64,000 bases of DNA. It comes from an uncultured Clostridia bacterium. Its GTDB lineage: Bacteria; Bacillota; Clostridia; Peptostreptococcales; Anaerovoracaceae. Within the stretch, counting starts at the first letter, position 1, and each line of letters begins with the position of its first letter. The notes under the pieces are model-generated. The model made no database searches, was not told the DNA's origin, and saw nothing but the letters and a program-made list of their open reading frames with translations. The position numbers were made by a program, and so were the translations under genes. The stretch is from NCBI GenBank assembly GCA_963558965.1, contig CAUWIT010000008.1, positions 11,423-75,422 on the forward strand, read 5' to 3'. Positions 1-64,000 of the stretch are shown here, piece after piece.

Positions 1-827
1 CCAATCTTATCAAATGCAGACTTAACACTGCCTATAATAGATTTTTCCTCGTTGTTGAAATATATTTCCAACAATATTTTTTCCAAAGCTTTTCCATCTA
101 AATATCTAGTTAATTTTCCATCGTTTGCTGATGAAATAATACCTGTTTCCTCAGAAACGATTATGGAAATAGCATCTGAATTTTCTGTAATACCTATACC
201 CGCCCTATGTCTTGTTCCAAGTTCAGTAGGCAAGCTAGAGTTTTGTGTCAACGGCAATACGCAACCTGCGCTGTGTATGCGGTTGCCACGAATTATAATT
301 GCTCCATCGTGAAGAGGTGCTCCCTCGTAAAAAATATTTCCCAAAAGTTCAGTGCTAATTTTAGCATCTACACGAGTACCTGTCTCACATATATCAGATA
401 GAGCTGTCTGTCTTTCTATAACAATAAGAGCACCTGTTTTAGTATCTGCCAAGTACTGTACAGCCTCTACAAATTCCTTTGTTATGGACTGGGCTTGATC
501 CTTATCAAGCTGAGTAAAGGTAGTTTTTAAAAGTTTACTTCTACCCAAAGATTCCAGCCCTCTTCTTAACTCAGGCTGGAAAACTACTACCAGCGCTATG
601 ACACCTACTGCCAAGCTGCTCTTCAATATCCAATTTAACGTATATAAATTAAACAGGTCTGAAAGACCTGCTATAACCAAAAGTATAAGCAGTCCTTTTA
701 CCAATTGTTCGGCTCTGCTTTGTTTTATAAATCCGATAACTTTATAAAAAACAAAAGCGACAACCAGAATATCAATAATATCATTGATACCGATGCCGGA
801 AGTTATGTTGTCAAAAAATTCTTTCAT
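1..827 (-). CDS. cdaA: Diadenylate cyclase CdaA/DacA (3' end runs off the window)
   Basis: Manual translation from ATG at 827: N-terminal TM helices, VFQPELRRGLE, then DAC motifs LHDGAIII and GTRHRAG; absent from the ORF track because it is truncated at the edge. Confidence 0.92.
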   Translation of the reverse strand, partial: MKEFFDNITSGIGINDIIDILVVAFVFYKVIGFIKQSRAEQLVKGLLILLVIAGLSDLFNLYTLNWILKSSLAVGVIALVVVFQPELRRGLESLGRSKLLKTTFTQLDKDQAQSITKEFVEAVQYLADTKTGALIVIERQTALSDICETGTRVDAKISTELLGNIFYEGAPLHDGAIIIRGNRIHSAGCVLPLTQNSSLPTELGTRHRAGIGITENSDAISIIVSEETGIISSANDGKLTRYLDGKALEKILLEIYFNNEEKSIIGSVKSAFDKI

Positions 828-905
828 CTCTTTCCCAATCACTCTAATCATTATATCAACCGGCCCTATTAGGGCCGGTCTTTTAACTATTAATATACTT
901 GAATT

Positions 906-1448
906 TTAGTATGTAGTTTCTAGTAATCCGTAATCTCCATCATCTCTCTTGTAAACTACATTTACAGCATCTGTTTCGCTATTTAGGAATACAAAGAATG
1001 TATGACCTACTAGTTCCATCTGAACTACAGCTTCATCTACACTCATAGGTTCAAGATCAAATTTCTTTTTCTTAACAACCTTAAGTTCTTCTGCTGGCTT
1101 AACATCATTTGCAAGTACTGGTTCTGGCCAGTCTTCAAGTCTAAGTCCTGGCTGACCTTTGTGTTTTTTAATTAATTTGTTCTTAAATCTGGACATCTGG
1201 GCAGCCAACTTATCAACAACTTTGTCAACACAGTTATAAACGCTGTCAGCTTTACCTTCAGCTCTGAAAACCATGTTTTTAACTCTGATAGTTGCTTCCA
1301 TTTTTTCCATTTTGTTTTCTGCAGAGAGCATTACATTTACACTGATATCGTCAGAAAAATACTTGCTTAATTTTTGCATTTTCTTTTCGATAGTTTCTTT
1401 TAAGTGTTCGTTAGCCTTTACATTTTTAGTAGTTATTATAACCTTCAT
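906..1448 (-). CDS. hpf: Ribosome hibernation promoting factor, long form (RaiA/HPF)
   Basis: N-terminal S30AE domain plus C-terminal PMSVDEAVVQMELVGHTFFVF; start moved to 1448 (MKVIITTK) after SD GGAGGG. Confidence 0.93.
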   Translation of the reverse strand: MKVIITTKNVKANEHLKETIEKKMQKLSKYFSDDISVNVMLSAENKMEKMEATIRVKNMVFRAEGKADSVYNCVDKVVDKLAAQMSRFKNKLIKKHKGQPGLRLEDWPEPVLANDVKPAEELKVVKKKKFDLEPMSVDEAVVQMELVGHTFFVFLNSETDAVNVVYKRDDGDYGLLETTY

Positions 1449-1514
1449 ATCTGTGCCCTCCTTTGACATGAATTATCTTATAATTATTATACCACAAAGA
1501 TACATATATACAAT

Positions 1515-1679
1515 AGCTGTTTGGCTGACCTGGTCTTTGCCCCCACACCTGCCTTGACCCGGATTTTCCGGAGGACTTACTTCTAAACTACGCCATGATC
1601 ACTGCCGCCCTGCGTACAGCTTACGTGGGACCTTTTGCCCGTAGCTGGCTTGGCCTTTCAACCACAGACCCAAACAACT
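1515..1679 (-). ncRNA. raiA-motif RNA (compact variant)
   Basis: Minus strand carries the conserved blocks GTGGTTGAAAG, GCCAG, GGCAAAA, CCACGTAAG, TTAGAAGTAAGTCC and GTGTGGGG-CAAAGACCAGGTC; 10-bp terminal stem AGUUGUUUGG/CCAAACAGCU; canonical position between comF and raiA/hpf. Confidence 0.9.
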
Positions 1680-1688
1680 ATTATACCC

Positions 1689-2423
1689 TTATTTTACCAT
1701 AATACTTCCCGCTGCAAAAGTCAGTACATAAACTTTTTTTGCATGATTTTCTTTTAAAATCTTGCTGCACTGATCAACGGTAGCACCAGTGGTATAAATA
1801 TCATCGACAATCAATATATTTTTTCCTTGAATTTCATCGGCCACATCTGGATTAACCTCAAAAGCTCCGCTTAAGTTTATCATACGATCCATAGCTCCAA
1901 GCCTCTTCATAGGAACAGTTTTTTTGTTTCTCAAAAGGAAATCTCCTCTGTAACAAATATCCATGCGCCTAGCTAACTCATAAGCCATTATTTCCGCTTG
2001 ATTATAACCTCTTTGCTTTAGCTTTTTTTTATGTACCGGTACTGAAATTATAACATCTACAGGCAGATTTTCAATTACTATTCTGTCATAGAGTATCTCA
2101 CCTAAAATGCGACCAATATAGCTTTTATCCCCCTTTTTAAAGTCCACAATTAAACTTCTTTCGTACAAGCCATACTTAGCACAAGTATAGCCTTTATCGA
2201 AATAATGTTCCCTTTCAAGACAGTCGGGACACAAGCTTTTCGTATAATTTTCTTCCAGTATCTTGCCACATTTCTCGCAAGTTCTATCCCTTACCCACAT
2301 AAATTTTTCAATGCAATTGTCACAGAGAGAATACCTCCTAGTCTTATCGATTACACTACCGCACATAAGGCAATATATGTTAGGGGGATATACCAAATCT
2401 AAAAATTTTTCAATTATCTTCAC
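1689..2423 (-). CDS. comF: ComF family protein (Zn-ribbon plus phosphoribosyltransferase-like domain)
   Basis: CxxC pairs, RGYNQA, ILIVDDIYTTGAT. Confidence 0.9.
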   Translation of the reverse strand: MKIIEKFLDLVYPPNIYCLMCGSVIDKTRRYSLCDNCIEKFMWVRDRTCEKCGKILEENYTKSLCPDCLEREHYFDKGYTCAKYGLYERSLIVDFKKGDKSYIGRILGEILYDRIVIENLPVDVIISVPVHKKKLKQRGYNQAEIMAYELARRMDICYRGDFLLRNKKTVPMKRLGAMDRMINLSGAFEVNPDVADEIQGKNILIVDDIYTTGATVDQCSKILKENHAKKVYVLTFAAGSIMVK

Positions 2424-4636
2424 ATGAAATTTTTAATGCGAGCTGCTAACCCTGAATTGCGCTTTGTCGTAAAGTCATTATCGACCATAGCATTCATACA
2501 GCTTTCGGAGCCTACTAGCACAACTCCTTTTTTACCTCTTGTAACCCCAGTATACAAAAGGTTTCTATTTCCAAGTACCGGTGGCACCCAAGTCATAGGC
2601 ATAATCACCACAGGAAACTCACTTCCCTGACTTTTGTGGACAGTCATAGCATACGCAAGCTCAAGTTCATCAAGCTGAGAAAACTCGTAATCTACATACC
2701 TACAACCATCAAACACCACAGTCATCTTATTTTCATCTTTATTTATTTTTTTAACAACTCCAATTTCTCCGTTAAACACCCCAGTACCCTCAGAAAAATC
2801 ATCAGTGTTTAGCCATTCTAGAGTGTAATTGTTTTTTATTTGCATAACTTTGTCAAATTCACGAAATACCCTGTCTCCAATAGTTTTTTCATTAAGACTA
2901 TCACTAGGCGGATTTAACACATTTTGCAATTCCTTGTTTAAATTTGCACTTCCAAGGACACCTTTTTTCGTTGGAGTTATTACCTGTATATCTTGAGTTT
3001 TATCGTCAACATCATAAAATCTTGGCAACCTAGTTTCGCAAAGCTCCACAATCGTATTGAGCATTTCTCTTTCACTACTTCTATTTAAAAAGAAAAAATC
3101 TTTATCTTTTTTGTTACAATATGGATACTCTCCATCGTTTATGCGGTGGGCATTTACAACAATCATACTCTCCTGTGCCTGTCTGAAAATCTGAGTCAAT
3201 CGCTCAGAATAAATGTATTCGCTTTCGATTATATCACGCAAAATATTTCCCGCACCAACTGAAGGTAGCTGGTCAGCGTCTCCTACAAGTATAAGTCTAG
3301 TTCCATTAGGAATGGCCTTTAGCAGTGCATCCATCAACATCAAGTCTACCATTGATGATTCGTCAATAATTATTGCATCAAACCCTAGCGAGTTAAGACT
3401 GTTTTTACCAAACCTCATAGTCTTTGATTCTTCATCATAGTAGTATTCCAACAATCTGTGAATAGTATAAGCCTCTTTGCCTGTAGTCTCCATCATACGT
3501 TTAGCCGCTCTACCAGTAGGTGCAGCAATGGCCGTTTCAAATTCACCACAAGATAAAATATTTAAAATCCCGTTGATAATAGTTGTTTTACCAGTACCAG
3601 GTCCCCCTGTAATAACTGAAACTCCATTGTTTAAACAAGTTTTCATAGCACTTTTTTGCTCTGCTGAAAAACTTATCATCATCTCCTGTTCAGTTTGTCT
3701 GATTAAATTATCTATTTCCAAACAAAGAGGTTTTAGGGAACTTTGACAAAGTGATACAAGTCTTTTAGTTACATTTTGCTCAGCCTTGTAGTATGAAAAG
3801 AGATAGACCACCTCTTCATTGTCAACTTTATCCACTTTTACAACCCCATTAAGTCCAATTTCAACTAATCTATCCTCAACATTTTCAATTGGAACATCAA
3901 GTAGTTCTGTGGCTGTTTTTTCTACAAGTTCTTTTCTAGGTGCATAAGTATGACCAGCTGCAACATATCTGTTAAGCATATATAGTATGCCGCTTTCAAT
4001 ACGATATTCATCACACTGATCAATGCCTAATTTACTTGCTATTTTATCCACCTTTTTAAATCCAACCCCAAAAACTTCGTCAATTAAATTATATGGGTTT
4101 TTCTTGATTTCATTTATTGATTCACTGCCGAAAACTTCAAATATTTTTATAGCAAAATCAGCGCCTATATCATACTGCTTTAAAAACATAGTAACTTTTG
4201 CAAGTTCATTGTTTTCCTTGAAAGCTGCAGTAATTGTAGCCGCTTTTTTCTTGCCTATACCGGATACAGTTTCCAATTTTTCAGGATGTTTTTCTATAAT
4301 CTCTAATGTTTTTGTTCCAAACTTATCAACTATAGCTTTGGCCATACTAGGCCCTATACCCTTTAAAATACGCGAAGATAAAAAACTTATTATACCTTCT
4401 TCAGTTGTTGGCAATACTTCCTCATAAGTTGTAAAAGCAAACTGTTCACCGTATTTAGGATGATCTTTAAAATTCCCTGTAATCATATAGGTTTTTCCTT
4501 TTGTAGGACTAATCATATTGCCAACGACAGTAAATTGTTCATCTTCAGTTTCAAAAATTGCTACTGTATATCCGTTTCCTTCGTTATTAAATATTACTTC
4601 GGCTATTTTGCCTGTTAATTCAATCTCTTTATCCAT
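2420..4636 (-). CDS. recD2: ATP-dependent RecD2-like DNA helicase
   Basis: N-terminal OB and HhH regions, Walker A GGPGTGKT, APTGRAAKR, DESSM, GDADQLPSVGAG, YAMTVHKSQGSE. Confidence 0.93.
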   Translation of the reverse strand: MDKEIELTGKIAEVIFNNEGNGYTVAIFETEDEQFTVVGNMISPTKGKTYMITGNFKDHPKYGEQFAFTTYEEVLPTTEEGIISFLSSRILKGIGPSMAKAIVDKFGTKTLEIIEKHPEKLETVSGIGKKKAATITAAFKENNELAKVTMFLKQYDIGADFAIKIFEVFGSESINEIKKNPYNLIDEVFGVGFKKVDKIASKLGIDQCDEYRIESGILYMLNRYVAAGHTYAPRKELVEKTATELLDVPIENVEDRLVEIGLNGVVKVDKVDNEEVVYLFSYYKAEQNVTKRLVSLCQSSLKPLCLEIDNLIRQTEQEMMISFSAEQKSAMKTCLNNGVSVITGGPGTGKTTIINGILNILSCGEFETAIAAPTGRAAKRMMETTGKEAYTIHRLLEYYYDEESKTMRFGKNSLNSLGFDAIIIDESSMVDLMLMDALLKAIPNGTRLILVGDADQLPSVGAGNILRDIIESEYIYSERLTQIFRQAQESMIVVNAHRINDGEYPYCNKKDKDFFFLNRSSEREMLNTIVELCETRLPRFYDVDDKTQDIQVITPTKKGVLGSANLNKELQNVLNPPSDSLNEKTIGDRVFREFDKVMQIKNNYTLEWLNTDDFSEGTGVFNGEIGVVKKINKDENKMTVVFDGCRYVDYEFSQLDELELAYAMTVHKSQGSEFPVVIMPMTWVPPVLGNRNLLYTGVTRGKKGVVLVGSESCMNAMVDNDFTTKRNSGLAARIKNFM

Positions 4637-5919
4637 GTGTTATTTCTTATTTTTGCTTTCATAGGATTCTTTTTGTAACCCTCTGCTAATTCCATCAATG
4701 TCTGTCTGTTATTTCTATGAGGTTTTCTATGTACCTCTGTAACTAGAGCATCGATTACAATTCCTATTTCTTTCCCTTTAAGTCCTATTTCTTTTAAATC
4801 ATTGCCATCGATAACTAAATCTTCAGCAAAAATCGGTTCATTCATCATTTCAAAACGCTTAATTAGTTCTGCTCTCTTGTTTACACGTCTAGGAGAGCCT
4901 TCATAAATTACTACTTTATCCTGTGCTAATTTGTCCATATATGTATATCTGCTAAGGCCGTATTCATACATAAAATCTTTTAGCTCAAAATCTTTTTTAG
5001 CTACTCCAAGCTTATCTATTGAATAGATTGCATCCAAAAGGTAGGTTTTAGTCTTTTTATCGAAGTTTAAACTTTCAATAGCTGCAGCTCCGCGACTACC
5101 TCCTATAAGTGAAAAGAATACACCCATTCTCCTTGTAGCCACTGGATAAGTGCTATCGATATTGCGCATAAACTTATTGAACAAAACTTTCTTTTTACCT
5201 ACAAGTTTTTCTAAACTGCTACCGCCAACAGCTTTTATAGCGCCAGTTTCCATCATATAACCTATGCCGCTGCCAGTAAATCTTGCGCCCATAAGCTTTA
5301 TAAACTCATCTCGTATTTTTTCTACTGATATTTCTGCAAGTCTGTATGAATTTCTCTTCATACTTTCCAGAGTAACTTCTTCTATCTGAAAACCTTTTTC
5401 AGCTGCAAAGCGGATGCCGCGCATAATGCGTATAGGATCTTCCGCAAACCTATCATCGGGATTTCCGATAGCTCTAATTATTTTTTTAGTTACATCTTTT
5501 TTGCCCCCATATGGGTCCACAAATTTTTTCTGCGGATTGTCAGCCATTGCATTTATTGTAAAATCTCTTCGAGATAAATCGTCTTCAATTTTATCTACAA
5601 AAGTTACATCAGATGGTTTGCCATACTTTTCAAAGTTTTTTTCACTTCTAAATGTGGCAATATCCACAATTGGATTTTTATTGTCATCTTCTGAAGTTGT
5701 AAAATCCAATCTAACTACGCTGTAGTCTTCGCTTAAAACTTGTGCTTCAGGAAAAATTTCTTTTAAGTCTTCAAGTCTTGCATTAGTTGTTAAGTCCCAA
5801 TCTAGTGGTTTTAAACCTAGCATCGCATCTCTAACGCAGCCGCCTACAGCATAACAATCAAATCTATTTTCGTTTAATTTTTTAATTATATCGTTAACAT
5901 CTTTTGGCAACTTAATCAT
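4615..5919 (-). CDS. tRNA nucleotidyltransferase / poly(A) polymerase family (CCA-adding type)
   Basis: AVGGCVRD, DWD, RRDFTINAMA and EDPIRIMR class II nucleotidyltransferase motifs; CCA versus CC/A specificity cannot be determined. Confidence 0.85.
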   Translation of the reverse strand: MIKLPKDVNDIIKKLNENRFDCYAVGGCVRDAMLGLKPLDWDLTTNARLEDLKEIFPEAQVLSEDYSVVRLDFTTSEDDNKNPIVDIATFRSEKNFEKYGKPSDVTFVDKIEDDLSRRDFTINAMADNPQKKFVDPYGGKKDVTKKIIRAIGNPDDRFAEDPIRIMRGIRFAAEKGFQIEEVTLESMKRNSYRLAEISVEKIRDEFIKLMGARFTGSGIGYMMETGAIKAVGGSSLEKLVGKKKVLFNKFMRNIDSTYPVATRRMGVFFSLIGGSRGAAAIESLNFDKKTKTYLLDAIYSIDKLGVAKKDFELKDFMYEYGLSRYTYMDKLAQDKVVIYEGSPRRVNKRAELIKRFEMMNEPIFAEDLVIDGNDLKEIGLKGKEIGIVIDALVTEVHRKPHRNNRQTLMELAEGYKKNPMKAKIRNNTWIKRLN

Positions 5920-5920
5920 T

Positions 5921-6880
5921 TTATTTTTCCTTTCGTTTGTATAATTTTCTATTGTCTAGTGTCCAAATTTTATCTGTGAACTTGCCTGGTTCTGTATTTT
6001 TCAACGCATCTTCCATATCGTAAATACGCGCATCTATAATATCTAGGTAATGTAAAATTTCGGCTTCTGGAAACATTGGTCTTTTAGGTGAGCCAAACTC
6101 TGGTTCGTAGTGATGAGACAAAATCATATGCTCTACCATTACTGATTTTTCCTTTGAAAAACCTAGGTCATTCATTTCTTTTTCTAACTCACGCACTCCT
6201 AACACTAGGTGACCTAGCATATTTCCTTCAAATGAATATTCATTTGCTATACCTATTTCATTTGAAACGATTTCATTTAGCTTTTGCATATCGTGTAAAA
6301 TTACACCTGCTAAAACTAAACTTTTATCTAAAATTGTATATACTTCGCAGATATGTTCACCTGTCATAAGCATACGCTTCATATGATATAAAAGTCCGGC
6401 AAACTCAGCATGATGATTTCTAGTTGCCGCTGGATAGTACATTAGTCTTGTCTTTTCTCTTTCAAGAGTGTTTACACAAAGCTGACGTAACTGTTCATCC
6501 TCTAAGTTTTTAGCAACATCGTATATATAGTTAAACATATCTTCTGCTGGTTCTGGTGCTGCTTTGATATAATCGTCTATAATTAAATTATCGTTTGGTA
6601 TGGATTTTCTAATCTTAGTGATTTTCATCTGTTTTGCTCCATTCCACTCGATAATATTAGCTCTCACTTTTATAATATCACCTTCGGAGATATCCTTTAG
6701 AGTTTCAATTTCTTCGGCAACATCCCATTTTTTCCCTGAGATTTCGCCTGATTTATCGCTTAACATAACATCGAAATATTCTTTTTTATTTGCACCAACT
6801 CTTATTGATGCACTTTTTACCATAAAAAAATCCTGAACTACTTCTCTATTTCCTATTTCTGCAACATAGATTTCTTTCAT
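5921..6880 (-). CDS. yhaM: 3'-5' exoribonuclease YhaM (OB fold plus HD domain)
   Basis: YPAATRNHHA, LHDMQK, HHYEPEFGSPKRP; start at 6880 after SD AGGTGG. Confidence 0.88.
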   Translation of the reverse strand: MKEIYVAEIGNREVVQDFFMVKSASIRVGANKKEYFDVMLSDKSGEISGKKWDVAEEIETLKDISEGDIIKVRANIIEWNGAKQMKITKIRKSIPNDNLIIDDYIKAAPEPAEDMFNYIYDVAKNLEDEQLRQLCVNTLEREKTRLMYYPAATRNHHAEFAGLLYHMKRMLMTGEHICEVYTILDKSLVLAGVILHDMQKLNEIVSNEIGIANEYSFEGNMLGHLVLGVRELEKEMNDLGFSKEKSVMVEHMILSHHYEPEFGSPKRPMFPEAEILHYLDIIDARIYDMEDALKNTEPGKFTDKIWTLDNRKLYKRKEK

Positions 6881-6997
6881 AATTACCACCTTTTTCTATT
6901 GTCTTTCATTATAGATTATATACTAATTAGGTAAAATAGTATATAATTAACAGGTAAAATATAACTAAAATAAACCGATAAAATGGAGGACATAATT

Positions 6998-8797
6998 ATG
7001 AATTTTCAAGACTTCGGATTTATAAGGATCGGTTGTGGCACACCTGATGTAAAAAAGGCTAACACAACTGATAACGCAGAAGCTATCATCAAAATTATCA
7101 ACGATGCTAAAATAGAAAACATCAGTCTTTTACTTTTGCCAGAGCTAGTTTTAACTGGTGCAAATCTTGGCAACTTGTTTAATCAAAAGCAACTGCTAAA
7201 AGCGCAGCAAGATGCTCTTTTTGAAATAATACAGGCAACTGAAAATACTGGCATAACTTTAGTTTTAGGCGGATACGAAAAAACTAAGAACAACTTGTAT
7301 AAGACAAATTATATTATTCAAAATGGTGAACTTTTACATACACATGTAGACTCTAATCTTTCAAAAGATGAAATGTCAACTTTTACTTATACTGATGAAA
7401 ATGAGGAAGCAATTTACTTAGATGAGCAAAACGATATTACTATTGATTTCAATGGAAATGCAGATATTCATCTTATCACTTCTTCTGAAGAGGTAACTGT
7501 AGGTCAATTTGATTACATGAAAAACTATGTAAAAATGCTAAGTGGTGCAAATCACAATATCACAGTGCTATCTGCCCTAAACGGCATGGCAATTATAGCT
7601 GAGAATGGCAACATTTTAGTTGCAAAAAGCCCATTCTTAAAGGGAGATCTTATCTGTGCAGACTGCGATGTAGAAATAGTACACAACGAGAAATTGTTGA
7701 CAGCAAAACCACAGTCATTCTACATGGAAGAATTCCCTATAGAACCGTTAAAAATGTGGAATGGCCAGCCTCTAAAAAGAGAAGTGCGCCCAAATCCTTT
7801 TGAGCCTGCTACTGCTGAGGAATTATATAATAACTGCTATGAAATTTTTGAAATCCAGTCAGATGCTCTTGCTAAAAGATTGGCTCACACTCACAGCAAA
7901 GTAAGCGTAGTTGGTATATCAGGTGGTCTTGATAGTACTCTTGCTCTTTTGGTAACAGCTTATGCTCATAAAAAACTTGGCAAACCTGCTAAGGATATTA
8001 TCGCTGTAACTATGCCTGGATTTGGTACAACTGGCAGAACTTACGAAAATGCTCTTGCTATGATGAAAAGCGTAGGTGCAACTGTTAAAGAAATCTCTAT
8101 AGTTGATGCTGTAACTCAGCACTTTAAGGATATTGAGCACGATATGGATGTTCACGATGTAACTTACGAAAATTCTCAGGCGAGAGAAAGAACTCAAATC
8201 CTTATGGATATTGCAAATCAAGAAGGTGGCATAGTTATAGGTACTGGTGACTTAAGTGAAGAGGCACTAGGTTGGTGCACATTTAACGGTGACCATATCT
8301 CTATGTTTGGGGTAAATGCTGGAGTTCCTAAAACTGTTATCAAGTTTATCGTTAGATGGTTTATAGATGTAAAGCTAAAAGAAGATCTTGATTTTTCTAA
8401 AGACAATGTGCTTTTAGCAAGAACTTTGGAAGATATTTTAGATACACCTATTTCACCTGAGCTACTTCCTCCAGATGAAGATGGCAATATTGCACAGAAA
8501 ACAGAAGACAATGTTGGCCCTTATGAGCTACATGACTTCTTTATATTCCACACTGTTAGATATGGTGTTTCACCTGCAAAGCTAGCATTTTTAGCTAAGG
8601 AAGCATTTGGTGATAAGTATGATGAAGATTTTATTGCAAAATGGCTTCAAGTATTTTATAGAAGATTTTTCGCTCAGCAGTTTAAGAGAAGCTGTTCACC
8701 AGATAGTCCAAAGATTGGAACTATCGATTTGTCACCTGCTCACTGGAATATGCCTAGCGATGCATTTGCAAATGAATGGCTAAATGGTCTTAAATAG
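6998..8797 (+). CDS. nadE: NAD+ synthetase of the two-domain (glutamine-dependent-type) architecture, with degenerate glutaminase domain
   Basis: Synthetase motifs SGGLDST, ENSQARER, GTGDLSE, PISPELLP, FKRSCSPD intact; N-terminal CN-hydrolase domain shortened; start at 6998 after SD GGAGG. Confidence 0.9.
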   Translation: MNFQDFGFIRIGCGTPDVKKANTTDNAEAIIKIINDAKIENISLLLLPELVLTGANLGNLFNQKQLLKAQQDALFEIIQATENTGITLVLGGYEKTKNNLYKTNYIIQNGELLHTHVDSNLSKDEMSTFTYTDENEEAIYLDEQNDITIDFNGNADIHLITSSEEVTVGQFDYMKNYVKMLSGANHNITVLSALNGMAIIAENGNILVAKSPFLKGDLICADCDVEIVHNEKLLTAKPQSFYMEEFPIEPLKMWNGQPLKREVRPNPFEPATAEELYNNCYEIFEIQSDALAKRLAHTHSKVSVVGISGGLDSTLALLVTAYAHKKLGKPAKDIIAVTMPGFGTTGRTYENALAMMKSVGATVKEISIVDAVTQHFKDIEHDMDVHDVTYENSQARERTQILMDIANQEGGIVIGTGDLSEEALGWCTFNGDHISMFGVNAGVPKTVIKFIVRWFIDVKLKEDLDFSKDNVLLARTLEDILDTPISPELLPPDEDGNIAQKTEDNVGPYELHDFFIFHTVRYGVSPAKLAFLAKEAFGDKYDEDFIAKWLQVFYRRFFAQQFKRSCSPDSPKIGTIDLSPAHWNMPSDAFANEWLNGLK

Positions 8798-8941
8798 TTG
8801 AAAATAAGCACTTAGTTATAGCAATGTGTTCTGCCTATAGATATTTTCAATAAGAAACGTCTCATTAGTGGTAGAATTTATAGATACAAGGTGGTATAAT
8901 CAACCTATCTTAAGTTTATAAGTAATAAGGAGGTTTTACGT

Positions 8942-9619
8942 ATGAAACTAGTATACACAGGAAAAACAAAAAACGTATATGATATGGAAGATGGTAACTA
9001 TCTTTTAGATTTTAAAGATGATGTTACTGGCGAAGATGGTGTTTTTGACCCAGGTGCTAACACAGTTGGTCTTTCAATTGAAGGAATGGGAAAAATTTGC
9101 GTTAAGCTAACTGATTTCTTCTTCTCAAAGATTGCTGAAGCTGGTGTTCCAACTCACTATGTAAGCGCTGATGTTGAAAAAGCTCAGATGGTTGTTAAAC
9201 CTGCTGAACTATTTGGTAAAGGTCTAGAAGTTATCTGCAGACTAAAATCAGTAGGAAGCTTCTACAGAAGATATGGTGATTACTGCGAAGAAGGTCAGCC
9301 ACTTGACTATTTCGTAGAAGTAACACTAAAAGACAATGATAGAGAAGATCCACCTATCTCAAAAGATGCTTTAGATATGTTAGGAATCCTATCAGCTGAA
9401 GAATACGAAGATATCAAAGTTCTTACAAAGAAACTAACTAAAATTGTTGAAGAAGAACTAAAGAAAAAAGGCCTAGACCTATATGACATTAAATTAGAAT
9501 TTGGTAGAATCGACGGTAAAGTTGCTCTAGTTGACGAAATTTCAGGCGGCAACATGAGAGTTTACAAAGATGGTGAATACGTAGAACCATTAAAATTACC
9601 TGGTCTACTATTTGACTAA
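8942..9619 (+). CDS. purC: Phosphoribosylaminoimidazole-succinocarboxamide synthase
   Basis: YTGKTKNVY, FKDDVTG, DIKLEFG, DEISGGNMRV; strong SD AGGAGG. Confidence 0.9.
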   Translation: MKLVYTGKTKNVYDMEDGNYLLDFKDDVTGEDGVFDPGANTVGLSIEGMGKICVKLTDFFFSKIAEAGVPTHYVSADVEKAQMVVKPAELFGKGLEVICRLKSVGSFYRRYGDYCEEGQPLDYFVEVTLKDNDREDPPISKDALDMLGILSAEEYEDIKVLTKKLTKIVEEELKKKGLDLYDIKLEFGRIDGKVALVDEISGGNMRVYKDGEYVEPLKLPGLLFD

Positions 9620-9652
9620 TTAGATATCACTTATAGATAACTAATTTATAAA

Positions 9653-9719
9653 TATCGAAAACTTCGATACCCAAACAACGGTTTTGACTATTGCAAATAA
9701 TAATAAATAGTATTATACT
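9653..9719 (+). promoter_or_regulatory. LysR-type box plus sigma-A promoter for a short downstream transcript
   Basis: Palindrome TATCGAAAACTTCGATA (9653-9669) centred about -65; -35 TTGCAA 9691-9696, 17 bp, -10 TATACT 9714-9719. Confidence 0.7.
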
Positions 9720-9725
9720 TTAAAC

Positions 9726-9863
9726 ATGAAAATGCCTGTTATATACACCCCTAGATAATCTCCCTATTTTGTTTCGAGGTATATAGTTAAAGGCATTTTC
9801 TTTTCCGACTTAAATCAATTATTATATAAAAAAAAGATGGACTTCGCGGTTCATCTTTTTTTC
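9726..9863 (+). ncRNA. Candidate small RNA A (hairpin with CUCCCU loop)
   Basis: Promoter upstream, long hairpin 9729-9799, intrinsic terminator 9828-9863, no ORF longer than 10 codons; inference only. Confidence 0.45.
9828..9863. terminator. Bidirectional intrinsic terminator
   Basis: AAAAAAAAGATGGAC-TTCGCG-GTTCATCTTTTTTT. Confidence 0.75.
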
Positions 9864-9892
9864 GTTTACATCATGCTACACTGTACACACTG

Positions 9893-10837
9893 CTACCACA
9901 ATTTATCAACATCCTTGTTAGCCCAGTAATCTCTAAAGTGTTTTTCAAGTGTTGATACGTATTCACTGGCAATCTTGCTCATATTTTTACCTTTTTTAAT
10001 TATCCATCCAAATTCGCAATAGACTTTAGGATCAAGTGGAATATAACGTAACCCTTCATACCATTCACTATTAAAATCACGCTCTTTGTAGACATCTAAC
10101 ATAAATGCATCAGTTTTTCTAATAACTTCTTTTAAATGTTCAACGCTGCCTACTGAAATGTTTTCTTTTACTCTCTCATTTTTATTTACAATACGCTCGT
10201 AAATTACATCTGCCTCTTCAGCATAATACCCAGCAAAAGGAAATTGATTTAAGTATTCCAGCTTAATAGTTTTACCTTCCATTTTGTAAAATGGATTGCT
10301 TTCGCCGATTACTACACACATAACTTTTTTATCTATAAAATGGTATTCAACCCCTTGTCTTTTCATAGTTCTTAAATGTATCTCTCGATTGTCCACTGGA
10401 AAACGTACAAGACCTACTTCGGAAACACCGGAAGCTACATTTTCAATAGCTTCACTTACTGAACATTCCTGAATTTTAAATCTACAATGTTTCCCGTTGT
10501 ACTTGTTATATAACTCGATAAAAATATCTTTGCCTATAACACTGTAATTGTTTGATACAGATAAAACCATATCCCCTTCAATTTCTTTGTGTATGCTTTT
10601 TTTCATATTGTAAACTTGTTCACATATAGATCTACCCTGATTGTAAACTTCGATACCCATAGGAGTTAATGATACACCTTTGCTATCTCGCTCAATTAGT
10701 TGGCAACCTAATTCTTCCTCAAAATTTTTAATTGACGCACTTAAAGTTGATTGTGCTACATGTAAGTTAATGGCAGCTTTACTTATTGAGCCACATTCCT
10801 TAATTTTAATTAACTGCTCTAACTGTTCAAATTTCAT
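9893..10837 (-). CDS. LysR-family transcriptional regulator
   Basis: N-terminal HTH GSISKAAINLHVAQSTLSASIKNFEEELG; 314 aa. Confidence 0.92.
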   Translation of the reverse strand: MKFEQLEQLIKIKECGSISKAAINLHVAQSTLSASIKNFEEELGCQLIERDSKGVSLTPMGIEVYNQGRSICEQVYNMKKSIHKEIEGDMVLSVSNNYSVIGKDIFIELYNKYNGKHCRFKIQECSVSEAIENVASGVSEVGLVRFPVDNREIHLRTMKRQGVEYHFIDKKVMCVVIGESNPFYKMEGKTIKLEYLNQFPFAGYYAEEADVIYERIVNKNERVKENISVGSVEHLKEVIRKTDAFMLDVYKERDFNSEWYEGLRYIPLDPKVYCEFGWIIKKGKNMSKIASEYVSTLEKHFRDYWANKDVDKLW

Positions 10838-10880
10838 AATTTTGCCCTCATAATCATCAAATCTTTACCTTTACATCAAG

Positions 10881-10970
10881 ATTATACTACAAAAAAATAG
10901 CAATATCAATAATTCCGATAGTTACATATCAAAAACTTCTATAGCCACTTTTTACTTTTTGTTCTATAAT
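10881..10970. promoter_or_regulatory. Divergent LysR promoter region with two LTTR boxes
   Basis: Minus strand TTGATA(10904-10909)-17-TATAAT(10881-10886) for lysR; boxes TATCAATAATTCCGATA 10904-10920 and TATCAAAAACTTCTATA 10927-10943; plus-strand -10 TATAAT 10965-10970. Confidence 0.7.
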
Positions 10971-10976
10971 AAAGAC

Positions 10977-11123
10977 ATAGATAGTTTTGTTCTACTAAAT
11001 AATCTTGAAGGAGGCTCGAATTCCTCTTTGTGTAGCTTCCTTCTCAATAAGCTCTTTAATATAATAAATATTTTACATAAGCATTTTAAAAGACAGTGGT
11101 TTTACGGGCCACTGTCTTTTAAA
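10977..11123 (+). ncRNA. Candidate small RNA B divergent from lysR (hairpin with UUCCUC loop)
   Basis: Hairpin 11005-11047, strong terminator stem 11085-11123, no ATG-started ORF; inference only. Confidence 0.5.
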
Positions 11124-11177
11124 TTTATCTAAGATTTTTATAGTTGGTTTTAACGTTTTAACAACATAATCCCTAAA

Positions 11178-11221
11178 AAAAGAGATTCGAAACAGCTTTA
11201 ACAGCCAGTCGAATCTCTTTT
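11178..11221 (-). terminator. Terminator downstream of uvrA
   Basis: AAAAGAGATTCG...CGAATCTCTTTT inverted repeat with U tract on the minus strand. Confidence 0.65.
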
Positions 11222-11240
11222 CTAATTTATATATTTACTT

Positions 11241-14081
11241 CTATTTATTTAAAATTTTCTTTAGATACTTGCCTGTATACGATTGATCGTTAGCAGCGAT
11301 ATCCTCTGGTGTACCCTCAGCAATAACCATTCCACCTCGGAAACCTCCCTCAGGCCCTAAGTCTATAATATGGTCTGCTCGTTTTATCACATCTAGGTTG
11401 TGCTCGATTACAACTACTGTGTTTCCAGCATCCACAAGTTTATCTAAAACCTGGTTCAATCTGTCAACATCTGCAAAGTGCAATCCTGTAGTAGGCTCAT
11501 CGAGAATGTATATGTTTTTGCCTGTAGATCTCTTTGAAAGCTCAGAGGCTAGTTTTATACGCTGTGCTTCCCCACCGGATAACTGCGTTGAAGGCTGACC
11601 TAGCTTAATATATCCAAGGCCCACTTCTTCCAAAGTATCAAGCTGTCTTTTAATACTTGGAATATGCTCGAAAAACTTAACAGCTTCCGATATAGTCATA
11701 TCGAGAACTTCAAAGATATTTTTATCTTTGTATTTTACTTCCAAAGTTTCTCTATTGTATCTCTTGCCCTTGCACACTTCACAAGGTACATAGACATCAG
11801 GTAAAAAATGCATTTCTATTTTTATAATACCATCGCCGTTACAAGCTTCACATCTACCACCTTTTACATTGAAACTAAATCTACCCTTGTTGTATCCACG
11901 CATTTTAGCTTCTGGCACTTGTGCAAATAAATCTCTTATATGAGTAAACACTCCCGTGTATGTAGCTGGATTTGATCTAGGAGTTCTGCCTATAGGCTCT
12001 TGGTTTACATCAACTACTTTTTCTAGATTTTCGTAACCCTTTATCTCCTTGTGCTTACCAGGTTTGTGTTTAGCGTTGTTTAACTTGTTAGCCAAAGACT
12101 TGTACAAAATATCATTGATTAAACTTGATTTCCCTGAACCAGAAACACCAGTTACACAAGTCAATTTACCTAGTGGTATTTTTACATCAATGTCTTTTAG
12201 GTTGTTTTCGGCTGCTCCTATAATCTCAATAAATTTGCCGTTTCCCTCTCTTCGAGTTTCAGGCACTTGGATTTTTCTCTTGCCTGATAAATACTGACCA
12301 GTTATTGAATTAGGATTGTTTTTTATATCCTCAACTGTTCCCTGCGCAGTTACTTCTCCGCCGTGGACTCCTGCAGCTGGGCCAATATCTATAATATGAT
12401 CTGCTGCATACATAGTATCTTCATCATGTTCAACAACAATTAGAGTATTGCCTATATCAGTTAAGTTCCTTAAGGCCTCCAACAATTTATCGTTGTCTCT
12501 TTGATGAAGTCCTATGCTTGGTTCATCTAAAATATATAAAACTCCCACTAAACTTGAGCCTATTTGAGTTGCAAGTCTAATTCGCTGTGACTCTCCCCCT
12601 GACAAAGTTGCAGAAGCTCTTGAAAGTGTTAAATAATCAAGACCAACATCTATTAAAAATTGAAGTCTAGATTTGATTTCCTTTATAATCTGTTTAGCAA
12701 TGGCTTCTTCTTTTGGTGTAAATTGCAAGCTTTCTATAAATTCCTTCGCTTCTAGTATAGACATATCAGATAGCTCCGCAATATTTTTGCCACCTACTGT
12801 AACAGCAAGAACTTCCGGTTTCAACCTTTTGCCTTGACATGCTGGACATGGAGCTTCCATCATATATTTTTTAATACGCTCCTTCATAAATTCCGAATCA
12901 GTCTGCATAAATCTTCTTTCAAGATTTGGAATAACCCCTTCAAAAGAATCTTCCCTGTGACTAAGTGCACCTGTAGTCCTGCTTACATAGTCGTATTTTA
13001 CTTTTTTTGTACCAGTACCGTATAAAAGTTCTTTTTGAAGTTTCTTTGGCAAATCACACCATGGAGTGTAAACATCTACATCGTATTGGGCCGCTAGAGC
13101 ATCTATCATCTGTCGATAAAATCTACCATCTTCCATAGAAGCAAAAGCATTTCCAAAAACACCATCGTATATGCTTTTTGTTTCATCCTCGATTAACAAT
13201 TCTGGATCAATACGCTGTAAAAACCCTAAACCGTTACATTCGGGACAAGCCCCAAAAGGACTGTTGAATGAAAACATACGAGGTTCCATTTCTTCTATGC
13301 TTATACCGTGTTCAGGGCAAGCCAAAGAAGTGCTAAAAGTTTTTTCATAAGACTCTCCGTCCTTTGAAATTAAAACTTGTATAAGTCCATCGCCGTGAGC
13401 GATTGCAAGTTCGCAAGCCTCGCTTAAACGACCTTCAACCCCTTCTCTTACAACAATTCTATCCACTACAATTTCAATAGTATGCTTAAAAGTTTTTTCA
13501 AGTTTAATCTCATCTTCTTCTAGCATATAGATTTCTCCATCCACTCTAACCCTTGAAAAACCTTCTTTTCTTATTCTCTCTAGGATTTTTTCATGAGTAC
13601 CTTTTCGCTGTCTAACAACGGGAGCAAGCATTGTAAGTCTAGTTTTTTCACCTAGCTCCATAAGAGTATCCACAATCTGGTCAACCGATTGAGAAGAAAT
13701 CTCCCTGCCGCAAATAGGACAGTGGGGCACGCCTATACGAGCATACATAAGTCTTAAATAGTCGTGGATTTCAGTAACTGTACCTACAGTAGATCTTGGA
13801 TTTTTACTAGTAGTCTTTTGGTCTATAGAAATAGCCGGTGAAAGACCTTCGATGTATTCCACATTTGGTTTTTCCATCTGTCCTAAAAACTGTCTAGCAT
13901 AAGCTGACAAACTTTCTACATATCGTCTCTGTCCCTCTGCATAAATCGTATCAAAAGCCAAAGAGCTTTTGCCAGAACCAGAAAGCCCTGTTAAAACTAC
14001 AAATTTATCTCGAGGAATAACCACATCTATATTTTTTAAATTATTTTCGTTTGCACCTTTTATAATTATGTCTTTTTGCAT
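11241..14081 (-). CDS. uvrA: Excinuclease ABC subunit A
   Basis: Two ABC ATPase sites ([21 protein letters not shown] twice) and Zn fingers; start at 14081 after SD GAGG. Confidence 0.97.
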
Positions 14082-14111
14082 TAGTTTCCTCACATTAGAT
14101 TTTATTGAAAA

Positions 14112-16079
14112 TTACAGCCTTGCCTTGTATTGAAAAACTTGATCTCTAATCATAGCCGCCTTTTCAAATTGCAAGTCCGCCGCTGCTTTTTTCATTTCTT
14201 TTTCCAATTTCTTTACAAATTCTTTTAATTCCTTTTTAGTCATTTCCAAAGGCTTTTTATCAACCACTTCATCTTCAACAGCCTTAGTCGCCTCAATAAC
14301 TTCACGCACAGATTTTTTAATAGTTTGCGGCGTTATGCCGTGTTCCTCATTGTACTTCATCTGTATTTCACGTCTTCTAGCAGTTTCATCTATAGCATAT
14401 TGCATAGCAGGACTTATTTCATCAGCATACATCACAACTCTGCCCTGAGCATTTCTTGCAGCTCGCCCAATAGTTTGCACCAGCGAAGTTTCATTCCTCA
14501 AAAAACCACGCTTGTCAGCGTCTAAAATTGCTACCAAGCTAACTTCAGGTATATCAAGTCCCTCTCTTAAAAGGTTGATGCCCACCAAAACATCGAAAAC
14601 ATCCATTCGCAAGTCGCGTATTACCTCAAGTCGCTCTAAGGTGTCAATTTCGCTGTGGAGATATCTTACTTTTACCCCCGCGGATTTTAGATAATCAGTT
14701 AAAGACTCAGACATTTTTTTAGTCAATGTAGTTACAAGAACCTTGTTGCCCTTTTCAACTTCCTTGTTGATTTCCCCAAGGAGATGGTCTATTTGTCCTT
14801 CAGTAGGAATGACACTTATCTCAGGGTCAAGGAGTCCTGTTGGTCTTATAATTTGTTCTGCGCTTATACCGCCTGATTCCTCTTTTTCATAATCAGCTGG
14901 AGTAGCACTGACATACATAATCTTATCCTTGATTTTTTCGAATTCTTCAAACTTAAGAGGTCTGTTATCTAGTGCTGATGGCAATCTAAAACCGTAATCA
15001 ACTAATGAGCTTTTTCTTGATCTATCCCCTGCGTACATGGCTCTAAGCTGAGGCAACATAACGTGGGATTCGTCAATAATAATCAAGAAATCATCTGGAA
15101 AATAGTCTATTAGGGTATATGGTCTAACTCCCGGCTCTAGTCCGTTTAAATGGCGAGAATAATTTTCAATGCCCTTGCATCTGCCTATTTCTCTTAGCAT
15201 TTCAAGGTCGTACCTAGTTCTCTGCTCTATTCTCTGAGCTTCGAGAAGTTTGCCCTCAGACTTAAACCATTCCACCCTCTCATTTAGCTCCTCCGAAATA
15301 GTGCCCAAGGCCCTTTCCATATTTTCTTCGGTTGTTACATAGTGGGATGCAGGATAAATCGCTACGTGATTTCTAAGTGCAATTATTTCTCCTGTAATTG
15401 GATTTAACTCTTTTATAGTTTCCACTTCATCTCCAAAGAGCTCTATTCTAACTGCATTTTCCTCGCCTACTGGGAAAATATCGATAATATCTCCACGCAC
15501 TCTAAAAGTACCACGCTCAAAAGCTAGATCGTTTCTGTCATATTGTATATCGACAAGTTTTCTCATAAGCTCTTCCCTAGGTTTTTCCATACCTGGTCTA
15601 AGTGATATAACTTGTTTTTCATAGTCGATAGGCGAACCTAAACCGTAAATACATGAAACAGAAGCCACTATAATTACATCGTTTCTCTCACCTAAAGCTG
15701 CTGTTGCACTGTGACGCAACTTTTCTATTTCCGCATTTATATCCGAATCTTTTTCAATATATGTATCCGTTGAAGCAACATAAGCCTCTGGCTGATAATA
15801 ATCGTAATAACTTACAAAGTATTCTACTGCATTTTCAGGAAAAAACTCCTTCATCTCTCCATGAAGCTGGGCAGCCAGTGTCTTATTGTGGGAAATTATA
15901 AGGGTGGGTTTTTGCATTTTTTCTATAACATTTGCCATTGTATAAGTTTTACCCGAACCTGTAACACCCAAAAGAGTCTGTGCTTTTTTCCCCGATTTAA
16001 AGCCATTTACAAGTTTTTCTATAGCTTGAGGTTGATCACCTGTTGGCTCAAATGGAGCATGCAACTTAAACTCAGCCAT
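14112..16079 (-). CDS. uvrB: Excinuclease ABC subunit B
   Basis: [18 protein letters not shown] beta-hairpin, DESH, C-terminal UVR domain. Confidence 0.97.
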
Positions 16080-16152
16080 AAGATTTTCTCCTTTCGTACA
16101 TATTTATCTTACTTTTATCTTAACATTTAGATTATATCACAATATAAAATTA

Positions 16153-17352
16153 TCAATCATGTAAAGTGCTGTATTCTAAACCTAAAGCACTTTTTCTATA
16201 ACAAATTCTTTTCTTATCGCCTATAGATGTGCTTTCGTACTCACTTCTTGACACTGTATAAATTTTTCTTTCTCCGTTGCAATATACATATAGCTCCCTG
16301 TCTCTAGTTTTGCCACTGCTAATATGTTTTTCTATAACAACTACTTCTTGATGTGTTGTGCCATCTACAGTCGTTAAAAAATTCACTGGAAAACAAATTG
16401 TAAATGCAATCAAAAAAGCGGCAAAAGCAACTGAAAGTTTTCGAGCAAACCTTTGATTTTCTTCACATCTTGAGGACTTAATTATAAATGGTATCAAAAG
16501 TATTACTGTAGTAATTGCTGTAAACTTCATATAGCTTCCAAAATCATAATTAAATAACTTAGATACATTTAAACATAAAAGAAATGCAATTGCAGCTCCA
16601 ATAACCGGCATTTGATACACATCTTGCCCTCTTTTAGTTTTCACATCTATAAAAATATACGGATAATATTTAATATACAAAGCGTATTCGATTAATAGAA
16701 CAGCAATAAATATAATCATCATAGACTTGCCGTTTACAAAATATGCAACAACATCACCTAATATAAGCAACCATCCCACAATCTTAATGATTTTTCTATT
16801 TTTTTCGATTTCCTCTTTTTCCTTTACTTTAACCATTTTTTGGGCTATTTTCCCCTCGTTAAAAACAGACTTATAGTAATTTCGCTCAATCCAGTTTAGG
16901 GCACAAACAAACTTTGACACGTCTTTGCCTTGCTCTACTAAAACGCCAAAATCTACAAACTCTATGCCATTCCTGTCTAACGCATCAAACAAAACTTCTT
17001 CATTTTTTAACATTGTATCCAAAGTGATTATTCTGTTGTATTTTTTGTCTATAAGTGCAAATTGCACCCTATCACTTAAAGGAACTGCTAAGATGCAGCG
17101 AATGTCCCCATACTTCACATGCTGCTCCTTTTTAATTAGATAGCTAAAAACAATTTCATCTTCATTTACCACAATCAACTGCTTTTTGTAAGCTAAAATC
17201 AAAACTATTCCCAAGATAACAAAAGGCATAAAGCAAATCCCAGCTCCAATGTGACCCGTAATAAATGTTGCAATCACAATTACACCAAACACCGCCGTTG
17301 TTACTAACCCTATATTTTTAACTAATTTACTCAATCTAACTACATTGTCCAT
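16153..17352 (-). CDS. Hypothetical multi-pass membrane protein (possible bacterial PH-like domain near the N-terminus)
   Basis: Several hydrophobic segments; start at 17352 after SD GGAG; no family recognised with confidence. Confidence 0.6.
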   Translation of the reverse strand: MDNVVRLSKLVKNIGLVTTAVFGVIVIATFITGHIGAGICFMPFVILGIVLILAYKKQLIVVNEDEIVFSYLIKKEQHVKYGDIRCILAVPLSDRVQFALIDKKYNRIITLDTMLKNEEVLFDALDRNGIEFVDFGVLVEQGKDVSKFVCALNWIERNYYKSVFNEGKIAQKMVKVKEKEEIEKNRKIIKIVGWLLILGDVVAYFVNGKSMMIIFIAVLLIEYALYIKYYPYIFIDVKTKRGQDVYQMPVIGAAIAFLLCLNVSKLFNYDFGSYMKFTAITTVILLIPFIIKSSRCEENQRFARKLSVAFAAFLIAFTICFPVNFLTTVDGTTHQEVVVIEKHISSGKTRDRELYVYCNGERKIYTVSRSEYESTSIGDKKRICYRKSALGLEYSTLHD

Positions 17353-17377
17353 AACCTTTTCTCCTTTATTTCCCTCA

Positions 17378-18268
17378 TTATAAATTGGATTTATCCGCAA
17401 GCTCCACCAATTTTAAAACATCTTCATCGGCATCTAAGCTATATAAAAGTCCATACGGGATACTGTAATCCCAACGAACAGGTATAGATACAAGACCTGG
17501 ATGAACTTCCTGCCAACACTCAATCGTTAGCAAAACATTTTCCGTTTCGGCACACCTGTTAAACACAGATAAATCGTAAAATTGTGGTGTATCCTCAATA
17601 TGTATCTTTGGATGGTTTTTTTCTAAATCATTTCGTATAAAATCATTTACCCCCGAATCTCCTTTACTAACCATCATCAATGTATACCCGTATAAATCCT
17701 CAACATCGATACAAGATTTATTTGCTAGGGGATGATCACGAGCAACTGCAATCATCTTTTTGTACCTGCCAAGAGGCAAAAAATTACATAGAGATAGCCA
17801 CGCCTTGGAATCGCAAACACCAATTAAAAAATCAAATTTTTCACCGAGTTTCTTTATTTCAGATAAAATCCCCTCATGGTCATCCTCAAAAGGCACAAGG
17901 TGCAATTTGTAATCTGGAAAATGATTGTTAATCTTGTACCACAGATCTATGAATGGCTTTGCTGGGTTTAGCATAGAAGTGCCTACGCAAAAGGTTGTAT
18001 CGCATCTCCCTGACATTTCAACCGCTTCCGAAATAGACTTGTTGGAATAGTCAATCATAAACTTAGCATTGCGATAAATCACCTCACCCGCTGCTGTCAA
18101 CCTAACACCAGCCGATGTTCTATCTATTAATTTTAAGTTCAGATGTTCCTCTAAACTGTTCATCTGTTTCATCACAGCAGTTGGAGATATAAAAAGCTCA
18201 TCAGCTGCTTTTGTAAAACTTCCACAGTTTACAACCGTTATAAAAGTATTGAGTAATGGATTGTACAT
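17378..18268 (-). CDS. LysR-family regulator divergent from the redox cassette
   Basis: GSFTKAADELFISPTAVMKQMNSLE HTH; start 18268 after SD AGGAGG; T-N11-A palindrome TATAAACTTTTAGTTTATA at 18280-18298. Confidence 0.9.
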   Translation of the reverse strand: MYNPLLNTFITVVNCGSFTKAADELFISPTAVMKQMNSLEEHLNLKLIDRTSAGVRLTAAGEVIYRNAKFMIDYSNKSISEAVEMSGRCDTTFCVGTSMLNPAKPFIDLWYKINNHFPDYKLHLVPFEDDHEGILSEIKKLGEKFDFLIGVCDSKAWLSLCNFLPLGRYKKMIAVARDHPLANKSCIDVEDLYGYTLMMVSKGDSGVNDFIRNDLEKNHPKIHIEDTPQFYDLSVFNRCAETENVLLTIECWQEVHPGLVSIPVRWDYSIPYGLLYSLDADEDVLKLVELADKSNL

Positions 18269-18387
18269 TTTACACCTCCTATAAACTTTTAGTTTATACG
18301 ATAGTAACATATGGGAGATTCCATGTCAACGCACACTTGTGTTATCCTAAACTCGATAAAAGAAATGTGAGAAAGGTGGTATAGATT

Positions 18388-18894
18388 ATGGCAAAAAAAC
18401 TCATTGCATTTTATTCTAGAGCTGATGAAAACTATGTCAATGGCACATTAAAAATGCTAACTGTTGGAAATACAGAAATTGCAGCTGGCATAATAAAAGA
18501 CCTAACGGGAGGAGATTTTCTGCATATAGAACAAGTCATTCCTTACTCAAAAGGATACAACGATTGCACAGCTGAGGCAAAAAAAGATCAACAGCAAAAT
18601 GCTAGACCTAAGTTAAAATACTATCCTAAATCTATTGACGACTACGATGTTATCTACTTAGGTTATCCAAATTACTGGAGCACCATGCCAATGGCAGTAT
18701 TTACATTTTTGGAACACTATGATTTTTCCGGAAAAACTATAAAGCCATTTTGCACTCACGAAGGCAGCGGTTTAGGCAGCAGTATTTCGGATATAAAAAA
18801 ACTTTGCCCTGAAGCAACAGTTGAAAAAGGAATTGCTATCTACGGTAGCAATGTTGAAAAATCAAGAAAAGATATAGAAAGTTGGGTGAGATAA
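18388..18894 (+). CDS. Flavodoxin-like protein
   Basis: YSRADENY...GNTE, GYPNYWSTMP, PFCTHEGSG. Confidence 0.85.
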   Translation: MAKKLIAFYSRADENYVNGTLKMLTVGNTEIAAGIIKDLTGGDFLHIEQVIPYSKGYNDCTAEAKKDQQQNARPKLKYYPKSIDDYDVIYLGYPNYWSTMPMAVFTFLEHYDFSGKTIKPFCTHEGSGLGSSISDIKKLCPEATVEKGIAIYGSNVEKSRKDIESWVR

Positions 18895-18895
18895 T

Positions 18896-19660
18896 ATGAA
18901 AAAAGTAACAGCAGGTAGAGATGCATTAGGTAAATTTGCACCTAAATTTGCACAGTTAAATGACGATGTTCTTTTCGGTGAAGTATGGTCAAGAGAAGAC
19001 AAAATGTCACCTCACGATCGCTCAATGGCTACAGTTACAGCTTTGGTCGCTCAAGGCATTTGCGACAGCTCCCTAGAACATCACCTAATTACAGCAAAAG
19101 AAAATGGCATTACAAAAACTGAAATCTCAGAGTTATTAACTCATATAGCCTTTTACGTTGGCTGGCCAAAAGCCTGGGCTGCATTTAGACTAGCAACAGA
19201 AGTTTGGAAAGAACCCACTGACCAAAATTCAAATAAACAGGATTTAAAAGCTACCCATCAAGGTTCAATGATATTTCCTATTGGAGAACCAAATGACGGT
19301 TTTGCGAAATATTTTGTTGGACAAAGTTATCTAGCACCCCTATCAACAGAACAAGTAGGTATCTTCAATGTTACCTTTGAACCAGCTTGCCGCAATAACT
19401 GGCATATCCACAAAGCCTCAAAAGGCGGCGGCCAAATACTTATCTGTATAGCTGGCAAAGGATATTATCAAGAATGGGGCAAGGATGCTCAGTTGCTTGT
19501 GCCTGGCGATGTAGTAAATATCCCACCAGGAGTTAAGCATTGGCACGGCGCTGTAAAAGATAGCTGGTTTTCACATATTGCTATTGAAGTGCCTGGAGAA
19601 GATACACAAACACAATGGTGTGAACCAGTTTGTGATGAAGAATACGGAAAACTTAAATAA
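18896..19660 (+). CDS. Carboxymuconolactone decarboxylase-like plus cupin fusion protein
   Basis: CMD-like helices with FYVGWPKAW; cupin motifs NNWHIH and GVKHWHGA. Confidence 0.85.
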   Translation: MKKVTAGRDALGKFAPKFAQLNDDVLFGEVWSREDKMSPHDRSMATVTALVAQGICDSSLEHHLITAKENGITKTEISELLTHIAFYVGWPKAWAAFRLATEVWKEPTDQNSNKQDLKATHQGSMIFPIGEPNDGFAKYFVGQSYLAPLSTEQVGIFNVTFEPACRNNWHIHKASKGGGQILICIAGKGYYQEWGKDAQLLVPGDVVNIPPGVKHWHGAVKDSWFSHIAIEVPGEDTQTQWCEPVCDEEYGKLK

Positions 19661-19684
19661 ATAAAATGGGAGGAGAAGAATTCT

Positions 19685-20542
19685 ATGAATTACATTACAT
19701 TATCAAATGGTGTAAAAATGCCACAACTTGGATACGGTGTATATCAAGTAACAAAAGACGAATGTGAACGTTGCGTATCAGATGCACTAAAAGTAGGATA
19801 TCGCTCTATCGATACAGCACAATCTTATTTCAATGAAGAAGAAGTTGGAAATGCAATTGCAAAATCCGGTATCCCAAGAGAAGAAATTTTCTTAACATCA
19901 AAAGTTTGGATTGAACACTATGGATACGAAGAATGCAAAAAAAGTGTACTTGAATCTCTAGAAAAACTAAAGACTGACTATATAGATTTGATGCTACTTC
20001 ATCAGCCCTTTGGCGATTATTACGGTGCTTGGAGAGCACTAGAAGAACTTTACGAAAAGGGTAAACTTCGAGCTATTGGTATCTCTAACTTTTATCCAGA
20101 CCGTATGATTGATATCGCATCTTTTTCAAAAATCAAACCTATGGTAAATCAAATTGAAATTCATCCTCACAATCAGCAAGAAACTGCGAAACAATGGAAC
20201 GAAAAATATGGTTTACAATTGGAAGCATGGGCACCATTTGGAGAAGGTAGAAGCGGAATGTTTGACCTGCCCGAATTAAAAGCTATCGGAAGCAAATATG
20301 GTAAAACACCAGCACAAGTTATGCTTCGCTGGCATCTACAAAGAGGAATCGTTGTCATTCCTAAGTCAACACATATAGAGCGAATGGAAGAAAATCTAGA
20401 TGTTTTTGATTTTGAACTAAATGCTGACGAAATGGCTCAAATTGCACTTTTGGATAAAAAAGAAAGTTCATTCTTTTCACATTGTGATCCGAATACAGTA
20501 GAATTTTTTGTCGATTTAGTTGAAAAGCGTAAAAATAATTAA
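19685..20542 (+). CDS. Aldo/keto reductase (2,5-diketo-D-gluconate reductase-like)
   Basis: GYRSIDTAQSY, TSKVW, LLHQP, IPKS. Confidence 0.92.
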   Translation: MNYITLSNGVKMPQLGYGVYQVTKDECERCVSDALKVGYRSIDTAQSYFNEEEVGNAIAKSGIPREEIFLTSKVWIEHYGYEECKKSVLESLEKLKTDYIDLMLLHQPFGDYYGAWRALEELYEKGKLRAIGISNFYPDRMIDIASFSKIKPMVNQIEIHPHNQQETAKQWNEKYGLQLEAWAPFGEGRSGMFDLPELKAIGSKYGKTPAQVMLRWHLQRGIVVIPKSTHIERMEENLDVFDFELNADEMAQIALLDKKESSFFSHCDPNTVEFFVDLVEKRKNN

Positions 20543-20553
20543 GGAGGATTTAG

Positions 20554-21093
20554 ATGAGTAAAAATGTTTTAATTTTATCAGGAAGCCCAAGGAAAAATGG
20601 CAACTCCGATTTGTTGTGTGATGAATTTATGCGTGGCGCCATAGAGAGCGGCAATAAAGTTGAAAAAATAAGGGTGGCCGACAAAAAAATTGCTCCGTGT
20701 TCCGGTTGCTATTACTGCAACTCTCACAATGGCCAATGTGCCCATAAGGATGATATGGCCGATATTTTGCAGAAGATTATCGATGCTGATGTGATCGTCC
20801 TTAGCTCCCCTGTTTATTTTTATTCAATTAGCGCTCAGCTAAAGGCTGTAATCGACCGCACAGTTGCCAGATGGCTTGAGGTGAAAAACAAGGAATTTTA
20901 TTATATTGTGACAATGGCCGATGAAGATCTTGCATCTGCTGATACGACTCTCGCTTGTTTCCGCGGCTATGCCGATTGCGTTGAATGCGCTGTTGAAAAA
21001 GGCGTTGTAATCGGGAATGGCGTTTACGATATTGGTGAAGTAAGAGAGACTGCTGTTCCAATGCAGGCATACGAAATGGGAAAAAGCGTTTGA
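20554..21093 (+). CDS. Iron-sulfur flavoprotein / NADPH-dependent FMN reductase family
   Basis: GSPRKNGNS, CSGCYYC...C, SSPVYF. Confidence 0.87.
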   Translation: MSKNVLILSGSPRKNGNSDLLCDEFMRGAIESGNKVEKIRVADKKIAPCSGCYYCNSHNGQCAHKDDMADILQKIIDADVIVLSSPVYFYSISAQLKAVIDRTVARWLEVKNKEFYYIVTMADEDLASADTTLACFRGYADCVECAVEKGVVIGNGVYDIGEVRETAVPMQAYEMGKSV

Positions 21094-21318
21094 TTTGATT
21101 GAATTCGATTCAATTAAGTACAAGGTGCAGACGACCGAAGGTTGCGACCTGCGTACCTCGGTGGAATCAATGGTAAATGTAAAAGGACTCCAAGTCAAAA
21201 ATGACATGGAGTCCTTTGGTTTGCTAACTTTAATTTTTGATATTACGGCTAGCAAAGAACAATTTAAAAAGTTCCATATTAGTTAATACTAGACCATAAA
21301 AGATTAATTACTTTTAAC

Positions 21319-21446
21319 AATCATTAGTCCGGCTGCCTTCACCGTCTTTATTCGTTGGCATTTTTCAGCTGCCTTCACTGTCTTTATTCGTTGGCATTTA
21401 TACAGCTGCCTTCACTGTCTTTATTCGTTGGCACTTACTAATGATT
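21319..21446 (-). repeat. Three 29-bp direct repeats (period 36/37 bp) enclosed by a 10-bp inverted repeat; candidate structured ncRNA
   Basis: Copies at 21332-21360, 21368-21396 and 21405-21433; AATCATTAGT 21319-21328 / ACTAATGATT 21437-21446. Confidence 0.9.
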
Positions 21447-21452
21447 TACACC

Positions 21453-21481
21453 AGTTTAACATATATTTTATGGAATATCAA
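21453..21481 (-). promoter_or_regulatory. Sigma-A promoter pointing into the triple repeat
   Basis: TTGATA (21476-21481), 17 bp, extended -10 TGT-TAAACT (21453-21461); predicted start about 21446-21447, at the closing stem. Confidence 0.6.
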
Positions 21482-21512
21482 GTCCAGCTAATTTAATGAT
21501 TTTAATAATTAT

Positions 21513-22064
21513 TTAAATATAGCAAAACATATCTTTCGCCATTTGCCATAGCTCGTGTAGTAGGTTGTTGTATAGCCCGACCCATTTTTTTGGTTCTTCT
21601 ACTTGCATTTGTGGTGTCATCCCCCAAGATTTTTTCATTTTCGGTTCTTGCTCCATAACCCATTCCTTACAATCTTCTTGGACCTGTAATAGGTGATTTA
21701 TTAATGTTCCCTCTATATAGCCTCTATACAGAAAGTCCCAATCTTATTCCGTATACGCGCAGGATAGATAGCTTAATCTTGCCTTGCCAAATTGGTCCAA
21801 TTTTCCTTCAAATTCCTCTAGTATTATTTCTTCCATTCTGGCTGCTATTTCTTCTGTACTCGCACAATCGTGGAACTCTGACCCTATACAATACATCTCT
21901 TGTTTTTGGTCTTGTTCTATTAGCTGATTTATCAACTCTTCTTCCGTTAAAGCTAGGGGCAATTGATTTAATATCTCTTTTGCCATTTTCTCTACTGATA
22001 AATTCGCTGCTTCGTTGTCTTCTATTCTGTATTTCAATGCTGCCGAGTAAGTTATCATCTTCAT
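21513..22064 (-). pseudogene. TnpV-like protein with N-terminal extension, interrupted by an in-frame TAA at 21744-21746
   Basis: Read-through of the stop continues in frame: FGKARLSYL...E*DWDFLYRGYIEGTLINHLLQVQEDC...WVGLYNNL, resembling TnpV-family GKYGRMR..YL / WV..MNNI motifs. Confidence 0.65.
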
Positions 22065-22149
22065 ATCTATTCTCCTGTCTGTCGCTTTTTTAGTTTGTTA
22101 TATTTTGTATTTTCTTTTGTTGCTAAAACTTTACAGATAATTTATTACA

Positions 22150-23375
22150 GTTTTAGAATAACGAAAAACTTGAAGGTACTAAAACCAATCTACAATAGTA
22201 GAAATTGCTTATATTAGTTTTACAGTAACGGAAAACTTAAGGGTACTAAAACTTATTTGCCATTTTGTTTCTCCTTCTATTCGTTTTACAGTAACGGAAA
22301 ACTTAAGGGTACTAAAACCTATGACTATAGGAGAAATAATAAAAAACTAGTTTTACAGTAACGGAAAACTTAAGGGTACTAAAACAAATCGATTCCATGT
22401 TTATCAGATGAAATAGTTTTACAGTAACGGAAAACTTAAGGGTACTAAAACCCATCAACTTCTACCTGGTTAAATCTAAACGTTTTACAGTAACGGAAAA
22501 CTTAAGGGTACTAAAACACTTGTTCTAACAATTCTTCAAGCGATATCGTTTTACAGTAACGGAAAACTTAAGGGTACTAAAACTATACCTCCCACTATAC
22601 AATAACATAAAATGTTTTACAGTAACGGAAAACTTAAGGGTACTAAAACTATAATGGAGTTGAACTTAAGGAAAGGAGGGTTTTACAGTAACGGAAAACT
22701 TAAGGGTACTAAAACAATTTTATGCTGTGCGCTCCGTCCCAACTAGTTTTACAGTAACGGAAAACTTAAGGGTACTAAAACGAATAGCAATAAAAGAACT
22801 ATATAATAACAGTTTTACAGTAACGGAAAACTTAAGGGTACTAAAACTGAAATTATAAAAGGTACTGAAGCACTAGAGTTTTACAGTAACGGAAAACTTA
22901 AGGGTACTAAAACTCACAAACATTTGATATTACATTCAATGGTGTTTTACAGTAACGGAAAACTTAAGGGTACTAAAACACTTGTATTAGTGTATCGTCA
23001 ATACTTTTAGTTTTACAGTAACGGAAAACTTAAGGGTACTAAAACTGTGAGAAATGTCTACAGCTGCTTTGACAAGTTTTACAGTAACGGAAAACTTAAG
23101 GGTACTAAAACATGTTTGCCTCTGTAAGTGCTACACTTGCAGTTTTACAGTAACGGAAAACTTAAGGGTACTAAAACCAAATAGAAAGAGAAAGAATCGA
23201 CTATATTGTTTTACAGTAACGGAAAACTTAAGGGTACTAAAACGGGCTATTATCAATTAATTTGTTTATATTTGTTTTACAGTAACGGAAAACTTAAGGG
23301 TACTAAAACATGATGACTTTTGACGATCTTAAGACTTTAGTTTTACAGTAACGGAAAACTTAAGGGTACTAAAAC
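22150..23375 (-). CRISPR. Type II-A CRISPR array, 19 repeats and 18 spacers (30-31 bp)
   Basis: 36-bp repeat GTTTTAGTACCCTTAAGTTTTCCGTTACTGTAAAAC (minus strand); degenerate terminal repeat at 22150-22185 marks the trailer. Confidence 0.98.
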
Positions 23376-23403
23376 CTCAAATCGTCATTTGAAGTTTTAG
23401 TTA
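23376..23403 (-). promoter_or_regulatory. CRISPR leader with leader-anchoring sequence ATTTGAG
   Basis: ATTTGAG abuts the first repeat, matching the known S. thermophilus CRISPR1-type anchoring motif; the leader is only 28 bp. Confidence 0.75.
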
Positions 23404-24351
23404 TTATATAATTATTGTCGAATCCATGGTTATATTATCATCCATTTCGCTGTTTTTTTCAATATCAATTATAGCATTGAACATCTTTTGATCATCCTTT
23501 TTATTAATAAATTCTTCTGTTATCAGTTCAAATGAATGTCGTTCTAAAAATCCATACATTTCATATGTAGAAATATTTCCATTAATATTTTCCAAATGTT
23601 TTGATGCTTTACTACATAACAAATCAATATCCGGAATATTAACAATTCTTTTGTTCACTAAAAAATTAATTCTATCTAAATACTTATAATTTAAATACCT
23701 ACTATCAGATGTAGCAATAATCATAAATATATTATTTGATTTTTCTACCATATATGACAATTCTTGTAATTGAGATTTGTTTAAATACGTTTCAACATGA
23801 TTTAAATATAATAAGTACTTTTCACTTAAATCCGCTCCTAATTGATTTAGCAGATAAACTATTAGTTTCATCTTATCAAAAGTGTCGCCTTCAAAATCTA
23901 GTTCAAAAGTTATGTTTTTCATAGAAAAAATATCTTTTGATAAATTCTTATATTTTAATTTAAAAGCCTTATTTAATTTATATCGTTTTTCAATTAAATT
24001 AACAATAGCATAATATTGTTTTTCTAAACCTAACAGTTCATTTTTAATATCTATAGTATCTAAAAATCTATCATTGAAAATGCCTATTAATGAATCTTTT
24101 TTTAGTTCTATAAATTTCTCTACGTCTTGAAAACTATTTAGTCCAATAAAATTAAATCTTGATCTACTTAATGTTTTCCCCTCTATAAATATATTTACCT
24201 CTTCATCATTATACTTACTATTTTTCTTTGTGAAATAGTTTTCAAAAAAAGTATAAATTTGATTTGACAACTCTACATCTATAATTCCTATTTGCATATG
24301 CTTATCTGTTTCCATTAGCATAATTTTATTTTCCATTTCAAAACTAATCAT
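23404..24351 (-). CDS. csn2: Csn2, long (S. thermophilus CRISPR1-like) form
   Basis: Position after cas2 and before the array; 315 aa; LLYLNHVETYL resembles the degenerate ATPase-like segment of long Csn2. Confidence 0.75.
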   Translation of the reverse strand: MISFEMENKIMLMETDKHMQIGIIDVELSNQIYTFFENYFTKKNSKYNDEEVNIFIEGKTLSRSRFNFIGLNSFQDVEKFIELKKDSLIGIFNDRFLDTIDIKNELLGLEKQYYAIVNLIEKRYKLNKAFKLKYKNLSKDIFSMKNITFELDFEGDTFDKMKLIVYLLNQLGADLSEKYLLYLNHVETYLNKSQLQELSYMVEKSNNIFMIIATSDSRYLNYKYLDRINFLVNKRIVNIPDIDLLCSKASKHLENINGNISTYEMYGFLERHSFELITEEFINKKDDQKMFNAIIDIEKNSEMDDNITMDSTIII

Positions 24352-24674
24352 ATCACTATTATTCTTTCTGCAGTAACAACTTCTTCTATTTCACTTTTCA
24401 TTCCTAAAATTAATACCATATCATCATATTGCTTTTCAGTTATACACAACAATCTAATATTACCATTCTTAGGAGTCTCTTGACGTAATTTGCCTTCAAA
24501 TTTTTTTGCAAAGTCACGATTAGGGCATGTTCTTACATACACTGAATATTGCATCATAAAAAAACCATTTTCTATTAAAGCTTTTCTAAAATTTCTATAT
24601 TCCTTTTTTTCCTCATTAGTATCTGTAGGCAAATCAAAACAACATAATAATTTCACTCTTTCATACCTATTCAT
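24348..24674 (-). CDS. cas2: CRISPR-associated endonuclease Cas2
   Basis: FDLPT, FRKALIENGFFMMQYSVYVR, ITEKQY. Confidence 0.95.
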   Translation of the reverse strand: MNRYERVKLLCCFDLPTDTNEEKKEYRNFRKALIENGFFMMQYSVYVRTCPNRDFAKKFEGKLRQETPKNGNIRLLCITEKQYDDMVLILGMKSEIEEVVTAERIIVI

Positions 24675-25569
24675 CTATCTCTATCCTTGGAGGTAAAAAC
24701 TCTTCAATTTCACCACTTCTACAATATTTTAAAAATGAAGCAATGTATCTTTCAATAGCTACACACATCATTACACTTTGATTATTGTATTTTATTCTAC
24801 TATTTAATATATCTACTAATTTAATACGAACTTCAAGATTAAAAGACTCAATATCTTCTAAAATATTTATTACATATAAATCACAATACGGACGAAATGG
24901 TTCCATCAAATCATCTACCAAATTAAAATTATTATATTCATTTTTATGATGAACACCTATCATTCCTGATAATCCATATGCTACTACTAATCTCGCAAAA
25001 TATGCTCTTACGATAGTATAAATATAATTTAGACAAGCATTTCTAATATCCACATCATCATTTCTTACAAAATCACTTCCAAATAATGTGTTGAAATATA
25101 CTTTAGCAGCATGTCCTTCTCTATTAGTAATATCTCCAGGTTCTATTTGATTCAAATATTCCTTAAAAAGACTTATTTGTTCTGTTACACTGTCGTCCAT
25201 TATTTTTTCCATAACCGCTTTCTGATTATAAATTTTATAATAGATAATTTTACTCCAAGTTTCATCTTTAAAATTTTCAGTCCAACTAATTTGATTTTTA
25301 AAAATTTTTGTTGCTCTTGAATTAGTATTTAATCCAGTAAATATTCCATTAGGCTGATGTTTATAATCACATGTAACTAATGATATATTATATTGTGTAA
25401 ATGCATCTAACAATCTAGTAGTTATTATTGCATCTTGATTCGATACAAGAACCATACTTATATCAGATAAAGGAATCGTATATTCACTTTTTCCTTTCTT
25501 AATATATAAATTATCCATTTTAAGTCTAAGGTATTCACCTTGTTCAACCATAACTATACGCCAGCTCAT
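24667..25569 (-). CDS. cas1: CRISPR-associated integrase Cas1 (type II)
   Basis: NREGHAAKVYF, GVHHKNEYNNFNLVDDLMEPFRP. Confidence 0.96.
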   Translation of the reverse strand: MSWRIVMVEQGEYLRLKMDNLYIKKGKSEYTIPLSDISMVLVSNQDAIITTRLLDAFTQYNISLVTCDYKHQPNGIFTGLNTNSRATKIFKNQISWTENFKDETWSKIIYYKIYNQKAVMEKIMDDSVTEQISLFKEYLNQIEPGDITNREGHAAKVYFNTLFGSDFVRNDDVDIRNACLNYIYTIVRAYFARLVVAYGLSGMIGVHHKNEYNNFNLVDDLMEPFRPYCDLYVINILEDIESFNLEVRIKLVDILNSRIKYNNQSVMMCVAIERYIASFLKYCRSGEIEEFLPPRIEIDE

Positions 25570-25585
25570 ATCAATTACTCCTAAA

Positions 25586-25683
25586 GAAAAAAGGAGAGGA
25601 AATCCTCTCCTTTTGAATTCGGCATTAAGCCTTATTTTAGTAGGCCCTCAAGCCTTTCGTTACTGTACAAGGCGTCCCTTGTA
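25586..25683 (-). ncRNA. tracrRNA
   Basis: Anti-repeat 25634-25668 complementary to the crRNA repeat; nexus AAGGCUUAAUGCCG; terminator AAAAGGAGAGG-AUUU-CCUCUCCUUUUUU; promoter TTGATA(25712-25717)-17-TATAAT(25689-25694). Confidence 0.9.
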
Positions 25684-25697
25684 CTTACATTATACAA

Positions 25698-28600
25698 TTA
25701 AATCATTTTATTATCAAGAGAAAATTCTAATTTTAATTCTTCACTTTTTACTTTATACATATTTCCCAAAATATCTACATTATATTTTTCAAATACGCTT
25801 ATATCCTTTCTCAAACTTCTAAATATCTGTTTACTATTTTTTTTATCCAAATATTTAACTTCAAAAGTATTTTTATTTGCGTGATTTTTTGACAAAAATC
25901 TGAAAAATTCAGTTTCTTCTTCTGTACCATATTTAACAACATTATTTTTGTATAAACTAAATTTAAATTCATGGCCATTTTTTACCAAATCAGAAATATG
26001 TTGACCTTCTGATAACAGTTTTTCACTAATTAATAGTTCTTCATATCTTTTAATTGGTAAAACATATTTACCATTTTCAAATTTAAAATCATTATATCTT
26101 ATTGGAACTATATTAAATCTATTATTCACTTTATCATAATAAACATCACTTCTATATGGTTTTAAACTTAATAAAACCACTTTATTCTTTGTGTTTTTAT
26201 AATTATTAGAAATATCTATATGTTTACCTAATTTATTATCTAAATATTTTAAGGTCTTAATTTCAGGGCCGTTATTTTTCTTAGAATATTTCTTAATCGG
26301 TCCAAAATTATCTCTGTACTTAACAAATGGATTTACAGGCTTGCCCTTTTCATCTTTTTCACCATCATACATATCAATTATAGATAATAATTGACTCCAA
26401 GTTTGTGAATCATGTTTACTCATCAAAAATTTATCTGGATTTTTTTTGATTTTTTCAACCAATTTATCATCATACAAATCAATAGTAGCTACAATATATA
26501 TTTCTCCATCAACTTCTCTAGTACTATATATTGTTTGATTTGATACACTTCTATTGATTTTTTTATCTAATTTGTGTGATATTTTTATATCATCATAAAT
26601 TCGTTCTATCTTTTTTCGAGCATTATATCCACCTTCACTTAAATAATTCGCTTGTTCATCATTATCTAATTCTGATAATTTATCTTTATTTAAGATTTCT
26701 CCTGTTTCTAAATTAATAAAATCGTTTGAGTATTTACCTAAAGATAGTTCTGTAAAGCAACATATCATAGCATCAACAGCATGATGTTTATAATCTAAAT
26801 CTCTATCCTTTTCAAAACCCAAAGTCTTTTTTCTCAGCTGAGATGTTATCAATCCATTTATCACCTTAACTTTAACATCTTTATCTTTGAAAAAATTTTG
26901 AAATTCATTTAAAACAACTCTAGAAGCATATCTAGTATCATTTAAATTTCTACTAATAAACCCTTGTACGACCTTTTCCTTTGTAATGTCTTCCTCAAAT
27001 AGCATCAATTCCTTTTGTTTTTTCTGTATAAGATTTTTAGATTTCAAATCTAAAACATATTTTTTATAATTCTCATAGTCCCAATTGTCCTGTTTTTGTA
27101 ATTTTAAATACACAAAAGGAGTCATATTTGATTTATATCTATTGCAAGAATTGTGAACTACAACTTTGTTTGATTGTGAGTCGTCAAAAGATATAGAAAT
27201 AGGAATTATATGATCTATTTCATAAGCAAATGGATTATTTATCATATCATCTATCGCAATAGGCTTGCCACAATATGGACAAATACCCTGTTGTTTATAG
27301 TAACTTTTTATTTTCAATCCTAAATTTTTATCTTTTTTATAATCTACTTTTTCTTCATCAAGTCCAGCATATTGTATGGATTTTTTATATAGCTGCTCAT
27401 TATTTTTTTGTCTTTCTTTCTCTTTTTTTCTTTTGTCTTCATCATTTTTTTTTCTAGCCATTTCAATTACAATAGATTCAAAATCATATATTTTTAGTAA
27501 CTTATTTACAATAGAAACACACTCTCTTATTGCTCTTGTAACAACTGGATTATATATTTCATCTGTAATCAAATTGCTGTCAAGTTTATCACTATTATTA
27601 TTGCTATATTTTTTCAATCCCATCCTTGTAATACATGTATGCTGTTCATCACCTGTTGCAAGCATTTCTGGAACAATTTCTTTTATTAAACGGTATGAGA
27701 AACTAGACCACTTGTCAAATAATTTACCCTTTTTTCTTCTAAAGTCAATAAACACATTTATTTCTTCATCTGTTAAACTTTTAACTTTATCATACTCTTT
27801 AGATTCTTCATCGTTAAAATAATCTAGTATTCCTTTAGTTTCAGTATTTAATGTCAATATATCTGCAATGGCATCCAAAGTTTCTTCAGAATATTTATTA
27901 ATATCTAAATTTCTCTCATTCAAAAATTTTCTCATTGCTCTATATACTTCAAAAGAATGATTTTCTTCTTTACCATCTCTATCAATTCTATATCCAGACA
28001 CTAATAGAGGATCTATTTTATAAAGTTTTTTGATTACTGCGGAAATTTTTACAGCTTTTGATGATTTTTTTATTTCATCAATTATCTCTAATTTTTCTTC
28101 TCTTGTTAATTTCCTTCCATCTATTTTAATGTTACATAAATCATTTAATAAATTATAATATTGCACTGTATAAGAAGCACCACTTGCCCTTAATTCTTCG
28201 TCCATACCATTTTTACCATTATAGATAGAACACTTTCCTCTTAATTCGTCAAACAAATTTAATTTTGTCTCTCCTGATGTTTTATATACTCCATAATTAG
28301 TTCTACTTTTATCGTTACCAGGACCTATATAATATTCTCTTTTTGTTTTTAATAAAGATATGTATTTTTCAATGAATTCATCTGTTATTTTATTGTGAAA
28401 ATTTTTTTGTGTTTCTAATATCTTTCTAGCTTCTTTTTCATACATACTAATAGTAAATGTATTCATAATAAACTCATCTTCAATATTATGAGTCCCTCTG
28501 AAAAAACCATATTTTTTATACCTATCCATTTGAATTTCACATGGAAATTCAAATTCGTTATTGTTAGTTAAGCTATTTAAAACATTATCATTTTCTTTCA

Positions 28601-28970
28601 CTTCTTCTAAATCCTCAAGATAATATACTCCTCTGTGTTTCATTATATTATACAAAGCAACATATAGTTCAGAAGTGGTTAGTTCTTCAGTTAATCCTTT
28701 TTGCCTTAATGCAACAGGCATATCCGTAACAAACTCTGGCTTACTTAAACCTATTGAATTTAATAAATCATCCGCTCTTTGTAACCTATGCTTTCTTCGT
28801 CTTATATTTCTTCTAATTCCTCTAAAACTTCTTCTTTCTTGATTTTTACTGGCATCTGCACTTTCAAATAATCTTACTCCTGATTCAATAATGTTTTCAC
28901 TTTCAGCTCCAACAACTGCCCAACCAACACTGGCAATACCTATATCCAAACCTAGTATCATTTTTTCCAT
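25698..28970 (-). CDS. cas9: Cas9, compact type II-A (~1090 aa)
   Basis: RuvC-I GLDIG, Arg-rich bridge helix, RuvC-II IVIEMAR, HNH EIDHIIP...N, RuvC-III HHAVDA; start 28970 after SD GAGGAG. Confidence 0.97.
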   Translation of the reverse strand: MEKMILGLDIGIASVGWAVVGAESENIIESGVRLFESADASKNQERRSFRGIRRNIRRRKHRLQRADDLLNSIGLSKPEFVTDMPVALRQKGLTEELTTSELYVALYNIMKHRGVYYLEDLEEVKENDNVLNSLTNNNEFEFPCEIQMDRYKKYGFFRGTHNIEDEFIMNTFTISMYEKEARKILETQKNFHNKITDEFIEKYISLLKTKREYYIGPGNDKSRTNYGVYKTSGETKLNLFDELRGKCSIYNGKNGMDEELRASGASYTVQYYNLLNDLCNIKIDGRKLTREEKLEIIDEIKKSSKAVKISAVIKKLYKIDPLLVSGYRIDRDGKEENHSFEVYRAMRKFLNERNLDINKYSEETLDAIADILTLNTETKGILDYFNDEESKEYDKVKSLTDEEINVFIDFRRKKGKLFDKWSSFSYRLIKEIVPEMLATGDEQHTCITRMGLKKYSNNNSDKLDSNLITDEIYNPVVTRAIRECVSIVNKLLKIYDFESIVIEMARKKNDEDKRKKEKERQKNNEQLYKKSIQYAGLDEEKVDYKKDKNLGLKIKSYYKQQGICPYCGKPIAIDDMINNPFAYEIDHIIPISISFDDSQSNKVVVHNSCNRYKSNMTPFVYLKLQKQDNWDYENYKKYVLDLKSKNLIQKKQKELMLFEEDITKEKVVQGFISRNLNDTRYASRVVLNEFQNFFKDKDVKVKVINGLITSQLRKKTLGFEKDRDLDYKHHAVDAMICCFTELSLGKYSNDFINLETGEILNKDKLSELDNDEQANYLSEGGYNARKKIERIYDDIKISHKLDKKINRSVSNQTIYSTREVDGEIYIVATIDLYDDKLVEKIKKNPDKFLMSKHDSQTWSQLLSIIDMYDGEKDEKGKPVNPFVKYRDNFGPIKKYSKKNNGPEIKTLKYLDNKLGKHIDISNNYKNTKNKVVLLSLKPYRSDVYYDKVNNRFNIVPIRYNDFKFENGKYVLPIKRYEELLISEKLLSEGQHISDLVKNGHEFKFSLYKNNVVKYGTEEETEFFRFLSKNHANKNTFEVKYLDKKNSKQIFRSLRKDISVFEKYNVDILGNMYKVKSEELKLEFSLDNKMI

Positions 28971-29345
28971 AATAATTCTCCTCATACAATAAAATAGAAA
29001 TAAATCCATAAACAATTAATTAATTTATTTGATTTATCACATGTCTCTACATCAGATATACTACCATATCTATCTACTCAATACAATTTCTTCACCACTA
29101 TTATACACTATCACCTATCCCAAAAACCGGACTTACAAAAAATATTTCAAAAAATTCTCAAAAATTTTTTCTCAAATTTTAATCTTAATAAAAACTCTAT
29201 GCCAACTAACGCCAAAAAAGCCAAATATAGCACACATCAACACAAACAATCAAAGCTTGCAATCCAAGTAAAATCAACGGATTACAAACTTTTTTTCATA
29301 GACAAGTGTCAAAGATAGGATTCACAAATCTGCCATTACAGATAA

Positions 29346-29456
29346 TTATTTACAAATCAAATAAATCACATATACAATCCAAAGTATTGCCAAAATTTTA
29401 CTAGAAACATCTATAAAACTCTTAAAATTACTTTTTATCTTTTCTTTAACCATCAT
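29346..29456 (-). CDS. Putative 36-aa small membrane protein
   Basis: MMVKEKIKSNFKSFIDVSSKILAILWIVYVIYLICK after SD-like AAAGGG; own promoter TTGACT(29561-29566)-17-TTTAAT(29538-29543). Confidence 0.45.
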   Translation of the reverse strand: MMVKEKIKSNFKSFIDVSSKILAILWIVYVIYLICK

Positions 29457-29709
29457 ATTTACGCCCTTTCGTATATACAGTAATTGGTTGCTACAACACA
29501 ACAAACACACTACAACACAAACAAGTAACTTTATCACATTAAAGCATAAAACAATACTACAGTCAACCGATTTTTAAAATCTTAATAATTCTTAAGATTT
29601 ACTTTAATACAGTAAAGTACATTGACTCAAATTAGACAAAAGTCAAACTAACCATACCGCCTTTGTGTGTTATAATACTAACTGTATATAACACAAAGGA
29701 GAAAAATTT

Positions 29710-30861
29710 ATGAACTTAAATGAAATAAAAGAAATACGCAAACGTTTTCGCCCAGATGACGACAATGTCCACCGAGTTTACGGATGTTATGTCAACGCCG
29801 CAAAAGAAATAGTAACAAAAATAGACATGTCTCTTGGCCTTATGGAGCAAGACGAAAGAGAACTTTACTACAATCTTTTGAAGAAAACCGTTTCGGGCAC
29901 TATAGATAAAAACCTTATCGACCTTGAATTTACAACAGCGCAGGTGGAACACAGCCCAGAACACAAATTGCTGCAGGACTTGAGAAAATGCCATTTGCAA
30001 GATGAAAATCTTAGAGACAACTTGTATCAAAAAATCATCGACAGTCTAGCATTCGAGGAGCAAAGCTACGTTATACTTTTGGCTGCTGACACTTACGATG
30101 TACCGTTTAAAGGCAGTGATGATGAGCTTTTCGACGACGGCTCAAGCGAAGTTTTCGACTATTTCGTCTGCTGCGTATGTCCTGTTAAAGATGCCAAGTC
30201 AGCCCTACGATACGAGTCTGCTGAAAAGGCTTTTCGCAGTTCATCAACTGGCCATATTCTAAGCGCTCCACAGCTTGGATTTATGTTCCCAACTTTTGAT
30301 GATAGAAGTACAAACCTTTATAATCTTTTGTATTATAGTCGCAGTGCGTCAGATCTTCATTACGAATTTATACAAGGCGTTTTCGACATTGAAAATCTAC
30401 CTATGTCAGCTCCAGCCCAAAAGGAAGCCTTTGGCGATTGTCTATCACTTTCATTGCAAGATGCTTGCAGCCTTGAAATCGTACAGGCAGTACACAGTGA
30501 CATTTGCGAAAAAATCGCCATTCACAAAGAGAGCAAGGAGCCTGAAGCGCCAGAAATCTACATCGACGACGTTAACGATATTTTGTACAAGAATGGCATT
30601 CCTGATGATGTCATAGACACTTTCAATGAAAACTGCAAGGCGTCTTTGGGAGATACTGAAACATTTAATCCTAACAATATTATGGAAGCAAAGAAATTTG
30701 AAATGGTTACTTCTGAGGTGAAAATCACCGCAGATCCCCAGTACGCTTACAGGATTAAGACAGAAGTTATCGACGGTCGCAAGTATATTATGATTCCTGC
30801 TGACACTGATGTAACCGTCAATGGTATTACAATTAATATCGCTGACATACCTGACGATTAA
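29710..30861 (+). CDS. DUF4317-like conserved clostridial protein
   Basis: N-terminal ..GCYVN..K.I and GFMFPTFDDRSTNLY motifs recalled for this family; acidic, 383 aa. Confidence 0.7.
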   Translation: MNLNEIKEIRKRFRPDDDNVHRVYGCYVNAAKEIVTKIDMSLGLMEQDERELYYNLLKKTVSGTIDKNLIDLEFTTAQVEHSPEHKLLQDLRKCHLQDENLRDNLYQKIIDSLAFEEQSYVILLAADTYDVPFKGSDDELFDDGSSEVFDYFVCCVCPVKDAKSALRYESAEKAFRSSSTGHILSAPQLGFMFPTFDDRSTNLYNLLYYSRSASDLHYEFIQGVFDIENLPMSAPAQKEAFGDCLSLSLQDACSLEIVQAVHSDICEKIAIHKESKEPEAPEIYIDDVNDILYKNGIPDDVIDTFNENCKASLGDTETFNPNNIMEAKKFEMVTSEVKITADPQYAYRIKTEVIDGRKYIMIPADTDVTVNGITINIADIPDD

Positions 30862-30967
30862 AATTTATCTTAATTTTCTAAATTTATTGACAACTGTAAA
30901 CATAATTTAGTATAGTAAAAAAAAGAGAAGGATTTAGTTGTTTATCTTTTTATGAGGTGAGGGAATT

Positions 30968-32155
30968 ATGAAAAAGATTATGAAACGTGTTCTTTCATTT
31001 ATGCTAGTTGCAACTCTAGTTGTATCTTATTCTGGTGTTGCATCTGCTAGCGGTATTGAAAAAGCACCAAAATCAATTAAGACTAGCGCTACAGCTGTCG
31101 CTACTAAGGCGGCTATATTAGAAAACAAGGTTAGCATCCCAACTATTACGCCTTCTTCAGGTCCTGCGGATGTTCCTAGTTCTGTAATTACATATAGCAG
31201 ATCTAATGCAGCTAGTTTTGCTAATGATAAAAAAGGTTTTGTACAGAGAGTCTATCTATCCAAAGGCGTACTAGTTATGGCAGCTCGTGCGTACTCAAAT
31301 GATGGTAATGGATCTGTTGCTTTTGGCTTGTACAAGGATGCAAATCTTACTACTTCTGTAGGTAATCCTGGATTTAACTATCCAAAAGACGAAAATACTA
31401 CATCTAGGATGGTTCAAGTGCCTAAGGCTGGCTATTACTATGTAGGTATTACTTCACGTATTAGTGAGTACTCTACTAGCCATACTTACAGTGTAGCTTT
31501 TGCTGCTACATTTGCAAATGGTAGCGATAGAACTATAACAAGTGGTAAGAGTATAGCTGTTGGACAGTACAGTTCTCAGACTAACTACTTTAAGTTTAAG
31601 GCTAAAAGCACTGGATATATCAAGGTATCAAAAGATGGATACAATGCAAAAATTGCTTTAACTAACAGCAAGAAAAAAGCTCTTACAAAATATATTACTG
31701 GCAAATCTGTATATTATGGAGTTAAAAAAGGTACAACTTACTATATTAAAATAAATGCTTATAGTAATCCTGATGGCGGATATGTTCTTAAGGTTACTAA
31801 TTCTGCTATAAAAGAAAAGAGTGGTTCAAAGAAATCTAAAGCTGCTACTATGGCCTACAAGAAGTACAAAAATGGTACTATAATTGCAGGTAGCAGTCAG
31901 TCAGATTACTACAAGTTTAAGGTTCCTAAAAAGAAGAAAGTTAAAATTGTTTTAAAGGGCCGTACAAATGAAAGAATAAATGTTAAGGTTTACAAGGGTA
32001 AGAAGGTTATCGGTTCTTCAAACTTGTACAGCAGCAATAGCGGCTTAACTTTAAAATCAAGTGGCAAACTAACTCCTGGAACTTACTATGTTAAGGTTTC
32101 AAGAGGTACTAAGTACTCTTCAGGTTATTACAAGATGTACTGGAAATACTATTAA
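30968..32155 (+). CDS. Secreted Lys-rich protein with repeated PPC-like beta-sandwich domains
   Basis: Signal peptide MKKIMKRVLSFMLVATL...ASA; repeated DYYKFK / GTYYIKI / GGYVLKV motifs. Confidence 0.65.
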   Translation: MKKIMKRVLSFMLVATLVVSYSGVASASGIEKAPKSIKTSATAVATKAAILENKVSIPTITPSSGPADVPSSVITYSRSNAASFANDKKGFVQRVYLSKGVLVMAARAYSNDGNGSVAFGLYKDANLTTSVGNPGFNYPKDENTTSRMVQVPKAGYYYVGITSRISEYSTSHTYSVAFAATFANGSDRTITSGKSIAVGQYSSQTNYFKFKAKSTGYIKVSKDGYNAKIALTNSKKKALTKYITGKSVYYGVKKGTTYYIKINAYSNPDGGYVLKVTNSAIKEKSGSKKSKAATMAYKKYKNGTIIAGSSQSDYYKFKVPKKKKVKIVLKGRTNERINVKVYKGKKVIGSSNLYSSNSGLTLKSSGKLTPGTYYVKVSRGTKYSSGYYKMYWKYY

Positions 32156-32185
32156 ACAAATAATCCAACTCAAATTATCCTATAA

Positions 32186-32224
32186 AAAAACTAGGTTACA
32201 CTTAATTGTGTGACCTAGTTTTTA
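32186..32224. terminator. Bidirectional terminator
   Basis: AAAAAACTAGGTTACAC-TTAATT-GTGTGACCTAGTTTTT between convergent genes. Confidence 0.75.
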
Positions 32225-32229
32225 GTTAA

Positions 32230-32688
32230 TTAATAATAGATTGTACTATCGCCAAATAATTTTCCGTTTATTTCATATATATGATCAATATGGACAACTG
32301 TCCCATCTTTCATAATTACTTGGTTTTTATAGGTGTCTATTTTTTTGACTTCTCCTACAATATTGAGATATTTGCCTCCTGATTTTCTTTCGTCTGGGAT
32401 AAAGTACTTTATATCTACTTTCACTTTTTGTTTTGCTAGATTTGCTTGGATTAGATTTAATCTGTGATTTATTATTGCTCCAATTTCTTCGGTTATTTGG
32501 TGTTCTTGTTCTGTTAGTCTAGCTGTTTCTGCTATTGCTGCATCGTGTCCTACCATAGCTGCAAATGGAGCGAATTGTGCTGCTCTAGCTTCTCTTGCCA
32601 TTGGAGGATGTTTTTTTGATATTGGTCGTTTCATATTTAGCATATCTTTATACTTATCTGCACATTTTTCTTCGTCGTATTTACTCAT
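32230..32688 (-). CDS. YolD-like protein (Y-family polymerase partner)
   Basis: HPPMAREARAAQFAPFAAMVG, YFIPDERKSGGKY; overlaps the polymerase stop codon. Confidence 0.85.
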   Translation of the reverse strand: MSKYDEEKCADKYKDMLNMKRPISKKHPPMAREARAAQFAPFAAMVGHDAAIAETARLTEQEHQITEEIGAIINHRLNLIQANLAKQKVKVDIKYFIPDERKSGGKYLNIVGEVKKIDTYKNQVIMKDGTVVHIDHIYEINGKLFGDSTIYY

Positions 32689-33777
32689 GCTTTGTGTCCT
32701 CCAATTTGGTTATTTCTGTCTTTGCCGGTTGCTCCCTTTTGCAAGTTTGTTCCCTTTAGTATCATATTTTTTCCAAATTTCTTTTTTATATCTATCAATG
32801 TTTTTTGTATATTTTTTTCGTTTTCTTGATTTTTATCTTCTGCGCTGCTATTCTCAGACAATGGAGACATTTCAGCTAATTCAAACATTGATATTTGTTT
32901 TTCGCCTTTTGAAATTTCTTTATATGCCTCTTCAGTTATCACTTTACACGCTGCAATAGATATTCGGCGCACCAATAAATTTGGATCTACTATTTTTTCA
33001 TACAGCTCCATTACTTTTTTAACTATTGTTGAAGTAGATGAAGTTGGATTGTCGAAGTTTACTGTGCCGTGAGCGTGATATGGCACTTTTCGCCCATAAT
33101 GATCTGTTTTTATCGGCCCTTTGTAATTTGATTTCCTTCCATCTTTTAAATTTGCTATATCATATCCCACAGTCAAAACTACTTGCTCACACAATAAGCC
33201 TTTGTCTACTAAGTCAAGTACAAGGGCATCTGTCATTTCTCTAGTAACTATTTTGACTTTTTCGTATTGGTATGGGCAATGCAAAACTTGACCAGAGCCT
33301 ATGCTTTTGTTATCTGGCTTATATTTTTTTATATCGTCCATGGTGCAAGGCTCATATCCCCATGCGTGATCAATTAAAAGCTCTGCATTTATTCCAAACA
33401 TTTTATATAGCAATTCTTCATTGTAGTACTCATCTGGTTTTCCTATGGAACATCTGGCAATATCCCCCATTGTATATAGTCCTTTTTTCTCCAATTTTTT
33501 TGAGTACCCTTTTCCTACTCTCCAAAAATCAGTTAAAGGTCTATGATCCCATAATTTTTTTCGATATGATATTTCATCTAATTGAGCTATACGAACTCCA
33601 TCTTCATCTGGCTCAATATGTTTTGCTACAACGTCCATAGCTATTTTACTTAAATATAGATTTGTTCCTATGCCAGCTGTTGCAGTGATCCCAGTTGTAT
33701 TTAGCACATCTCTTATTATGGTAATGGCAAGTTCATGTGCTGTCATTTTATATGCCGCTAGATAGTTTGTTACATCC
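32685..33777 (-). CDS. Y-family (ImpB/MucB/UmuC-like) DNA polymerase, exon 2
   Basis: After splicing it continues ...M-DVTNYLAAYKMTAHEL; TAGIGTNLYLSKIAMD and LIDHAWG motifs; joined ORF 34720-34281 + 33777-32685 = 1533 nt, 510 aa. Confidence 0.88.
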
Positions 33778-34280
33778 CTGATTTTTCATTGTCCAATCCT
33801 TTTAAATCTATAAATCCTAACAGATTAGACTTTATGAATTTTGTTGTTCATATAAGTTCGCTACTCCTTATACAGTTCTCTTATGAACTTCTTATGTTTT
33901 CACATAAGCACAGACTATATCTTTTCCCTCATCCTTATCTATTAAGATTAACTGTTAGGGCGAAACCGCTTCCATCACCTATAGCTTGTGATGTACTTCC
34001 CTTACGAGGAATAGTCGTTGAAGTTTCTCCTATTTGGAGCTTACCTGCTGATTGCCGATTAGTAAGTACTTAGGATTTAACCATATACCATCTAATTAAT
34101 TTTTTCTACTTTCGCAACTTTCGCACTTGAGCTTATTTCATCTCTATGCTGTAGTCTAATTAGCTTTACGGGTTTCCAGCAATTCAGTTTCTTTGTTACT
34201 ACATACAGGTTTCCCTATACGCTTACTATTTTTAGCTAATTTTTTTACGACTTAAGTCATAAGTTTCCTTAGCTAGTCTA
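33778..34280 (-). mobile_element. ORF-less mini-IStron: 503-nt group I intron with IS200/IS605-type ends
   Basis: P GAATTGCTGGAAA 34173-34185, Q AATCAGCAGG 34044-34053, R TTCAACGACTA 34012-34022, S AAGATATAGTC 33913-33923; inserted after TTTAT; ends in TCAG; exact removal restores SIDEVFMDVT. Confidence 0.88.
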
Positions 34281-34720
34281 ATAAAAACCTCATCTATAGA
34301 ATAGATATGCATATCTTCTGGGGCAATATATTTTAAATAGATATCGTAAATCCGAGTGCTGTAATCCATATAATATGACATCCTCGGTGTTGCCACTATA
34401 AAATCTATAGCCAAAGACGGATTTGCTTTTAGTTCTAAGTCATTGTCCGATTTACCTAATAATTTATTTCCAGGGGCCTTTGATTGCCTTAAAGCATTGA
34501 CTTCTTTTATTTTTTGTTTTACCTCAAAAAGCCTTGGCCTGCCAGGTATACCGTAAGATTTTAAAGATGGTGATACAGCCAAACAAATTGTTTTATCTGT
34601 TCTGCTGTTATCAGCTACAACTAAATTGGTTGTCAATGGATCTCTGCCTCTCTCTTGACACTCTACAGAAGCATAAAAAGATTTTAAATCAATGGCTATA
34701 TATTTTCGTTCCTTCTCCAT
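34281..34720 (-). CDS. Y-family DNA polymerase, exon 1
   Basis: YIAIDLKSFYASVEC, PRMSYY, catalytic YSIDE just before the intron. Confidence 0.9.
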
Positions 34721-34784
34721 ATCTCACCTCACCTTTTTTCCTTTTCTAGTTAATCCAAGTATATCACATCGCAAGCCTTGTTGC

Positions 34785-34796
34785 AAACATATGTTC
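34785..34796. promoter_or_regulatory. LexA/SOS box overlapping the polymerase promoter
   Basis: AAAC-ATAT-GTTC (one mismatch to Gram-positive GAAC-N4-GTTC), overlapping the -35 of minus-strand TTGCAA-17-TATACT. Confidence 0.7.
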
Positions 34797-34896
34797 TTTT
34801 TTCTGTTTTAAATTAATTTATACTATATATTTGATTAGACTTTTGTGATATACTAAAGTACGATTAAAGATTGAAATGAAGAAAGGAAAATTACCT

Positions 34897-36399
34897 ATGG
34901 AAAAATATATTTTAAAGGATTATTTGCAGCTTTTACAGGATTTAGATCTTGTTTCTGATTTTGATTTAAAAGGACAAGATGATGTTGTAATCCAGTATTT
35001 AACATACAATTCAAAGGCTGCAGTTGATAATACATTTTTTATTTGCAAAGGTGCAACTTTTAAGGAAGATTATTTGCTAGATGCTGTAAATCGAGGTGCA
35101 TGTGCCTACGTTAGCGAAAAACTTTACAACAACACACCTGACATTCCTTATATAATTGTAAAGGATATACGTCTTGCTATGCCAGCTCTAGCTGATAAAT
35201 ACAACAACAGTCCTTGGAAACAGTTGAAACTTACAGGGTTTGGCGGCACTAAGGGCAAGTCTACTTCCGCTTACTACATGAAGTCAGTTGTGGACGATTT
35301 TATGGCAGCCACAGATGGCAAGGAAAGCGCAATTATTTCTTCTGTTAACACTTATGATGGAGTCGTTAACAAGGTATCTCATATAACTACACCTGAAATT
35401 GTCGAGTTAGAGGAACATTTTTCAAACGCAGTAAAAAGCGGCATAACTTTTGCCGAAATGGAAGTGTCTTCTCAGGCTTTGAAATACAACAGAATTGACG
35501 GCATCACTTTGGATGTTGGAGTATTTTTAAATATTTCAGAGGACCATATCAGCCCTGTTGAGCATCCTGATTTCGAAGATTATTTTGCTTCTAAACTTAA
35601 GATTTTCAACCATTGCAAAAATGCTGTAGTAAATCTTGATGCTGATTTTTCTCAAAGAATTGTTGATGCGGCTCAGGTTTGCGAAAAGGTTTATACTATA
35701 AGTACGAAAAATCCAGAAGCAGATATCTACGCTTACGATATTTCAAAAAATGGAAACGAAACTGTATTTATGGTAAAAGGCCCAGATTTTGATGAACAGT
35801 TTGCTTTGACTATGCCTGGATTATTTAATATTGAAAATGCCCTTGCAGTTATAGGTGCATCTTTGTTCCACCAAATACCGTTGGAATTTATTAAAAGTGG
35901 TCTTTACAAGGCTCGCACTAGTGGCAGAATGGAATTATATGCTAGTCACGACAAAAATATCATTGCAGTAGTTGATTATGCTCACAACAAGTTGAGTTTT
36001 GAAAAACTGTATGCTTCAACAAAGGAAGAATACCCTGATTACAATATTGTTGCAATTTTCGGATGCCCTGGTGGCAAGGCTTTTAACAGACGTGAAGATT
36101 TAGGTTTGATAGCTGGTAAAAATTCTAAGTTTGTTTATATTGTAGCTGACGATCCTGGCAGCGAACCTTTTGAAAATATTTCTAATGATATTGCAAAATT
36201 CGTTGAATCTACTGGATGTCCTTATAAAATTATAGAGGATCGCGGCGAGGCTATAAAGGATGCTATAGATACTGCAACTGGCAAAACTATACTTTTAATT
36301 ACTGGCAAAGGCAATGAAACTTGCCAAAAATACGGTGCCGAATATTTAGATTGTATTTCAGATGTTGAATACGTTAAGAAATTTTTGGATTTAGACTAG
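34897..36399 (+). CDS. murE: Mur ligase, MurE-like
   Basis: GTKGKST P-loop, TTPE, EVSSQA, NISEDH, DYAHN; DDPG in place of DNPR; start 34897. Confidence 0.75.
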   Translation: MEKYILKDYLQLLQDLDLVSDFDLKGQDDVVIQYLTYNSKAAVDNTFFICKGATFKEDYLLDAVNRGACAYVSEKLYNNTPDIPYIIVKDIRLAMPALADKYNNSPWKQLKLTGFGGTKGKSTSAYYMKSVVDDFMAATDGKESAIISSVNTYDGVVNKVSHITTPEIVELEEHFSNAVKSGITFAEMEVSSQALKYNRIDGITLDVGVFLNISEDHISPVEHPDFEDYFASKLKIFNHCKNAVVNLDADFSQRIVDAAQVCEKVYTISTKNPEADIYAYDISKNGNETVFMVKGPDFDEQFALTMPGLFNIENALAVIGASLFHQIPLEFIKSGLYKARTSGRMELYASHDKNIIAVVDYAHNKLSFEKLYASTKEEYPDYNIVAIFGCPGGKAFNRREDLGLIAGKNSKFVYIVADDPGSEPFENISNDIAKFVESTGCPYKIIEDRGEAIKDAIDTATGKTILLITGKGNETCQKYGAEYLDCISDVEYVKKFLDLD

Positions 36400-36454
36400 A
36401 AGGGGATTATATCTCTTGACTTACATATATGTAATATAGTAGCATTTAGTTAGG

Positions 36455-36847
36455 ATGATGCAAAGGAGGGTGATTAAAATTAAGATTTTAGAATCATCAG
36501 AAAACTATCTTGAAGCTATCTTGATGATACAGAGAGAAAAAGGGGAAGTTCGTTCTATCGATATCGCCAATAAACTTAATTTTTCTAAAGCTAGCGTTAG
36601 TGTGGCTATGAAAAATCTTAGAAACAACGGATTTATTTCTACAGATGAAAAAGGTTTTATATCTTTGGAACCAAAGGGCAAAGAGATAGCTGAAAAAATT
36701 TTAGAGAAACACGAAGTTATTTCAGGTTTGTTGATTACTCTAGGTGTTGACCCTGAAATCGCTTCTGAAGATGCTTGCCGCATGGAGCATGCTATGAGTG
36801 ATGAGAGTTTTGAAGCTATTAAAAAATTTCATAATATAAACAAATAA
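36455..36847 (+). CDS. DtxR/MntR-family metal-dependent regulator
   Basis: ENYLEAI, RSIDIA...SKASVS, EDACRMEHAMS; exact start uncertain. Confidence 0.9.
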   Translation: MMQRRVIKIKILESSENYLEAILMIQREKGEVRSIDIANKLNFSKASVSVAMKNLRNNGFISTDEKGFISLEPKGKEIAEKILEKHEVISGLLITLGVDPEIASEDACRMEHAMSDESFEAIKKFHNINK

Positions 36848-36926
36848 CTAATACAAAATTAAAAGAGATTCTAGTCTAGGCACAAGGCGTGCTTTATACT
36901 ATGAATCTCTTTTTTCTTAATAATTT

Positions 36927-38579
36927 TTATGAGTATCTTCCGTTTTCTACTTTATATACTTTATCTGCTATAGCCATTGTTGAGGCCCTATGGGATACTA
37001 AAATTACAGTCTTATCTTCTGCAGCATTTTCAAGAGAATTCATCAAGTAACTTTCATTTAGTGAGTCTAGATTACTTGTAGGTTCATCTAAAATAATCAT
37101 AGGACTCTCATGTAAAAATGCTCTGGCAACTCCAATTCTCTGCTTTTCACCACCAGACAGACTATCTCCAAGTTCTCCTATATTAGTATCATAACCCTTA
37201 GGCAGTTTTTCAATAAAATCAGCAATATTAGCTTTTTTAGCTGCTGCTTTTACTTCTTCTAAAGTAGCATCAGGTTTTGCAATTTTAATATTGTTGCCTA
37301 TAGTGTCGTTAAATAGCCATGTTTCCTGAGTTACATAGCTTTGGGCATCTCTTAAATCATCAGTATTTATATGATTTACATCTGTACCACCTATTGAGAT
37401 TTCTCCTTTATCCGTTTCCCAAAATCTCATAATAAGCTTTAACAATGTAGATTTACCAGATTCACTTTTCCCTAAAATACCTGTGATTTTTCCTTTTTCC
37501 ATCTTCATATTTATGTCATTTAAAATCACTTCTTTTTCGTATCCAAATGTAACATCACTAACTTTTACATCGGTTGAAGTCACTGATTTTTCACCAGTTA
37601 CATCGTATACTGTAGGTTCTTCCTCAAGTATATCTAGTACACGTTCTCCACTAGCAAGAGTCTGTGAAAGATTATTTGATAAGTTAGACAAAGCTACTAA
37701 TGGCCCAAATGAACTTGTCATAATAATAGTGCAAATCAACACGCCATTAAAATCTATAACTAATCCATTGTATAACCAAATTGATACCATAAGCATCAAT
37801 ACAGTAAACAGCAAAATAGCTCCGCCTGTAATACCCTTTTGTATACCTTCAAGTTTTCTTAGCTGAGCAGCTGCATTATTTAACTGATTTTCTGCCTCTT
37901 CAACTTTTTTGTATCTTTCACTGCCATATCCATACTGTATAATTTCATCGATACCTCTTAGGTTATCGTAAACTATAGAATTAAGCTCAGCAAAATCATT
38001 TCTGTATTTCATGCCGTACTGGCCACCTTTTTTCCCCATAACTAAAGGGATAACAAGACCTACTGTTACATATCCTAACAATGCAACAAGCATCAATCCC
38101 AAATTAAAAGATCCAATAATACACAGCACTATAATCGAAGTAATTACTGCAATTGCAATAGGGGAAATAGTGTGAGCATAAAAAACTTCAAGTAGCTCAA
38201 TATCCGAAGTAAGCACTGCAATTAGCTCGCCTTTTTTACGACCTTCCATTTTAGCAGGTGCCAATCTTCTAAGAGCGTTGAAAACCTTTGATCTAATAAG
38301 TGCCAACAATTTAAATGCGATATAGTGGTTACACGCTTGCTCTCCATAGTGAAGTATACCTCTTAAAACTGCTGCTACTACGATTAAAACAATTATGCTT
38401 TTAACACCGATTGTTGTATATCCCAAAATATCGGCAATAGCAAAACCAGTCCCAACAGTTACTGCCATGGCGCATAAAAATCCTACTACACCAAGTAAAA
38501 CCGCTGTACACATTACATGAAGCAATGGTTTTACCAGCCCTATCAATTGTCTCATAATTTTAAATCCACTACGCCTCAT
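36927..38579 (-). CDS. ABC exporter permease/ATPase (CydC-like half of a heterodimer)
   Basis: TMD plus NBD (SGKST, LSGGEKQR, LDEPT); start 38579 coupled to the upstream stop. Confidence 0.88.
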   Translation of the reverse strand: MRRSGFKIMRQLIGLVKPLLHVMCTAVLLGVVGFLCAMAVTVGTGFAIADILGYTTIGVKSIIVLIVVAAVLRGILHYGEQACNHYIAFKLLALIRSKVFNALRRLAPAKMEGRKKGELIAVLTSDIELLEVFYAHTISPIAIAVITSIIVLCIIGSFNLGLMLVALLGYVTVGLVIPLVMGKKGGQYGMKYRNDFAELNSIVYDNLRGIDEIIQYGYGSERYKKVEEAENQLNNAAAQLRKLEGIQKGITGGAILLFTVLMLMVSIWLYNGLVIDFNGVLICTIIMTSSFGPLVALSNLSNNLSQTLASGERVLDILEEEPTVYDVTGEKSVTSTDVKVSDVTFGYEKEVILNDINMKMEKGKITGILGKSESGKSTLLKLIMRFWETDKGEISIGGTDVNHINTDDLRDAQSYVTQETWLFNDTIGNNIKIAKPDATLEEVKAAAKKANIADFIEKLPKGYDTNIGELGDSLSGGEKQRIGVARAFLHESPMIILDEPTSNLDSLNESYLMNSLENAAEDKTVILVSHRASTMAIADKVYKVENGRYS

Positions 38580-40308
38580 GTCTGTCACCCCACTTATTAC
38601 ACAATTTTTCTTGCTCCGTATAAATATGGAAATACATACCTTTGTTTTCCATCAGCTCCTCATGGACACCTTGCTCTGCAATGCCACCGTCCTTAAGCAC
38701 ATAAATATTGTCCGAATCAACCACATTTGCCATTCTGTGAGAAATAAACAATATAGTTTTTTCCTTTGCAAGTTCTTTAATAATCTCCATAATCAGGCTC
38801 TCGCTCTCCACATCTATGTTTGAAGTTGCCTCGTCGAAAATATACATAGGTGCATCTTTAAGAATGGCTCTTGCTAGTGCCATTCTCTGTTTTTGTCCTC
38901 CAGATAAGTTGCTGCCCTGCTCTATTAATTTTGTATCCAAACCTCTTTGCTGCTGTAAAAATTCCCAAAGATTTACTTTTTTCAATATGTTTATAAACTC
39001 TTCGTCTGTCCCATTTTCTTTAGCCATTTTCAAGTTTTCTCTTACTGTTCCACCGAAAATATAGCTGTTGTATCTAACTGTTACAATAGAGTTCATAAGT
39101 TGTTTTTCATCTATGTTTTCTATTGGGTTGCCGTTGATTTTTACAGTGCCGTCAAAGTTGCTGTAATTACCTGTAATTAGAGAGGCGATTGTACTTTTAC
39201 CGCTACCTGAAACTCCAACTACGGAAACAAATTGGCCTGATTTTATTTCAAGTGAAACATCATTTAAAACCTTTGTGTTTTCATCATATCCAAAAGTTAG
39301 ATTTTCTACTTCAATATTTATATCTTCATTTTCCAATTTTTCTGTGCCACCTTGACCTGACTCTGTCTTTAAAAAGGCGAAAATCTTGTCGCTAGCCGCC
39401 ATGCCATTCATGGCTATATGGAAAAATGATCCCAACAGTCTCAACGGTATGAAAAATTCGGCTGCTAACAGTGCTATAGTTATTGCTTCCCAAAGCTGTA
39501 GGTTGCCACTTTGAAACTGGAAGATTGCCATTACCATACCAATAGCTGCTCCTCCATATGCCACTAAATCCATAACGCTAATTGAGTTAAGCTGCATAAT
39601 TAAAACTCTCATAGTTATCTTTCTAAATTTCTCAGCTTCCTCTTCCATCTGTTTAGCTTTAAATTCGTCGCTTTTATATATTTTTAAAGTTGTAAGTCCC
39701 TGTAAATTTTCAAGGAAGCTATCTCCTAGTTCTGTGTAAACTCCCCAGTAATTATTTAAAAGTCTTTTGGCGATTTTCTGGACTAATACGATTGAAATAG
39801 GTATTAGCGGTACGCAAATCAGCAATACCAATGCCACTTTAAAACTTATAAATGACAAAAATGCAAACAAAGTTACTGGTGCTATAACGCTGTAAAACAG
39901 CTGAGGCAAGTATTTGCCATAATATATTTCAAGCTGCTCGATGCCTTCTACTGTTAGCTGGATCACTTCTGATGTAGAAGTTTTTTCTCTGTATCCAGCG
40001 CCTAGGCTTAAAACTTTGTCGTAAATTGATTTTCTCAATTTTTTCTTTACATCATAACCAGCTTTGTAATTTGCTTTTGAATTTTGTTTATCGCAAAAAA
40101 ACTTTACCAATATCATTGCGGCTGTTACGCCTACGCACATCCAAACATCTTTGGCTACTAGATTGTCGTCCCAGCTTTTATTTATTGTTACTGCTAAAAT
40201 AACAACGGCAACGATTTGACACACCAGTGCTAACCATTGCCACAAAACGCTGTACGCAATATACTTTTCCGAGCCTTTCATCTCGGTTATAAGTTCTTTT
40301 TTTATCAT
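38569..40308 (-). CDS. ABC exporter permease/ATPase (CydD-like half of a heterodimer)
   Basis: [38 protein letters not shown]. Confidence 0.88.
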   Translation of the reverse strand: MIKKELITEMKGSEKYIAYSVLWQWLALVCQIVAVVILAVTINKSWDDNLVAKDVWMCVGVTAAMILVKFFCDKQNSKANYKAGYDVKKKLRKSIYDKVLSLGAGYREKTSTSEVIQLTVEGIEQLEIYYGKYLPQLFYSVIAPVTLFAFLSFISFKVALVLLICVPLIPISIVLVQKIAKRLLNNYWGVYTELGDSFLENLQGLTTLKIYKSDEFKAKQMEEEAEKFRKITMRVLIMQLNSISVMDLVAYGGAAIGMVMAIFQFQSGNLQLWEAITIALLAAEFFIPLRLLGSFFHIAMNGMAASDKIFAFLKTESGQGGTEKLENEDINIEVENLTFGYDENTKVLNDVSLEIKSGQFVSVVGVSGSGKSTIASLITGNYSNFDGTVKINGNPIENIDEKQLMNSIVTVRYNSYIFGGTVRENLKMAKENGTDEEFINILKKVNLWEFLQQQRGLDTKLIEQGSNLSGGQKQRMALARAILKDAPMYIFDEATSNIDVESESLIMEIIKELAKEKTILFISHRMANVVDSDNIYVLKDGGIAEQGVHEELMENKGMYFHIYTEQEKLCNKWGDRHEA

Positions 40309-40346
40309 CACTACCACCCTTCCTTTTTGACTCTATATGACTCTAT

Positions 40347-40718
40347 TTAACTTATAGTCTCTACTCTCGTGAAAAAATAGATGTATTTAAATATCACCAA
40401 CAGCAAAATACATACTCTGCCGTAAATATTTGACATCATTAAAAACGCAGCTAATAACATTATTGAAACTGGTATCAATATGCAAAATTTAGTTTTAAGT
40501 GTCATGCTTCTGTCAGATACAAATGACTCCAAATGTTTTTTGTACAATTTCGTGCTTACAAACCAACTGTGAAATTTATCCGAGCCTTTTGCAAATGCAA
40601 ATGAGGCTACAAGCAGGAATGGCGTTGTTGGCAATACAGGCAGTACTACACCTATACACCCTATCCCGCAGCATAAAAATCCTATAATTATCCAAATCGT
40701 TTTAATTGTTTTTTTCAT
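40347..40718 (-). CDS. YbaN/DUF454 family inner-membrane protein
   Basis: GVVLPVLPTTPFLL...AKGS motif. Confidence 0.85.
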   Translation of the reverse strand: MKKTIKTIWIIIGFLCCGIGCIGVVLPVLPTTPFLLVASFAFAKGSDKFHSWFVSTKLYKKHLESFVSDRSMTLKTKFCILIPVSIMLLAAFLMMSNIYGRVCILLLVIFKYIYFFTRVETIS

Positions 40719-40865
40719 CTCTAGTCTCTTTTATCTTCCTTACATACATGAAATAACTTTTATTGATACAGCCAATATGTGTATACAAACAAATGGTAAC
40801 TAACTGGTCCTTTGTTGTTGACCTTATGTAGTTCTCAGTTAGTCGATAGTTAGCTTGTGGTTTAT

Positions 40866-40887
40866 AGTTAGTTATCGTTAACTAACT
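40866..40887. promoter_or_regulatory. Palindromic operator at the ybaN-ABC promoter (DtxR-type candidate)
   Basis: AGTTAGTTA-TCGT-TAACTAACT just downstream of minus-strand TTGACA-17-TACATT; extra half-sites 40797-40853. Confidence 0.6.
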
Positions 40888-40992
40888 ACCGTATTAATGT
40901 ATCATCTCACAAGGTTTTTGTCAATGATTAGAATCAAAAAAACAAAATGGACTACCTAAATCGGTAGTCCACCTTGTTACTTAGAATAGAGC

Positions 40993-43900
40993 CTAGTGTG
41001 TTTTTCTGCGATAAAGTGCGCTTACTCCTAATGCCGCCAATGCCATTAGTGATGCATATAGTGCCCTAGGTGTTTCATCACCAGTCTGTGCAGATTTTTC
41101 TTCTTTTTCAGGTTTCTGTGTATTTACAGGTTTCTGCTGGTCTGCTGGTTTCTGTGTATCAACAGGTTTCTGTGTATCTGCTGGCTTCTGAGGATTTACA
41201 GGTTTTTCTGTATCTCCAGGTTGCTGCGGATCTACAGGTTGCTGTGGGTCTACTGGTTTAGAATCCTCAACTAGTTTTGCATAAGTTTTTTCAGCTTCAG
41301 TTAATACACTGATATTATTTACTAAAGCTTTTTGATCATCTGTTAACGCATCGTATGCCGCTCTTGCTTCTTCTAAAGCTTCCTTGCTTTCTAGTGTTAT
41401 TGTTCCTAGTGCATTGATTTTTTCGATTACTACTTTTGCAGCTTCTTTATTAGCTTTGTCTTGTTCAACTAGCTCTGCATATTTAATTTCACCTTCAAGT
41501 AATTTGTCCAAAGAAGTTACTAAAGCCTTTTGCTCATCTGTTAATGCATCATATGCTTTTCTTGCTTCTTCTAAAGCTTCTTTGCTTTCTAATGTTATTG
41601 TTCCTAGTGCATTGATTTTTTCTGTTACTTTATTTGCAGCTTCTTTATTAGCTTTGTCTTGTTCAACTAGCTCTGCATATTTTGTTTCTGCTTTTGTTAG
41701 AGTTTCATAATTTGTTACACCATCTTTTAACTCTTTTTCTAAAGCATCGTAAGCTGTTCTTGCCTTGTTGATAGCCGCTTCACTATCTAAAGAAACTTCG
41801 CCTATTTCATCGATTAAACCAATAACATTTGCTACTGCTTTTTTATCTGCTTCAGCTTTATCATATATTTCTTTATATTTTGCTTCTGCTGCTACTAATG
41901 AATCGTAGTTTGTAACTCCAGCTTTATCATCTGCTGCTAACTTATCGTATGCTTCTCTAGCTGCATCGATTTTACCTTTGCTCTCTAAAGTAACTGTACC
42001 AATTGCATCTATTTTAGCTACAACATCTGCAATATTTTCTTCTTTAGTTAATTGAGCATCAGTTTTAATTTTATCCATTTCAGCCTTTTGATCTGCATAG
42101 AATTTATCAAGTGATTTTAAATCCTTACACTTGCTTGCTCCTTGTGTGAAAGATGATACGATTTTTGAAATTTCTTCTTTTTGTTCAGGACGATAATCAT
42201 CAAGATTTTTGTATTCCTTGATTTCAGTATAATAAGCTTTTACTTGTAATGAAAATATGTTGTTTTTAGCACTTTTAAGTTTGCTTTCATATTTTCTTCC
42301 TACGATTCTTTTTTCTGATTGTGTTAAACTGTCAAATGCTTCCTGTGCTTTTTCATAATCTGCTCTCTTGTCAAGTCCTGGTTTATTTCCTAAGCCATCT
42401 ATCAAATCTTTAGTAATCTGAGTTTTTTCTTTTACTTTATCAAGTTCTGATTTTGCATTGACAACACATTCATCTATGCCATTATCGGAAGTTAAATCGT
42501 TTATTTGCTTTTTGTACTTTTCAACAATAGTTTTAATTTCTTCTTGCTGCTCTGCAAAGTATTTATCGATTTTTTTGTATCCTTCGATTTCAGCTATAGC
42601 ATTTTCTTTGCAAACTTCTAATAATCTTGTTTCAGCATCTGTTAAAATCTTTAATGTTTCTTCAGAAATCTGTTTCTTTTGATCTGCTGTTAGTGAATCG
42701 TATTTAAGTCTAATAGAATTTATAAGACCTTTTTTAGTAATATCTACTTCACCTATGCTATTGATTTCATCTATTATAGTTTTTACTTTTTCTTCATCTG
42801 TTTTAGATGCAAATGTTTTTGCTTCTTCAAATGCTGTCAAATTGTTATCGATTGTTGTCTGATTAATGCTATTATCAGTACCATTTGCTAACATTTCATC
42901 GTAAACTTTTTTAACCAAAGGATCTTTTATTAGTTCATCATAATTAGAACTTGCTTTAAAATCTGCAATTTCTTTTACTAATTTATCTTTGTTTAAAGTA
43001 TTTGGTACTATTGGATTTCCCCATCCTGTATCCCAACAATCGCTACCATAGCCACAAACTGTAAATGACCATCTAATAACCATATTATTTTCGCAAGGTA
43101 CACCAGATGCTCCAACAGGAGAGTGTAAATCGTTATATTTAAATACCCATCCAGATAAATTAGTGTAATCAAATTCACCTAACCACTGGCTATCTCTAGG
43201 ATTAGCTAAATCGATATTATTTTCTTTTATATAATCCTCCAAAAATTTAGGAAGAGTTGCTGTTGTACTGCCTTTAGTGTCGTTTATTGAAGAAAGATAA
43301 AATGAATCTTCTGGGGATCCTGTCATATCTACTTCATATCCATTATCTTGTAAATTTCTTACAAGTACTTGTGCTACATTTTCACCTTCATAATATGGAA
43401 TTTTTTCAGGCTCCAACATATATCCCTGTCCTATATTTCCTTTTTCTACACATAGATATACATATCCTGCAGGAGTAATTTCTTCTTTTTCTTCTACTTC
43501 AACCTGAGCAGTGGGCACAAAATAATACTCATGGTTAGCTTCTGTTACTATCGCCTTATACTTACCAACTGGTATATTTGTAAATTTAACTTTACCATTT
43601 TCATCTGACACAGCCTCTGCAACTGTCTTATCAGATTGGTCGATTAGAGCAACTTTAGCATTTGGCTCAGCTAACAAATTGCCGCCCATCATAGGCTGGT
43701 AGCTCTTTAGATTTAACTCTATGTCATCGCCAAACTGGCACTTAGTTGATAATTCCTCAAAGTAAAGAACAACGTCATTCCACCCTGGATCACAATAAAC
43801 AAATAGTTCAACAATATCATTATCCTTTAATACAGCTTGATTAATTAATGACATACCAGGTTGTAGATGATTTACTGTAAATCCTACATTCATTGTTTCC

Positions 43901-46311
43901 TGGCCAAACATTTTAGTAATCCAACCAGTTGGTCCAACGCCTAAGTATTCAGTAGGATTTTTTTCAAAATCTTCGCCGTACATGTACTTATGCATTGCTA
44001 CTGCTGCATCTAATACAGTTACTTCACCTGCGTATTCATCTGCTTTTTTGTATCCATATTTTTCAGCTAAATCTGAAGTGACTTCTAAATCCTTATAAAC
44101 CCCTTCAAACAAGCTTACTTCGTTAGCTCTAACTGTAACTTTTACAACCTTGCTAATTCTATTAGCTTTGGCATCTTTTACAGCTTTATCTAGAGCTTTT
44201 ATTGCATTATTTATTTCATCTGTTGTCGCATCTTCGTTTAAAAGTACTTTTTCAGCTTCTGTTATTGCTGCATTTAAAGTAGCCTTAGTTCCTTCTTTGT
44301 ACTGGCCGCCTTCTGTACCTTCAACGATACTATCGCAAAATGTTTTTGCGCTGTCTATGCTCTTTTTAAGACCTGCTTTTTCATCTACAGTGCCCTTAAC
44401 TTTTACAGTAACGCTTACTTCTTGCTTATATAGCTTTTGCAATTTTTCATTTTCTGGATGTTTCACTGCAAATTTTCCATATTTAGCACTGCTTAGAAGT
44501 GATGAAATAGTTACTTCCTGTGTATTATCTTGTCTTGTTACTAATAAGTTGTCATGTTTTACAACTGCGTTGTTGCTTGACTTAAACTTGTTGTAGCCAG
44601 CTGACTCCATTTCTACTGAATCTTCGAAAAAGTCGTCTGGCACTATGCCTGTACCTTTTACATCTTTAACATTGTACGCCCATACGATATTTCCTGCTTC
44701 ATCTAGACGCATCTCTGCAAAAGCGTGTAAGTTTCCAGTTATATTGTTTTTATCCTTGTACTGATTGTCGTTGATGCCTGCAAAACAGTTTGCCTTTGCT
44801 TTTTCCATCAATGCGATTTCAGCATCTAGTCTTTCATCTGTTATAGCTATAACTTTTACAGGAATGACTTTTTCTACTGTCACACCTTCTCTTGTGAATA
44901 AGACTGTTAAGTTTACAACCTTGTCTTCTTTTTGGAAAACGTCTACATTTGCTCTGTAGCCTGTAATTTTTATAACGCTTTCATCTGAGCTTTTTACTTC
45001 GATTTCTTTGTTTTTAAATACAAAATTATTGTTTTCGTCTTTTATTCTAGTGTATCTAGGTAACTGGATATCACATTGACAGTTATTAGTATCTAACTTC
45101 TCTTTTGTATCAATATCTGTTAATAAATCTGCTGTATAGTATTTATCTAAAATAGCTTTTAGTTCTGCCTCTGTTGGCTTAGCCTGTCCGTTTCCTTTTA
45201 CAGTTACTTTAAATGTTTTAGTTTGTGTTTCAAAATCTCCTACTTTTTCAACATTGCTGTTAAGTACTGAATCATTAGCCTTAAATGTTGCTGTTAGAGT
45301 TACTTCTGTATCTTGTTCCTGAGGCGTAACTACTCCTGTTAAAGGATATAGTTTGCTATCTATACTTCCAGCTTTTAGATTGATTACATCTGTATTTGAA
45401 CTTGTCCAGTCTACTACTGACCAAGCTTTATTTAATCCAGATTTCATACATTGTGGCAATGTTAAGTCTTTTGTTACACTTGTAAGATCAGCATTTTCAC
45501 CTTTAATTTTATCTGCTGTAAGCAAGTCGCTTTCTTCTTTTATCTTGCTATTGAAATGAGCAACATCCCAGCCGATTGTTACAGTTCTTGAAGATGTAAC
45601 TGCTTCTGCATTGCCTTTTGAAAATACAAATGTGCAACTTACATTTTTTACATTTGTGTAACCGCCAAGTTCACCTTTGTTGTAATTTATTTTTCCATCT
45701 AGACCTACATATGATGTATCATTTGAAGTCTTAACAGATACGCTTACACCTTGTACTCCTTCGTAGTTATTTACTTTATTCGCTACGAAATCATTGATAT
45801 TTGTAACATTATCCTTGCAACTAGGTCTAAGTGCACCATATTCCTTGTCGAAAGCTTTTTTTGCAGCATCAACTGCTGATTGGTCTGCTGGGCTGATAGC
45901 ATCTTGATTGATCATTTTAATATTTTCAACTAGATTAGCTTCATCCCCTTTAGGTGTTATTGTTCTTTGAATTTTTACATATTTATCTTTTGTAATTGTA
46001 TATGTATATTCAGTTCCTGGATATATGGCATAAGTTCCATCTGAACTTGGTGTTACTTCTTCTTCGTATTCATAACCAAGATCCCAGTCTTCTTCCATAT
46101 ATGTAACTTTTATAGTTGGATTTTCAATATTATCACCTGTTAATTTATCAGTAATATTGAACTTCAAATTGTATTTTGTAACAGCTTTTGTAACTTTAGT
46201 TGTTGGATTTTTTTCAGCTGCAAAAGTTGCCACTGGACTACTTACTCCAGATACTATTAACATAAGTGATAGCACCCATGCTAACAGCCTTTTATACTTT
46301 TTAGATTCCAT
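40993..46311 (-). CDS. Large sortase-anchored surface protein with two DUF4430 (transcobalamin-C-like) domains, Ig-like domains and helical repeats
   Basis: Signal peptide; WLGEFDYTNLSGW motif; 66-aa helical repeats; PVDPQQ repeats; AQTGD followed by a hydrophobic stretch and RRK tail. Confidence 0.75.
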   Translation of the reverse strand: MESKKYKRLLAWVLSLMLIVSGVSSPVATFAAEKNPTTKVTKAVTKYNLKFNITDKLTGDNIENPTIKVTYMEEDWDLGYEYEEEVTPSSDGTYAIYPGTEYTYTITKDKYVKIQRTITPKGDEANLVENIKMINQDAISPADQSAVDAAKKAFDKEYGALRPSCKDNVTNINDFVANKVNNYEGVQGVSVSVKTSNDTSYVGLDGKINYNKGELGGYTNVKNVSCTFVFSKGNAEAVTSSRTVTIGWDVAHFNSKIKEESDLLTADKIKGENADLTSVTKDLTLPQCMKSGLNKAWSVVDWTSSNTDVINLKAGSIDSKLYPLTGVVTPQEQDTEVTLTATFKANDSVLNSNVEKVGDFETQTKTFKVTVKGNGQAKPTEAELKAILDKYYTADLLTDIDTKEKLDTNNCQCDIQLPRYTRIKDENNNFVFKNKEIEVKSSDESVIKITGYRANVDVFQKEDKVVNLTVLFTREGVTVEKVIPVKVIAITDERLDAEIALMEKAKANCFAGINDNQYKDKNNITGNLHAFAEMRLDEAGNIVWAYNVKDVKGTGIVPDDFFEDSVEMESAGYNKFKSSNNAVVKHDNLLVTRQDNTQEVTISSLLSSAKYGKFAVKHPENEKLQKLYKQEVSVTVKVKGTVDEKAGLKKSIDSAKTFCDSIVEGTEGGQYKEGTKATLNAAITEAEKVLLNEDATTDEINNAIKALDKAVKDAKANRISKVVKVTVRANEVSLFEGVYKDLEVTSDLAEKYGYKKADEYAGEVTVLDAAVAMHKYMYGEDFEKNPTEYLGVGPTGWITKMFGQETMNVGFTVNHLQPGMSLINQAVLKDNDIVELFVYCDPGWNDVVLYFEELSTKCQFGDDIELNLKSYQPMMGGNLLAEPNAKVALIDQSDKTVAEAVSDENGKVKFTNIPVGKYKAIVTEANHEYYFVPTAQVEVEEKEEITPAGYVYLCVEKGNIGQGYMLEPEKIPYYEGENVAQVLVRNLQDNGYEVDMTGSPEDSFYLSSINDTKGSTTATLPKFLEDYIKENNIDLANPRDSQWLGEFDYTNLSGWVFKYNDLHSPVGASGVPCENNMVIRWSFTVCGYGSDCWDTGWGNPIVPNTLNKDKLVKEIADFKASSNYDELIKDPLVKKVYDEMLANGTDNSINQTTIDNNLTAFEEAKTFASKTDEEKVKTIIDEINSIGEVDITKKGLINSIRLKYDSLTADQKKQISEETLKILTDAETRLLEVCKENAIAEIEGYKKIDKYFAEQQEEIKTIVEKYKKQINDLTSDNGIDECVVNAKSELDKVKEKTQITKDLIDGLGNKPGLDKRADYEKAQEAFDSLTQSEKRIVGRKYESKLKSAKNNIFSLQVKAYYTEIKEYKNLDDYRPEQKEEISKIVSSFTQGASKCKDLKSLDKFYADQKAEMDKIKTDAQLTKEENIADVVAKIDAIGTVTLESKGKIDAAREAYDKLAADDKAGVTNYDSLVAAEAKYKEIYDKAEADKKAVANVIGLIDEIGEVSLDSEAAINKARTAYDALEKELKDGVTNYETLTKAETKYAELVEQDKANKEAANKVTEKINALGTITLESKEALEEARKAYDALTDEQKALVTSLDKLLEGEIKYAELVEQDKANKEAAKVVIEKINALGTITLESKEALEEARAAYDALTDDQKALVNNISVLTEAEKTYAKLVEDSKPVDPQQPVDPQQPGDTEKPVNPQKPADTQKPVDTQKPADQQKPVNTQKPEKEEKSAQTGDETPRALYASLMALAALGVSALYRRKTH

Positions 46312-46392
46312 GATGATAACTCCTCATAATTTATAGAAGGCTCAGTTAATATTTCTTATATAAATGAGCCTTCTATTAACTCATTTTAATTT

Positions 46393-49300
46393 TTATTTTT
46401 TACTTTTAATTTTTACTACTGAGCTAAATGAGCTCTTTCTACCATCTTTTGATATGGCTCTTACTTTATAGTAGTAAGTTTTTCCCTTTTTAGCAGAAGT
46501 GTTTTTATATGAAATATTTTTAGTTGTGTACTGTTTTTTAAATGTACCTGTTTTATTTACTGTTGATCTATATACTTCATATTTATATGCCTTGCTTACT
46601 TTTGTCCACTTAATATATGGCTTAGTTGATTTTATGATTTTAATTGTAGGCTTTATAACTTTTGTCTTATATCTAATCTGTCCACTAGTGCCGACAAGTT
46701 TATCATTTTTGTTGTAAGCTCTAACTTTATAATAGTAAGTCTTACCTGGTGTTGCACCTTTATAAGTGTAGCTATTTCCTTTAGTTGTACAAATTCTAGA
46801 GTATTGACCTTTTTCGGATGTTGCTCTATAAACTTTATATGTTGTTGCTGTTTTTACGTCTTTCCAATTTAATATCGGTTTTCCATCAACTGAACGATAT
46901 AACATTTTGACAGATATATCGTAAGGACTTCTCGCTTTACTTACTATATTACTATATTCACTATTATTGCCATTTTTAGCAATTGCAACTACCTTATAGT
47001 AATAAGTGTATCCTGCTACAGCTCCTGTATTTGTATAACTTGTACCTGATGTTGTATATGTTTTTGAGTATTTTCCATTTTTACTAGTTGCTCTATATAC
47101 CTCATAACTGCTAGCATATTTAATCTTAAACCAAGTAATTCTAGGTGCTCCTTTATTTAAACTTACTGAAATTTTTGGAGCATCAACAGTTAATTTGCTA
47201 AAACTGTCTTCTGCTGCTAACAACACATCATAATTTGTAACAAACTTTTGTTCCTCGCTAGTTAAACTATTATATGCTTTTCTTGCATCAGCAATAGCTG
47301 TTTCTTTTTCAAAAGTTACTGTTCCGATTCCATTGATTTTAGCAATTACAGCGTCTACTTTTTCCTTTGAAATTTCTTCTGCTGTCTTGATTTTGTCTAA
47401 CTTAGCTTTTGCTTCGTTTACGATATCCATCATTTCAGTTTCTGTAGTTGCACTAAACAATGCTGTTTTCGCTTCTAAAATAACATTATCTATTTCATCT
47501 TGCTGTGCCTTGTTATACTTTGATTTATCTTTGTAAGTTTCTATTATACTTAAATATTTATTTACTAATGAATCTTTTGATATAACTTTTACTGTTGATT
47601 TTCCTATAACAACTCCGTTTTCTGCTGTTGCAGCAATAGTTGTTTCACCAGCTTTAACTGCTGTAACATTTCCTTCTTGGTCAACTGTTGCAACTTCTTC
47701 ATCTAGAGAGCTCCAACTTAAATCCTGATAAGTCGCATCTATAGGATTTACTTTAGCCTTTATTTTAATCTTGCTATTTTCTAAGATAACAACTTCTTTT
47801 GGATTTAGTTCAATAGAAGCCACTGGTATTTTTTCTACAAGTCTTAGCTCGTAATTTTGTTTCGCCTTACCGTTTTCTGCTGTTACTTCAATAGTTACAC
47901 TTGCAGATTTAGTTTTATCGACTCTATATACTGCTGCATATTTATTTGAAGTTCCATTCAATTTTAATTCTGTACCTTTTTCAACTGCTTCTCCATTTCT
48001 CTTGCTTGCAACATTTTCATTTGCTAAAACCTTTACAGTTGCATTTGGATCTGTTGATTTTGCCCAAATCCTATAAAACTCATCTTCTTTTTGATCAGTT
48101 ATATCACAATCATAATTATAGACTTCACTTGAAAATTCATTTTTTAAAGGTATTAAATTGCTGTTGTAACTATTTGATGTGCTTACCTTTAGTTCGCTTA
48201 AAGTTGTAATAGCCGCAGTTTGAGAAATTTTCAAATTATATGTTCTTGCATATTCGCCATTAGATACTTTAATTGCTACATCTTTTGGTTTATCGCTTAT
48301 TTCTATTTTTTGCTTACCTTTGTATTCACTGCCATTAACAGTTACTTTTGAACCAGCAGATGCTTTTACTTCTAAATTAACGTATTTATCTTCACCTTTA
48401 ACTTTTACAATATAATTTCCATTTCGTGAATCAAAAGTTTGATCCCATGATACTGCGCTTTCACTATCTGTAGTAACTTTAATATCTTCAAGATATGCTG
48501 GGTTTGACTCTACTGCCATTAAATAGCAAGAGTCATTCTTGTAGTAGATAGTTCCCTTTTTATCTGCGCAAAGTGAGCTAATACAGTACTGCTGTTGTTC
48601 TTTAGGTGGTATAAATAACTCTGCACTGATTTTTGCTGCTTCACTTTGATCAGGAGTATCATAAGTGTAATAAATTCCTCCTGGATTTGCATTGTATGTA
48701 AAGTAGATATATACTCTTCCATCTGCTTTGCCATCATTGTTAAAATCGTCATTTACGTGAGCCGTAGACACTAAAGCTCCTGTTTGTGGGTAGCCTTTAA
48801 TAGGTATTCTATAAAGTTCTGAGTTGCTACTTAATTTTTCTTTGCTGTTATCGACTACTGCAAATCCATGGCCTCCGTCAGGGTTAAACTGACCACCTTT
48901 GCCACAAACTCCAATATATATTTTGTTTTTGTAGACTACTGGTGAAGCAGTTGTCATGCCCCCTAAATCAATGTAGCTATCTTCTCCTAAATTACCATTT
49001 TCATCTACTTTTATCTTATGTAACTGACCACCTTTTGTGCTGAAATACAAGTATCCATTGTCATACACTGTAGTAGTTCTAATATCACCTTTGATACCAT
49101 CTACTCTGCTAATAACTTCTCCTGTTTCAGTATCTAGTGTATAAAATACTGCATTTGTAGTGTATTCCCCTTCACTAGTTCCATCATCTGAACCTACTGC
49201 TATATACTTAGGTGTAGCATATGCACCAGCCCAATAAAAACCTCTAGGTGATGGGTTCGCTGAATTTTTAAGTTCCTTATCAAATGTTAGATTCCAATCA

Positions 49301-49983
49301 GGATTTTCTTTATCGCTTTTATTTCCAGAAGGTCTAAAAATCCACTTGAAATCCTTTATATCGCCATTTACATTTTCATCGTCAGTAGATACGCAAATGT
49401 ATTCACCATCTTTACTTTCGCCATTCCATGTACCTGTAACAATATATCCTTTGCCATCACTGCCTTTTGTATAGCTGATTGGAGAAACTGTCTGTCCTCC
49501 AATTTCTTCAGTGTGCCAAAGGGGCTCAAGAGTTTCATAATCGACAGCCTGTATCATGCCATTTCCAACTTGAGCAAATATTTTACCGTCTGCATAGATT
49601 AGTGGATTCATAGCATATCCCACATTTGCTACCATTTCATACGGGCTTCGCATAACCTCCTTTCCGGTTTCCTTATCCACTTTTACTATTTCTTTTCCCA
49701 CACCGATGTACAAATATCCGTCTAAAATAAGTGGCGGTGTTGGTGCTGCTCCCCAGCCAATTCCAAATTTACTTGCCCACTTTAGGTTTGTCGATTTGGC
49801 ACTAGTCGGGGTATTTACATCAGTAATACCATTGTTTTCCTGATTGTTTCTGAAGTTGTACCATTCTGCATTTGTAACTTCTTTAGCGTATCCAAATGAA
49901 GTAGGAACTATAACTGTTCCAAGCATCATAACTACGATAAAGAGCGACAAAAGCTTAGTAAACTTCTTCCCTCTAATACTCAT
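46393..49983 (-). CDS. Secreted protein: PQQ-like beta-propeller, cadherin-like sandwiches, Big_2 domain, helical repeat, three FnIII-like repeats
   Basis: Signal peptide from ATG 49983 (SD AAGGAGG); WYNFRNN..NNG and repeated W-blade motifs; YEVYRATSK / YYYKVRA repeats. Confidence 0.75.
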   Translation of the reverse strand: MSIRGKKFTKLLSLFIVVMMLGTVIVPTSFGYAKEVTNAEWYNFRNNQENNGITDVNTPTSAKSTNLKWASKFGIGWGAAPTPPLILDGYLYIGVGKEIVKVDKETGKEVMRSPYEMVANVGYAMNPLIYADGKIFAQVGNGMIQAVDYETLEPLWHTEEIGGQTVSPISYTKGSDGKGYIVTGTWNGESKDGEYICVSTDDENVNGDIKDFKWIFRPSGNKSDKENPDWNLTFDKELKNSANPSPRGFYWAGAYATPKYIAVGSDDGTSEGEYTTNAVFYTLDTETGEVISRVDGIKGDIRTTTVYDNGYLYFSTKGGQLHKIKVDENGNLGEDSYIDLGGMTTASPVVYKNKIYIGVCGKGGQFNPDGGHGFAVVDNSKEKLSSNSELYRIPIKGYPQTGALVSTAHVNDDFNNDGKADGRVYIYFTYNANPGGIYYTYDTPDQSEAAKISAELFIPPKEQQQYCISSLCADKKGTIYYKNDSCYLMAVESNPAYLEDIKVTTDSESAVSWDQTFDSRNGNYIVKVKGEDKYVNLEVKASAGSKVTVNGSEYKGKQKIEISDKPKDVAIKVSNGEYARTYNLKISQTAAITTLSELKVSTSNSYNSNLIPLKNEFSSEVYNYDCDITDQKEDEFYRIWAKSTDPNATVKVLANENVASKRNGEAVEKGTELKLNGTSNKYAAVYRVDKTKSASVTIEVTAENGKAKQNYELRLVEKIPVASIELNPKEVVILENSKIKIKAKVNPIDATYQDLSWSSLDEEVATVDQEGNVTAVKAGETTIAATAENGVVIGKSTVKVISKDSLVNKYLSIIETYKDKSKYNKAQQDEIDNVILEAKTALFSATTETEMMDIVNEAKAKLDKIKTAEEISKEKVDAVIAKINGIGTVTFEKETAIADARKAYNSLTSEEQKFVTNYDVLLAAEDSFSKLTVDAPKISVSLNKGAPRITWFKIKYASSYEVYRATSKNGKYSKTYTTSGTSYTNTGAVAGYTYYYKVVAIAKNGNNSEYSNIVSKARSPYDISVKMLYRSVDGKPILNWKDVKTATTYKVYRATSEKGQYSRICTTKGNSYTYKGATPGKTYYYKVRAYNKNDKLVGTSGQIRYKTKVIKPTIKIIKSTKPYIKWTKVSKAYKYEVYRSTVNKTGTFKKQYTTKNISYKNTSAKKGKTYYYKVRAISKDGRKSSFSSVVKIKSKK

Positions 49984-50014
49984 ACTTACCTCCTTTTTTA
50001 TAAAATATTTTTTA

Positions 50015-51289
50015 TTACCAAATATCAACTTCTTCACGCCATCCACCAGCGTTTACACTTATATATTCACGACCTAAAGAAGTTGTGAATCCCCATCGGA
50101 TTTCGTCCCCATCATTTAAATCTATATTGGAAGTTCCTGTTTCTAAGTATTCCCCATTTAAAATACATATCCAGCCAGAATCCTTATAAAAGTCAAACTC
50201 TCCTAAGCTGTCTTCTTTGTGTTTCATGATAGTGGCACCCTCAGCATCGAGTTTATCTTTTAATTTTTTAGGAATGGCATATCCGTTAGTTATACCGTTT
50301 TTGTAAATCCTGCTTAAGTATGCTCCTGTATATCCTGAAGATTTCATAGTATATGAAATGCCCTTGCTATCAAGCACTCTCTTAGTTACTTCCGCTATAC
50401 TTTCATCTTTATAAATATCTACAGTCATACCTGTTTCAACTATAGTTCCCTTACCTATAGTTTTAGCTTCAATAGTCACTCTAACTTGACCTATAACTTC
50501 TTTTTCTCCATTTGGATCTGCATAAATGGTGTAATTTTTAGTAATTGTATTATCTTCACTATCTTTTACAGTTATTGTTACTTTGTTTTCGCCTTCATTG
50601 ACGTCCCACTTGTATTTGCGTTCGTAGTTATTTGAACCAGAACTGCTAATTTTTTCGCCATTTACCCTAACTGTAAAATTAAATGCTTCTATTTTATATC
50701 CTTTGTAATCCTTAGCAGATAATTCAAATGACAATTTTAAACCTGCTATTGTCTCACCATCTTTTAGATTTGTTACAATAGTTGGCAATTTAGAGTTTTG
50801 GTCATCATCTCCTGGATTTTCTGGAACAACTGGATCGGTTGGTTTTTCTGGTTCTACCGGATCAGTTGGCTCAGTTGGTCCATCTGGACCATCTGGGCTA
50901 ATTTGCCCATCTGGATTTGTCGGTTTACCTGGACTTGTTGGGCCATCTTTACCATCGCTTGGTTTATTTTGTTTGCTCGGTTTTTCTTTTTCAATCTCCT
51001 GCTCTATACGATTTTCAAATTGATTTCTCTTTTCTTTTTCCTTTTTTTCAATTTGTTTTTGCTGTTGCTTCTGTTGTTTTTTGTATTCTTTTTCTTGATC
51101 CTTATTTAAAGAATACTTCTCCCCGCTAACTAGCACTTGCGAGCGATTTTTATTGATACTAGATATTGGATTTTCTCCTCTAGCCTCTGGTGTATTTTTC
51201 ACAACACCGTACAAAGCTCCAATTGAAATGGCCAAAATCACCAGTATTGCCACTGTAATTTTCTTTTTATTTGAAATGTTTTTTAACAT
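50015..51289 (-). CDS. Membrane-anchored DUF4430 protein with Pro-rich linker and Ig-like domain
   Basis: N-terminal TM helix, PT/PD-rich stalk, C-terminal SLGEFDFYKDSGW. Confidence 0.72.
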   Translation of the reverse strand: MLKNISNKKKITVAILVILAISIGALYGVVKNTPEARGENPISSINKNRSQVLVSGEKYSLNKDQEKEYKKQQKQQQKQIEKKEKEKRNQFENRIEQEIEKEKPSKQNKPSDGKDGPTSPGKPTNPDGQISPDGPDGPTEPTDPVEPEKPTDPVVPENPGDDDQNSKLPTIVTNLKDGETIAGLKLSFELSAKDYKGYKIEAFNFTVRVNGEKISSSGSNNYERKYKWDVNEGENKVTITVKDSEDNTITKNYTIYADPNGEKEVIGQVRVTIEAKTIGKGTIVETGMTVDIYKDESIAEVTKRVLDSKGISYTMKSSGYTGAYLSRIYKNGITNGYAIPKKLKDKLDAEGATIMKHKEDSLGEFDFYKDSGWICILNGEYLETGTSNIDLNDGDEIRWGFTTSLGREYISVNAGGWREEVDIW

Positions 51290-51294
51290 AACTC

Positions 51295-52230
51295 TTACCT
51301 TTTTTCTTGGTACAGTTTTTCATTTTTTTCTAATAGTTTAATGCTATCTAATGCTAAAAGTGCTTTTTCTGTTGCCATCACATTTGGATCATCACTGTCT
51401 TCATCAACTGTGTGTTTAAAACCGCCATCTGTTTTATATCTCATAAGTCCATCGTATAAGCTGTTGCCATCCTTTATAAATCTTTTATCATTTACAGGAT
51501 CAACTCCCACAGATGTTAGACCTATAATCACTTCTACTGTTGATTCGCAGTTTCCATAACTTCCGTCTTTTTGTTGCTTATCTGATAGCCCATCTACACA
51601 CTGGTCTATTGCACTTTTTACTTTTTTATCTTCCTTGTAGTAGCTTAGTCCTTGCAAATACATAGCCCCATAATCCACTATATTTTCAGTTTTATATGCT
51701 TTATTTTTTACTATCTCATCTGTCAATATATCTATGTACTTCTGTTCATTTTCAAGTTTTACACCTGCTACATTTGAAGCGATAAGGGCAAATGCCACTG
51801 CATTATTTCCTTGGTCTGTTACTTTTTTATAATTATCCAAAGGTTTGACTATATTGTATCCTTCTATATTTTCAGGATTTTCCCCTACGGCACAAACTCC
51901 AATAGTTACCCTTGCGTATTCCGTATAATACTTTTCGTCCAACACACCTTTTTCAGATTTTACAGTTGCCCTAACATCATCAAAATATGTGGTGAAGTAA
52001 CTTTGTTCATCATCTAACGAAATACCACTAGCTTTGACACCTTTAACCGCCCATTCTCCACCGACAGAACCTACACTTGCCGTTGGATTTAGCTCTTTGA
52101 CATCTGAAACTGTATCTTCAATTTGCTTGTTTATATCACCTTTGCCACAGCCGGTAAAAAACAATGCCATACACATGGTCAATACAACCAAAATAGATAT
52201 GCTACTTTTTCTTTTTTTGATTTTTTCCAT
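51295..52230 (-). CDS. Lipoprotein with alpha/alpha-barrel (prenyltransferase/squalene-oxidase repeat-like) fold
   Basis: Lipobox FFTG-C; QQKDGSYGNCESTVEVIIGL and DGGFKH QW-like repeats; MATEKALLAL. Confidence 0.72.
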   Translation of the reverse strand: MEKIKKRKSSISILVVLTMCMALFFTGCGKGDINKQIEDTVSDVKELNPTASVGSVGGEWAVKGVKASGISLDDEQSYFTTYFDDVRATVKSEKGVLDEKYYTEYARVTIGVCAVGENPENIEGYNIVKPLDNYKKVTDQGNNAVAFALIASNVAGVKLENEQKYIDILTDEIVKNKAYKTENIVDYGAMYLQGLSYYKEDKKVKSAIDQCVDGLSDKQQKDGSYGNCESTVEVIIGLTSVGVDPVNDKRFIKDGNSLYDGLMRYKTDGGFKHTVDEDSDDPNVMATEKALLALDSIKLLEKNEKLYQEKR

Positions 52231-54229
52231 GAGATTTCTTCTCCTTTTTAAGCCTCTTCAAACTTGCCGCCATGTTTTCCCTATCTTCTTCACTTATCTC
52301 ATCTTGACTGTAAGCAGCCTTGTTACCTAAGATTTTTTCTTCTTCGCCTATATCCAATTTCAGTTCTTCCATATAGCCATACATAGCAGCTACAGCGACT
52401 TTGGCCTCGCCTTTTTTAAACAACTTGTTTCGTCTGTAAATAACTATCCATTTTTTAACACATCTATAGAGGAAATAAATTAACAATAGTAGTAACAATC
52501 CTAAAATTGCAATAGTTACAATCACTCCAATTTTAAAATCTATATCTTTGTTAGTCTTGTTTTCCTTTGTTTGTTGCTTGCTTTTAACACTGTTGTTATT
52601 TTGTTCAAACTTCTTTTTAACAGCATTATTTGACAATCCTATTGTCATATCTGCTTCTTCCATGCGACCTTCGTACTCTGGGCAAACTTCAATAGGTACA
52701 AAACCTACACCATCTACATATATTTCTGTCCATGCATGAATGTCTTTTGGGGTTATTTCTACTTTTTCTCCCGCCTTAGCTTTTTTCACAGCATCAGGTG
52801 TTAAAAGATACCCTTCTACATACCTAGCTGGTATGCCATAATATCTAAACATTAGAGTAGCCGCTGTTGCATAATGTATATCATAGCCTTTATTTTTTTC
52901 GAAAATAGCTGAGGTTACATCTGTATTTTTATCTGTGATTAGTCCTGGATTTTCAGTATACAAAATGTTTTCATCAAGATATTTTTTTACCTTGTTTATA
53001 GCTGTTTTGTATTCTATATGTCCTTTTGATTGATCACCTTTATTGCCGATATAGTTTTTCATCAATCTTATATCGCTAATAGATAAATATGTGTATTTTT
53101 CATAGACAAACTGATTGTAATAGCTTTCGTTTACTAAATATTTTTTCATATCTTTTGTTTTTTCTTTAGTAAACATTTTGGCTGCTATTTCAGTCCAGTT
53201 TTTTACGCTGTTTTGTTTTGTCTTATATTGATAGCTTTTCATCTTACTTCTATTGTTTTTTGTAAGATAATTGTTGTACCAATTTACTTCGTCTCCACCT
53301 AGCTCGCTTATTTCATAAGGAATATATCCATATTTTTTATTTGCCTTTTTTACATTTATCTCTACGTCTATATCCTTGTCTTTTGTTCCAGTTAATATGC
53401 CCGCCTGTCCTATTTGACCCATGCCATTGAAATTTTCTTTTTCTAGCCAATACATTAGATTTTTTGATTGGTCATAATCTTCGTAAGGAAGTGTTTCCCA
53501 TGTATTTCCGTTATGTACTTCGCCAACAAATCCTCTTAAATACATGGATTGTGGTTTTGACATAGTTACTTCCAACGCTACTTGGTCTTCGTCTACATCT
53601 CGTTTTGTTTGGTACAAATCACCTCCACCTAGGGGAGATTTGCCATATTTAAATTGGTCTATTTTCTTTTCTATTTTTTTATCAATTAGTCCAATTTTGT
53701 ATGGTCTTGTCATATATTTGCTAGTTGCCGGCAAAAAAACTAATGTTAAAACCAGCGAAACCATCAAAGCAACCAATATGACATTCCACCTTGATAAGCT
53801 CTTTTGGTTTATGTATATAAAATCAAGTGCCAATGCGCCTACAAGGACAATGGCCCACAATACTGCTGGGGCTAGGCTTGTCACTAATGTGGGGATCAGA
53901 GGTATTGCCACAAAAATTAAAAGTAGCCACTTGTTTTCACTTTTAAAAATCAACCAGCTTACCAATGCAAATGCGATTATTGTAATGGGGATAAATAAGC
54001 TAAAGCTGTCGCTTGCTCCTGATAATTCTTTTAAAACTATCCCGTCATCATTTAAAACTGTTGTTGCTATAGTGTTCCACAACTTTTTGAAGCCTATTGT
54101 AAAGTTAGTTATGTTGAAAACACTACAAAAACATCCGACTTCTGCAACAGCTGTAAATACACATAGCAAAAGCGTTACGAATTTATTATTTTTTAAATTG
54201 TTCTGGTCTATATAAATTAACTTTTCCAT
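52202..54229 (-). CDS. Membrane protein with transglutaminase-like domain (catalytic Cys replaced)
   Basis: Multi-TM N-terminus; GYDIHYATA...GIPARYVEGY...HAWTEIY. Confidence 0.8.
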   Translation of the reverse strand: MEKLIYIDQNNLKNNKFVTLLLCVFTAVAEVGCFCSVFNITNFTIGFKKLWNTIATTVLNDDGIVLKELSGASDSFSLFIPITIIAFALVSWLIFKSENKWLLLIFVAIPLIPTLVTSLAPAVLWAIVLVGALALDFIYINQKSLSRWNVILVALMVSLVLTLVFLPATSKYMTRPYKIGLIDKKIEKKIDQFKYGKSPLGGGDLYQTKRDVDEDQVALEVTMSKPQSMYLRGFVGEVHNGNTWETLPYEDYDQSKNLMYWLEKENFNGMGQIGQAGILTGTKDKDIDVEINVKKANKKYGYIPYEISELGGDEVNWYNNYLTKNNRSKMKSYQYKTKQNSVKNWTEIAAKMFTKEKTKDMKKYLVNESYYNQFVYEKYTYLSISDIRLMKNYIGNKGDQSKGHIEYKTAINKVKKYLDENILYTENPGLITDKNTDVTSAIFEKNKGYDIHYATAATLMFRYYGIPARYVEGYLLTPDAVKKAKAGEKVEITPKDIHAWTEIYVDGVGFVPIEVCPEYEGRMEEADMTIGLSNNAVKKKFEQNNNSVKSKQQTKENKTNKDIDFKIGVIVTIAILGLLLLLLIYFLYRCVKKWIVIYRRNKLFKKGEAKVAVAAMYGYMEELKLDIGEEEKILGNKAAYSQDEISEEDRENMAASLKRLKKEKKSHGKNQKKKK

Positions 54230-55268
54230 ATTCCAAAAATCTTTCTAATGCTACATCTCTGTTTGATACTACTGCAAAATTCGAATAATTTTTATCGCAC
54301 TGTGCTTCTATAAACTGTTCGCTTACAGGTCTTAACTTATCTGTAAAAGGACTTGTTAAAAACTCTGGCAAAATAGACCACAGGTCTTCTTCGTCTTCTA
54401 TTTTAAAAGTTACAAATTTTTGTTTTGTCCAGTTATACCAACCTATATTGTGTGGTATATTTTTTCGTAAAAATGTATATGACAGGGATACTGCAAATTC
54501 TGTTGCTTGGCTTTTCTCGATTTTTCCAAATGTTTCATCTTGCAATATGCCTTTGTCTACGATTATCATCAGTTTGTTATCAACGGGTAACCCTAGCTCT
54601 CTTATAACTATGTCATCCATTTTTCCTGATAGTTTCCAATGTATTGATTTAATGTTGTTTCCCGGCTGATATGTGTTAATACCAAAAGTTTCACTGCTGT
54701 CATTACCTTTTTTATTTGGTGAAAATTTGTAGCTTTCCATATCGTAATGGCTCTGTTCTTCTTTTGTAATATCAAGCTCTCTTACTTGGGGCAATACATA
54801 TACATAGTCATATAAGTCTTCTTCTATTTTTTCTGACATTTTGCCAAAGGTGTCCTTCACTTCCACTTCTTTTAGTTCAACTAAAATACCGCCGCAAAGT
54901 GAATCTTTTATTTGAAATTTTATTTCTTTTTTTCCTTTTGGTCCTATGTTTACAATCCAATTTTCACTGTCTTTTTGTCCAGTAATTATATTTTTTATAT
55001 GGACTTTTACAGATATATTTAAAATTGGCATCTGACCTTGGTTTTTCAATTTTACTGTGATTTGGTTTTGCTTATCTGCTGAAACTGTTTCCATAGATAC
55101 TTGCAAATTTTTCTTGCCTTTTTCAACCATGATTTTTGAAAATACAAGATACAAAACTGTCAATAGTACAAGGCTTGAAACTATCATTCCTTCTTTTGAT
55201 ATATATGCAAATATTGTTACAGCCAAAATAGCTAAAACCAAAATCAATTTCTTTATCTTATTTTTCAT
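54186..55268 (-). CDS. DUF58 domain protein (MoxR partner)
   Basis: GNDSSETFGINTYQPG..IHWKLSGK motif; N-terminal TM helices. Confidence 0.82.
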   Translation of the reverse strand: MKNKIKKLILVLAILAVTIFAYISKEGMIVSSLVLLTVLYLVFSKIMVEKGKKNLQVSMETVSADKQNQITVKLKNQGQMPILNISVKVHIKNIITGQKDSENWIVNIGPKGKKEIKFQIKDSLCGGILVELKEVEVKDTFGKMSEKIEEDLYDYVYVLPQVRELDITKEEQSHYDMESYKFSPNKKGNDSSETFGINTYQPGNNIKSIHWKLSGKMDDIVIRELGLPVDNKLMIIVDKGILQDETFGKIEKSQATEFAVSLSYTFLRKNIPHNIGWYNWTKQKFVTFKIEDEEDLWSILPEFLTSPFTDKLRPVSEQFIEAQCDKNYSNFAVVSNRDVALERFLEYGKVNLYRPEQFKK

Positions 55269-55270
55269 AG

Positions 55271-56203
55271 TTAATCAAGTTTCGGTGCTACTACTTCTTT
55301 TAAAATATCTTCTAAAACTGCTGTGCTATCTTTATCTGCAAGCTGAGCTTTTGGATGAAGGATAATTCTGTGTTTATTAACATCTACGTACAATTTGTCT
55401 ACGTCTTCTGGTGTTACAAAATTTCTACCTTGTACATAGGCCTCAGCTTTAGCAATAGATGCAAGAGCCAATGCTCCACGAGGGCTTACGCCAAGTTTTA
55501 CCAAAGGATGATTTCTTGTCCCTTCTGTTAAAGCAGTTATATATTTATATATTTTTACATCTACAAAAGTATCCCTTGCTTCTTTTATCATATTTTCCAG
55601 TTGCTCTACAGTTAGAACTTGTTCTATTTTATATAAGGGATCTTCTTTATCTCTGTTTTGCAATATAGCAACTTGGTCTTCAAAGCTAGGATATCCCATG
55701 GAAAGCTGTATCATAAATCTATCCAGCTGAGCTTCTGGCAACATCTGTGTGCCGATAGTGCCTATAGGGTTTTGTGTTGCCATTACTATAAATGGATGTG
55801 GCACATCATGTGTAACTCCATCAACTGTTACTTTGCCTTCTTGCATTACTTCTAGCAAAGCTGACTGAGTCTTACTTGAAGTTCTGTTTATTTCATCTGC
55901 CAAGAAAAAGTTGCACATAGCTGCACCTGGATTGTATTTAAATGATCCTTTTTCCTTATCATACATAGTGAAACCTGTTATATCTGAAGGAACCACATCA
56001 GGTGTAAACTGTACTCTGTTAAATTTAAGTCCCATAGCTTTTGTACAGGCCAATGCCAATGTAGTTTTTCCAACTCCTGGTATATCTTCTAACAAAATAT
56101 GGCCTCCAGCTAAAATAGCTACTAAAACTTTTTCAATAACTTCGTCTTTACCTGTTACAGCTTTTCCTATTTCCTCTTTGATTTTTAAGATTTCTGTATT
56201 CAT
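55271..56203 (-). CDS. MoxR-family AAA+ ATPase
   Basis: EDIPGVGKT, RVQFTPDVVPSDITG, DEINR, ATQNP, LPEAQLDRF. Confidence 0.93.
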   Translation of the reverse strand: MNTEILKIKEEIGKAVTGKDEVIEKVLVAILAGGHILLEDIPGVGKTTLALACTKAMGLKFNRVQFTPDVVPSDITGFTMYDKEKGSFKYNPGAAMCNFFLADEINRTSSKTQSALLEVMQEGKVTVDGVTHDVPHPFIVMATQNPIGTIGTQMLPEAQLDRFMIQLSMGYPSFEDQVAILQNRDKEDPLYKIEQVLTVEQLENMIKEARDTFVDVKIYKYITALTEGTRNHPLVKLGVSPRGALALASIAKAEAYVQGRNFVTPEDVDKLYVDVNKHRIILHPKAQLADKDSTAVLEDILKEVVAPKLD

Positions 56204-56251
56204 CTCATCTCTCCATCTGTTTAAAATTGTTTTCTAAATTATTTTTGGGCA

Positions 56252-56283
56252 TAAAAAAAAGACTATTTGCATTACAAATAGCC
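56252..56283 (-). terminator. Attenuator terminator of cobalamin riboswitch 1
   Basis: GGCTATTTG-TAATG-CAAATAGTC followed by a U tract on the minus strand. Confidence 0.8.
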
Positions 56284-56320
56284 CGTATATCTATCTATTA
56301 CAAATGATACTCGTCATTGA

Positions 56321-56485
56321 TATTTTCAAGCAAGTCTCCTGACTTGTGCATCATCACAGACCTTTGCCATCCCAAAAAAACTCTTATTTCAGTGGCTTAT
56401 TAAAGGGCTGCTCCTCACTTACAGTGGCGGTACCGTACAGGACTTTAACCTGTTTCCTTTATTAAGTATATTAACACTTGAAAAT
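56321..56485 (-). promoter_or_regulatory. Cobalamin riboswitch, long class-I type
   Basis: AAGGAAACAGGTTAAAGTCCTGT...CCGCCACTGTAA...GCCACTG...GGGATGGC...AAGTCAGGAGACTTGC; own promoter TTGACA(56527-56532)-17-TAAAAT(56504-56509). Confidence 0.93.
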
Positions 56486-56523
56486 CTATTCCCCTGTCCT
56501 AATATTTTATATCTTTAGCATTA

Positions 56524-57273
56524 TCATGTCAACAATGCTTTTACAGTTGATTCGCACTGTCTACTCTCTACAGTCATTGAAAACTGTGGATTTTTAGCCT
56601 GTCTAACAATTTCGACAATTTTCTTTATATCCATATTTCCCTTATCTATTGGATTGTGCTCATCTTCGCTTCCAAAGTTGTTATGTATATGCATATGAGT
56701 CACATAAGGAGCTAAAACTTTTGCCCATGTTTCCACATTTATTTCCTTGTCGGTCATAGCATTTGCATGGCCCACATCTAGACATATGGTCGCTCTTTTA
56801 TCGTCTATTGCTTCTATTAGATCTCGCATTACATATGGCTCATCTTCGAAAACGTTTTCTATCATTATATTAAAATCCGCCGGTTTATCACGTAAAAATG
56901 TTCTCCAAAACTTTACGGATTTTTCTATGTGCCACTGTTTATAATACAAAAGAGGTATGTAACCTGTGTGTACAACCATTCTTTTAACTCCTAATTCTTT
57001 ACAGATATCGTATGCCTCGTTTAACCTATCTAAGCCTAACTGAACAGCTCTTGGATCTATGGACGCCGGTATGATTTCAGTAAAAGGCCCATGAACTATA
57101 GCTTTTTGAGCATTTGATGCAGCGAAATCCTTTTTCATTTGTCTCAATGTTCTTTCTCGTCTATCTAAATTTTCAGAGATGCAAAGATGGTTAAATTCCA
57201 TGTTTACTCCATATTTATTTATCACTTCTATGGCATTTTCTGAAAAAGTAGCCACATATATATTAGTATTCAT
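56524..57273 (-). CDS. Xylose-isomerase-like / AP endonuclease 2 TIM-barrel metalloenzyme
   Basis: VHGPF, VVHTG, IENVFE, LDVGHA, HMHIHNN, HNP, TVES metal-ligand pattern. Confidence 0.82.
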   Translation of the reverse strand: MNTNIYVATFSENAIEVINKYGVNMEFNHLCISENLDRRERTLRQMKKDFAASNAQKAIVHGPFTEIIPASIDPRAVQLGLDRLNEAYDICKELGVKRMVVHTGYIPLLYYKQWHIEKSVKFWRTFLRDKPADFNIMIENVFEDEPYVMRDLIEAIDDKRATICLDVGHANAMTDKEINVETWAKVLAPYVTHMHIHNNFGSEDEHNPIDKGNMDIKKIVEIVRQAKNPQFSMTVESRQCESTVKALLT

Positions 57274-57838
57274 CTATGTTTACATCCTTACCGTTGTCAC
57301 ATGTATATACCCATACGACTTTATCATTGTTTTTTAACTTGTATTGAGAACATCCGTAATTAGGATATTTTTTATTTACATAATACTGCCATCCACTTAA
57401 CTTGCCACCATCAAATTCGTAAATGTGATTGATACCTTCTACATAATATGAATCGTAGGATTTTGTATAGCTGTACTCAGTCTGTATGTTTTCCTTGTTT
57501 GTAGCTTTTTTTAACAAATCAAAAGCAGTTGCATCTTTTTCAAGAGTATACTGAGTTTCCTTTAATATAACTCCATCTTTTGGAACCCATTTTGCTTTTT
57601 CCTGTTTTTTTAGTTTGTCCATATTGTTAGATAAATTGTCGCACCTTATTTCCATAGTAACTTTTATAGTATTTTTACCATCTACATCTTTTTGTGCGTC
57701 CTTCATAGCCTTGTCTTTCGTTTCAATATTCATCGTCCCAAAGACAACTATTGCAACAACAACTAAAATACATATAATCCCTATATTTCTCTTCTTTTTA
57801 TTTTTTATTTTTTTCTCAAACTCACTCATAAAACTCAC
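57263..57838 (-). CDS. Membrane-anchored DUF4430 protein (likely cobalamin-binding partner of the ECF transporter)
   Basis: YYVEGINHIYEFDGGKLSGWQYYVN..YPNYGCSQY. Confidence 0.85.
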   Translation of the reverse strand: MSFMSEFEKKIKNKKKRNIGIICILVVVAIVVFGTMNIETKDKAMKDAQKDVDGKNTIKVTMEIRCDNLSNNMDKLKKQEKAKWVPKDGVILKETQYTLEKDATAFDLLKKATNKENIQTEYSYTKSYDSYYVEGINHIYEFDGGKLSGWQYYVNKKYPNYGCSQYKLKNNDKVVWVYTCDNGKDVNIDEY

Positions 57839-58770
57839 CTGTAAATACCGTACTTGATTTTAATCCTTTCAAGTTTTTTTATAAAACTATCTCCAAATAA
57901 AAATACGCAAATAGATGCTGTCAAAGCATGTACAAAATCATATGGAACTCCAGCTATATACAAAAGCTTTATTCCCTCCAAAGTGATTTTGCCTCCTCCT
58001 GGCATATTGGCATTGTTTACTACACTGCTTATATTCATAATGCCTCCATAGATAATAAAGGTCATAAGAAATGTCATAACCCCCATAGTTATCCCATCTA
58101 TAGGAAACTGCTTTCGCTGTAGAAGCAATCCGATCACAAGGCCTACACCTCCAAAAAGATAAAGTCTCCATCCTAAAAATCCATCTTTATCAGGCCAAAT
58201 TAAATAAACTATATACGCAACTAATATTGCAAAAACTATAGATAAAATAGGTCCTGCAACAACCTTAAAAGTTCGAGATTTCAGCTCTTCGTTTCTATCT
58301 TTGTTAAAAATAAGGCCTTCTAAAAATCCAAGAAGTCCCCAGCAAAACATCTGCCACGGAGTCCACGGCCCTTGACCCATATAAAAATTACATATCAGTC
58401 TGGACAAAGCCCCTATTAAAAATCCCGCTTCCGGCCCTAGAGCGATACCTGAAATAACCACCATAGCCGTACCTATTTGTATAGGCATAATAATATGAAA
58501 AAATGTATGCACAGTAACTGTTATAGCGCTCATCATAGCAATCAGCATTATCTCTCTAGCTTTTGGTTTTCGCTTTTCAAATACCATAAAAAATGGAGCC
58601 ATCGTTGCCGCCAAAATTATAAAGCTAACTAGCATATACATATTTTCCCCAAGCAATTTGTAACATAAAAATGAAGCTAAGGGAATCACAACTAAAATCA
58701 TGGCGCACATAACTTTCACACGTTTTTTGCTAGCCGCTTCGTACTGAGTTAAAGCACCTTCCTTAGCCAT
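57835..58770 (-). CDS. ECF transporter S component (CbrT-like, extended)
   Basis: GPEAGFLIGALS, GQGPWTPWQM..WG; lies in a B12-riboswitch operon. Confidence 0.85.
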   Translation of the reverse strand: MAKEGALTQYEAASKKRVKVMCAMILVVIPLASFLCYKLLGENMYMLVSFIILAATMAPFFMVFEKRKPKAREIMLIAMMSAITVTVHTFFHIIMPIQIGTAMVVISGIALGPEAGFLIGALSRLICNFYMGQGPWTPWQMFCWGLLGFLEGLIFNKDRNEELKSRTFKVVAGPILSIVFAILVAYIVYLIWPDKDGFLGWRLYLFGGVGLVIGLLLQRKQFPIDGITMGVMTFLMTFIIYGGIMNISSVVNNANMPGGGKITLEGIKLLYIAGVPYDFVHALTASICVFLFGDSFIKKLERIKIKYGIYR

Positions 58771-60398
58771 TGCTCCGCCTCCTCACAAGTCACTATATTT
58801 TCATTGTAGTTTCTAAACAACTTATTTGCAGAAGTCGTATAAAAATTATTACCTGCAAAAAAGCTTTTACTTTGGTCGTATGAAACGATTTCACCATCAA
58901 AAAACATAGCGCATATTTCGCCGTACTGAGCACAAAATTCAATATCGTGGCTTACCATAAAAATCGTTTTGCCCTTATCAAGTAAATCAAAGAAAATCCT
59001 AGCCAAAGTTATTTTGAAAAAAGGATCAAGCCCCTTTGTCGGCTCATCTAACAAAATCACATCAGGCTCCGTTAACAAAACCTTACCAATAGCAAGTCTC
59101 TGTTTTTCACCACCTGATAAATCATAGGGATTTGCTTTGCGCAAATGGCCAATTTCCATAGTTTCAAGCATCTCCTCTACTTTTTTAATTTTATAATCAT
59201 CATCAAAAGCCATATGACTTATGCCTTCATACATCTCCTCTTCAACAGTTATTTCCGTAAAAAGGGCCTCTGGATTTTGTGGAACCATTGAAATTTTAGT
59301 ATCTTCCATATATTTGACTTTGCCCCTAAGAGGCTTAATATAGCCTGACACGGTTTTCAAAAGAGTGCTTTTCCCCGCTCCGTTTCCCCCTAACATGCAG
59401 TAAAAGCTTCCCTTAGGCACTTTTAAATCCACACCTTTTAAAATAAAATCCTGACCTTTGCCGTATTTAAACCACACATCCTTTAGCTCGATAATTCCCT
59501 GTTTATCGTCAAACTCAAAAGGTTTTTCCTCTCTTTTTACAGGAATAACATTTCGCGCTGCCAACTTTTCTTCTAACAAAAGTCTACCATCCCTTACAGT
59601 AAGCGGCGAATTACCTTGCCATTTCTCACCTTGAAAAATTTTCATAACAGTAGGAAATCCATAAAACATAGGATGTCTTTTTTCCACCGACGGTCCGTCT
59701 AATAACTTAACAACCTTTTTAGGACTTTCATTGGCAATAATTTTCCCTTCATCCATAACGATTATTTTATCCGCCATAGGTATAACTTCCTCTAGTCTGT
59801 GTTCAGATATAACAATCGTAGTCCCAAGCTCTTTATTTATCTTTTGCAAGGTATTTAAAAACTCAGAAGTCGCAATTGGATCAAGCTGAGAAGTAGGTTC
59901 ATCAAGTATTAGTATTTCAGGCTGCATAACCATTACAGATGCCAAATTTAACAGTTGTTTTTGTCCACCAGACAATTGAGTCACATCTTTTTGGAACCAT
60001 GTTTGTATGCCAAAATAGTTTGCCATCTCAGCAACACGCCTTTTGATAACCTGATTTGCCATTCCTAAATTTTCTAAACCAAAAGCCAGCTCGTGCCACA
60101 CTTTATCTGTAACGATTTGCGCTTCTGGATTTTGCTGGATAAAACCAATTTGACTTACGCTTTTGCGCTCATCTATCTCCTCTATTTCTGTGTTTTCTAT
60201 AAAAACCTGACCTGTTTTCTCTCCATATGGTATCATCTGCTTTTTCAAATGACGAAGCAACGTACTTTTACCACATCCAGATTTGCCACATACCACTGCA
60301 AATTGCGATTTTTCAATTGTGAGATTTATATCCTCAATAGCATTTTTTTTGGCTAGGGGATATTTAAAAGTTAAATTTTGGACTCTAATTTTTTCCAT
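58749..60398 (-). CDS. ECF transporter duplicated ATPase
   Basis: Two NBDs: GKSGCGKST/LSGGQKQ/LDEPT and GGNGAGKST/LSGGEKQR/LDEPT. Confidence 0.92.
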   Translation of the reverse strand: MEKIRVQNLTFKYPLAKKNAIEDINLTIEKSQFAVVCGKSGCGKSTLLRHLKKQMIPYGEKTGQVFIENTEIEEIDERKSVSQIGFIQQNPEAQIVTDKVWHELAFGLENLGMANQVIKRRVAEMANYFGIQTWFQKDVTQLSGGQKQLLNLASVMVMQPEILILDEPTSQLDPIATSEFLNTLQKINKELGTTIVISEHRLEEVIPMADKIIVMDEGKIIANESPKKVVKLLDGPSVEKRHPMFYGFPTVMKIFQGEKWQGNSPLTVRDGRLLLEEKLAARNVIPVKREEKPFEFDDKQGIIELKDVWFKYGKGQDFILKGVDLKVPKGSFYCMLGGNGAGKSTLLKTVSGYIKPLRGKVKYMEDTKISMVPQNPEALFTEITVEEEMYEGISHMAFDDDYKIKKVEEMLETMEIGHLRKANPYDLSGGEKQRLAIGKVLLTEPDVILLDEPTKGLDPFFKITLARIFFDLLDKGKTIFMVSHDIEFCAQYGEICAMFFDGEIVSYDQSKSFFAGNNFYTTSANKLFRNYNENIVTCEEAEQWLRKVL

Positions 60399-61258
60399 CT
60401 ATACTCTCCTGCTATATCTATAACTGGCGGGATTAGGCTTATTAAAAGAAACAATCCCATATTTAAAACAAATATCCAACTTATTTTTGGCAGTACCAAC
60501 ACTGGATAAAAATATATTTTAGTATTGACTAAATTTGCTAGCACTATTATGGCCATTATTGAAATTGCAAAAACTCCTATTAAAATTTTATCTCTCAAAG
60601 ACCATTTATACAGGTAAAAACTCGTCCTGCCTTTTAGTCCGTATCCTCTTGACGCCATGGAATCAGCGCTTTCAATAGATGACTCCAGCGACCAAGCTAT
60701 AAGTATTGAAACTTTTTTTACAAGTCCACCTTTTTTGCCTAAGCACTTTTGTCCCATATCTATTTCTTCATATCTGTTTTTTAACAATGGTATATATCTT
60801 AAAATCATGGAAATAAGCAGTCCAAATAGAGATGAAATCCTTGAAAAAAGGTACATTATCATCTCCCCATTCACTAAAATATTGAAGCAAGAAAACCATA
60901 TGATAACAGTTGAAATCATCACGCCAGAAAAAAGTCCAAATATGGCTGCTTCCAAAGTTATACGATTGGAGTTTATAAAAAACAGCACCGTTTCTCCATC
61001 GTGAGTAAACAATGTATTAAACACAGTGGTAAATACTATAGTCGACAAACATATAATCAGATTGAATTTTATCGCCTTACGTCCCTTTAATAAAATCGAA
61101 TAAAAAATAGCGACAATCATGGATAAAACCATAATACCTGGTGAAGCCATGGACATGGTAATCCCTATAACTATGGCAAAATATGCAAATATAACTAATG
61201 GGTGATAAGTTTTAAATTCGCATTCCTGTCCTATTCCATCTCTAACTAACTCCTTCAT
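60371..61258 (-). CDS. ECF transporter T component
   Basis: YHPL N-terminus, multi-TM, WSLESSIESADSMASRGYG. Confidence 0.9.
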   Translation of the reverse strand: MKELVRDGIGQECEFKTYHPLVIFAYFAIVIGITMSMASPGIMVLSMIVAIFYSILLKGRKAIKFNLIICLSTIVFTTVFNTLFTHDGETVLFFINSNRITLEAAIFGLFSGVMISTVIIWFSCFNILVNGEMIMYLFSRISSLFGLLISMILRYIPLLKNRYEEIDMGQKCLGKKGGLVKKVSILIAWSLESSIESADSMASRGYGLKGRTSFYLYKWSLRDKILIGVFAISIMAIIVLANLVNTKIYFYPVLVLPKISWIFVLNMGLFLLISLIPPVIDIAGEYRWKKLESKI

Positions 61259-61259
61259 T

Positions 61260-62261
61260 TTATATCCTTTTTTTACTAGATTTTGCAGCGTTGTTGCTGT
61301 CGATACCTATTTGCCAAAGGGCATTTGTCCAAGTCCCACAACTTGCAACCAATCTTTTTTTCAATTCTTTTGGCACGTCTTTTTTCTCAACCATGCCGCC
61401 CCTAGCATCAGCTAAATTTTTTAATTCTGCCAAGTCCATTTTGTCCTGATCAGTTAAATTTAAAACTCTGTATAGACAATTTGTTAAAGCCGGATTGTGT
61501 TTCCCTAGTTCCGTCTTTTTTCTGTAATCTATAAATGTGTTTGCAAATGGCTTAATTCGCTTTACCGGCTCTAAATCGATTTGAAATAAAACATTTCGCC
61601 ATGATCCAAAAGCCTTTAAAAGTTTATCTTTTTTATCCGTCGCAATTTCACTTTTTAAAGGCGCTCTGCCTACTTTGTACGCCTGCTCCTTTATATCCAA
61701 AAGCAAATTTTTTGTTTCCCTATCTAAATCCCTTTCTTTTTCCAGCTTTTTATTTTTCACTACCAAAGTATCAAGGCCTGCTTCTTTTACAATATCTCCC
61801 CAAGAAGTAGCATATTTTTTCAATTTTTCACTTATTTCTGGTACTTGATGAGGATGAGGAATGTATCCTTGGTTCTCTGTAATTTTTTGTAGTTCCTCTA
61901 TCAGTTTCTTTTTTTCGGCATTTTCTTCTTTTATCTTGTCTAAAGTTTTGCCACCACTGCCAGCAGCCTTACTTAAACCTGCTTCTTTCAAAGCATAAGG
62001 CCATTTTTCAAATCTAGTTTTTATATACTCTTTAAAAACTTTTGGAACTTCCTTTTGTGATGGCGTATGATTTAACAACTGAGCCTTTTTCCTCAGTATT
62101 TCCAATAGTTCTTTATCTGTGAAACTCTTATAAATCTGATACCCTATTTCATTTGCAATAGAATATCTCTCTATAAGTTTTTCATCTGCTCCTTCTGTAA
62201 GCACTAGTTTTCTAAATTGTTTTTTATATATTTCTATCTCTTTACTAGCTATATTTTTCAT
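61260..62261 (-). CDS. Protein with four homing-endonuclease-associated-like helical repeats
   Basis: Four ~45-aa repeats of the pattern L..L......G..P...E........F.SW...L..AGL; start 62261 after SD GAGGG. Confidence 0.65.
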   Translation of the reverse strand: MKNIASKEIEIYKKQFRKLVLTEGADEKLIERYSIANEIGYQIYKSFTDKELLEILRKKAQLLNHTPSQKEVPKVFKEYIKTRFEKWPYALKEAGLSKAAGSGGKTLDKIKEENAEKKKLIEELQKITENQGYIPHPHQVPEISEKLKKYATSWGDIVKEAGLDTLVVKNKKLEKERDLDRETKNLLLDIKEQAYKVGRAPLKSEIATDKKDKLLKAFGSWRNVLFQIDLEPVKRIKPFANTFIDYRKKTELGKHNPALTNCLYRVLNLTDQDKMDLAELKNLADARGGMVEKKDVPKELKKRLVASCGTWTNALWQIGIDSNNAAKSSKKRI

Positions 62262-62287
62262 ATGTCCCTCATCTAACTCATATATAC

Positions 62288-62314
62288 AAAAAAACTGCAA
62301 CTATTGTCGCAGTC
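62288..62314 (-). terminator. Attenuator terminator of cobalamin riboswitch 2
   Basis: GACTGCGAC-AATA-GTTGCAGT followed by a U tract on the minus strand. Confidence 0.8.
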
Positions 62315-62366
62315 CCTTATTTTTTACAACACAAAAACAACTTATCTGATCCTCCGTCAGTAAGTT

Positions 62367-62494
62367 AAAATATATATGCAGGTCTCTGGCTTAGGTTTTT
62401 AAATATCCTTCACAGTGGCGGGACCGCGCAGGACTTACACCTGCTTCCCTATTTACCAATTACATTTGCTTATGCAATTCGTACATATATTTTA
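62367..62494 (-). promoter_or_regulatory. Cobalamin riboswitch, short class-II type
   Basis: AATAGGGAAGCAGGTGTAAGTCCTGCGCGGTCCCGCCACTGTGAAGG...CCTAAGCCAGAGACCTGC; lacks the P8-P12 extension. Confidence 0.92.
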
Positions 62495-62738
62495 TTATTT
62501 TGCTATTTAGTATAATTTTATCCTTAAGTCAATTTAATGTAAATAGGTTTAAACAAATTTAGTCTTTAAACTCACCTAAAATTTACGACGTGTAGCAAAA
62601 GTCATTCCTGAATAATAAATATTATTTTTTGTAATGTCAATATATTTATATTAATACATTTTTCTGTGAATCTATTTACCTTTACGCTTTAGTATGGTAT
62701 AATTAAAAGGCTATTTATAATTGAAAGGAGGCGGTTTA

Positions 62739-64000
62739 GTGTTTAGACTAAGACGTAACAAAATAATTGCTGGTGAACAGACTCCATCTAATATACCAAA
62801 AATTTATCTAGCAGCTATGACAAAAAAGATAGAGTATACTAACCAGATTGATTCTTCCTTATACAAAAAATACAATGTGAAACGTGGATTAAGAAATGCC
62901 AACGGCACTGGTGTTGTTGTAGGATTGACTAACATTGGTGATATTCAGGGTTATGATGTTGATGAGAACGGAAACAAAGTTCCTGCTGAAGGAAGATTAT
63001 ACTATCGTGGCTACAATGTCCAGGATTTAGTAAACAGCTATATCCAAGAGGATCGTTTTGGATTTGAAGAGGTTACTTACCTACTTATGTTCGGTGAGCT
63101 TCCAACCAAAAGACAATTGGATGATTTCAAGGAGTATATTTCTAAAAAGAGAGAGCTTCCTGATGGATTTGCTCGCAATATGATTTTAACTACTCCTTCT
63201 AGAAGTATTATGAACAAACTGGCTCGTTCAGTGCTTGCTATGTACTGTTACGATGAAAATCCAGATGATACTTCTGTTGTAAATGTTTTAAGACAGTCTA
63301 TCGATTTAATCGGATATTTCCCTGCTTTACTTGCTTATGCATACCAGGCTAAATGTTCATTTTTCGATAATAAGACTTTGCACTTAAGATATCCTTTACC
63401 TGAGTTAAGCACAGCTGAAAATATCCTTCGCATGTCTAGACCTCATGCAAAATACACAGATTTTGAAGCAAAATGTTTGGATATTTGCTTGATTTTACAT
63501 GCTGAACACGGTGGTGGTAACAACTCTGCTTTTACTACTCACTTGGTTTCTTCTTCTGGTACTGATACTTATGCAGCTATTTCTGCGGCTATCGGTTCAT
63601 TAAAAGGACCTAAACACGGTGGAGCGAATATCAAAGTTATCCATATGATTGATGATTTAAAGGCTCATGTAAAAGATATTAACAACCACAAGGAAGTTGA
63701 CAACTACTTGATTAAAGTTTTAAAGAAACAGGCTAACGATAAGTCAGGTTTAGTTTATGGTATGGGACATGCTATTTATACAAAGTCTGATCCTCGTGCT
63801 GTTATACTTAAGGATATGGCTAAAAAGCTTGCTATGTCTACAGATAGAATGGATGATTATCTTCTTTGCAACTATATTGAAGAGCGTACACCAGAGCTTT
63901 ACGAAGAAGTACATGGACAGAAAAAAATGATGTGTGCCAATGTTGACCTTTACTCTGGATTTGTTTACTCAGCTCTTAATATTCCACATGATATTGCAAC
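62739..64000 (+). CDS. gltA: Citrate synthase (3' end truncated by the window)
   Basis: GTG start after SD AAGGAGG; EHGGGNNS, GPKHGGAN, GMGHAIY, ANVDLYSG. Confidence 0.92.
   Translation, partial: MFRLRRNKIIAGEQTPSNIPKIYLAAMTKKIEYTNQIDSSLYKKYNVKRGLRNANGTGVVVGLTNIGDIQGYDVDENGNKVPAEGRLYYRGYNVQDLVNSYIQEDRFGFEEVTYLLMFGELPTKRQLDDFKEYISKKRELPDGFARNMILTTPSRSIMNKLARSVLAMYCYDENPDDTSVVNVLRQSIDLIGYFPALLAYAYQAKCSFFDNKTLHLRYPLPELSTAENILRMSRPHAKYTDFEAKCLDICLILHAEHGGGNNSAFTTHLVSSSGTDTYAAISAAIGSLKGPKHGGANIKVIHMIDDLKAHVKDINNHKEVDNYLIKVLKKQANDKSGLVYGMGHAIYTKSDPRAVILKDMAKKLAMSTDRMDDYLLCNYIEERTPELYEEVHGQKKMMCANVDLYSGFVYSALNIPHDIA

Follow-up and report, generated by a model that had tools for sequence, protein, structure and literature searches.

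What does a LysR-type regulator gene do when the transcription units on either side of it encode no normal protein? This question is raised by a locus of Gallibacter, a clostridial genus of the chicken gut, within the window, the stretch of 64,000 nucleotides that was analysed here. One LTTR gene, lysR, is flanked by two ORF-less, terminator-ended units, sRNA1 and sRNA2 (units 1 and 2), that have an operator type in common (Table 1). Transcription of both units is predicted, as promoter use, RNA ends and RNA sizes are predictions from sequence. As the two conserved protein-less sRNA genes with the same two-box operator flank lysR, the locus, a LysR gene between two conserved and structured sRNA genes, probably forms a Gram-positive equivalent of the proteobacterial regulator-sRNA pairs GcvA/GcvB and OxyR/OxyS. 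We put at about 0.68 the probability that it represents a dedicated LysR-type regulator plus small-RNA module in Gallibacter (Clostridia).

Table 1. Features of the lysR locus, in order of position in the window.
Feature	Position	Strand	Basis or remark
Possible fourth, weaker related dyad, TATAGATATTTTCAATA	8836..8852	.	centre about -64 from purC-like promoter; regulon membership uncertain
Distal operator box of sRNA1, TATCGAAAACTTCGATA	9653..9669	+	centre about -65 from predicted start 9726
Proximal box of sRNA1, CAACGGTTTTGACTATT, degenerate	9676..9692	+	6 bp past distal box; final 2 nt within -35
sRNA1 promoter (predicted), TTGCAA 9691-9696, 17 nt, TATACT 9714-9719	9691..9719	+	kept in G003
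sRNA1 (predicted), about 85 nt, long hairpin ending in U-tract	9724..9809	+	fold z about -5.2 to -5.4
Bidirectional terminator hairpin, common to sRNA1 read-through and convergent lysR	9829..9862	.	fold
lysR, 314-aa LysR-type transcriptional regulator	9893..10837	-	PF00126
lysR promoter (predicted), TTGATA 10909-10904, 17 nt, TATAAT 10886-10881	10881..10909	-	11/12 match
Distal operator box of sRNA2, TATCAATAATTCCGATA	10904..10920	+	centre about -65 from sRNA2 start; overlaps lysR -35
Proximal operator box of sRNA2, TATCAAAAACTTCTATA	10927..10943	+	centre about -42; final 2 nt are first 2 of weak -35
sRNA2 promoter (predicted), weak -35 TAGCCA 10942-10947, 17 nt, TATAAT 10965-10970	10942..10970	+	
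sRNA2 (predicted), about 150 nt	10977..11128	+	fold z = -5.3; model R1; covariation
Invariant 5' stretch of sRNA2, AUAGUUUUGUUC	10981-10992	+	
Hairpin P1 of sRNA2	11007-11043	+	GAAGGAGG paired with CUUCCUUC, UUCCUCUU loop exposed
Conserved 3' module of sRNA2, GCUCUUUAAUAUAAUAAAUAUUUUACAUAAGC	11051-11082	+	
sRNA2 terminator	11085-11123	+	also found in promoter/terminator prediction

No regulator family of bacteria is larger than that of the LTTRs. Here, the LysR protein matched Pfam HTH_1 (PF00126) at residues 4-61 (E = 3.3e-18), Pfam LysR_substrate gave no match in this protein, and its NCBIfam matches, all under their cut-offs, reached the family level only. An AlphaFold model (pLDDT 82.7) was aligned over about 310 columns with the full-length structures of OxyR, CbnR, BenM, CcmR and CysB (E = 6e-19 to 1e-15), full-length OxyR being the best match. 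By sequence and modelled fold the protein is an LTTR, including a predicted two-lobed effector domain with linker helix. Orthology to OxyR was rejected (OxyR model 43.9 bits vs a cut-off of 329), as was orthology to GcvA (41.7 bits vs 288). A role as redox sensor was likewise rejected, the conserved Cys pair being missing and C174 being the sole invariant Cys among 15 homologues. A LysR protein 72% identical occurs in the cultivable chicken-gut strain Gallibacter intestinalis DSM 108706.

A T-N11-A dyad and a -65/-42 geometry are hallmarks of LTTR-controlled promoters. At the sequence level, such a dyad near -65 with a candidate activation site near -35 was found at both plus-strand units: a 17-bp TATC-N9-GATA dyad at about -65 is followed by a 6-bp spacer and by a second 17-mer, whose last 2 nt lie in the -35. 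A previous sequence-only reading of this DNA had reported three boxes, at 9653, 10904 and 10927; all three are there, and the first and third are identical at 15 of 17 positions, as it had stated. The two boxes that it had placed about 65 bp upstream of predicted starts are indeed both centred at about -65, owing to the positions of the unit 1 and unit 2 promoters. Its pairing of the 9653 box with the one at 10927 has to be revised, since each promoter has a distal and a proximal box and the counterpart of 9653 is the distal box at 10904. The degenerate proximal box of unit 1 (9676-9692) had been overlooked, and a clearer one, AATCGTATTTTACTATG, is found at the equivalent place in G001 and L062. 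The reported overlap of the 10904 box with the lysR -35 was also recovered: TTGATA is the reverse complement of TATCAA, the left half of the distal box, and the same overlap is seen in L061. With its predicted -35 inside the distal half-site, lysR has the classic layout of a self-repressing LTTR.

This geometry was followed through 14 copies of sRNA2 from 11 lineages, in which LysR is 53-91% identical. In 13 of the 14 copies the 17-6-17 layout keeps the same spacing to the -10, the exception being the degenerate L064b, and the -10 keeps a constant distance to the conserved 5' end in all of them. The same layout is present at the sRNA1 promoter, where the distal box retains an ATC-N9-GAT core 61 nt from the -10 in G003, G001 and L061, and a looser version in L062.

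A degenerate consensus, derived from the boxes themselves, matched the window 9 times when at most 2 mismatches were allowed, vs 1.0 expected (0/100 shuffles). An independent matrix was built for the 40-nt composite (box, 6 bp, box) with only the operators of other genomes as training set. Its single outstanding match in the 1.63-Mb genome was 10904-10943, with 31.9 bits, the next unrelated match reaching 12.5; no second strong composite site was found in these 1.63 Mb. Single boxes are not unique: when the training was independent, several intragenic matches outscored the box at 9653, which came about 10th genome-wide, and the support for it as a candidate operator is position and conservation. 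The composite operator of sRNA1 scores only 10.3 bits, inside genome noise; because of this score, the degenerate proximal box and a fairly good -35 (TTGCAA), sRNA1 could be largely constitutive. The search for other regulon members gave none, every other high-scoring single box inspected in the genome being intragenic. The dyad TATAGATATTTTCAATA upstream of the purC-like gene is identical in G000, G003, G001, L061, L062 and L064; the C/G of the TATC/GATA half-sites is missing from it, and its score falls below the matrix thresholds.

Binding of LysR to the boxes is putative, and this leaves some room for the view that they serve a different transcription factor or promoter architecture, with lysR merely lying in synteny beside two RNA genes that are regulated independently. 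Single 17-mers of similar score elsewhere in the genome fit this view, and the invariant purC-like dyad, without the C/G positions, hints at another binder of AT-rich dyads. We consider it improbable, however, given the perfect co-occurrence of sRNA2 and the LysR orthologue (401 genomes plus 6 contigs), a dyad whose overlap with the lysR -35 is exactly that of LTTRs under self-repression, and a -65/-42 geometry and T-N11-A dyad that are the LTTR hallmarks. In addition, a 36% identical paralogous LysR of G003 has a similar box (AATCAATATATCCGATA) ahead of its own divergent gene. Control by LysR itself is the reading that we retain, with activation as the presumed direction.

Both units have their own predicted promoter and intrinsic terminator, and the previous description of each as a hairpin plus terminator without a normal protein was borne out by the fold scores (Table 1) and the coding tests. 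The apical region of sRNA1 combines an invariant AAUAAUCUCCCUAUU(U)UGUUUC with a C-rich CACCCCU; in the hairpin that follows (9829..9862) an A-run precedes the stem and a T-run lies behind it. The covariation check that had been proposed turned out positive for both RNAs. Over the 14 sRNA2 copies, pairing is retained in 95.5% of cells, and compensatory changes occur in 20 of 27 pairs (0/500 shuffles), with 7/10 pairs in P1 and 13/13 in the terminator; for sRNA1, 7 compensatory pairs were counted with 96.6% of cells paired, which 0 of 500 shuffles equalled. The invariant blocks of the sRNAs lie outside the covarying helices.

These in silico comparisons also tie sRNA2 to the regulator gene. The sRNA2 model R1 matched 5 of 401 family genomes, exactly the five Gallibacter species with a LysR orthologue (>50% identity), and gave no match in the three congeners that lack one. 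All six metagenome contigs covering the DNA upstream of lysR contain sRNA2, and the RNA gene is divergent from lysR in each of the 11 lineages, 5 of them species genomes and 6 metagenome contigs, whose upstream DNA could be read. The sRNA1 model R2 found G000, G001 and G003 only among the 401 genomes, and also L061, L062 and L039. This RNA is confined to closer lineages and absent from more distant LysR-bearing species; the two-RNA arrangement is therefore not ancestral to the whole clade. Conservation of boxes, promoters and hairpins in orthologous loci, set beforehand as the test that could overturn the sequence-only reading, was found.

Could the units instead encode very small proteins, for instance from a leaderless ORF of 10 codons that opens unit 1, or as a peptide begun at AUU or TTG in unit 2? 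The ATG at 9726-9728 is also the predicted transcription start of unit 1, and a conserved AUU of unit 2 is preceded, at 5-6 nt, by a GGAGG. Across the 14 copies of sRNA2, however, no conserved ORF was found with seven start-codon types on both strands, and the leaderless ORF of unit 1, read by eye, is not conserved among copies. Frames, lengths and stops vary among close relatives, while the nucleotides past the stops are invariant; the unit 1 peptides, again by eye from the copies, read MKMPVIYTPR, MKMPVYTPLDNLPILFRGI and MPEIYTPI, each followed by a stop. Frame-shifting indels occur, and in G001 unit 1 starts at another place. We find a coding function hardly credible, and continue to treat both units as non-coding RNA genes.

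A related concern is that at least one of the units has no function of its own and is a decaying remnant or a cis element, such as a truncated 5' end left from a once divergent target gene (for example the YkvI-like transporter retained by the paralogues) or a leader/attenuator. Paralogous LysRs (36% identity) are indeed divergent from a gene for a YkvI-like membrane protein, the SD-like GAAGGAGG of sRNA2 is followed by AUU at start-codon distance, and 15 nt are identical to the start of the ykvI-like gene of G003. Nevertheless, the 5'UTR similarity to ykvI-like genes was not significant in G004, G007 and G001, the invariant blocks and compensatory changes extend over lineages with LysR only 53% identical, and whole operator-plus-RNA units have been amplified in tandem. 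Neither a riboswitch nor a leader match was obtained with Rfam, and 4 of 5 species have no co-oriented downstream gene. We therefore judge decay or a cis element very improbable, and functional RNAs remain the preferred reading. As for sRNA2 as a cis-leader, this was rejected because the downstream gene is convergent in 4/5 species (G000, G001, G005, G002); in G003, a bcp-like gene past the third sRNA2 copy has its own TGnTATAAT promoter. Rfam 15, searched over 9400-11400 with E up to 10, returned terminator-like noise only (20-23 bits vs gathering thresholds of 44-63), and neither GcvB nor OxyS matched. A link to the repeat of the type II-A CRISPR nearby (GTTTTAGTACCCTTAAGTTTTCCGTTACTGTAAAAC) or to tracrRNA was also rejected, as similarity was not convincing and sRNA2 tracks LysR, not cas9.

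The two RNAs had been regarded as siblings. They are unrelated in sequence, with only a short UA(G/U)UUUUGUU motif in common, and are thus better described as co-regulated. True sibling copies exist for sRNA2 only, by tandem duplication of whole operator-plus-sRNA2 units (3 copies in one species, G003, and 2 in one metagenome lineage, L064). It is possible, although we hold this tentatively, that the entire direct regulon of LysR, its own gene apart, comprises non-coding RNAs only: two unrelated sRNA families, each in a portable cassette with a copy of the 17-6-17 operator that has been duplicated, as just described, or lost by lineage. A metabolic or stress signal would then be relayed purely post-transcriptionally in an Hfq-less Gram-positive anaerobe.

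How the RNAs may act was addressed by target searches. The best-ranked sites in a TIR-wide duplex scan of the sRNA2 3' module against 1487 predicted starts were ridA-tyrS, with z = -5.5, and hbd, with z = -4.7. The hbd 5'UTR shows 17+7 nt of complementarity in this genome; the site survives in part in G003, not in G001 or G002, and G005 has no hbd gene. At the ridA-tyrS junction no complementarity was found in G003, G002 and G005. Exact 14-mer matches in target sense across the genus occurred at about the rate of a reversed-pattern control, and the sRNA1 seed and the sRNA2 loop, used as target seeds, gave nothing above background. Overall, no mRNA target conserved across species was found for the sRNAs. 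Pairing between sRNA1 and sRNA2, as in a sponge, was rejected, being no better than shuffles in 5 lineages.

The missing conserved target favours an alternative in which the RNAs are real and controlled by LysR yet do not base pair in trans, and would instead titrate an RNA-binding protein or serve as sponge or decoy for another RNA, with P1 (SD-like GAAGGAGG with CUUCCUUC) as a structural or protein-binding element. Three separate invariant modules within one 150-nt RNA would suit it, and so would the G003 gene divergent from the paralogous LysR, which contains, in the same sense, 15 nt that form the core of the 3' module of sRNA2, as mimicry would have it. This 15-mer, on the other hand, may simply reflect AT-rich NKYFT codons; it comes from 1 of 12 comparisons, and 1-3 of 1000 shuffles reach its score. 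Neither CsrA nor Hfq was found in the genome by tblastn, and the only hairpin with a GGA is missing from G002 and substituted in L064. We rate this alternative as unlikely, and base pairing in trans as the presumed mode of action.

These observations suggest the following model. The LTTR, presumably as a tetramer, would bind a two-part operator, in which the distal TATC-N9-GATA dyad at about -65 would be the recognition site and the less symmetric TATC-N9-CTATA box, 6 bp downstream and abutting the -35, the activation site. As the distal half-site doubles as the lysR -35, binding in the lysR/sRNA2 intergenic region should repress lysR, and with effector LysR may recruit RNA polymerase to the weak sRNA2 -35. 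A second operator of the same geometry would drive sRNA1 on the other flank of lysR. Both products would be non-coding RNAs with intrinsic terminators. The invariant stretches predicted to be unpaired are the 5' AUAGUUUUGUUC, the UUCCUCUU loop and the 3' CUCUUUAAU...AAAUAUUUUACAUAA in sRNA2, and AAUCUCCCUAUUUUGUUUC in sRNA1. Most likely, these stretches would be seeds for pairing with mRNAs, partly at Shine-Dalgarno regions, in an Hfq-independent manner.

In conclusion, we consider it well supported that this LTTR-sRNA module is real and is a new example of an already known regulator-sRNA design. It is a compact case in which the operator grammar is clear and two RNA families are new, and its reach is limited by the narrow distribution in a single genus. 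If our reading is true, it would offer access to riboregulation without Hfq in Anaerovoracaceae-like gut bacteria and a natural case of operator-plus-sRNA cassette amplification.

Several known systems invite comparison. The RsaE/RoxS-type C-rich sRNAs of Firmicutes and the CiaR-dependent csRNAs are short and Hfq-independent, with pyrimidine- or C-rich unpaired motifs that can pair with Shine-Dalgarno regions; they are controlled by Rex, ResD, SrrAB or CiaR, and in multicopy siblings such as the csRNAs each copy has its own regulator site. The Gallibacter RNAs are also short and presumably Hfq-independent, carry pyrimidine- or C-rich motifs and, in the case of sRNA2, occur in repeated copies each with a predicted regulator site, but they have no sequence or Rfam kinship to these RNAs, an LTTR as predicted regulator and a single-genus distribution. 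The OxyR operator is an ATAG-N7-CTAT tetrad, whereas here TATC-N9-GATA is used twice; the Gallibacter protein further differs from OxyR in its one invariant Cys (C174) without a redox pair, and the RNAs do not match OxyS. In common with OxyR/OxyS of E. coli and relatives, the locus has an LTTR with a divergent sRNA gene and an operator over the promoter of the regulator, an overlap that in OxyR/OxyS accompanies self-repression and activation of the sRNA (PMC13501541).

The likeness to GcvA/GcvB claimed in the sequence-only reading holds for the divergent, self-overlapping promoter layout and fails for kinship to GcvA beyond the family level (41.7 vs 288 bits). As in Enterobacteriaceae, where the role of GcvB has been summarised (PMC13501541), an LTTR is divergent from an ORF-less, terminator-ended sRNA with conserved single-stranded seeds that it controls, the control being predicted here. 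Differences are that no GcvR partner is known, that the genome has no Hfq and the RNAs no Rfam GcvB match, that the seeds are U- and C-rich and not G/U-rich, and that a second, unrelated sRNA has the same operator. In Vibrio cholerae, the known task of the LysR-type regulator QrrT is transcriptional control of the small RNA QrrX (PMC13501541), a tie between such a regulator and small-RNA transcription that is predicted here as well; QrrX, however, is a sponge of Qrr sRNAs in an Hfq-dependent proteobacterial circuit, and no sign of a sponge was seen in Gallibacter. The LTTR-sRNA pairs in a 2026 review, OxyR/OxyS, GcvA/GcvB and QrrT/QrrX, are all proteobacterial, and it names no Gram-positive or clostridial pair (PMC13501541); the locus described here, if read correctly, would extend the design of an LTTR with a divergent sRNA to the Clostridia.

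In this 1.63-Mb assembly of 29 contigs, lysR stands between two putative noncoding RNAs, here named sRNA1 (unit 1) and sRNA2 (unit 2), and its product is 72% identical to the LysR protein of the named relative, Gallibacter intestinalis DSM 108706. A sequence-only reading had proposed that both units have a common operator. The positions of its three boxes and the 15/17 identity between two of them were correct when read again from the window, and those beginning at 9653 and 10904 do lie with their centres at -65 of predicted plus-strand starts (about 9726 and 10977). The box at 10927 is centred at -42 of the predicted unit 2 start near 10977. A degenerate second box of unit 1 (9676-9692), 6 bp past the first, had been overlooked; therefore both promoters carry a 17-6-17 operator (box, 6-bp spacer, box) that extends two bases into the -35. 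The sRNA2 -35 hexamers are poor across copies (e.g., TAGCCA, TATCAC), as expected of a promoter that would depend on an activator.

Features of the lysR locus and predicted promoters (window positions)
Feature	Position	Strand	Basis or remark
NAD synthase gene	6983-8797	+	
SAICAR-synthetase-like (purC-like) gene	8942-9619	+	
Unit 1 promoter	TTGCAA 9691, 17 nt, TATACT 9714-9719	+	promoter scan
Unit 1 (sRNA1)	9724-9809	+	within 273-bp gap 9620-9892
lysR	9893-10837	-	
lysR promoter	TTGATA 10909-10904, 17 nt, TATAAT 10886-10881	-	promoter scan, 11/12 match
Unit 2 promoter	TAGCCA 10942, 17 nt, TATAAT 10965-10970	+	promoter scan
Unit 2 (sRNA2)	10977-11128	+	within 403-bp gap 10838-11240
uvrA	11241-14093	-	3' end facing unit 2

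A consensus derived from the boxes gave 9 matches in the window against 1 expected, a circular count since the consensus came from those boxes. We also trained a 40-nt composite matrix solely on operators of other genomes. Among 3.26 million positions scored, the single outstanding match was 10904-10943 (31.9 bits; next unrelated match, 12.5). The unit 1 operator scored 10.3 bits, within noise, and lone 17-mers of the distal type occur elsewhere in the genome too; unit 1 thus rests on position and conservation, not on motif strength. All the other high-scoring single boxes inspected fall inside coding regions.

The comparison covered genomes representing species, plus a small number of metagenome contigs. 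LysR orthologues (53-91% identity) occur in four further species of the genus and are absent from three congeners, where the best match is at most a 36% paralogue; a protein search of metagenomes added 16 homologues (53-90%), from which eight contigs were fetched. Wherever the upstream DNA was readable, in five genomes and six metagenome contigs, sRNA2 lies divergent from lysR. A covariance model of sRNA2 run against 401 family genomes matched just these five, which carry the LysR orthologue. Tandem copies, each with its own boxes, number three in one Gallibacter species (G003) and two in metagenome lineage L064, and the operator grammar is kept in 13 of the 14 copies, all of them in register from the two boxes and their 6-bp spacer, through the 17-nt promoter spacer, to the interval that separates the -10 from the invariant 5' end. 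The exception is the degenerate second copy in L064, which has lost the 5' AUAGUUUUGUUC module and retained the 3' module. The amplified operator-plus-sRNA2 cassettes are at G003:C28 about 39840-40550 and L064 1950-2290. sRNA1 is limited to closer lineages (this genome, G003, G. intestinalis, and metagenome lineages L061, L062 and L039). Its ATC-N9-GAT dyad keeps the same distance of 61 nt from the -10; its second box is clearer in G. intestinalis and L062.

Both units had been described as hairpins with intrinsic terminators and no normal protein, and the analysis bore this out: folding z-scores against shuffles are about -5.2 (unit 1) and -5.3 (unit 2), a terminator hairpin ends each unit, and no conserved ORF was found in them. 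The gene downstream of sRNA2 is convergent in 4/5 species. Across the 14 sRNA2 copies, the share of paired cells is 95.5%, falling to 39-56% with the partner column slid, and compensatory changes affect 20/27 pairs (matched by 0/500 shuffles), figures biased in favour of structure by alignments fitted to the covariance model. The P1 stem, missing from one species, changes from GAAGGAGGCU/AGCUUCCUUC to GAGGGGAAUU/AAUUCCCCUC and also to quite different stems. Outside the helices, three stretches are invariant or nearly so: 5' AUAGUUUUGUUC, the pyrimidine-rich loop UUCCUCUU and 3' CUCUUUAAU...AAAUAUUUUACAUAA. sRNA1 shows 7 compensatory pairs among 6 sequences and does not vary in its apical block, AAUAAUCUCCCUAUU(U)UGUUUC. 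The two RNAs had been taken for siblings, a view that we abandon, as they are unlike beyond a short UA(G/U)UUUUGUU motif; mutual pairing between them was not found.

No sRNA target was established, genome-wide in one genome or at the orthologous sites of relatives. Within this genome, the 3' module of sRNA2 is complementary over 17+7 nt to the 5'UTR of the 3-hydroxybutyryl-CoA dehydrogenase gene (hbd), with another strong match (split 8+8 nt) at the ridA-tyrS junction; conservation in relatives was found for neither site, and genus-wide exact matches were about as frequent as the control rate. Just upstream of the candidate hbd site, beyond the window at about 74010-74030 of contig C2 (L049-L051), sits a conserved inverted repeat, TTAGTTAATTTTTTAACAA, which fits the clostridial Rex operator consensus, TTGTTAA-N4-TTAACAA. 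In G. intestinalis, a ridA/threonine-dehydratase-like junction (L026/L104, G001:C3 about 21071-21100) is perfectly complementary to the 3' module over ~16 nt, reaching the SD, and is not orthologous to the ridA site of this genome. In G003, a YkvI-like membrane protein gene is divergent from a 36% paralogous LysR (L009, G003:C2 about 11146-11160), and its NKYFT codons match, in sense orientation, the invariant 15-nt core of that module, AATAAATATTTTACA; the identity may reflect chance, mimicry or a remnant of shared origin.

Other features of the window were also noted. The purC-like promoter carries an invariant dyad, TATAGATATTTTCAATA (8836-8852, about -64), LysR-box-like without the C/G positions and identical in six lineages despite diverged flanks; downstream of it come a conserved GTAGAATTTATA block and a -10 of the form TGnTATAAT (8866-8903). 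The encoded protein (225 aa) is the one PurC homologue that tblastn finds in the genome; it scores 114.5 against the purC equivalog, well under the cut-off of 189.9, and may be either a PurC that has diverged or a paralogue acting on a different substrate. Its gene shares synteny with nadE and lysR across most lineages. A tandem array (21332-21437; Tandem Repeats Finder) repeats a 37-nt unit 2.9 times at 94% identity, and a type II-A CRISPR array (22149-23376, minus strand; ~19 copies of the 36-nt repeat GTTTTAGTACCCTTAAGTTTTCCGTTACTGTAAAAC) bears no relation to the sRNAs.

The lysR product has a LysR HTH, and its AlphaFold model (pLDDT 82.7) aligns with full-length LTTR crystal structures along the whole chain. 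Its NCBIfam matches are family-level and all under cut-off (top, selenium-associated LysR, 77 bits against 250; OxyR model, 43.9 against 329). With a single invariant cysteine among homologues, nothing points to an OxyR-like disulfide switch. Sequence comparison establishes the operator grammar, the conservation, the covariation and the co-occurrence; LysR binding, activation and transcription of both units, and action of the sRNAs in trans, we infer. Because the distal dyad doubles as the -35 of lysR, the LTTR bound there would repress its own gene; once effector-bound, it would contact the proximal box and bring RNA polymerase to the promoters of the sRNAs. These RNAs would then work via their invariant, unpaired stretches and independently of Hfq and CsrA, both of which tblastn failed to find in the genome.

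The locus has the same architecture as OxyR/OxyS and GcvA/GcvB, and the same logic as QrrT/QrrX, all of them proteobacterial (PMC13501541). Membership in any of these fails on orthology and RNA family. Of the GcvA/GcvB-like regulon originally proposed, the architecture stands; GcvA orthology (41.7 bits, cut-off 288) and the GcvB RNA family do not, as neither RNA matched Rfam. We therefore class the Gallibacter locus by kind and, judging from sequence, assign it to the known kind of an LTTR with a divergent, operator-sharing sRNA, with sRNA1 and sRNA2 as two new predicted RNA families confined to one clostridial genus.

Follow-up and report, generated by a model that had tools for sequence, protein, structure and literature searches.

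Canonical type III toxin-antitoxin operons consist, in this order, of a promoter, tandem antitoxin repeats, a terminator and a toxin gene (PMC5086642), an order that recurs at one of the loci described below. Crystallized ToxI RNAs adopt an H-type pseudoknot whose single-stranded overhangs bind ToxN and in which the adenines of the long loop dock on a 4-bp stem 1 (PMC8860590). The known ToxN/AbiQ cleavage sites are AA/AU, A/AAAA and A/AAA (PMC5086642). In escape mutants of Pectobacterium phage TE, a ToxI-like array that is unlinked from any toxin gene, termed pseudo-ToxI, can neutralize ToxN made elsewhere (PMC5086642).

The window analyzed here, a 64,000-nucleotide stretch of DNA from an uncultured Clostridia bacterium, carries three 36/37-nt repeats on its minus strand (21319-21481), behind a sigma-A-like promoter and between the arms of a 10-bp closing stem. 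We are close to certain that this feature belongs to the toxIN/AbiQ family, as a ToxI-type antitoxin array that has become separated from its toxin. Among known systems, it comes closest to ToxI_Bt/ToxN_Bt of Bacillus thuringiensis plasmid pAW63 (PDB 4ATO; Rfam RF02519), with which the array shares ~34-37-nt tandem repeats, an H-type core with a 4-bp stem 1 (GGU/ACC type), a short loop 1 and a 4-bp stem 2, an A/U-rich loop 3 and A-rich single-stranded spacers. Unlike ToxI_Bt, the window array has no adjacent terminator or toxin, its stem 2 is GGCA/UGCC, and its register is permuted and enclosed by the 10-bp closing stem; the cognate toxin, which lies elsewhere in the genome, is ~33% identical to ToxN_Bt. 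The window array is unlinked from any toxin gene, as is the pseudo-ToxI of phage TE, but the latter is phage-borne and was selected as an anti-defense device, whereas the window array is chromosomal, lies in a mobile-element remnant and is near-identical to the natural antitoxin of a resident toxin. A sequence-only reading of this DNA had suggested an orphan type III ToxI-like antitoxin, a suggestion that can now be tied to a specific ToxN/AbiQ toxin in the same genome; its remark that the RNA is not a known motif no longer holds, since the array belongs to the known ToxI family.

Organization of the array and its promoter

Read along the minus strand, the feature runs TTGATA, 17 nt, TGT-TAAACT, 6 nt, AAUCAUUAGU, AAG, three units, G and ACUAAUGAUU. 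Its parts and its nearest flanking elements are as follows.

21476..21481, minus strand: -35 hexamer TTGATA, from the promoter scan; an identical CTTGATA heads the toxin-linked arrays
21453..21461, minus strand: extended -10, TGT-TAAACT, from the promoter scan
21437..21446, minus strand: AAUCAUUAGU, 5' arm of the closing stem, close to where the transcript is predicted to begin
21430..21433, minus strand: first UGCC, the 3' strand of a stem 2, whose proposed partner, going by the family architecture, is the last GGCA
21418..21429, minus strand: spacer 1, AACGAAUAAAGA, an A-rich single-stranded tail, placed by its position in the family alignment
21393..21417, minus strand: predicted pseudoknot 1, CAGU-GAA-GGCA-GCUG-UAUAAA-UGCC, from the parse, the stem 1 covariation and the stem 2 permutation test
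21381..21392, minus strand: spacer 2, AACGAAUAAAGA, from the sequence
21357..21380, minus strand: predicted pseudoknot 2, CAGU-GAA-GGCA-GCUG-AAAAA-UGCC, from the parse, the covariation and the permutation test
21345..21356, minus strand: spacer 3, AACGAAUAAAGA, from the sequence
21330..21344, minus strand: 5' part of predicted pseudoknot 3, CGGU-GAA-GGCA-GCCG, with a compensatory G-C in stem 1, from the sequence and the stem 1 covariation
21319..21328, minus strand: 3' arm of the closing stem, ACUAAUGAUU, the perfect complement of the 5' arm
21181..21217, bidirectional: intrinsic terminator AAAGGACUCCA...UGGAGUCCUUUU, read from the sequence
21502..22064, minus strand: broken acidic TnpV-like gene that stops after codon 106, with a weak Pfam TnpV match (2.9e-4)

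Tandem Repeats Finder (TRF) reported 2.9 copies with a period of 37 and 94% matches at 21332-21437; like ToxI, the array thus consists of near-identical direct repeats of ~34-40 nt in tandem. Units 1 and 2 read CAGU...GCUG and unit 3 reads CGGU...GCCG. All of the sequence features described in the sequence-only reading are present where it placed them: the promoter TTGATA-17-TGT TAAACT lies on the minus strand at the coordinates above, the arms of the 10-bp closing stem (21446-21437 and 21328-21319) are perfectly complementary, the three repeats of period 36/37 agree with the TRF result, and the compensatory CGGU/GCCG change in copy 3 is real and sits in a stem that covaries across the family.

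The promoter TTGATA-17-TGT-TAAACT is the sole TG-extended match within 1.3 kb around the array. It scores 9/12 against the consensus, plus the TG; a ATATGTTA block at the extended -10 is common to it and the toxin-linked promoter, while its -10 is unlike that of the toxin-linked copy. The total of promoter-like sites in the surrounding 1.3 kb was no higher than in shuffles, and the array promoter is therefore a consensus match only. The terminator at 21181..21217, which was overlooked by the scan program because its loop exceeds 8 nt, is likely the 3' end of the array transcript, whose predicted length would then be ~265 nt; by the same reading of the sequence, it also serves the convergent flavin reductase operon. 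Minimum-free-energy folding of the 136 nt with nested pairs gave an unexceptional result (z = -1.8), as expected, because the folding program cannot model pseudoknots.

An additional AATCATTAA lies 12 nt upstream of the -35 (21493-21501, minus strand) and corresponds to the 5' arm of the closing stem in the form found in the toxin-linked copies. This 9-mer occurs in the window at chance frequency, and its position may be a recombination scar.

The repeat unit has the pseudoknot layout of ToxN-linked arrays

We gathered arrays upstream of ToxN genes from plasmids and a phage (pAW63 ToxIN_Bt, a Clostridioides phage, a Fusobacterium plasmid and a Sutcliffiella plasmid), from 34 IMG/VR loci and from 400 genomes of the same class. 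Of the 68 loci examined, 33 had an array, with a period of 28-50 nt. When these 33 were parsed blindly for a pair of helices that exclude each other, ~20 of them, pAW63 ToxI_Bt included, shared one layout, namely, an A-rich spacer, stem 1, a short loop, stem 2, stem 1', an A-rich loop and stem 2'. In sequence terms, the family starts with the spacer AAAAAG(U/C), followed by S1a, (C)GGU or (C)AGU, an L1 of 1-4 nt and an S2a of 3-5 nt, and continues with S1b, ACC(G)/GCCG/ACUG, L3, UAUAAGU or UAUAAA, S2b and the next spacer. The window unit matches this layout exactly as CAGU-GAA-GGCA-GCUG-UAUAAA-UGCC-AACGAAUAAAGA.

The sequence-only reading had proposed collecting homologues and examining them for covariation, and both stem 1 and stem 2 covaried across the ToxN-linked arrays. 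In an alignment of 22 sequences, one pair of stem 1 was G-C in 17, A-U in 5 and unpaired in none. The covariation score of this stem was 0.316 versus 0.228 in shuffles, a level that 0 of 500 shuffles reached, and the signal collapsed in slid registers. The A-U state occurs in the window array and in two unrelated viral-contig arrays, and therefore does not trace to one single event. Stem 2 varies by array (GGCA/UGCC, GCCU/AGGC, CUCC/GGAG, CCUCA/UGAGG, CCCC/GGGG, UCCA/UGGA and others), and stem 2 loops fit their own downstream partners, with a mean helix of 4.0 versus 3.19 when partners were swapped (0 of 5000 permutations reached the observed value).

These comparative data place the GGCA of a window unit in a pair with the UGCC of the following copy. 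The register read earlier from the sequence, in which the pseudoknot formed within a unit, does not agree with the family parse and the permutations; what had been called A-rich linkers is loop 3 of the pseudoknot in the family register, and the AACGAAUAAAGA stretch, taken earlier for a loop, is the inter-unit spacer, where the cleavage site is expected. Spacer 1 is likely a ToxN cleavage/binding site, judging by the A-rich ToxN/AbiQ sites (PMC5086642) and by its position in the family alignment. The comparative evidence thus points to a unit with an H-type pseudoknot core flanked by single-stranded A-rich tails.

Two loci of the collection showed other arrangements. IMG/VR contig L062 has two 34-nt ToxI-type arrays (505-603 and 734-840, with 2.9 and 3.1 copies) that have unlike stem 2 sequences and both lie upstream of one ToxN gene. 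At L089 (G579:C1), a ToxN homologue has longer unlike repeats, AACAUUAGGUUAGA..GAGCCUUUAGG, ~400 nt upstream, without 34-38-nt units; these repeats were overlooked by TRF at the settings used.

A permuted register with a closing stem

Ordinary ToxI arrays begin with a spacer and stem 1 and comprise ~n.2 copies, whereas the subfamily of the window array begins with the 3' strand of stem 2 (UGCC) and ends with stem 1 and GGCA. A closing stem was present at the window locus, at the toxin-linked locus of the same genome and at L109, and its 3' arm only was seen at L008, whose sequence begins inside its array; none of such strength was found among ~30 other arrays. At pair 9 of the stem, a compensatory change separates the window array (G-C) from the toxin-linked copies (A-U).

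The closing stem may replace the covalent continuity of loop 3. It would bring the last GGCA near the first UGCC so that the two could pair, and n units would in this manner yield n pseudoknots; after cleavage in the spacers, it would also hold the last antitoxin unit together. The single unit at the toxin-linked locus could form a pseudoknot only via its closing stem, or else the intact toxin there would depend on the window array in trans.

A cognate toxin on a mobile element in the same genome

Exactly three loci with such units were found in the whole genome: the window array and two loci on contig C6 (G000:C6). This contig carries a conjugative/mobilizable element that encodes a MobL relaxase, a split C5 methylase, a giant ORF with an SNF2 helicase, an M23/glucosaminidase wall hydrolase and a HipA_C protein.

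Locus 1 (G000:C6:1823-2600) is a paralogous type III operon of array, terminator and toxin. Its array (G000:C6:2509-2551) is one unit, AUGCCAACGAAUAAAGUCGGUGAAGGCAGCCG, which is identical to window unit 3 at 30 of 31 nt, is enclosed by the same closing stem (UCAUUAA/UUAAUGA) and lies behind a promoter homologous to that of the window array (here CTTGATA, 17 nt, TGT-TACTAT). Downstream of it come, in this order, a U-run, a terminator that is strong, an RBS and an ORF of 202 aa (G000:C6:1823-2431). The ORF product matched the full Pfam model ToxN_toxin (PF13958) at 2.8e-36 and PADLOC AbiQ at 9.4e-34; its best PDB match was ToxN_Bt (4ATO, 4.6e-18), followed by ToxN_Pa (2XD0), E. coli ToxN (7D8O) and AbiQ (4GLK). 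Locus 1 is thus a ToxN/AbiQ gene whose own array has a unit of the window type. Close relatives of the toxin numbered three among 5.8 billion protein clusters, the next representative being 40% identical, and deep covariation inside the exact subfamily is therefore not possible.

The number of units in the toxin-linked array varies among samples (1, 2 or at least 2). One other sample with an identical toxin has two units, a CAGU unit and a CGGU unit joined by UAUAAA, within the same closing stem, and contigs with an 88%-identical toxin begin inside the array and hold at least 2 units. The CAGU-then-CGGU order and the UAUAAA linker are the same in these other samples, whether the toxin is identical or 88% identical.

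At locus 2 (G000:C6:18394-19024; L031 2395-3024, minus strand), an intact array of 3.2 units of 38 nt (AUGCCAAUGAAGAAAAGUCGGUGUAGGCAGCCGUAUAU; G000:C6:18904-19024), whose homology with the window unit is clear, precedes a terminator and then a broken ToxN homologue. The latter is 37% identical to the locus 1 toxin, has an early stop and lacks its N-terminal part.

Two further observations concern the element and its relatives. In L011 and L012, from other samples, a deletion (~2840-3000) runs from just past the toxI promoter into the toxin gene and takes the whole antitoxin and ~80 N-terminal toxin codons together. On C6 itself, a 2439-aa open frame (G000:C6:10974-18293) with SNF2/helicase domains at its C terminus overlaps, in another frame, the 177-aa TnpV-like gene described below; the 5' end of this ORF is probably an accidental fusion of frames, because the region (residues ~250-435) is low-complexity, Arg-rich and less conserved than the 177-aa frame.

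Neighborhood of the window array

No ToxN gene or remnant was found at the window locus with 40 diverse ToxN queries (E <= 10), which bears out the earlier observation that no toxin gene is adjacent. The series of array, Rho-independent terminator and ToxN gene is absent there, the next terminator belonging to the convergent operon, which encodes flavodoxin, CMD, aldo-keto reductase and FMN-reductase proteins on the opposite strand. A 177-aa TnpV-like gene that is intact on the element contig (C6:17003-17533) is present here as a broken copy, split into two short ORFs, 21744-22064 (106 aa) and 21502-21663 (53 aa). This broken element gene marks the ~1-kb wedge that separates the CRISPR trailer from the reductase operon as a mobile-element remnant. 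The CRISPR array (22149-23376) has 19 repeats, the last of them degenerate, and 18 spacers of 30-31 nt, none of which matched the genome outside the array.

Database searches and toxin-less arrays in other genomes

An Rfam search, another check that the sequence-only reading had proposed, matched no family to the array, either at gathering scores across the whole window or at E <= 10 across 1.3 kb. The sole match, SpF66 (E 0.82), overlies the neighboring gene and the terminator and was rejected as noise. The Rfam ToxI model, RF02519 (gathering threshold, 50 bits), matched neither the window region nor the toxin-linked L109 at E <= 10. This model scored the pAW63 units at 59, 47 and 40 bits and Fusobacterium at 22.5 bits, and it is narrow, of the pAW63 type. 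A BLAST search with the array against 200 genomes of the family returned marginal chance matches only, and an exact-pattern scan of viral contigs returned 0 matches. Fifteen single exact-pattern matches in genome contigs were rejected as unrelated; they were mostly GC-rich, and none had the flanking UGCCAAC. Pattern scans of JGI metagenomes gave 0 matches and then one in a UDP-glucose dehydrogenase-like gene; outside the species, none of the exact-pattern matches was real.

When 400 genomes of the class were searched with a covariance model built on the unit, eight arrays adjoining ToxN genes were recovered. Arrays without an intact toxin were also seen. At L114 (~1400-1580), a toxin-less two-unit array with a terminator lies between a PP-loop ATPase-like gene and enolase, in a genome whose one ToxN gene has an unrelated array. 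At L117 (~1480-1560), a single toxin-less unit with a terminator directly follows a HIT-family gene, and at L110 (~1380-1575) an array precedes a toxin gene reduced to its first 28 codons. These toxin-less arrays look like decay products, and antitoxin arrays have repeatedly outlived the toxin.

Conservation of the solitary array

Homology between the window and the toxin-linked locus is confined to the stretch from the -35 through the 3' arm of the closing stem. The units and loop 3 are identical at 66/68 positions, compared with 9/23 for the promoter spacer, -10 and leader (Fisher p = 7e-9); the -35, the ATATGT block and the closing stem are kept, and the U-run that follows the closing stem in the toxin-linked copies is lost at the window. 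This pattern of sequence identity indicates that the RNA and the elements of the promoter have been under constraint, which may in part date from the time when the toxin was still attached. The identity of the units does not by itself prove selection on the orphan array, as the conservation could predate toxin loss.

Five conspecific metagenome contigs span the site, and all of them keep the array in place, each with 3 units or with 2; of three further contigs, one breaks off within the array and the others just short of it. The strains differ by ~6 SNPs in 4.6 kb and are so alike that conservation of the array among them is no evidence of selection. Their CRISPR arrays have only the trailer-end spacer(s) in common, and much of the turnover of spacers therefore came after the ToxI array was in place. 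The FMN-reductase protein of the window locus was indexed, in its exact form, in 44 blocks, and the toxin and its near relatives in ~ten contigs; by this rough count, the chromosomal locus looks more widespread than the toxin-bearing element.

The linkers of the window array (21332-21437; L036-L040) take several forms among these strains: UAUAAA and AAAAA, or AAAAA and AAAAA, in arrays of three units, or an array of two units.

Discussion

We consider it reasonably probable, at about 0.6, that the feature as a whole is a solitary toxI array that would supply antitoxin in trans to an element-borne ToxN. Each unit would fold into a pseudoknot in which stem 1 pairs C(A/G)GU with GC(U/C)G, loop 1 is GAA, stem 2 pairs GGCA with the following UGCC and loop 3 is A-rich, with single-stranded AACGAAUAAAGA spacers parting the units. 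The 10-bp closing stem would join the ends of the array, and the third pseudoknot would form across them. The matching toxin would be the 202-aa ToxN-family ribonuclease of the conjugative/mobilizable element, which has one cis antitoxin unit in this strain. ToxN would cut the array transcript in the A-rich spacers, the processed pseudoknots would trap the toxin in inactive RNA-protein complexes, and the chromosomal array would thereby give antitoxin in trans, buffering or pre-empting the toxin of the element. Transcription, processing and trans-neutralization are predictions from sequence, and we infer the split of the third pseudoknot and the site of cleavage.

A further-reaching version, which we think rather unlikely, would make the array a maintained gene for RNA immunity or anti-addiction: the element could be tolerated, lost or cured, e.g., by the adjacent CRISPR-Cas, without host killing, and the cis antitoxin would thereby have been free to shrink to one unit. 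In the same version, the closing stem would make the three pseudoknots into a ring that prefigures the 3:3 ToxI:ToxN triangle, and the third unit would come in two parts, one from each end (5' and 3') of the transcript.

Alternatively, the array could be an inert relic, the remnant of the type III locus of a decayed element from which the toxin was deleted, with no selected role. It may still be transcribed in that case, and any effect on an element-borne toxin would be incidental. The recurrence of toxin loss in the family means that this explanation deserves serious weight, and we regard it as possible, if not the probable one. It accords with the position of the array against a broken TnpV-like element gene, with the intact array ahead of a broken toxin in the same genome, with the toxin-less arrays, or array beside a toxin stub, in other genomes, and with the missing U-run after the closing stem. 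Decay without a role fits less well with the intact -35, TG-extended -10, closing stem (including its compensatory change) and three units, when the non-functional positions of the promoter have diverged. It also fits less well with a near-identical cognate toxin in the same cell whose cis array is down to one unit, and with retention of the array in every conspecific contig that spans the site.

Two other explanations deny that the array acts on ToxN, and both appear very improbable. The feature might be a repeat that acts at the DNA level (iterons, a recombination site or an oriT), or it might serve as a sponge for some protein different from ToxN; direct repeats within an inverted repeat do recall some origins, and the toxin-linked copy lies ~1 kb from the MobL relaxase gene. 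However, RNA pairing is preserved by covariation in stem 1, stem 2 and the closing stem, the paralogous locus has the canonical type III operon layout (PMC5086642), and the window locus is without a rep or relaxase gene. Still harder to credit is the proposal, made in the sequence-only reading, that the modules mimic the tracrRNA nexus and bind Cas9 as a decoy or as a CRISPR accessory RNA. The array does lie ~700 bp past the CRISPR trailer in the same orientation, and its AAGGC...AUGCC..GAAU is partly like the nexus AAGGCUUAAUGCCGAAU at 25617-25633. But this AAGGC...AUGCC is ToxI stem 2, and the array RNA has no anti-repeat pairing with the CRISPR repeat beyond chance, the longest complement being 8 nt versus 8.6 in shuffles, whereas the genuine tracrRNA at ~25570-25690 has an anti-repeat. 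The GGCA/UGCC motif also occurs in two toxin-linked arrays far from CRISPR, the toxin-less arrays of other genomes adjoin enolase or a HIT-family gene, and no spacer targets the toxin-bearing element (spacers compared with the whole genome and the element contigs).

Precedents for supply of antitoxin from a solitary locus exist among type II systems, in which orphan antitoxins such as chromosomal ccd homologues are toxin-less and could neutralize the homologous toxin of a mobile element. Those antitoxins are proteins, whereas that of the window is an RNA whose anti-addiction role is a hypothesis only. The arrays at L110, L114 and L117 likewise have ToxI-type units without an intact adjacent ToxN; unlike them, the window array has its own promoter, a closing stem and 2-3 units among strains, and unlike the genome of L114, the one other case checked, the window genome holds an intact near-cognate toxin elsewhere.

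The identification removes a candidate new RNA class, since the element is the RNA half of a known phage-defense/plasmid-addiction system. Its permuted register and terminal closing stem are missed by the Rfam ToxI model and by searches confined to the neighborhood of toxN. Toxin-less ToxI arrays seem recurrent, and annotation should recognize them rather than call them novel sRNAs. More generally, type III antitoxin arrays can exist apart from the toxin, with their own promoter and with a matching mobile-element toxin in the same cell. If the array acts in trans as proposed, it would be an RNA version of the anti-addiction idea that has so far been shown for protein antitoxins.

Follow-up and report, generated by a model that had tools for sequence, protein, structure and literature searches.

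An ORF-less group IA2 intron of the group A IStron lineage splits a Y-family DNA polymerase gene in an uncultured Clostridia bacterium

The 64,000-nt stretch of DNA analysed here (the window), from an uncultured Clostridia bacterium, contains a Y-family DNA polymerase gene interrupted by an insert of 503 nt (34280..33778, minus strand). This insert is a group IA2 intron without ORFs, has precise boundaries and belongs to the group A (IS200/IS605-type) IStron lineage. It is probably an intact but stripped-down ribozyme that descends from a TTTAT-targeting group A IStron and has become an immobile relic, kept since it splices. The initial annotation had described a polymerase split by 503 nt at 33778-34280, and the coordinates, the length and the TTTAT and TCAG ends that it gave are all correct. 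It had also taken the insert for a non-autonomous element mobilised in trans and possibly endowed with a partial omega RNA; the evidence presented below points elsewhere.

The assignment to group I introns was borne out by an Rfam search, in which RF00028 (group I intron) matched 34226..33891(-) over the full model (1-253), with a score of 66 bits for a gathering score of 50 and an E value of 1.6e-14. Besides RF00028, no Rfam family was found in the region at E<=1. The 5' junction reads GTTTTTAT|TAGAC, with the insertion directly 3' of TTTAT, and the 3' terminus reads AAAATCAG| (also given as AUGAAAAAUCAG), with a TCAG end. Excision of exactly 34280..33778 produces ...GAG GTT TTT AT|G GAT GTA..., in which TTTAT|GGATG is joined, and the predicted ligated-exon sequence is GTTTTTAT|GGATGTAAC. 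Joining the exons confirmed that precise removal restores YSIDEVFMDVT in a protein of 510 aa, as had been claimed. Guide-target covariation places the 5' splice site after U34281, and the reading frame places the 3' splice site after G33778. A junction one base downstream, which would give FIDVT, was dropped in view of the guide, which pairs with UUUAU, the position of the U.G pair at U34281 and the empty site of the orthologue, TTTATGGATG. The only ORF of the insert is an antisense one of 94 aa without any match in Pfam or NCBIfam, in agreement with the earlier observation that tnpA and tnpB are missing from it. The features of the locus are collected in Table 1.

Table 1. Features of the split polymerase locus, in coordinates of the window
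Feature	Position	Strand	Basis
LexA/Cheo-box-like operator AGAACATATGTTTG	34784..34797	-	motif; identical box and promoter in the L179 orthologue
Exon 1 of the Y-family DNA polymerase, aa 1-146 and two bases of codon 147	34281..34720	-	ORFs, joined protein, alignment
Whole ORF-less group IA2 intron, group A IStron lineage	33778..34280	-	Rfam, 77-81% identity to IStron ribozymes, empty site in orthologue
P1 domain	34222..34285	-	folding, guide-target covariation
Catalytic core P2-P9	33891..34226	-	Rfam, fold, covariation
P9.1 (33888..33875) and P9.2 (33873..33850) hairpins	33850..33888	-	fold, alignment; last stretch conserved with IStrons
Lineage-specific terminal hairpin, 54 nt	33785..33838	-	RNA fold, natural variant
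3' terminal AAAUCAG; omega-G at 33778	33778..33784	-	sequence
Exon 2 of the polymerase, starting G GAT GTA ACA (MDVT...) and ending ...IGGHKA	32685..33777	-	joined protein, alignment, orthologue
152-aa ORF, 4-nt overlap with the polymerase stop, conserved downstream partner	32230..32688	-	same arrangement in L179

All core helices of a group I ribozyme can be recognised in the insert. In P1, where the end of the 5' exon pairs with an internal guide, a U.G wobble marks the 5' splice site: exon residues UUUAU (34285..34281) and intron residues UA (34280..34279) make seven contiguous pairs with the guide UAGUAAG (34228..34222, intron positions 53-59). P1 had initially been described as imperfect, with one bulge that might make splicing inefficient. 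It is a clean 7-bp helix without any bulge, and its guide-target covariation is also found in 36 non-redundant sequences. P1a follows (UAGCUAA/UUAGCUA, 34275..34269 with 34239..34233), and the domain is capped by the apical hairpin UUAUGAC-UUAA-GUCGUAA (34262..34245), a homologue of the IS605 left-end hairpin found in real IStrons that has been maintained via compensatory changes.

In the core, P2, P3, P4, P5, P6, P7, P7.1, P7.2, P8, P9, P9.1 and P9.2 are fully paired in this copy. These pairs remain 90-100% canonical when 37 non-redundant relatives are aligned, and double changes are numerous. P7 (34016..34012 with 33917..33913) has the noted sequence GACUA/UAGUC, which is invariant in 37 of 37 relatives, and P9 (33908..33891) carries the GAAA tetraloop that had also been reported. 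The hallmark of subgroup IA is present as well, in the form of P7.1/P7.2 helices (UUCC/GGAA and CAUCAC/GUGAUG) that lie between P7 and P3' and covary; the assignment of the lineage to IA2 follows published work (PMC4227781; bioRxiv 10.1101/2023.11.20.567912). The extended P5 contains a UAUGG...CCUAAG motif (34085..34069). We take this motif to be an 11-nt GAAA-tetraloop receptor for the P9 loop, given established knowledge of group I introns. One hairpin is missing: this intron is the sole case among 55 family members in which the P2.1 hairpin is absent, leaving a gap of 13 nt between P2 and P3 where the others have 23-50 nt. This absence could lower the activity of the ribozyme.

At its 3' end the intron has the terminal omega-G (G33778) together with the conserved P7. 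A ribozyme of this type itself needs CAG at its end, namely omega-G and a P9.0 of 2 bp that involves the invariant UG of J7/9, and by group I rules the CA of AAAUCAG can form P9.0 with the UG of J7/9 (UGUG). As CA and omega-G are required by P9.0 and the G-site, TCAG argues only weakly for a transposon end. A convincing P10 with the 3' exon cannot be drawn; the lack of P10 is normal for IStrons.

Searches of phage and plasmid records by BLAST retrieved hundreds of related IA2 introns, and the best matches were annotated IStrons, with 77% identity over positions 6-440. The ribozyme is accompanied by tnpB on a C. difficile plasmid and phage and on a C. botulinum plasmid, and by both tnpA and tnpB on E. 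gallinarum pEG002. The 5' part of the insert is therefore a ribozyme of the CdISt1 IA2 type, 77-81% identical to those of tnpB- or tnpA-bearing elements. Its nearest relative (81% over positions 1-435) interrupts valS in Peptacetobacter sp. AB845; this IStron of 1932 nt is inserted after TTTAT, contains a frameshifted tnpB and ends in ...CCTGCGACTTTAGTCATGGGAGGTTCAG. In the tree the two are sisters (SH-aLRT 89). A DNA search of 60 relatives from the same genus, family and order yielded no homologue of the element.

According to Tourasse et al. (2014, PMC4227781), the pentanucleotide 5' of a group A IStron is TTGAT, ATTAT or TTTAT, and the element terminates in TCAG; the insert conforms to this definition by its position 3' of TTTAT and its TCAG terminus. 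TTTAT had been proposed to be a different target motif; it is in fact an already published group A target (PMC4227781). In our own family scan, based on the conserved guide-P2 block pattern in one genome per species (at least 119 DNA stretches, 120 matches), TTTAT is used by 36 of the 120 loci. The guide letter follows the target in these loci: AGTCAG goes with TTGAT in 82, AGTAAG with TTTAT in 36 and AGTTAG with TTGAT in 2. Hairpin-tailed relatives of 427-540 nt without ORFs are common, with many copies in Pectinatus; one Pectinatus MAG of 1.4 Mb has 47 ORF-less TTTAT-type copies with unrelated terminal hairpins. These ORF-less relatives share a layout in which a private terminal hairpin is followed by 0-7 nt and CAG, and some likely members appear to end in ACAG, as read from the sequence. 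An ORF-less copy in Granulicatella still keeps CCUC...GAGGUUCAG.

The interrupted gene appears as two ORFs flanking the insert, at 34720..34232 (162 aa) and 33746..32685 (353 aa). Exon 1 ends with ...TAT TCT ATA GAT GAG GTT TTT AT, just past the catalytic D-E of SIDE, and its frame enters the intron for 16 codons up to a UAA stop (34234..34232) just 5' of the guide. The joined 510-aa protein matches IMS (PF00817, 2.8e-26) and IMS_C (PF11799, 8.6e-11), and the catalytic residues D11 and D143-E144 are invariant in the polymerase alignment. It scores under the NCBIfam cut-offs for both DinB and UmuC, which places it in a divergent subfamily. End-to-end alignments were obtained with more than 100 uninterrupted homologues of about 508 aa (68-79% identity), and at the junction 10 of 14 aligned homologues have M, the closest one among them. 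This closest homologue is a syntenic, uninterrupted orthologue (L179), the shared neighbourhood consisting of an ABC transporter, a DtxR-type repressor, a Mur ligase, the polymerase, a small coupled ORF and a PPC-domain protein. Its empty site GAAGTTTTTATGGATGTGACA matches the joined exons GAGGTTTTTAT|GGATGTAACA, and its DNA across the junction, GATGAAGTTTTTATGGATGTGACA, agrees with them as well. The polymerase is an accessory gene, present in 2 of 8 genomes of the genus, and the second copy is uninterrupted.

The operator AGAACATATGTTTG overlaps the -35 element of the polymerase promoter (TTGCAA 34786..34781, 17-nt spacer, TATACT 34763..34758), and this genome has the same motif in front of three further genes, namely recA, radA and a LysM (YneA-like) gene. 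Given this LexA-type box at the promoter, its conservation in the orthologue and its sharing with recA, radA and the LysM gene, LexA control of the polymerase is a reasonable inference, and so is the label 'SOS polymerase'. The 152-aa ORF downstream belongs to no family in Pfam or NCBIfam, and the guess that it might be a YolD- or UmuD-like partner is unsupported by any match in these two collections.

The split gene looks like one that has been kept in working order. The split allele is carried by at least 26 metagenome contigs with the same synteny, the 503-nt intron and open exons. At least 23 of them have an exon-1 ORF identical to ours, down to the part encoded by the intron, and 3 more have a 97% allele. 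Base-by-base comparison of 13 contigs showed that in each of them the two exons are open, as is the coupled downstream ORF. The two intron-bearing alleles, which are almost identical, differ by 8 synonymous and 5 non-synonymous changes, giving a pN/pS of 0.16 that rests on these 13 substitutions and points to purifying selection on the host gene since the insertion. Two changes between the alleles fall in the intron, both at unpaired positions. Among 5.8 billion protein clusters, no intron-less allele was found above 78% identity. Together with the intact fold, the open exons and the pN/pS value fit a working gene, hence an intron that splices. We uphold the view that activity of the polymerase must depend on the removal of the intron from its mRNA.

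The 3' tail of the intron is specific to its lineage. It had been thought to comprise about 65 nt after the P9 region, but P9 is followed by about 113 nt, of which positions 393-431 correspond to the conserved P9.1 and P9.2 and no more than the 63 nt at the very end are unique. Homology with IStrons ends at about position 440, where the cargo of IStrons begins. Relatives carry as cargo either tnpA/tnpB or a homing endonuclease gene, beginning just 3' of P9.2, and an Enterocloster phage intron has a GIY-YIG endonuclease gene at the same position. In the present intron the cargo position is occupied by the terminal hairpin, with an outer stem UUCAU/AUGAA and an inner stem GUCUAAUCU/GGAUUGGAC, followed by AAAUCAG. 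Folded as RNA, intron positions 381-503 give a z score of -3.8, a value that pertains to P9.1, P9.2 and the terminal hairpin jointly, and the natural variant C490U preserves a pair of the terminal hairpin as G.U. The subterminal hairpin of the initial annotation does exist, at 33834..33811, but it is only part of this longer RNA hairpin (33838..33785), and folded as single-stranded DNA it is no more stable than shuffled sequence; the DNA fold of the tail is not significant. IStrons have a CCUC directly 3' of P9.2 that can pair with GAGG in the terminal GGGAGGUUCAG and thereby enclose the IS.

No origin for the tail could be traced among the sequences searched. Its similarity to the IS interiors, right ends and omega parts of the C. 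difficile, E. gallinarum and Peptacetobacter IStrons is not above that of shuffles, and it resembles neither the resident IS605 copies nor any other part of its own genome. Neither the tail nor its 3' end has a counterpart in 115 family loci. In exact-pattern scans, the terminal 20 nt and the tail hairpin were absent from IMG/VR; in JGI metagenomes, a scan for the terminal 20 nt that excluded G as the next base, and so skipped copies of this polymerase locus, gave a single chance match, in an EF-G-like gene. The tetraloop-receptor hairpin in P5 (34079..34070) has a perfect complement of 10 nt in the tail (33820..33811), and this pairing could compete with correct folding. We do not regard it as a designed pairing: the receptor is conserved in relatives that lack the complement, so the match is probably a coincidence.

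As for mobility, the element is best read as immobile and single-copy, with nothing in favour of mobilisation in trans or of a guide-RNA remnant. Searches by BLAST, short-word BLAST and the Rfam model found it once in a 99.9%-complete genome, and all the metagenome contigs retrieved have it at this one locus. Of the other copies and the tnpA/tnpB-bearing parent that the initial annotation had proposed to look for by BLASTn, no second copy turned up, and the nearest relative is a tnpB-bearing TTTAT IStron. The element contains no tnpA, tnpB or fragments thereof, only 63 nt separating P9.2 from the 3' end. In relatives the right end reads ...GTGACTTTAGTCATGGGAGGTTCAG, and a right-end hairpin of the GTGACTTTAGTCAT-GGGAGGTTCAG type is common to all four fully bounded IStrons compared; no matching right-end hairpin was found here, where the left-end-type hairpin at 34262..34245 is present. 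The genome encodes IS605 tnpA and tnpB in two resident IS605 copies. The ends of these copies, CCCAyTGGCTTTAGACrrTGGG ... GTTCAC, are unrelated to those of the element, and one tnpA has an in-frame TAG stop while the other is fragmented. With a single copy, no right-end hairpin, unrelated resident ends and no locus with the same 3' end, mobilisation in trans finds no support. The same holds for the partial omega RNA: apart from the intron itself, nothing matched in Rfam at E<=1, although Rfam may lack a model for such an omega RNA, and the similarity of the tail to the omega parts of relatives does not exceed that of shuffles.

Other histories of the intron must be weighed against descent from an IStron. 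It might be a primary free-standing intron that never was associated with an IS, belonging to an ORF-less, hairpin-tailed stock and brought to this site by reverse splicing or recombination; such a stock could itself be the source of IStrons or exchange ribozymes with them. In its favour, the tail contains no IS remnant, TTTAT-type copies that lack ORFs and have unrelated terminal hairpins are frequent, as in the Pectinatus MAG with 47 of them, and the pair formed by our intron and that of Peptacetobacter groups weakly (support 57) with the mostly ORF-less Pectinatus clade. The needs of the ribozyme alone account for the CAG end, and free-standing group IA2 introns beside IStrons have been published (PMC4227781; bioRxiv 10.1101/2023.11.20.567912). 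Nevertheless, we hold this origin to be unlikely: the closest relative (81%) is a tnpB-bearing IStron, the apical hairpin of P1, ATGACTTAAGTCGT, still resembles the TnpA-type left-end hairpin GTGACTTTAGTCAT, a resemblance that the Pectinatus copies have lost, and the Granulicatella deletion derivative with CCUC...GAGGUUCAG indicates that loss of the IS does occur. A more daring version, to which we give little credence, is that hairpin-tailed ORF-less TTTAT-type ribozymes, ours and the 47 of the Pectinatus MAG included, are self-sufficient mobile introns, which would spread by guide-directed reverse splicing into UUUAU without TnpA or TnpB, and that the surviving copy has been co-opted as an RNA-level gate. 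If so, the error-prone polymerase would be made only upon productive folding of the ribozyme, as a function of GTP, Mg2+ and ribosome traffic, which would add a second checkpoint to SOS mutagenesis.

Two further readings appear very improbable. According to one, the insert is a still-mobile, non-autonomous mini-IStron, similar to a PATE, that is moved by TnpA acting in trans and bears a partial omega RNA guiding TnpB to the polymerase site. Its location after TTTAT and its TCAG end, like those of group A IStrons (PMC4227781), its left-end-like hairpin, the IS605 tnpA and tnpB of the genome and the existence in C. difficile of an ORF-less PATE with IStron ends (bioRxiv 10.1101/2023.11.20.567912, fig. 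S3 legend) all speak for it, yet the absence of further copies and of right-end features largely refutes it. There is one copy and no GTGACTTTAGTCAT-GGGAGGTTCAG-type right-end hairpin, the DNA hairpin of the tail does not exceed shuffled sequence in stability, and the resident IS605 elements have unrelated ends and a tnpA that is stopped by TAG or fragmented. Furthermore, the element has neither an omega-RNA match in Rfam (E<=1) nor any similarity to the IS and omega regions of relatives, and its 3' end is unshared in the 115 family loci, IMG/VR and the JGI metagenomes. The other, equally doubtful reading has a dead insertion, in which the ribozyme no longer splices owing to the loss of P2.1 or to pairing between tail and receptor, so that the polymerase is a recent pseudogene. 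The absence of P2.1 is indeed unique in the family, mispairing of tail and receptor is possible, and the bacterium would tolerate losing a gene that is accessory in its genus (2 of 8 genomes). All core helices are intact, however, the exons and the coupled ORF are open in all 13 contigs compared, pN/pS is 0.16, and the promoter and operator are conserved.

We thus favour descent from a group A IStron. From its parent the intron would have kept the ribozyme, the UUUAU-pairing P1 guide, the left-end-type hairpin and the CAG 3' end, and it would have lost tnpA, tnpB, the omega-RNA scaffold and the right-end hairpin, the private 54-nt RNA hairpin now closing the cargo site. As the tail has no scar and no detectable homology to any IS part, we infer the direction of this evolution, that is, loss of the IS, from the relatives only. 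In the corresponding model of expression, DNA damage would lift LexA repression and the split gene would be transcribed. Ribosomes on exon 1 would halt at the UAA 47 nt inside the intron. The ribozyme would then fold, with GTP attacking after U34281 at the U.G pair of P1, and exon 1 would in turn attack after omega-G 33778. The joined exons should read TTT ATG GAT and encode ...SIDEVFMDVT... in a full-length polymerase.

Among known systems, the group A IStrons, i.e. CdISt1/CdiIStron of Clostridioides difficile and its TTTAT relatives (PMC4227781; bioRxiv 10.1101/2023.11.20.567912), come closest. They have a homologous IA2 ribozyme (77-81%, positions 1-440), a P1 guide that reads a pentanucleotide, insertion 3' of TTTAT, a left-end-type apical hairpin, a cargo site after P9.2 and a closing helix followed by a few nt and CAG. 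The closing helix is UUCAU/AUGAA here versus CCUC/GAGG in group A IStrons. Unlike them, the present intron has no tnpA/tnpB, omega scaffold, right-end hairpin or GGGAGGTTCAG terminus, its P2.1 is deleted, and it is single-copy. The ORF-less BcISt1 of emetic Bacillus cereus (group B; Tourasse 2014) is similar to it in consisting of a ribozyme and a stem-loop that replaces the ORFs, in about 0.5 kb, and in its vertical transmission at a fixed locus, but differs in that it is of the IS607 type, inserts after GG and ends in CGG. An ORF-less PATE of C. difficile 630 (Zedaveinyte 2023, fig. S3 legend) likewise combines a ribozyme with a stem-loop in about 0.5 kb; it is described as keeping both IStron ends, whereas our element has no recognisable right end. 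Free-standing IA2 introns, in Fusobacterium periodonticum and Turicibacter (Tourasse 2014) and three in C. difficile 630, are also without ORFs and use an IStron-type target. The present intron departs from them by its tnpB-bearing IStron as nearest relative, its recognisable left-end-type hairpin and its host, a chromosomal SOS-type polymerase gene.

As ORF-less IStrons, PATE-like derivatives and free-standing relatives have already been published (PMC4227781; bioRxiv 10.1101/2023.11.20.567912), what is new here is the host gene. The intron would provide a natural example of the decay of an IStron into a plain intron, with the cargo, the right end and P2.1 gone and all catalytic helices kept. 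Since the ribozyme itself dictates both ends, a 'TTTAT...TCAG' signature alone is not diagnostic of a live transposon. If the efficiency of splicing were dependent on conditions, the locus would offer a simple system to address a possible modulation of induced mutagenesis by a group I intron, of which we found no indication here. For annotation purposes, the two ORFs should be merged into one intron-containing polymerase gene.

Group I introns have been reported in other bacterial and phage genes of DNA metabolism, including recA and nrdE of Bacillus anthracis and phage DNA polymerase genes (review PMC3984707). Like those, the intron described here is located within the conserved catalytic region of such a gene and would be phenotypically silent if spliced. 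The recA, nrdE and phage polymerase introns typically have present or past homing endonucleases and homing sites; in contrast, our intron obeys the 5-nt target rule of IStrons, and its site is not recurrently occupied in homologues. DEVF|MD was considered as a recurrent intron site and discarded, the truncated homologues being mostly contig-end fragments. Two homologues (P0196 and P0199) break near DEVF|MD, but not in the manner of an IStron, and the only other intron at this position is that of the 97% allele of the same species.

The 1.4-Mb genome of the MAG Pectinatus sp. MAG060 yielded 47 BLAST matches to the ribozyme family of the intron, a few of which are short and some of which may be fragments of one copy (loci L137, L139, L141, L143-L164, L019, L020, L043, L048, L109, L124, L129 and L130). 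This intron load is unusually high for a bacterium. Most copies are devoid of ORFs and about 430-540 nt long, and TTTAT precedes most of those whose 5' end is readable. Each ORF-less copy terminates in CAG and has a terminal hairpin not shared with the others, and several lie approximately 1 kb from each other on a single contig (C1, 22-35 kb). IS605 tnpA and tnpB genes are also present in this genome. Such a load raises the question of the route by which ORF-less copies multiply.

The Granulicatella balaenopterae element, found after TTTAT close to where a large surface-protein gene begins, retains the closing helix and terminus of IStrons (ACCTC...GAGGTTCAG) and is clearly an internal-deletion derivative of a full IStron. 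In Peptacetobacter sp. AB845, the IStron splits valS, the essential gene for valyl-tRNA synthetase, and an apparent frameshift divides its tnpB into pieces of 370 and 93 aa. As for the genome containing the window (G000), its two IS200/IS605 copies both have tnpB, and tnpA carries an in-frame TAG in one and is fragmented in the other. Their ends comprise the hairpin CCCAyTGGCTTTAGACrrTGGG, and GTTCAC terminates the right end.

Coordinates of the elements, RNAs and ORF described in this part
Feature	Location	Strand	Remarks
ORF-less element, Granulicatella balaenopterae DSM 15827	L112:4655-5120		~465 nt
TTTAT-type IStron, Peptacetobacter sp. AB845	L165:109-2040 = G061:C1:782508-784439		1932 nt
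IS200/IS605 copy	G000:C14:41129-42851		outside the window; near-identical to the next
IS200/IS605 copy	G000:C17:624-2186		outside the window
10-nt stretch, intron tail	window 33811-33820	-	complementary to the next
10-nt stretch, P5 receptor hairpin	window 34070-34079	-	
152-aa ORF	window 32230-32688	-	4-nt overlap with polymerase stop codon
raiA RNA	window 1516-1678	-	Rfam, gathering-level, 132 bits
Cobalamin riboswitch	window 56312-56496	-	Rfam, gathering-level, 98 bits
Cobalamin riboswitch	window 62360-62503	-	Rfam, gathering-level, 74 bits

Within the intron, UUAGGAUUUA in the tail is the perfect complement of UAAAUCCUAA in the P5 tetraloop-receptor hairpin. The complementarity is probably a matter of chance, because the receptor sequence is kept even in relatives that do not have the tail complement. 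Even so, the pairing could compete with correct intron folding.

The ORF downstream of the polymerase gene matched no family in Pfam or NCBIfam. It is conserved as a 143-aa counterpart, in the same place, at the orthologous locus with an uninterrupted polymerase (L179). One possibility is that it encodes an accessory subunit, as yet uncharacterised, for this subfamily of Y-family polymerases. Some subfamily members, including P0023 and P0207, are named 'DNA methylase' in public records, which looks like a propagated misannotation. In two homologues from other metagenomes, P0196 and P0199 (L183), the frame is lost directly after DEVFM(D), i.e. at the same TTTATG sequence, and TTTAT is not followed by the T typical of IStrons.

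Follow-up and report, generated by a model that had tools for sequence, protein, structure and literature searches.

In a 64,000-nt stretch of DNA from an uncultured Clostridia bacterium (the window), we identified an operon that we read, with moderate confidence, as a B12-repressed surface corrinoid-capture system of a Gram-positive cell, serving a neighbouring ECF (CbrT-like) importer and including a MoxR/DUF58/transglutaminase-like (TG-like) trio as an integral part. The reading builds on features that were observed directly, namely a riboswitch, a terminator, protein folds and domains, hydropathy-based topology, conserved synteny and gene fusions. The observations of an initial annotation of the same DNA were confirmed as a whole, except for a second DUF4430 domain in the last protein, and its interpretation was partly supported.

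The operon comprises seven co-oriented ORFs encoding, in order, MoxR, DUF58, a TG-like protein, a lipoprotein, a DUF4430 stalk protein, a propeller protein and a wall protein; all features described below lie on the minus strand. ORF calls and spacing agreed with the earlier description of mostly tightly coupled genes: the MoxR and DUF58 genes are 2 nt apart, the DUF58 and TG-like genes overlap by 44 nt, the TG-like and lipoprotein genes overlap by 29 nt, and the lipoprotein and stalk genes are separated by 5 nt. The stalk and propeller genes overlap by 32 nt, or leave a 31-nt gap if the propeller protein starts at the ATG at 49983, as it may. The propeller and wall-protein genes are separated by 81 nt, and this gap holds a stable hairpin without a U-tract (46328..46381; -22.3 kcal/mol, z -4.7), possibly a partial terminator or a processing/stability element. 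An intrinsic terminator of 16 pairs followed by a U-run closes the operon (40941..40978).

The leader contains a cobalamin riboswitch aptamer (RF00174; 56312..56496), which scored 98.1 bits with the covariance model against a gathering score of 31.5 (E 2.9e-23) and matched the full model (positions 1-189), peripheral P6 region included. Just upstream of the aptamer, a sigma-70-like promoter (TTGACA-17-TAAAAT; 56504..56532) with 11/12 consensus matches was the best in the region; it overlaps the upstream TIM-barrel gene at its end. The aptamer is followed, 57 nt ahead of the MoxR ATG, by an intrinsic terminator that would serve as attenuator or expression platform (56252..56284; 11-bp stem, 3-nt loop, U8). 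The hairpin and U-run were kept in 14 of 16 related leaders, with differing stem sequences. In the minimum-free-energy fold of the leader, the terminator was seen and a clear alternative (antiterminator) pairing was not found. A cobalamin riboswitch also stands directly ahead of MoxR in 4/4 orthologous operons of the sister genus, and other genomes carry additional riboswitches directly 5' of propeller or DUF4430 genes (L026, L050, L065, L086). The initial annotation had placed a cobalamin riboswitch with an attenuator at the head of the operon and proposed B12 control; both proposals stood, and the sequence supports the prediction that an RNA switch sensing vitamin B12 shuts the operon off by attenuation.

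Directly upstream lies a second B12-riboswitch operon (56524..62503), headed by its own riboswitch (62360-62503) and ending 28 nt ahead of the MoxR-operon aptamer. It encodes, in order, an HNH-repeat protein, ECF T, a fused A-A' ATPase, an S component, a small anchored DUF4430 protein (PF14478, 1.1e-19) and an AP_endonuc_2 TIM-barrel protein that is weakly CbiR-similar (44 bits against a cut-off of 105). The ECF profile scores were 3e-4 for CbiQ, 7e-58 for ABC_tran (two domains) and 2.4e-18 for the ECF S-component. This riboswitch and these genes bear out the earlier placement of the MoxR operon directly behind a B12-controlled ECF operon. The only PDB match of the S component was 6FNP (E 5e-4), which we take to be ECF-CbrT.

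The host is a gut member of the Clostridia with a small genome. Elsewhere in this genome, a further riboswitch controls much of the anaerobic B12 pathway, with cbiMNQO and a cbi/hem biosynthesis operon. CbiK, D, J, B and P were confirmed and further pathway genes were read by eye; CbiA, CbiG, CbiE/T and nucleotide-loop genes were not located in the genome. Because the host encodes much of this pathway, scavenging is not obviously needed. Three proteins with B12-binding domains were found in the genome and counted as a need for B12.

The first gene of the trio encodes a cytoplasmic MoxR-type AAA+ ATPase of 310 aa (55271..56203; AAA_3 1.5e-54, AAA_lid_2 1.7e-21) with intact Walker A (GVGKT) and Walker B (DEINR) motifs. 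In NCBIfam it was weakly similar to ChlI/ChlD and to a putative cobaltochelatase subunit, with scores far below the family cut-offs. The DUF58 protein (360 aa; 54186..55268) consists of an N-terminal two-TM hairpin and a cytoplasmic body; its PF01882 score falls just under the cut-off (20.0 against 23.4 bits), and 15/16 orthologues matched the family (best E 5e-7). An active MIDAS site was ruled out, as the residues at the DxSxS position are VDKGI in this protein and DK.., DN.. or ET.. in 78 relatives. The third protein is a TgpA/YebA-like polytopic membrane protein of 675 aa (52202..54229; Transglut_core PF01841 4.4e-18, 66 bits against a cut-off of 23), with a 400-aa outside loop bearing the transglutaminase-like domain, a C-terminal TM and a Lys/Arg-rich cytoplasmic tail. 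Hydropathy placed the TG domain outside, and the TG tail and the DUF58 body inside. When this domain was aligned to TgpA 6G49 (E 1.2e-4), the catalytic Cys was replaced by Asp, the His was kept and the Asp was replaced by Glu. The Cys position holds Asp or Ser in 84/84 relatives checked, with Ser in Oscillospiraceae-type relatives. Since the Cys-His-Asp triad is broken, the protein is a pseudo-enzyme or has an altered site, rather than being an active member.

Downstream of the trio, the genome encodes candidate corrinoid binders. The lipoprotein (311 aa; 51295..52230) has a lipobox (FTGC) that is conserved in orthologues, and its structure model (pLDDT 93.7) is an alpha/alpha toroid of the transcobalamin alpha-domain type. 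The top 13 PDB fold matches were all transcobalamin or haptocorrin (E 6e-4 to 8e-3, TM about 0.5-0.6), with intrinsic factor at rank 24. A PDB sequence search with the lipoprotein and the stalk protein gave nothing useful, and the lipoprotein had no sequence-level match there; a relative matched Prenyltrans above the Pfam cut-off. The membrane-anchored stalk protein (424 aa; 50015..51289) is built from a TM, a conserved juxtamembrane motif (NPI..IN..RSQVLVSG..Y.L), a Gln/Lys/Glu-rich and Pro-rich stalk, a beta-sandwich and a C-terminal, transcobalamin beta-like DUF4430 domain. This domain (residues 331-411) scored 3e-28 with a locus-derived profile and 2.2e-4, below the cut-off, with Pfam. The genome holds three DUF4430 proteins, all within the locus (the stalk, wall and small ECF-operon proteins). 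These results substantiate the earlier claim of anchored extracytoplasmic binders of transcobalamin type, and the toroid lipoprotein and the DUF4430 stalk protein would together form a split transcobalamin-like binder, with cobalamin as predicted ligand.

The propeller protein (1217 aa; 46393..50046) is secreted or anchored and carries an 8-bladed BamB/PQQ-like beta-propeller at residues ~53-560 (model pLDDT 93.5; Pfam PQQ_2), as well as Ig-like and Big_2 domains, a helical repeat and three FN3-like repeats. A BtuG-like propeller was rejected: the top 50 PDB fold matches were BamB, YxaL, PQQ dehydrogenases and tetrathionate hydrolase, and BtuG was not among them. The wall protein (1772 aa; 40993..46311) comprises a signal peptide, Ig-like/SpaA-like domains, a DUF4430 domain (residues 1012-1095, E 7e-22 with the locus-derived profile), helical repeats, a Pro-rich wall spacer and a sorting signal. 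The second DUF4430 domain that had been assigned to it (~residues 720-845) was not supported: Pfam gave no match at E<=1, and the local profile gave E 6.3. Its predicted sortase anchoring held up: the C-terminus reads SAQTGD, TM, RRKTH, its SAQTGD signal agrees with the xxQTG[DE] consensus of this genome, similar signals of the xx[QK]TG[DE] type occur in about eight further ORFs, and the genome has one sortase gene (PF04203, 51 bits). In sister genomes, the wall-protein gene is absent after the propeller gene; it is a lineage-specific addition outside the conserved core, set off by the stable hairpin. Pfam reported no NEAT family in any of the seven operon proteins.

Conservation was assessed in related loci from other species; of 189 detected, the 77 closest were used. 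A toroid and/or DUF4430 gene lies beside the trio, on the same strand and within 10 kb, in 65 of these 77, and a propeller gene was found in 43, ECF genes in 33 and a cobalamin riboswitch in 31. In several loci (e.g. L029, L033, L036, L037, L051), a single riboswitch-led operon contains, in this order, ECF T-AA'-S, the small DUF4430 gene, MoxR, DUF58, TG, toroid, DUF4430 and propeller genes. This conserved neighbourhood recurs in Anaerovoracaceae, Lachnospiraceae, Oscillospiraceae, Christensenellales, Peptococcaceae and further groups, where at least three different gene orders occur. The linkage to an ECF importer claimed initially was thereby extended to a physical and evolutionary linkage with both the ECF genes and the trio across many Clostridia. 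Within the genus, a close ECF-S orthologue and the TG protein are both present in four genomes and that of the window, and both absent in three; in G002 the S-component match was weaker and split in two pieces.

The suggested co-occurrence with cobalamin riboswitches was found only in part, as ~60% of the 77 loci do not carry one. The survey used a home-made model (R1) of 16 base pairs only, with an Rfam cross-check on six R1-negative loci. Because Rfam also found no riboswitch in these six, the negative fraction is probably genuine, or else the promoters fall outside the DNA examined. In G022, a relative from another genus that has the trio, a riboswitch was found neither in the 20-kb locus nor in the 15 kb upstream of it; its cluster is split by an IS110 transposase insertion. 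Of 300 evenly sampled Clostridia genomes, 70 had TG-like proteins and 6 had the propeller family, and strict propeller/TG co-occurrence was not found, the overlap being the window's genome and one other, where the genes lie on different contigs. The B12 link is confined to the nearest TG branch. Culturable carriers include Gallibacter intestinalis, Brotonthovivens ammoniilytica, Eubacterium minutum and Hornefia butyriciproducens.

These features suggest the following mechanism, in which the identity of the ligand, the docking and any ATP-driven step are inferred. When cobalamin is plentiful, the leader terminator would form and transcription would stop ahead of MoxR. When cobalamin is scarce, the cell would make a split transcobalamin-like binder (the toroid lipoprotein and the DUF4430 domain on its membrane-anchored stalk), the BamB/PQQ-like propeller surface protein and, in this lineage, the sortase-anchored wall protein with another DUF4430 domain. 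It would also make a membrane platform of cytoplasmic MoxR, membrane-tethered cytoplasmic DUF58 and the polytopic TgpA/YebA-like protein with its dead external TG domain. The toroid lipoprotein and the stalk protein, the latter by its conserved juxtamembrane motif, may dock on the dead TG domain. MoxR and DUF58 would spend ATP on the cytoplasmic side to assemble or remodel the complex, so that bound corrinoid could pass on to the small DUF4430 protein and to ECF S. As MoxR is cytoplasmic and the binders are outside, any coupling between them must cross the membrane.

The best surviving alternative, which we consider fairly unlikely, is that the binders capture corrinoids for the ECF importer and the trio is a client-agnostic envelope chaperone that only matures or quality-controls anchored stalk proteins, outside ligand transfer. 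In 12/77 loci, the trio is followed by a stalk homologue that shares the juxtamembrane motif and has no DUF4430 domain, so the trio is not intrinsically B12-specific. The Bifidobacterium PFNA cluster joins the same trio to an FN3 surface protein, the TG-like proteins of the 300 Clostridia mostly occur outside such a context, and many relatives hold ECF-S homologues without the trio. Against this, the trio lies between binder and transporter genes in the single riboswitch-led operons, and TG is fused in one ORF to the toroid, not to a stalk protein, in three genomes (L049, L053, L054). Moreover, in this genome the locus-derived MoxR, DUF58 and TG profiles matched strongly nowhere but in the locus (for MoxR, 7.6e-163 for the operon protein and 7.2e-05 for the next).

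A stronger form of the integral-trio reading is tentative, and we would rate it rather unlikely. It holds that the trio is a transmembrane ATP-powered mechanotransducer, in which cytoplasmic hydrolysis would be relayed through the TG protein and its external pseudo-enzyme domain would open the very tight toroid/DUF4430 clamp, so that corrinoid passes to ECF S. If true, Gram-positive cells would have a functional counterpart of B12 uptake energised by TonB, and a client and mechanism would be defined for the first time for the widespread MoxR-DUF58-TG (YeaC/YeaD/YebA, PFNA) triads.

It is distinctly improbable that the ligand is, rather than a complete cobamide, some other tetrapyrrole or an incomplete corrinoid, such as heme, cobinamide or cobyric acid. 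The homologous Lactobacillus sakei system Lsa1836-1840 was tied to heme uptake (bioRxiv 10.1101/864751), a reviewer of the 2007 paper on such binders (PMC1796856) warned against B12 as the assumed sole ligand, and the late biosynthesis genes CbiB and CbiP and the weakly CbiR-like TIM-barrel protein fit precursor salvage and remodelling. However, the 31 loci with cobalamin riboswitches ahead of the cluster or its parts, the B12 carriers as closest fold matches of the lipoprotein and the 6FNP match of the S component all favour cobamides, and the locus holds no pointer to heme.

Less probable still is a role in retention or competition, whereby a B12 producer would use the binders to hold its own released cobamide at the cell surface or to starve competitors, with the trio maintaining the coat. 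The riboswitch-controlled biosynthesis genes of the host and the large multi-domain wall protein with adhesin-like Ig/SpaA domains would suit such a role. The dedicated ECF importer, tightly linked in 33 loci, does not, B12 OFF regulation suits acquisition under scarcity, and in the 2007 survey most carriers of such proteins did not have key B12 synthesis enzymes (PMC1796856). A coincidental neighbourhood, with a trio unrelated to B12 merely co-transcribed in this lineage, is already very unlikely and the least probable of all: many related clusters have no riboswitch, but the synteny over many families, in several gene orders and with gene fusions, argues against chance.

If the preferred reading of a B12-repressed capture operon with an integral trio is right, it bears on how Gram-positive gut bacteria compete for scarce cobamides, which is poorly understood and far less studied than Bacteroides BtuB/BtuG/BtuH. 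The MoxR/DUF58/TG-like triad, YeaC-YeaD-YebA in Bacillus subtilis, is common in Firmicutes and Actinobacteria, and we know of no client for it. One branch of this orphan triad is now seen to be genetically embedded in a B12 system; of the 77 nearest species-level genomes (189 were detected), at least 65 show this. The triad would thereby acquire a candidate ligand, a regulator and a phenotype that can be measured as uptake or as growth at low B12, and this branch a concrete, testable job. The locus is relevant, too, to the proposal that animal B12 carriers came from bacteria.

Among known systems, the Bacteroides proteins BtuG and BtuH are surface B12-binding lipoproteins, riboswitch-controlled with the B12 transporter, and BtuG is a beta-propeller. 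Both systems feature riboswitch-controlled surface accessory capture (predicted in our locus) for an importer; in Bacteroides import is TonB-dependent, whereas the locus is Gram-positive, uses an ECF importer and has an 8-bladed BamB/PQQ-like propeller with no detectable relationship. The BtuG/H and Isd comparisons drawn initially are reduced by the propeller fold and the NEAT result to a functional analogy. In the pairs CbbQ-CbbO, NorQ-NorD and CoxD-CoxE and the chelatases ChlI-ChlD and CobS-CobT, a MoxR-type AAA+ protein and a vWA partner remodel a client and release or insert a tightly bound ligand or metal. Their clients are cytoplasmic, whereas those of our locus are presumed to lie outside the membrane, and the MIDAS site of DUF58 is degenerate here.

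In the Bifidobacterium PFNA cluster (PMC8430577), a MoxR-proper (MRP) AAA+/DUF58/TG-like triad lies beside a large surface-protein gene. The three-gene module and its order are the same and a large surface protein is near in both, but PFNA has a Ser/Thr kinase and the FN3 protein where our locus has a cobalamin riboswitch, transcobalamin-like binders and an ECF importer. As a further difference, the catalytic Cys is lost throughout the TG subfamily of the locus. Pseudomonas aeruginosa TgpA (PDB 6G49) shares with our TG protein an N-terminal multi-TM region, an external transglutaminase core and the alignment register; the two are distant (E 1e-4), with gfCahya in TgpA against gyDihya in the locus and Glu as third triad residue in the latter.

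The closest precedent is the description by Burroughs, Balaji, Iyer and Aravind in 2007 (PMC1796856) of bacterial extracellular transcobalamin-like SLBB (later DUF4430) proteins as predicted B12 scavengers. These are secreted or sortase-anchored, paired or fused with an alpha/alpha toroid and sometimes with Ig, helical-repeat or beta-propeller domains, and paralogous binders occur in one operon with ECF-type CbiO/CbiQ genes. The binder, toroid, propeller and ECF parts have counterparts in our locus; MoxR, AAA, DUF58, vWA and transglutaminase are not mentioned there, whereas our locus has the trio, and most carriers there do not synthesize B12, whereas our host has much of the pathway. In our literature search, we found no experimental test of this binder family and no functional work on DUF4430. 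In L. sakei Lsa1836-1840 (bioRxiv 10.1101/864751, 2019), a transcobalamin-like pair split into alpha- and beta-like proteins accompanies ECF S, T and A components, and heme was proposed as ligand. This system shares with our locus separate extracellular toroid (alpha) and DUF4430-like (beta) proteins beside ECF genes; the trio, a propeller and a wall protein are not described there, nor, as far as the text was read, is riboswitch control at issue. The initial statement that no functional description of the architecture was known thus does not stand for the binder, toroid, propeller and CbiO/CbiQ scavenging model of 2007 or for the split pair with ECF. It stands for the trio, since our search found no paper linking MoxR/DUF58/TG to B12 or a cobalamin riboswitch, or CbrT with a riboswitch to such an architecture. 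What seems new in the locus is only the link between the trio and B12, the idea of binders serving an ECF importer dating from 2007 and 2019.

Rfam analysis identified a full-length cobalamin riboswitch at 56312-56496 (minus strand; 98.1 bits, gathering score 31.5, E 2.9e-23) and a second, shorter one at 62360-62503 (minus strand; 73.9 bits). Directly upstream of the first aptamer is TTGACA-17-TAAAAT (56532..56504, minus strand), the region's best sigma-70-like promoter, which overlaps the 3' end of the preceding gene; a leader terminator consisting of an 11-bp hairpin and eight U (56284..56252, minus strand) separates the aptamer from the first start codon. Hairpin and U-run were kept in 14 of 16 related leaders with differing stem sequences, and the architecture is that of an OFF-type riboswitch. 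Apart from the leader hairpin, the only strong terminator-like site that the scan revealed on the minus strand of this region closes the operon at 40978..40941. Of the seven minus-strand ORFs in between, the MoxR and DUF58 genes are 2 nt apart, DUF58 overlaps the transglutaminase-like gene by 44 nt, and the latter overlaps the lipoprotein gene by 29 nt; the stalk gene follows after 5 nt and overlaps the propeller gene by 32 nt (a propeller start at ATG 49983 would instead leave 31 nt between them), and 81 nt separate the propeller gene from the wall gene. This last gap contains a stable hairpin without a U-tract (46328-46381, minus strand; -22.3 kcal/mol, z -4.7), which may terminate transcription in part or stabilise the mRNA. 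No promoter-like site was found in this gap at the scan threshold, so the wall gene likely shares the transcript of the upstream genes. These results confirm two claims of the initial annotation, namely that a riboswitch with an attenuator heads seven co-oriented genes and that a second B12-controlled ECF operon adjoins them.

The first three genes encode a trio of MoxR ATPase, DUF58 protein and transglutaminase-like (TG-like) membrane protein. MoxR (55271-56203, minus strand) matched AAA_3 (1.5e-54) and AAA_lid_2 (1.7e-21), with Walker A (GVGKT) and Walker B (DEINR) legible in its sequence. The DUF58 protein (54186-55268, minus strand) scored 20.0 bits against a Pfam cut-off of 23.4, whereas 15 of its 16 orthologues matched PF01882 (DUF58); hydropathy indicated a two-helix hairpin at the N-terminus with the body of the protein in the cytoplasm, and the MIDAS-like motif is degenerate across the entire family. 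Both MoxR and DUF58 are cytoplasmic. The TG-like protein (52202-54229, minus strand) matched Transglut_core (4.4e-18) and, weakly, TgpA_N, with P. aeruginosa TgpA (6G49) as its sole PDB relative. By hydropathy, the loop of 400 residues that carries the TG domain lies outside the membrane, and a Lys/Arg-rich tail of 88 residues lies inside. In the alignment, the G-x-C-x-x-Y-A motif of TgpA (gfCahya), which contains its catalytic Cys, reads gyDihya in the TG-like protein; the His is retained and the third residue is Glu. Asp or Ser occupied the Cys position in all 84 family members examined, and Cys in none. Judged from its sequence, the external TG domain is catalytically dead.

The remaining products are extracytoplasmic, anchored proteins with transcobalamin-like folds, the predicted binders, together with a propeller protein. 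The lipoprotein (51295-52230, minus strand) gave no sequence match in Pfam or PDB, and a structure model was therefore made from 31 orthologues (pLDDT 93.7). Transcobalamins and haptocorrins of human, rat and bovine origin filled ranks 1-13 of its PDB fold matches, and intrinsic factor came at rank 24, which marks the lipoprotein as an alpha/alpha-toroid of the transcobalamin alpha type; a longer relative scored above the Prenyltrans cut-off, and most orthologues carry a lipobox. The stalk protein (50015-51289, minus strand) ends in a DUF4430 domain that is weakly matched in Pfam (2.2e-4) and matched at 3e-28 by a locus-derived profile. Its juxtamembrane region (residues ~35-100; also in ~50 orthologues) carries a common motif, NP[IL]..[IV]N..RS..L..G..Y.L, followed by a Gln/Lys/Glu-rich low-complexity stretch. 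The same motif recurred in the product of the gene after TG in loci without DUF4430 (L025, L028 and others; 42% identity over 67 residues, E 1e-15). Next to a dead TG-like domain, such a Gln/Lys-rich segment is suggestive of a substrate-like docking site. The propeller protein (46393-50046, minus strand; model pLDDT 93.5) resembles the 8-bladed propellers of BamB, YxaL and PQQ dehydrogenases. The C-terminus of the wall protein (40993-46311, minus strand) consists of SAQTGD, a hydrophobic segment and RRKTH; endings of the xx[QK]TG[DE] type were seen in about eight further ORFs of the genome, which contains one sortase gene. The initial annotation had assigned two DUF4430 domains to the wall protein, of which one was recovered (7e-22, locus-derived profile) and the second was supported by neither Pfam nor that profile. 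Its broader interpretation, a cell-surface apparatus for cobamide capture, is supported in part, by the OFF riboswitch, the anchored transcobalamin-like proteins and the linkage of ECF and trio genes; no BtuG entry appeared among the top 50 PDB fold matches of the propeller.

The riboswitch at 62360-62503 precedes six genes, encoding an HNH-repeat protein, ECF T, a fused A-A' ATPase, the S component, a small anchored DUF4430 protein (DUF4430 match 1.1e-19) and an AP_endonuc_2 TIM barrel. The sole PDB match of the S component was 6FNP (E 5e-4), the ECF-CbrT structure. The TIM-barrel protein (56524-57273, minus strand), the last gene product of this operon, showed weak similarity to the cobamide-remodelling enzyme CbiR (44 bits against an NCBIfam cut-off of 105); its NCBIfam similarities to CbiR and endonuclease IV are equal and both sub-threshold, and homologues are present in 10 related loci. 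The first gene (61260-62300, minus strand) encodes an HNH_repeat (homing-endonuclease-associated) protein for which no nuclease domain was reported, and such a gene also comes first behind the riboswitch at L022, L023, L029, L032, L039 and L051 (loci from other species). Beside the clusters L039, L052, L058 and L069, the A-A' ATPase and S component form single ORFs of 819-899 aa, and similar long frames were seen in family relatives.

To place the locus in a comparative setting, 185,579 species genomes were scanned, yielding 189 relatives of the TG protein; the best 79 loci were analysed and 77 were scorable. Loci were annotated with iterated profiles, riboswitches were detected with a covariance model (R1) built from nine local riboswitches, and features were counted on the same strand as TG within 10 kb. 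A toroid and/or DUF4430 gene was found near TG in 65 of 77 loci, a propeller in 43/77, ECF genes in 33/77 and a cobalamin riboswitch in 31/77. Within the genus, the operon was present in four of the seven other species, with a cobalamin riboswitch directly before MoxR in all four and the ECF operon directly upstream in three; the three species without TG likewise lack a close ECF-S orthologue. The core conserved in the genus comprises MoxR, DUF58, TG, toroid, DUF4430 stalk and propeller; in G002, one of the four species, no toroid was detected. The wall protein is restricted to the lineage of the window. In several Lachnospiraceae and relatives (for example L029, L033, L036, L037 and L051), a single riboswitch-led operon runs from ECF T-AA'-S and small DUF4430 through MoxR, DUF58, TG, toroid and DUF4430 to propeller. 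The Oscillospiraceae-type order is propeller, DUF4430, toroid, MoxR, DUF58, TG, small DUF4430 and ECF, led by a riboswitch in L086. TG and toroid form one ORF of 910-1059 aa at L049:9944-12892, L053:4-2736 and L054:2681-5860, which argues for their physical association as a Rosetta-stone hint and is consistent with a TG domain outside the membrane. Linkage of the trio, the predicted binders and the ECF importer is conserved, with fusions of TG to the toroid. An Oscillibacter MAG (L039) carried tandem riboswitch matches at 6835-7039 and 7559-7762 (plus strand; 75 and 70 bits, model R1) upstream of MoxR at 7865. Culturable species with the operon include Gallibacter intestinalis DSM 108706 (L034), Brotonthovivens ammoniilytica (L029) and Hornefia butyriciproducens (L064).

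The link to B12 does not extend to the whole triad family. No riboswitch was found in about 60% of the related loci, with Rfam in agreement for the six checked, and in 12 of 77 loci the trio occurs without DUF4430 or toroid. The cluster of G022, a genome of another genus, had no riboswitch within 15 kb; an IS110-family transposase (L020:2508-3674, minus strand) is inserted between its MoxR and DUF58 genes, and the cluster closes with a gene whose CWB2-anchored product is homologous to the wall protein's N-terminal half. Among 300 evenly sampled Clostridia, TG-like proteins occurred in 70 genomes, mostly by a TG-core match only, and the propeller family in 6; both co-occurred in the window's genome and in one other, there on separate contigs. 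The riboswitch-less loci, the trios without DUF4430 or toroid and the rare TG/propeller overlap indicate that the B12 link belongs to a single branch of this family.

The host genome (1.63 Mb, 34% G+C, completeness 99.9%) contains four cobalamin riboswitches, one of which leads cbiMNQO and a series of cbi/hem genes, with CbiK, CbiD, CbiJ, CbiB and CbiP confirmed; the host is therefore probably a corrinoid maker. CbiA, CbiG, CbiE/T and nucleotide-loop genes were not located in this genome, and three of its proteins have B12-binding domains. All of its DUF4430 proteins, and its only matches to the toroid, propeller and DUF58 profiles, are at this locus; the MoxR and TG profiles likewise score strongly nowhere else in the genome, their other hits being marginal. 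Another cobalamin riboswitch (111 bits; G000 contig C3:58915-59104, plus strand, equal to L001:1501-1690) has no plausible same-strand gene downstream and faces the 3' end of a minus-strand gene for a 346-aa membrane protein (C3:59413-60453); it may be an orphan, act antisense or belong to a small RNA. The window also contains a group I intron match (33891-34226, minus strand; 66 bits) and a raiA RNA match (1516-1678, minus strand; 132 bits), and a raiA match was seen near the homologous Eubacterium minutum cluster (L044:18610-18775).

We infer a mechanism in which the toroid and DUF4430 domains would clamp a corrinoid, like the two domains of transcobalamin, and pass it to the small DUF4430 protein and the CbrT-like S component. 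The TG platform would dock the toroid and the stalk motif, and MoxR and DUF58 would use ATP to assemble or remodel the complex. This overall reading is the one we favour, with moderate confidence. In MoxR/vWA pairs such as CbbQO and NorQD, remodelling of the client releases or inserts a tightly bound ligand, and by this analogy an unloading role for MoxR/DUF58, here of necessity acting across the membrane, is conceivable; we regard such energised release as unlikely.

Burroughs et al. (2007, PMC1796856) predicted B12 scavenging by Gram-positive surface SLBB (DUF4430) proteins and noted their frequent fusion to toroids, Ig domains or a propeller, as well as their occurrence in operons with CbiO/CbiQ genes; that paper makes no mention of MoxR, DUF58 or transglutaminase. 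A link between the trio and cobalamin was not found in full-text literature searches, whose coverage excludes most subscription journals. In L. sakei, split alpha/beta transcobalamin-like proteins accompany an ECF system, and the preprint describing them argues for heme (bioRxiv 10.1101/864751). The Bifidobacterium PFNA cluster, like the present locus, places the same trio beside a surface-protein gene, which in PFNA encodes an FN3 protein (PMC8430577). The locus belongs to a known kind of system, in which corrinoid uptake is under riboswitch control and employs predicted transcobalamin-like binders; its apparently undescribed element is the embedded MoxR/DUF58/pseudo-transglutaminase platform.
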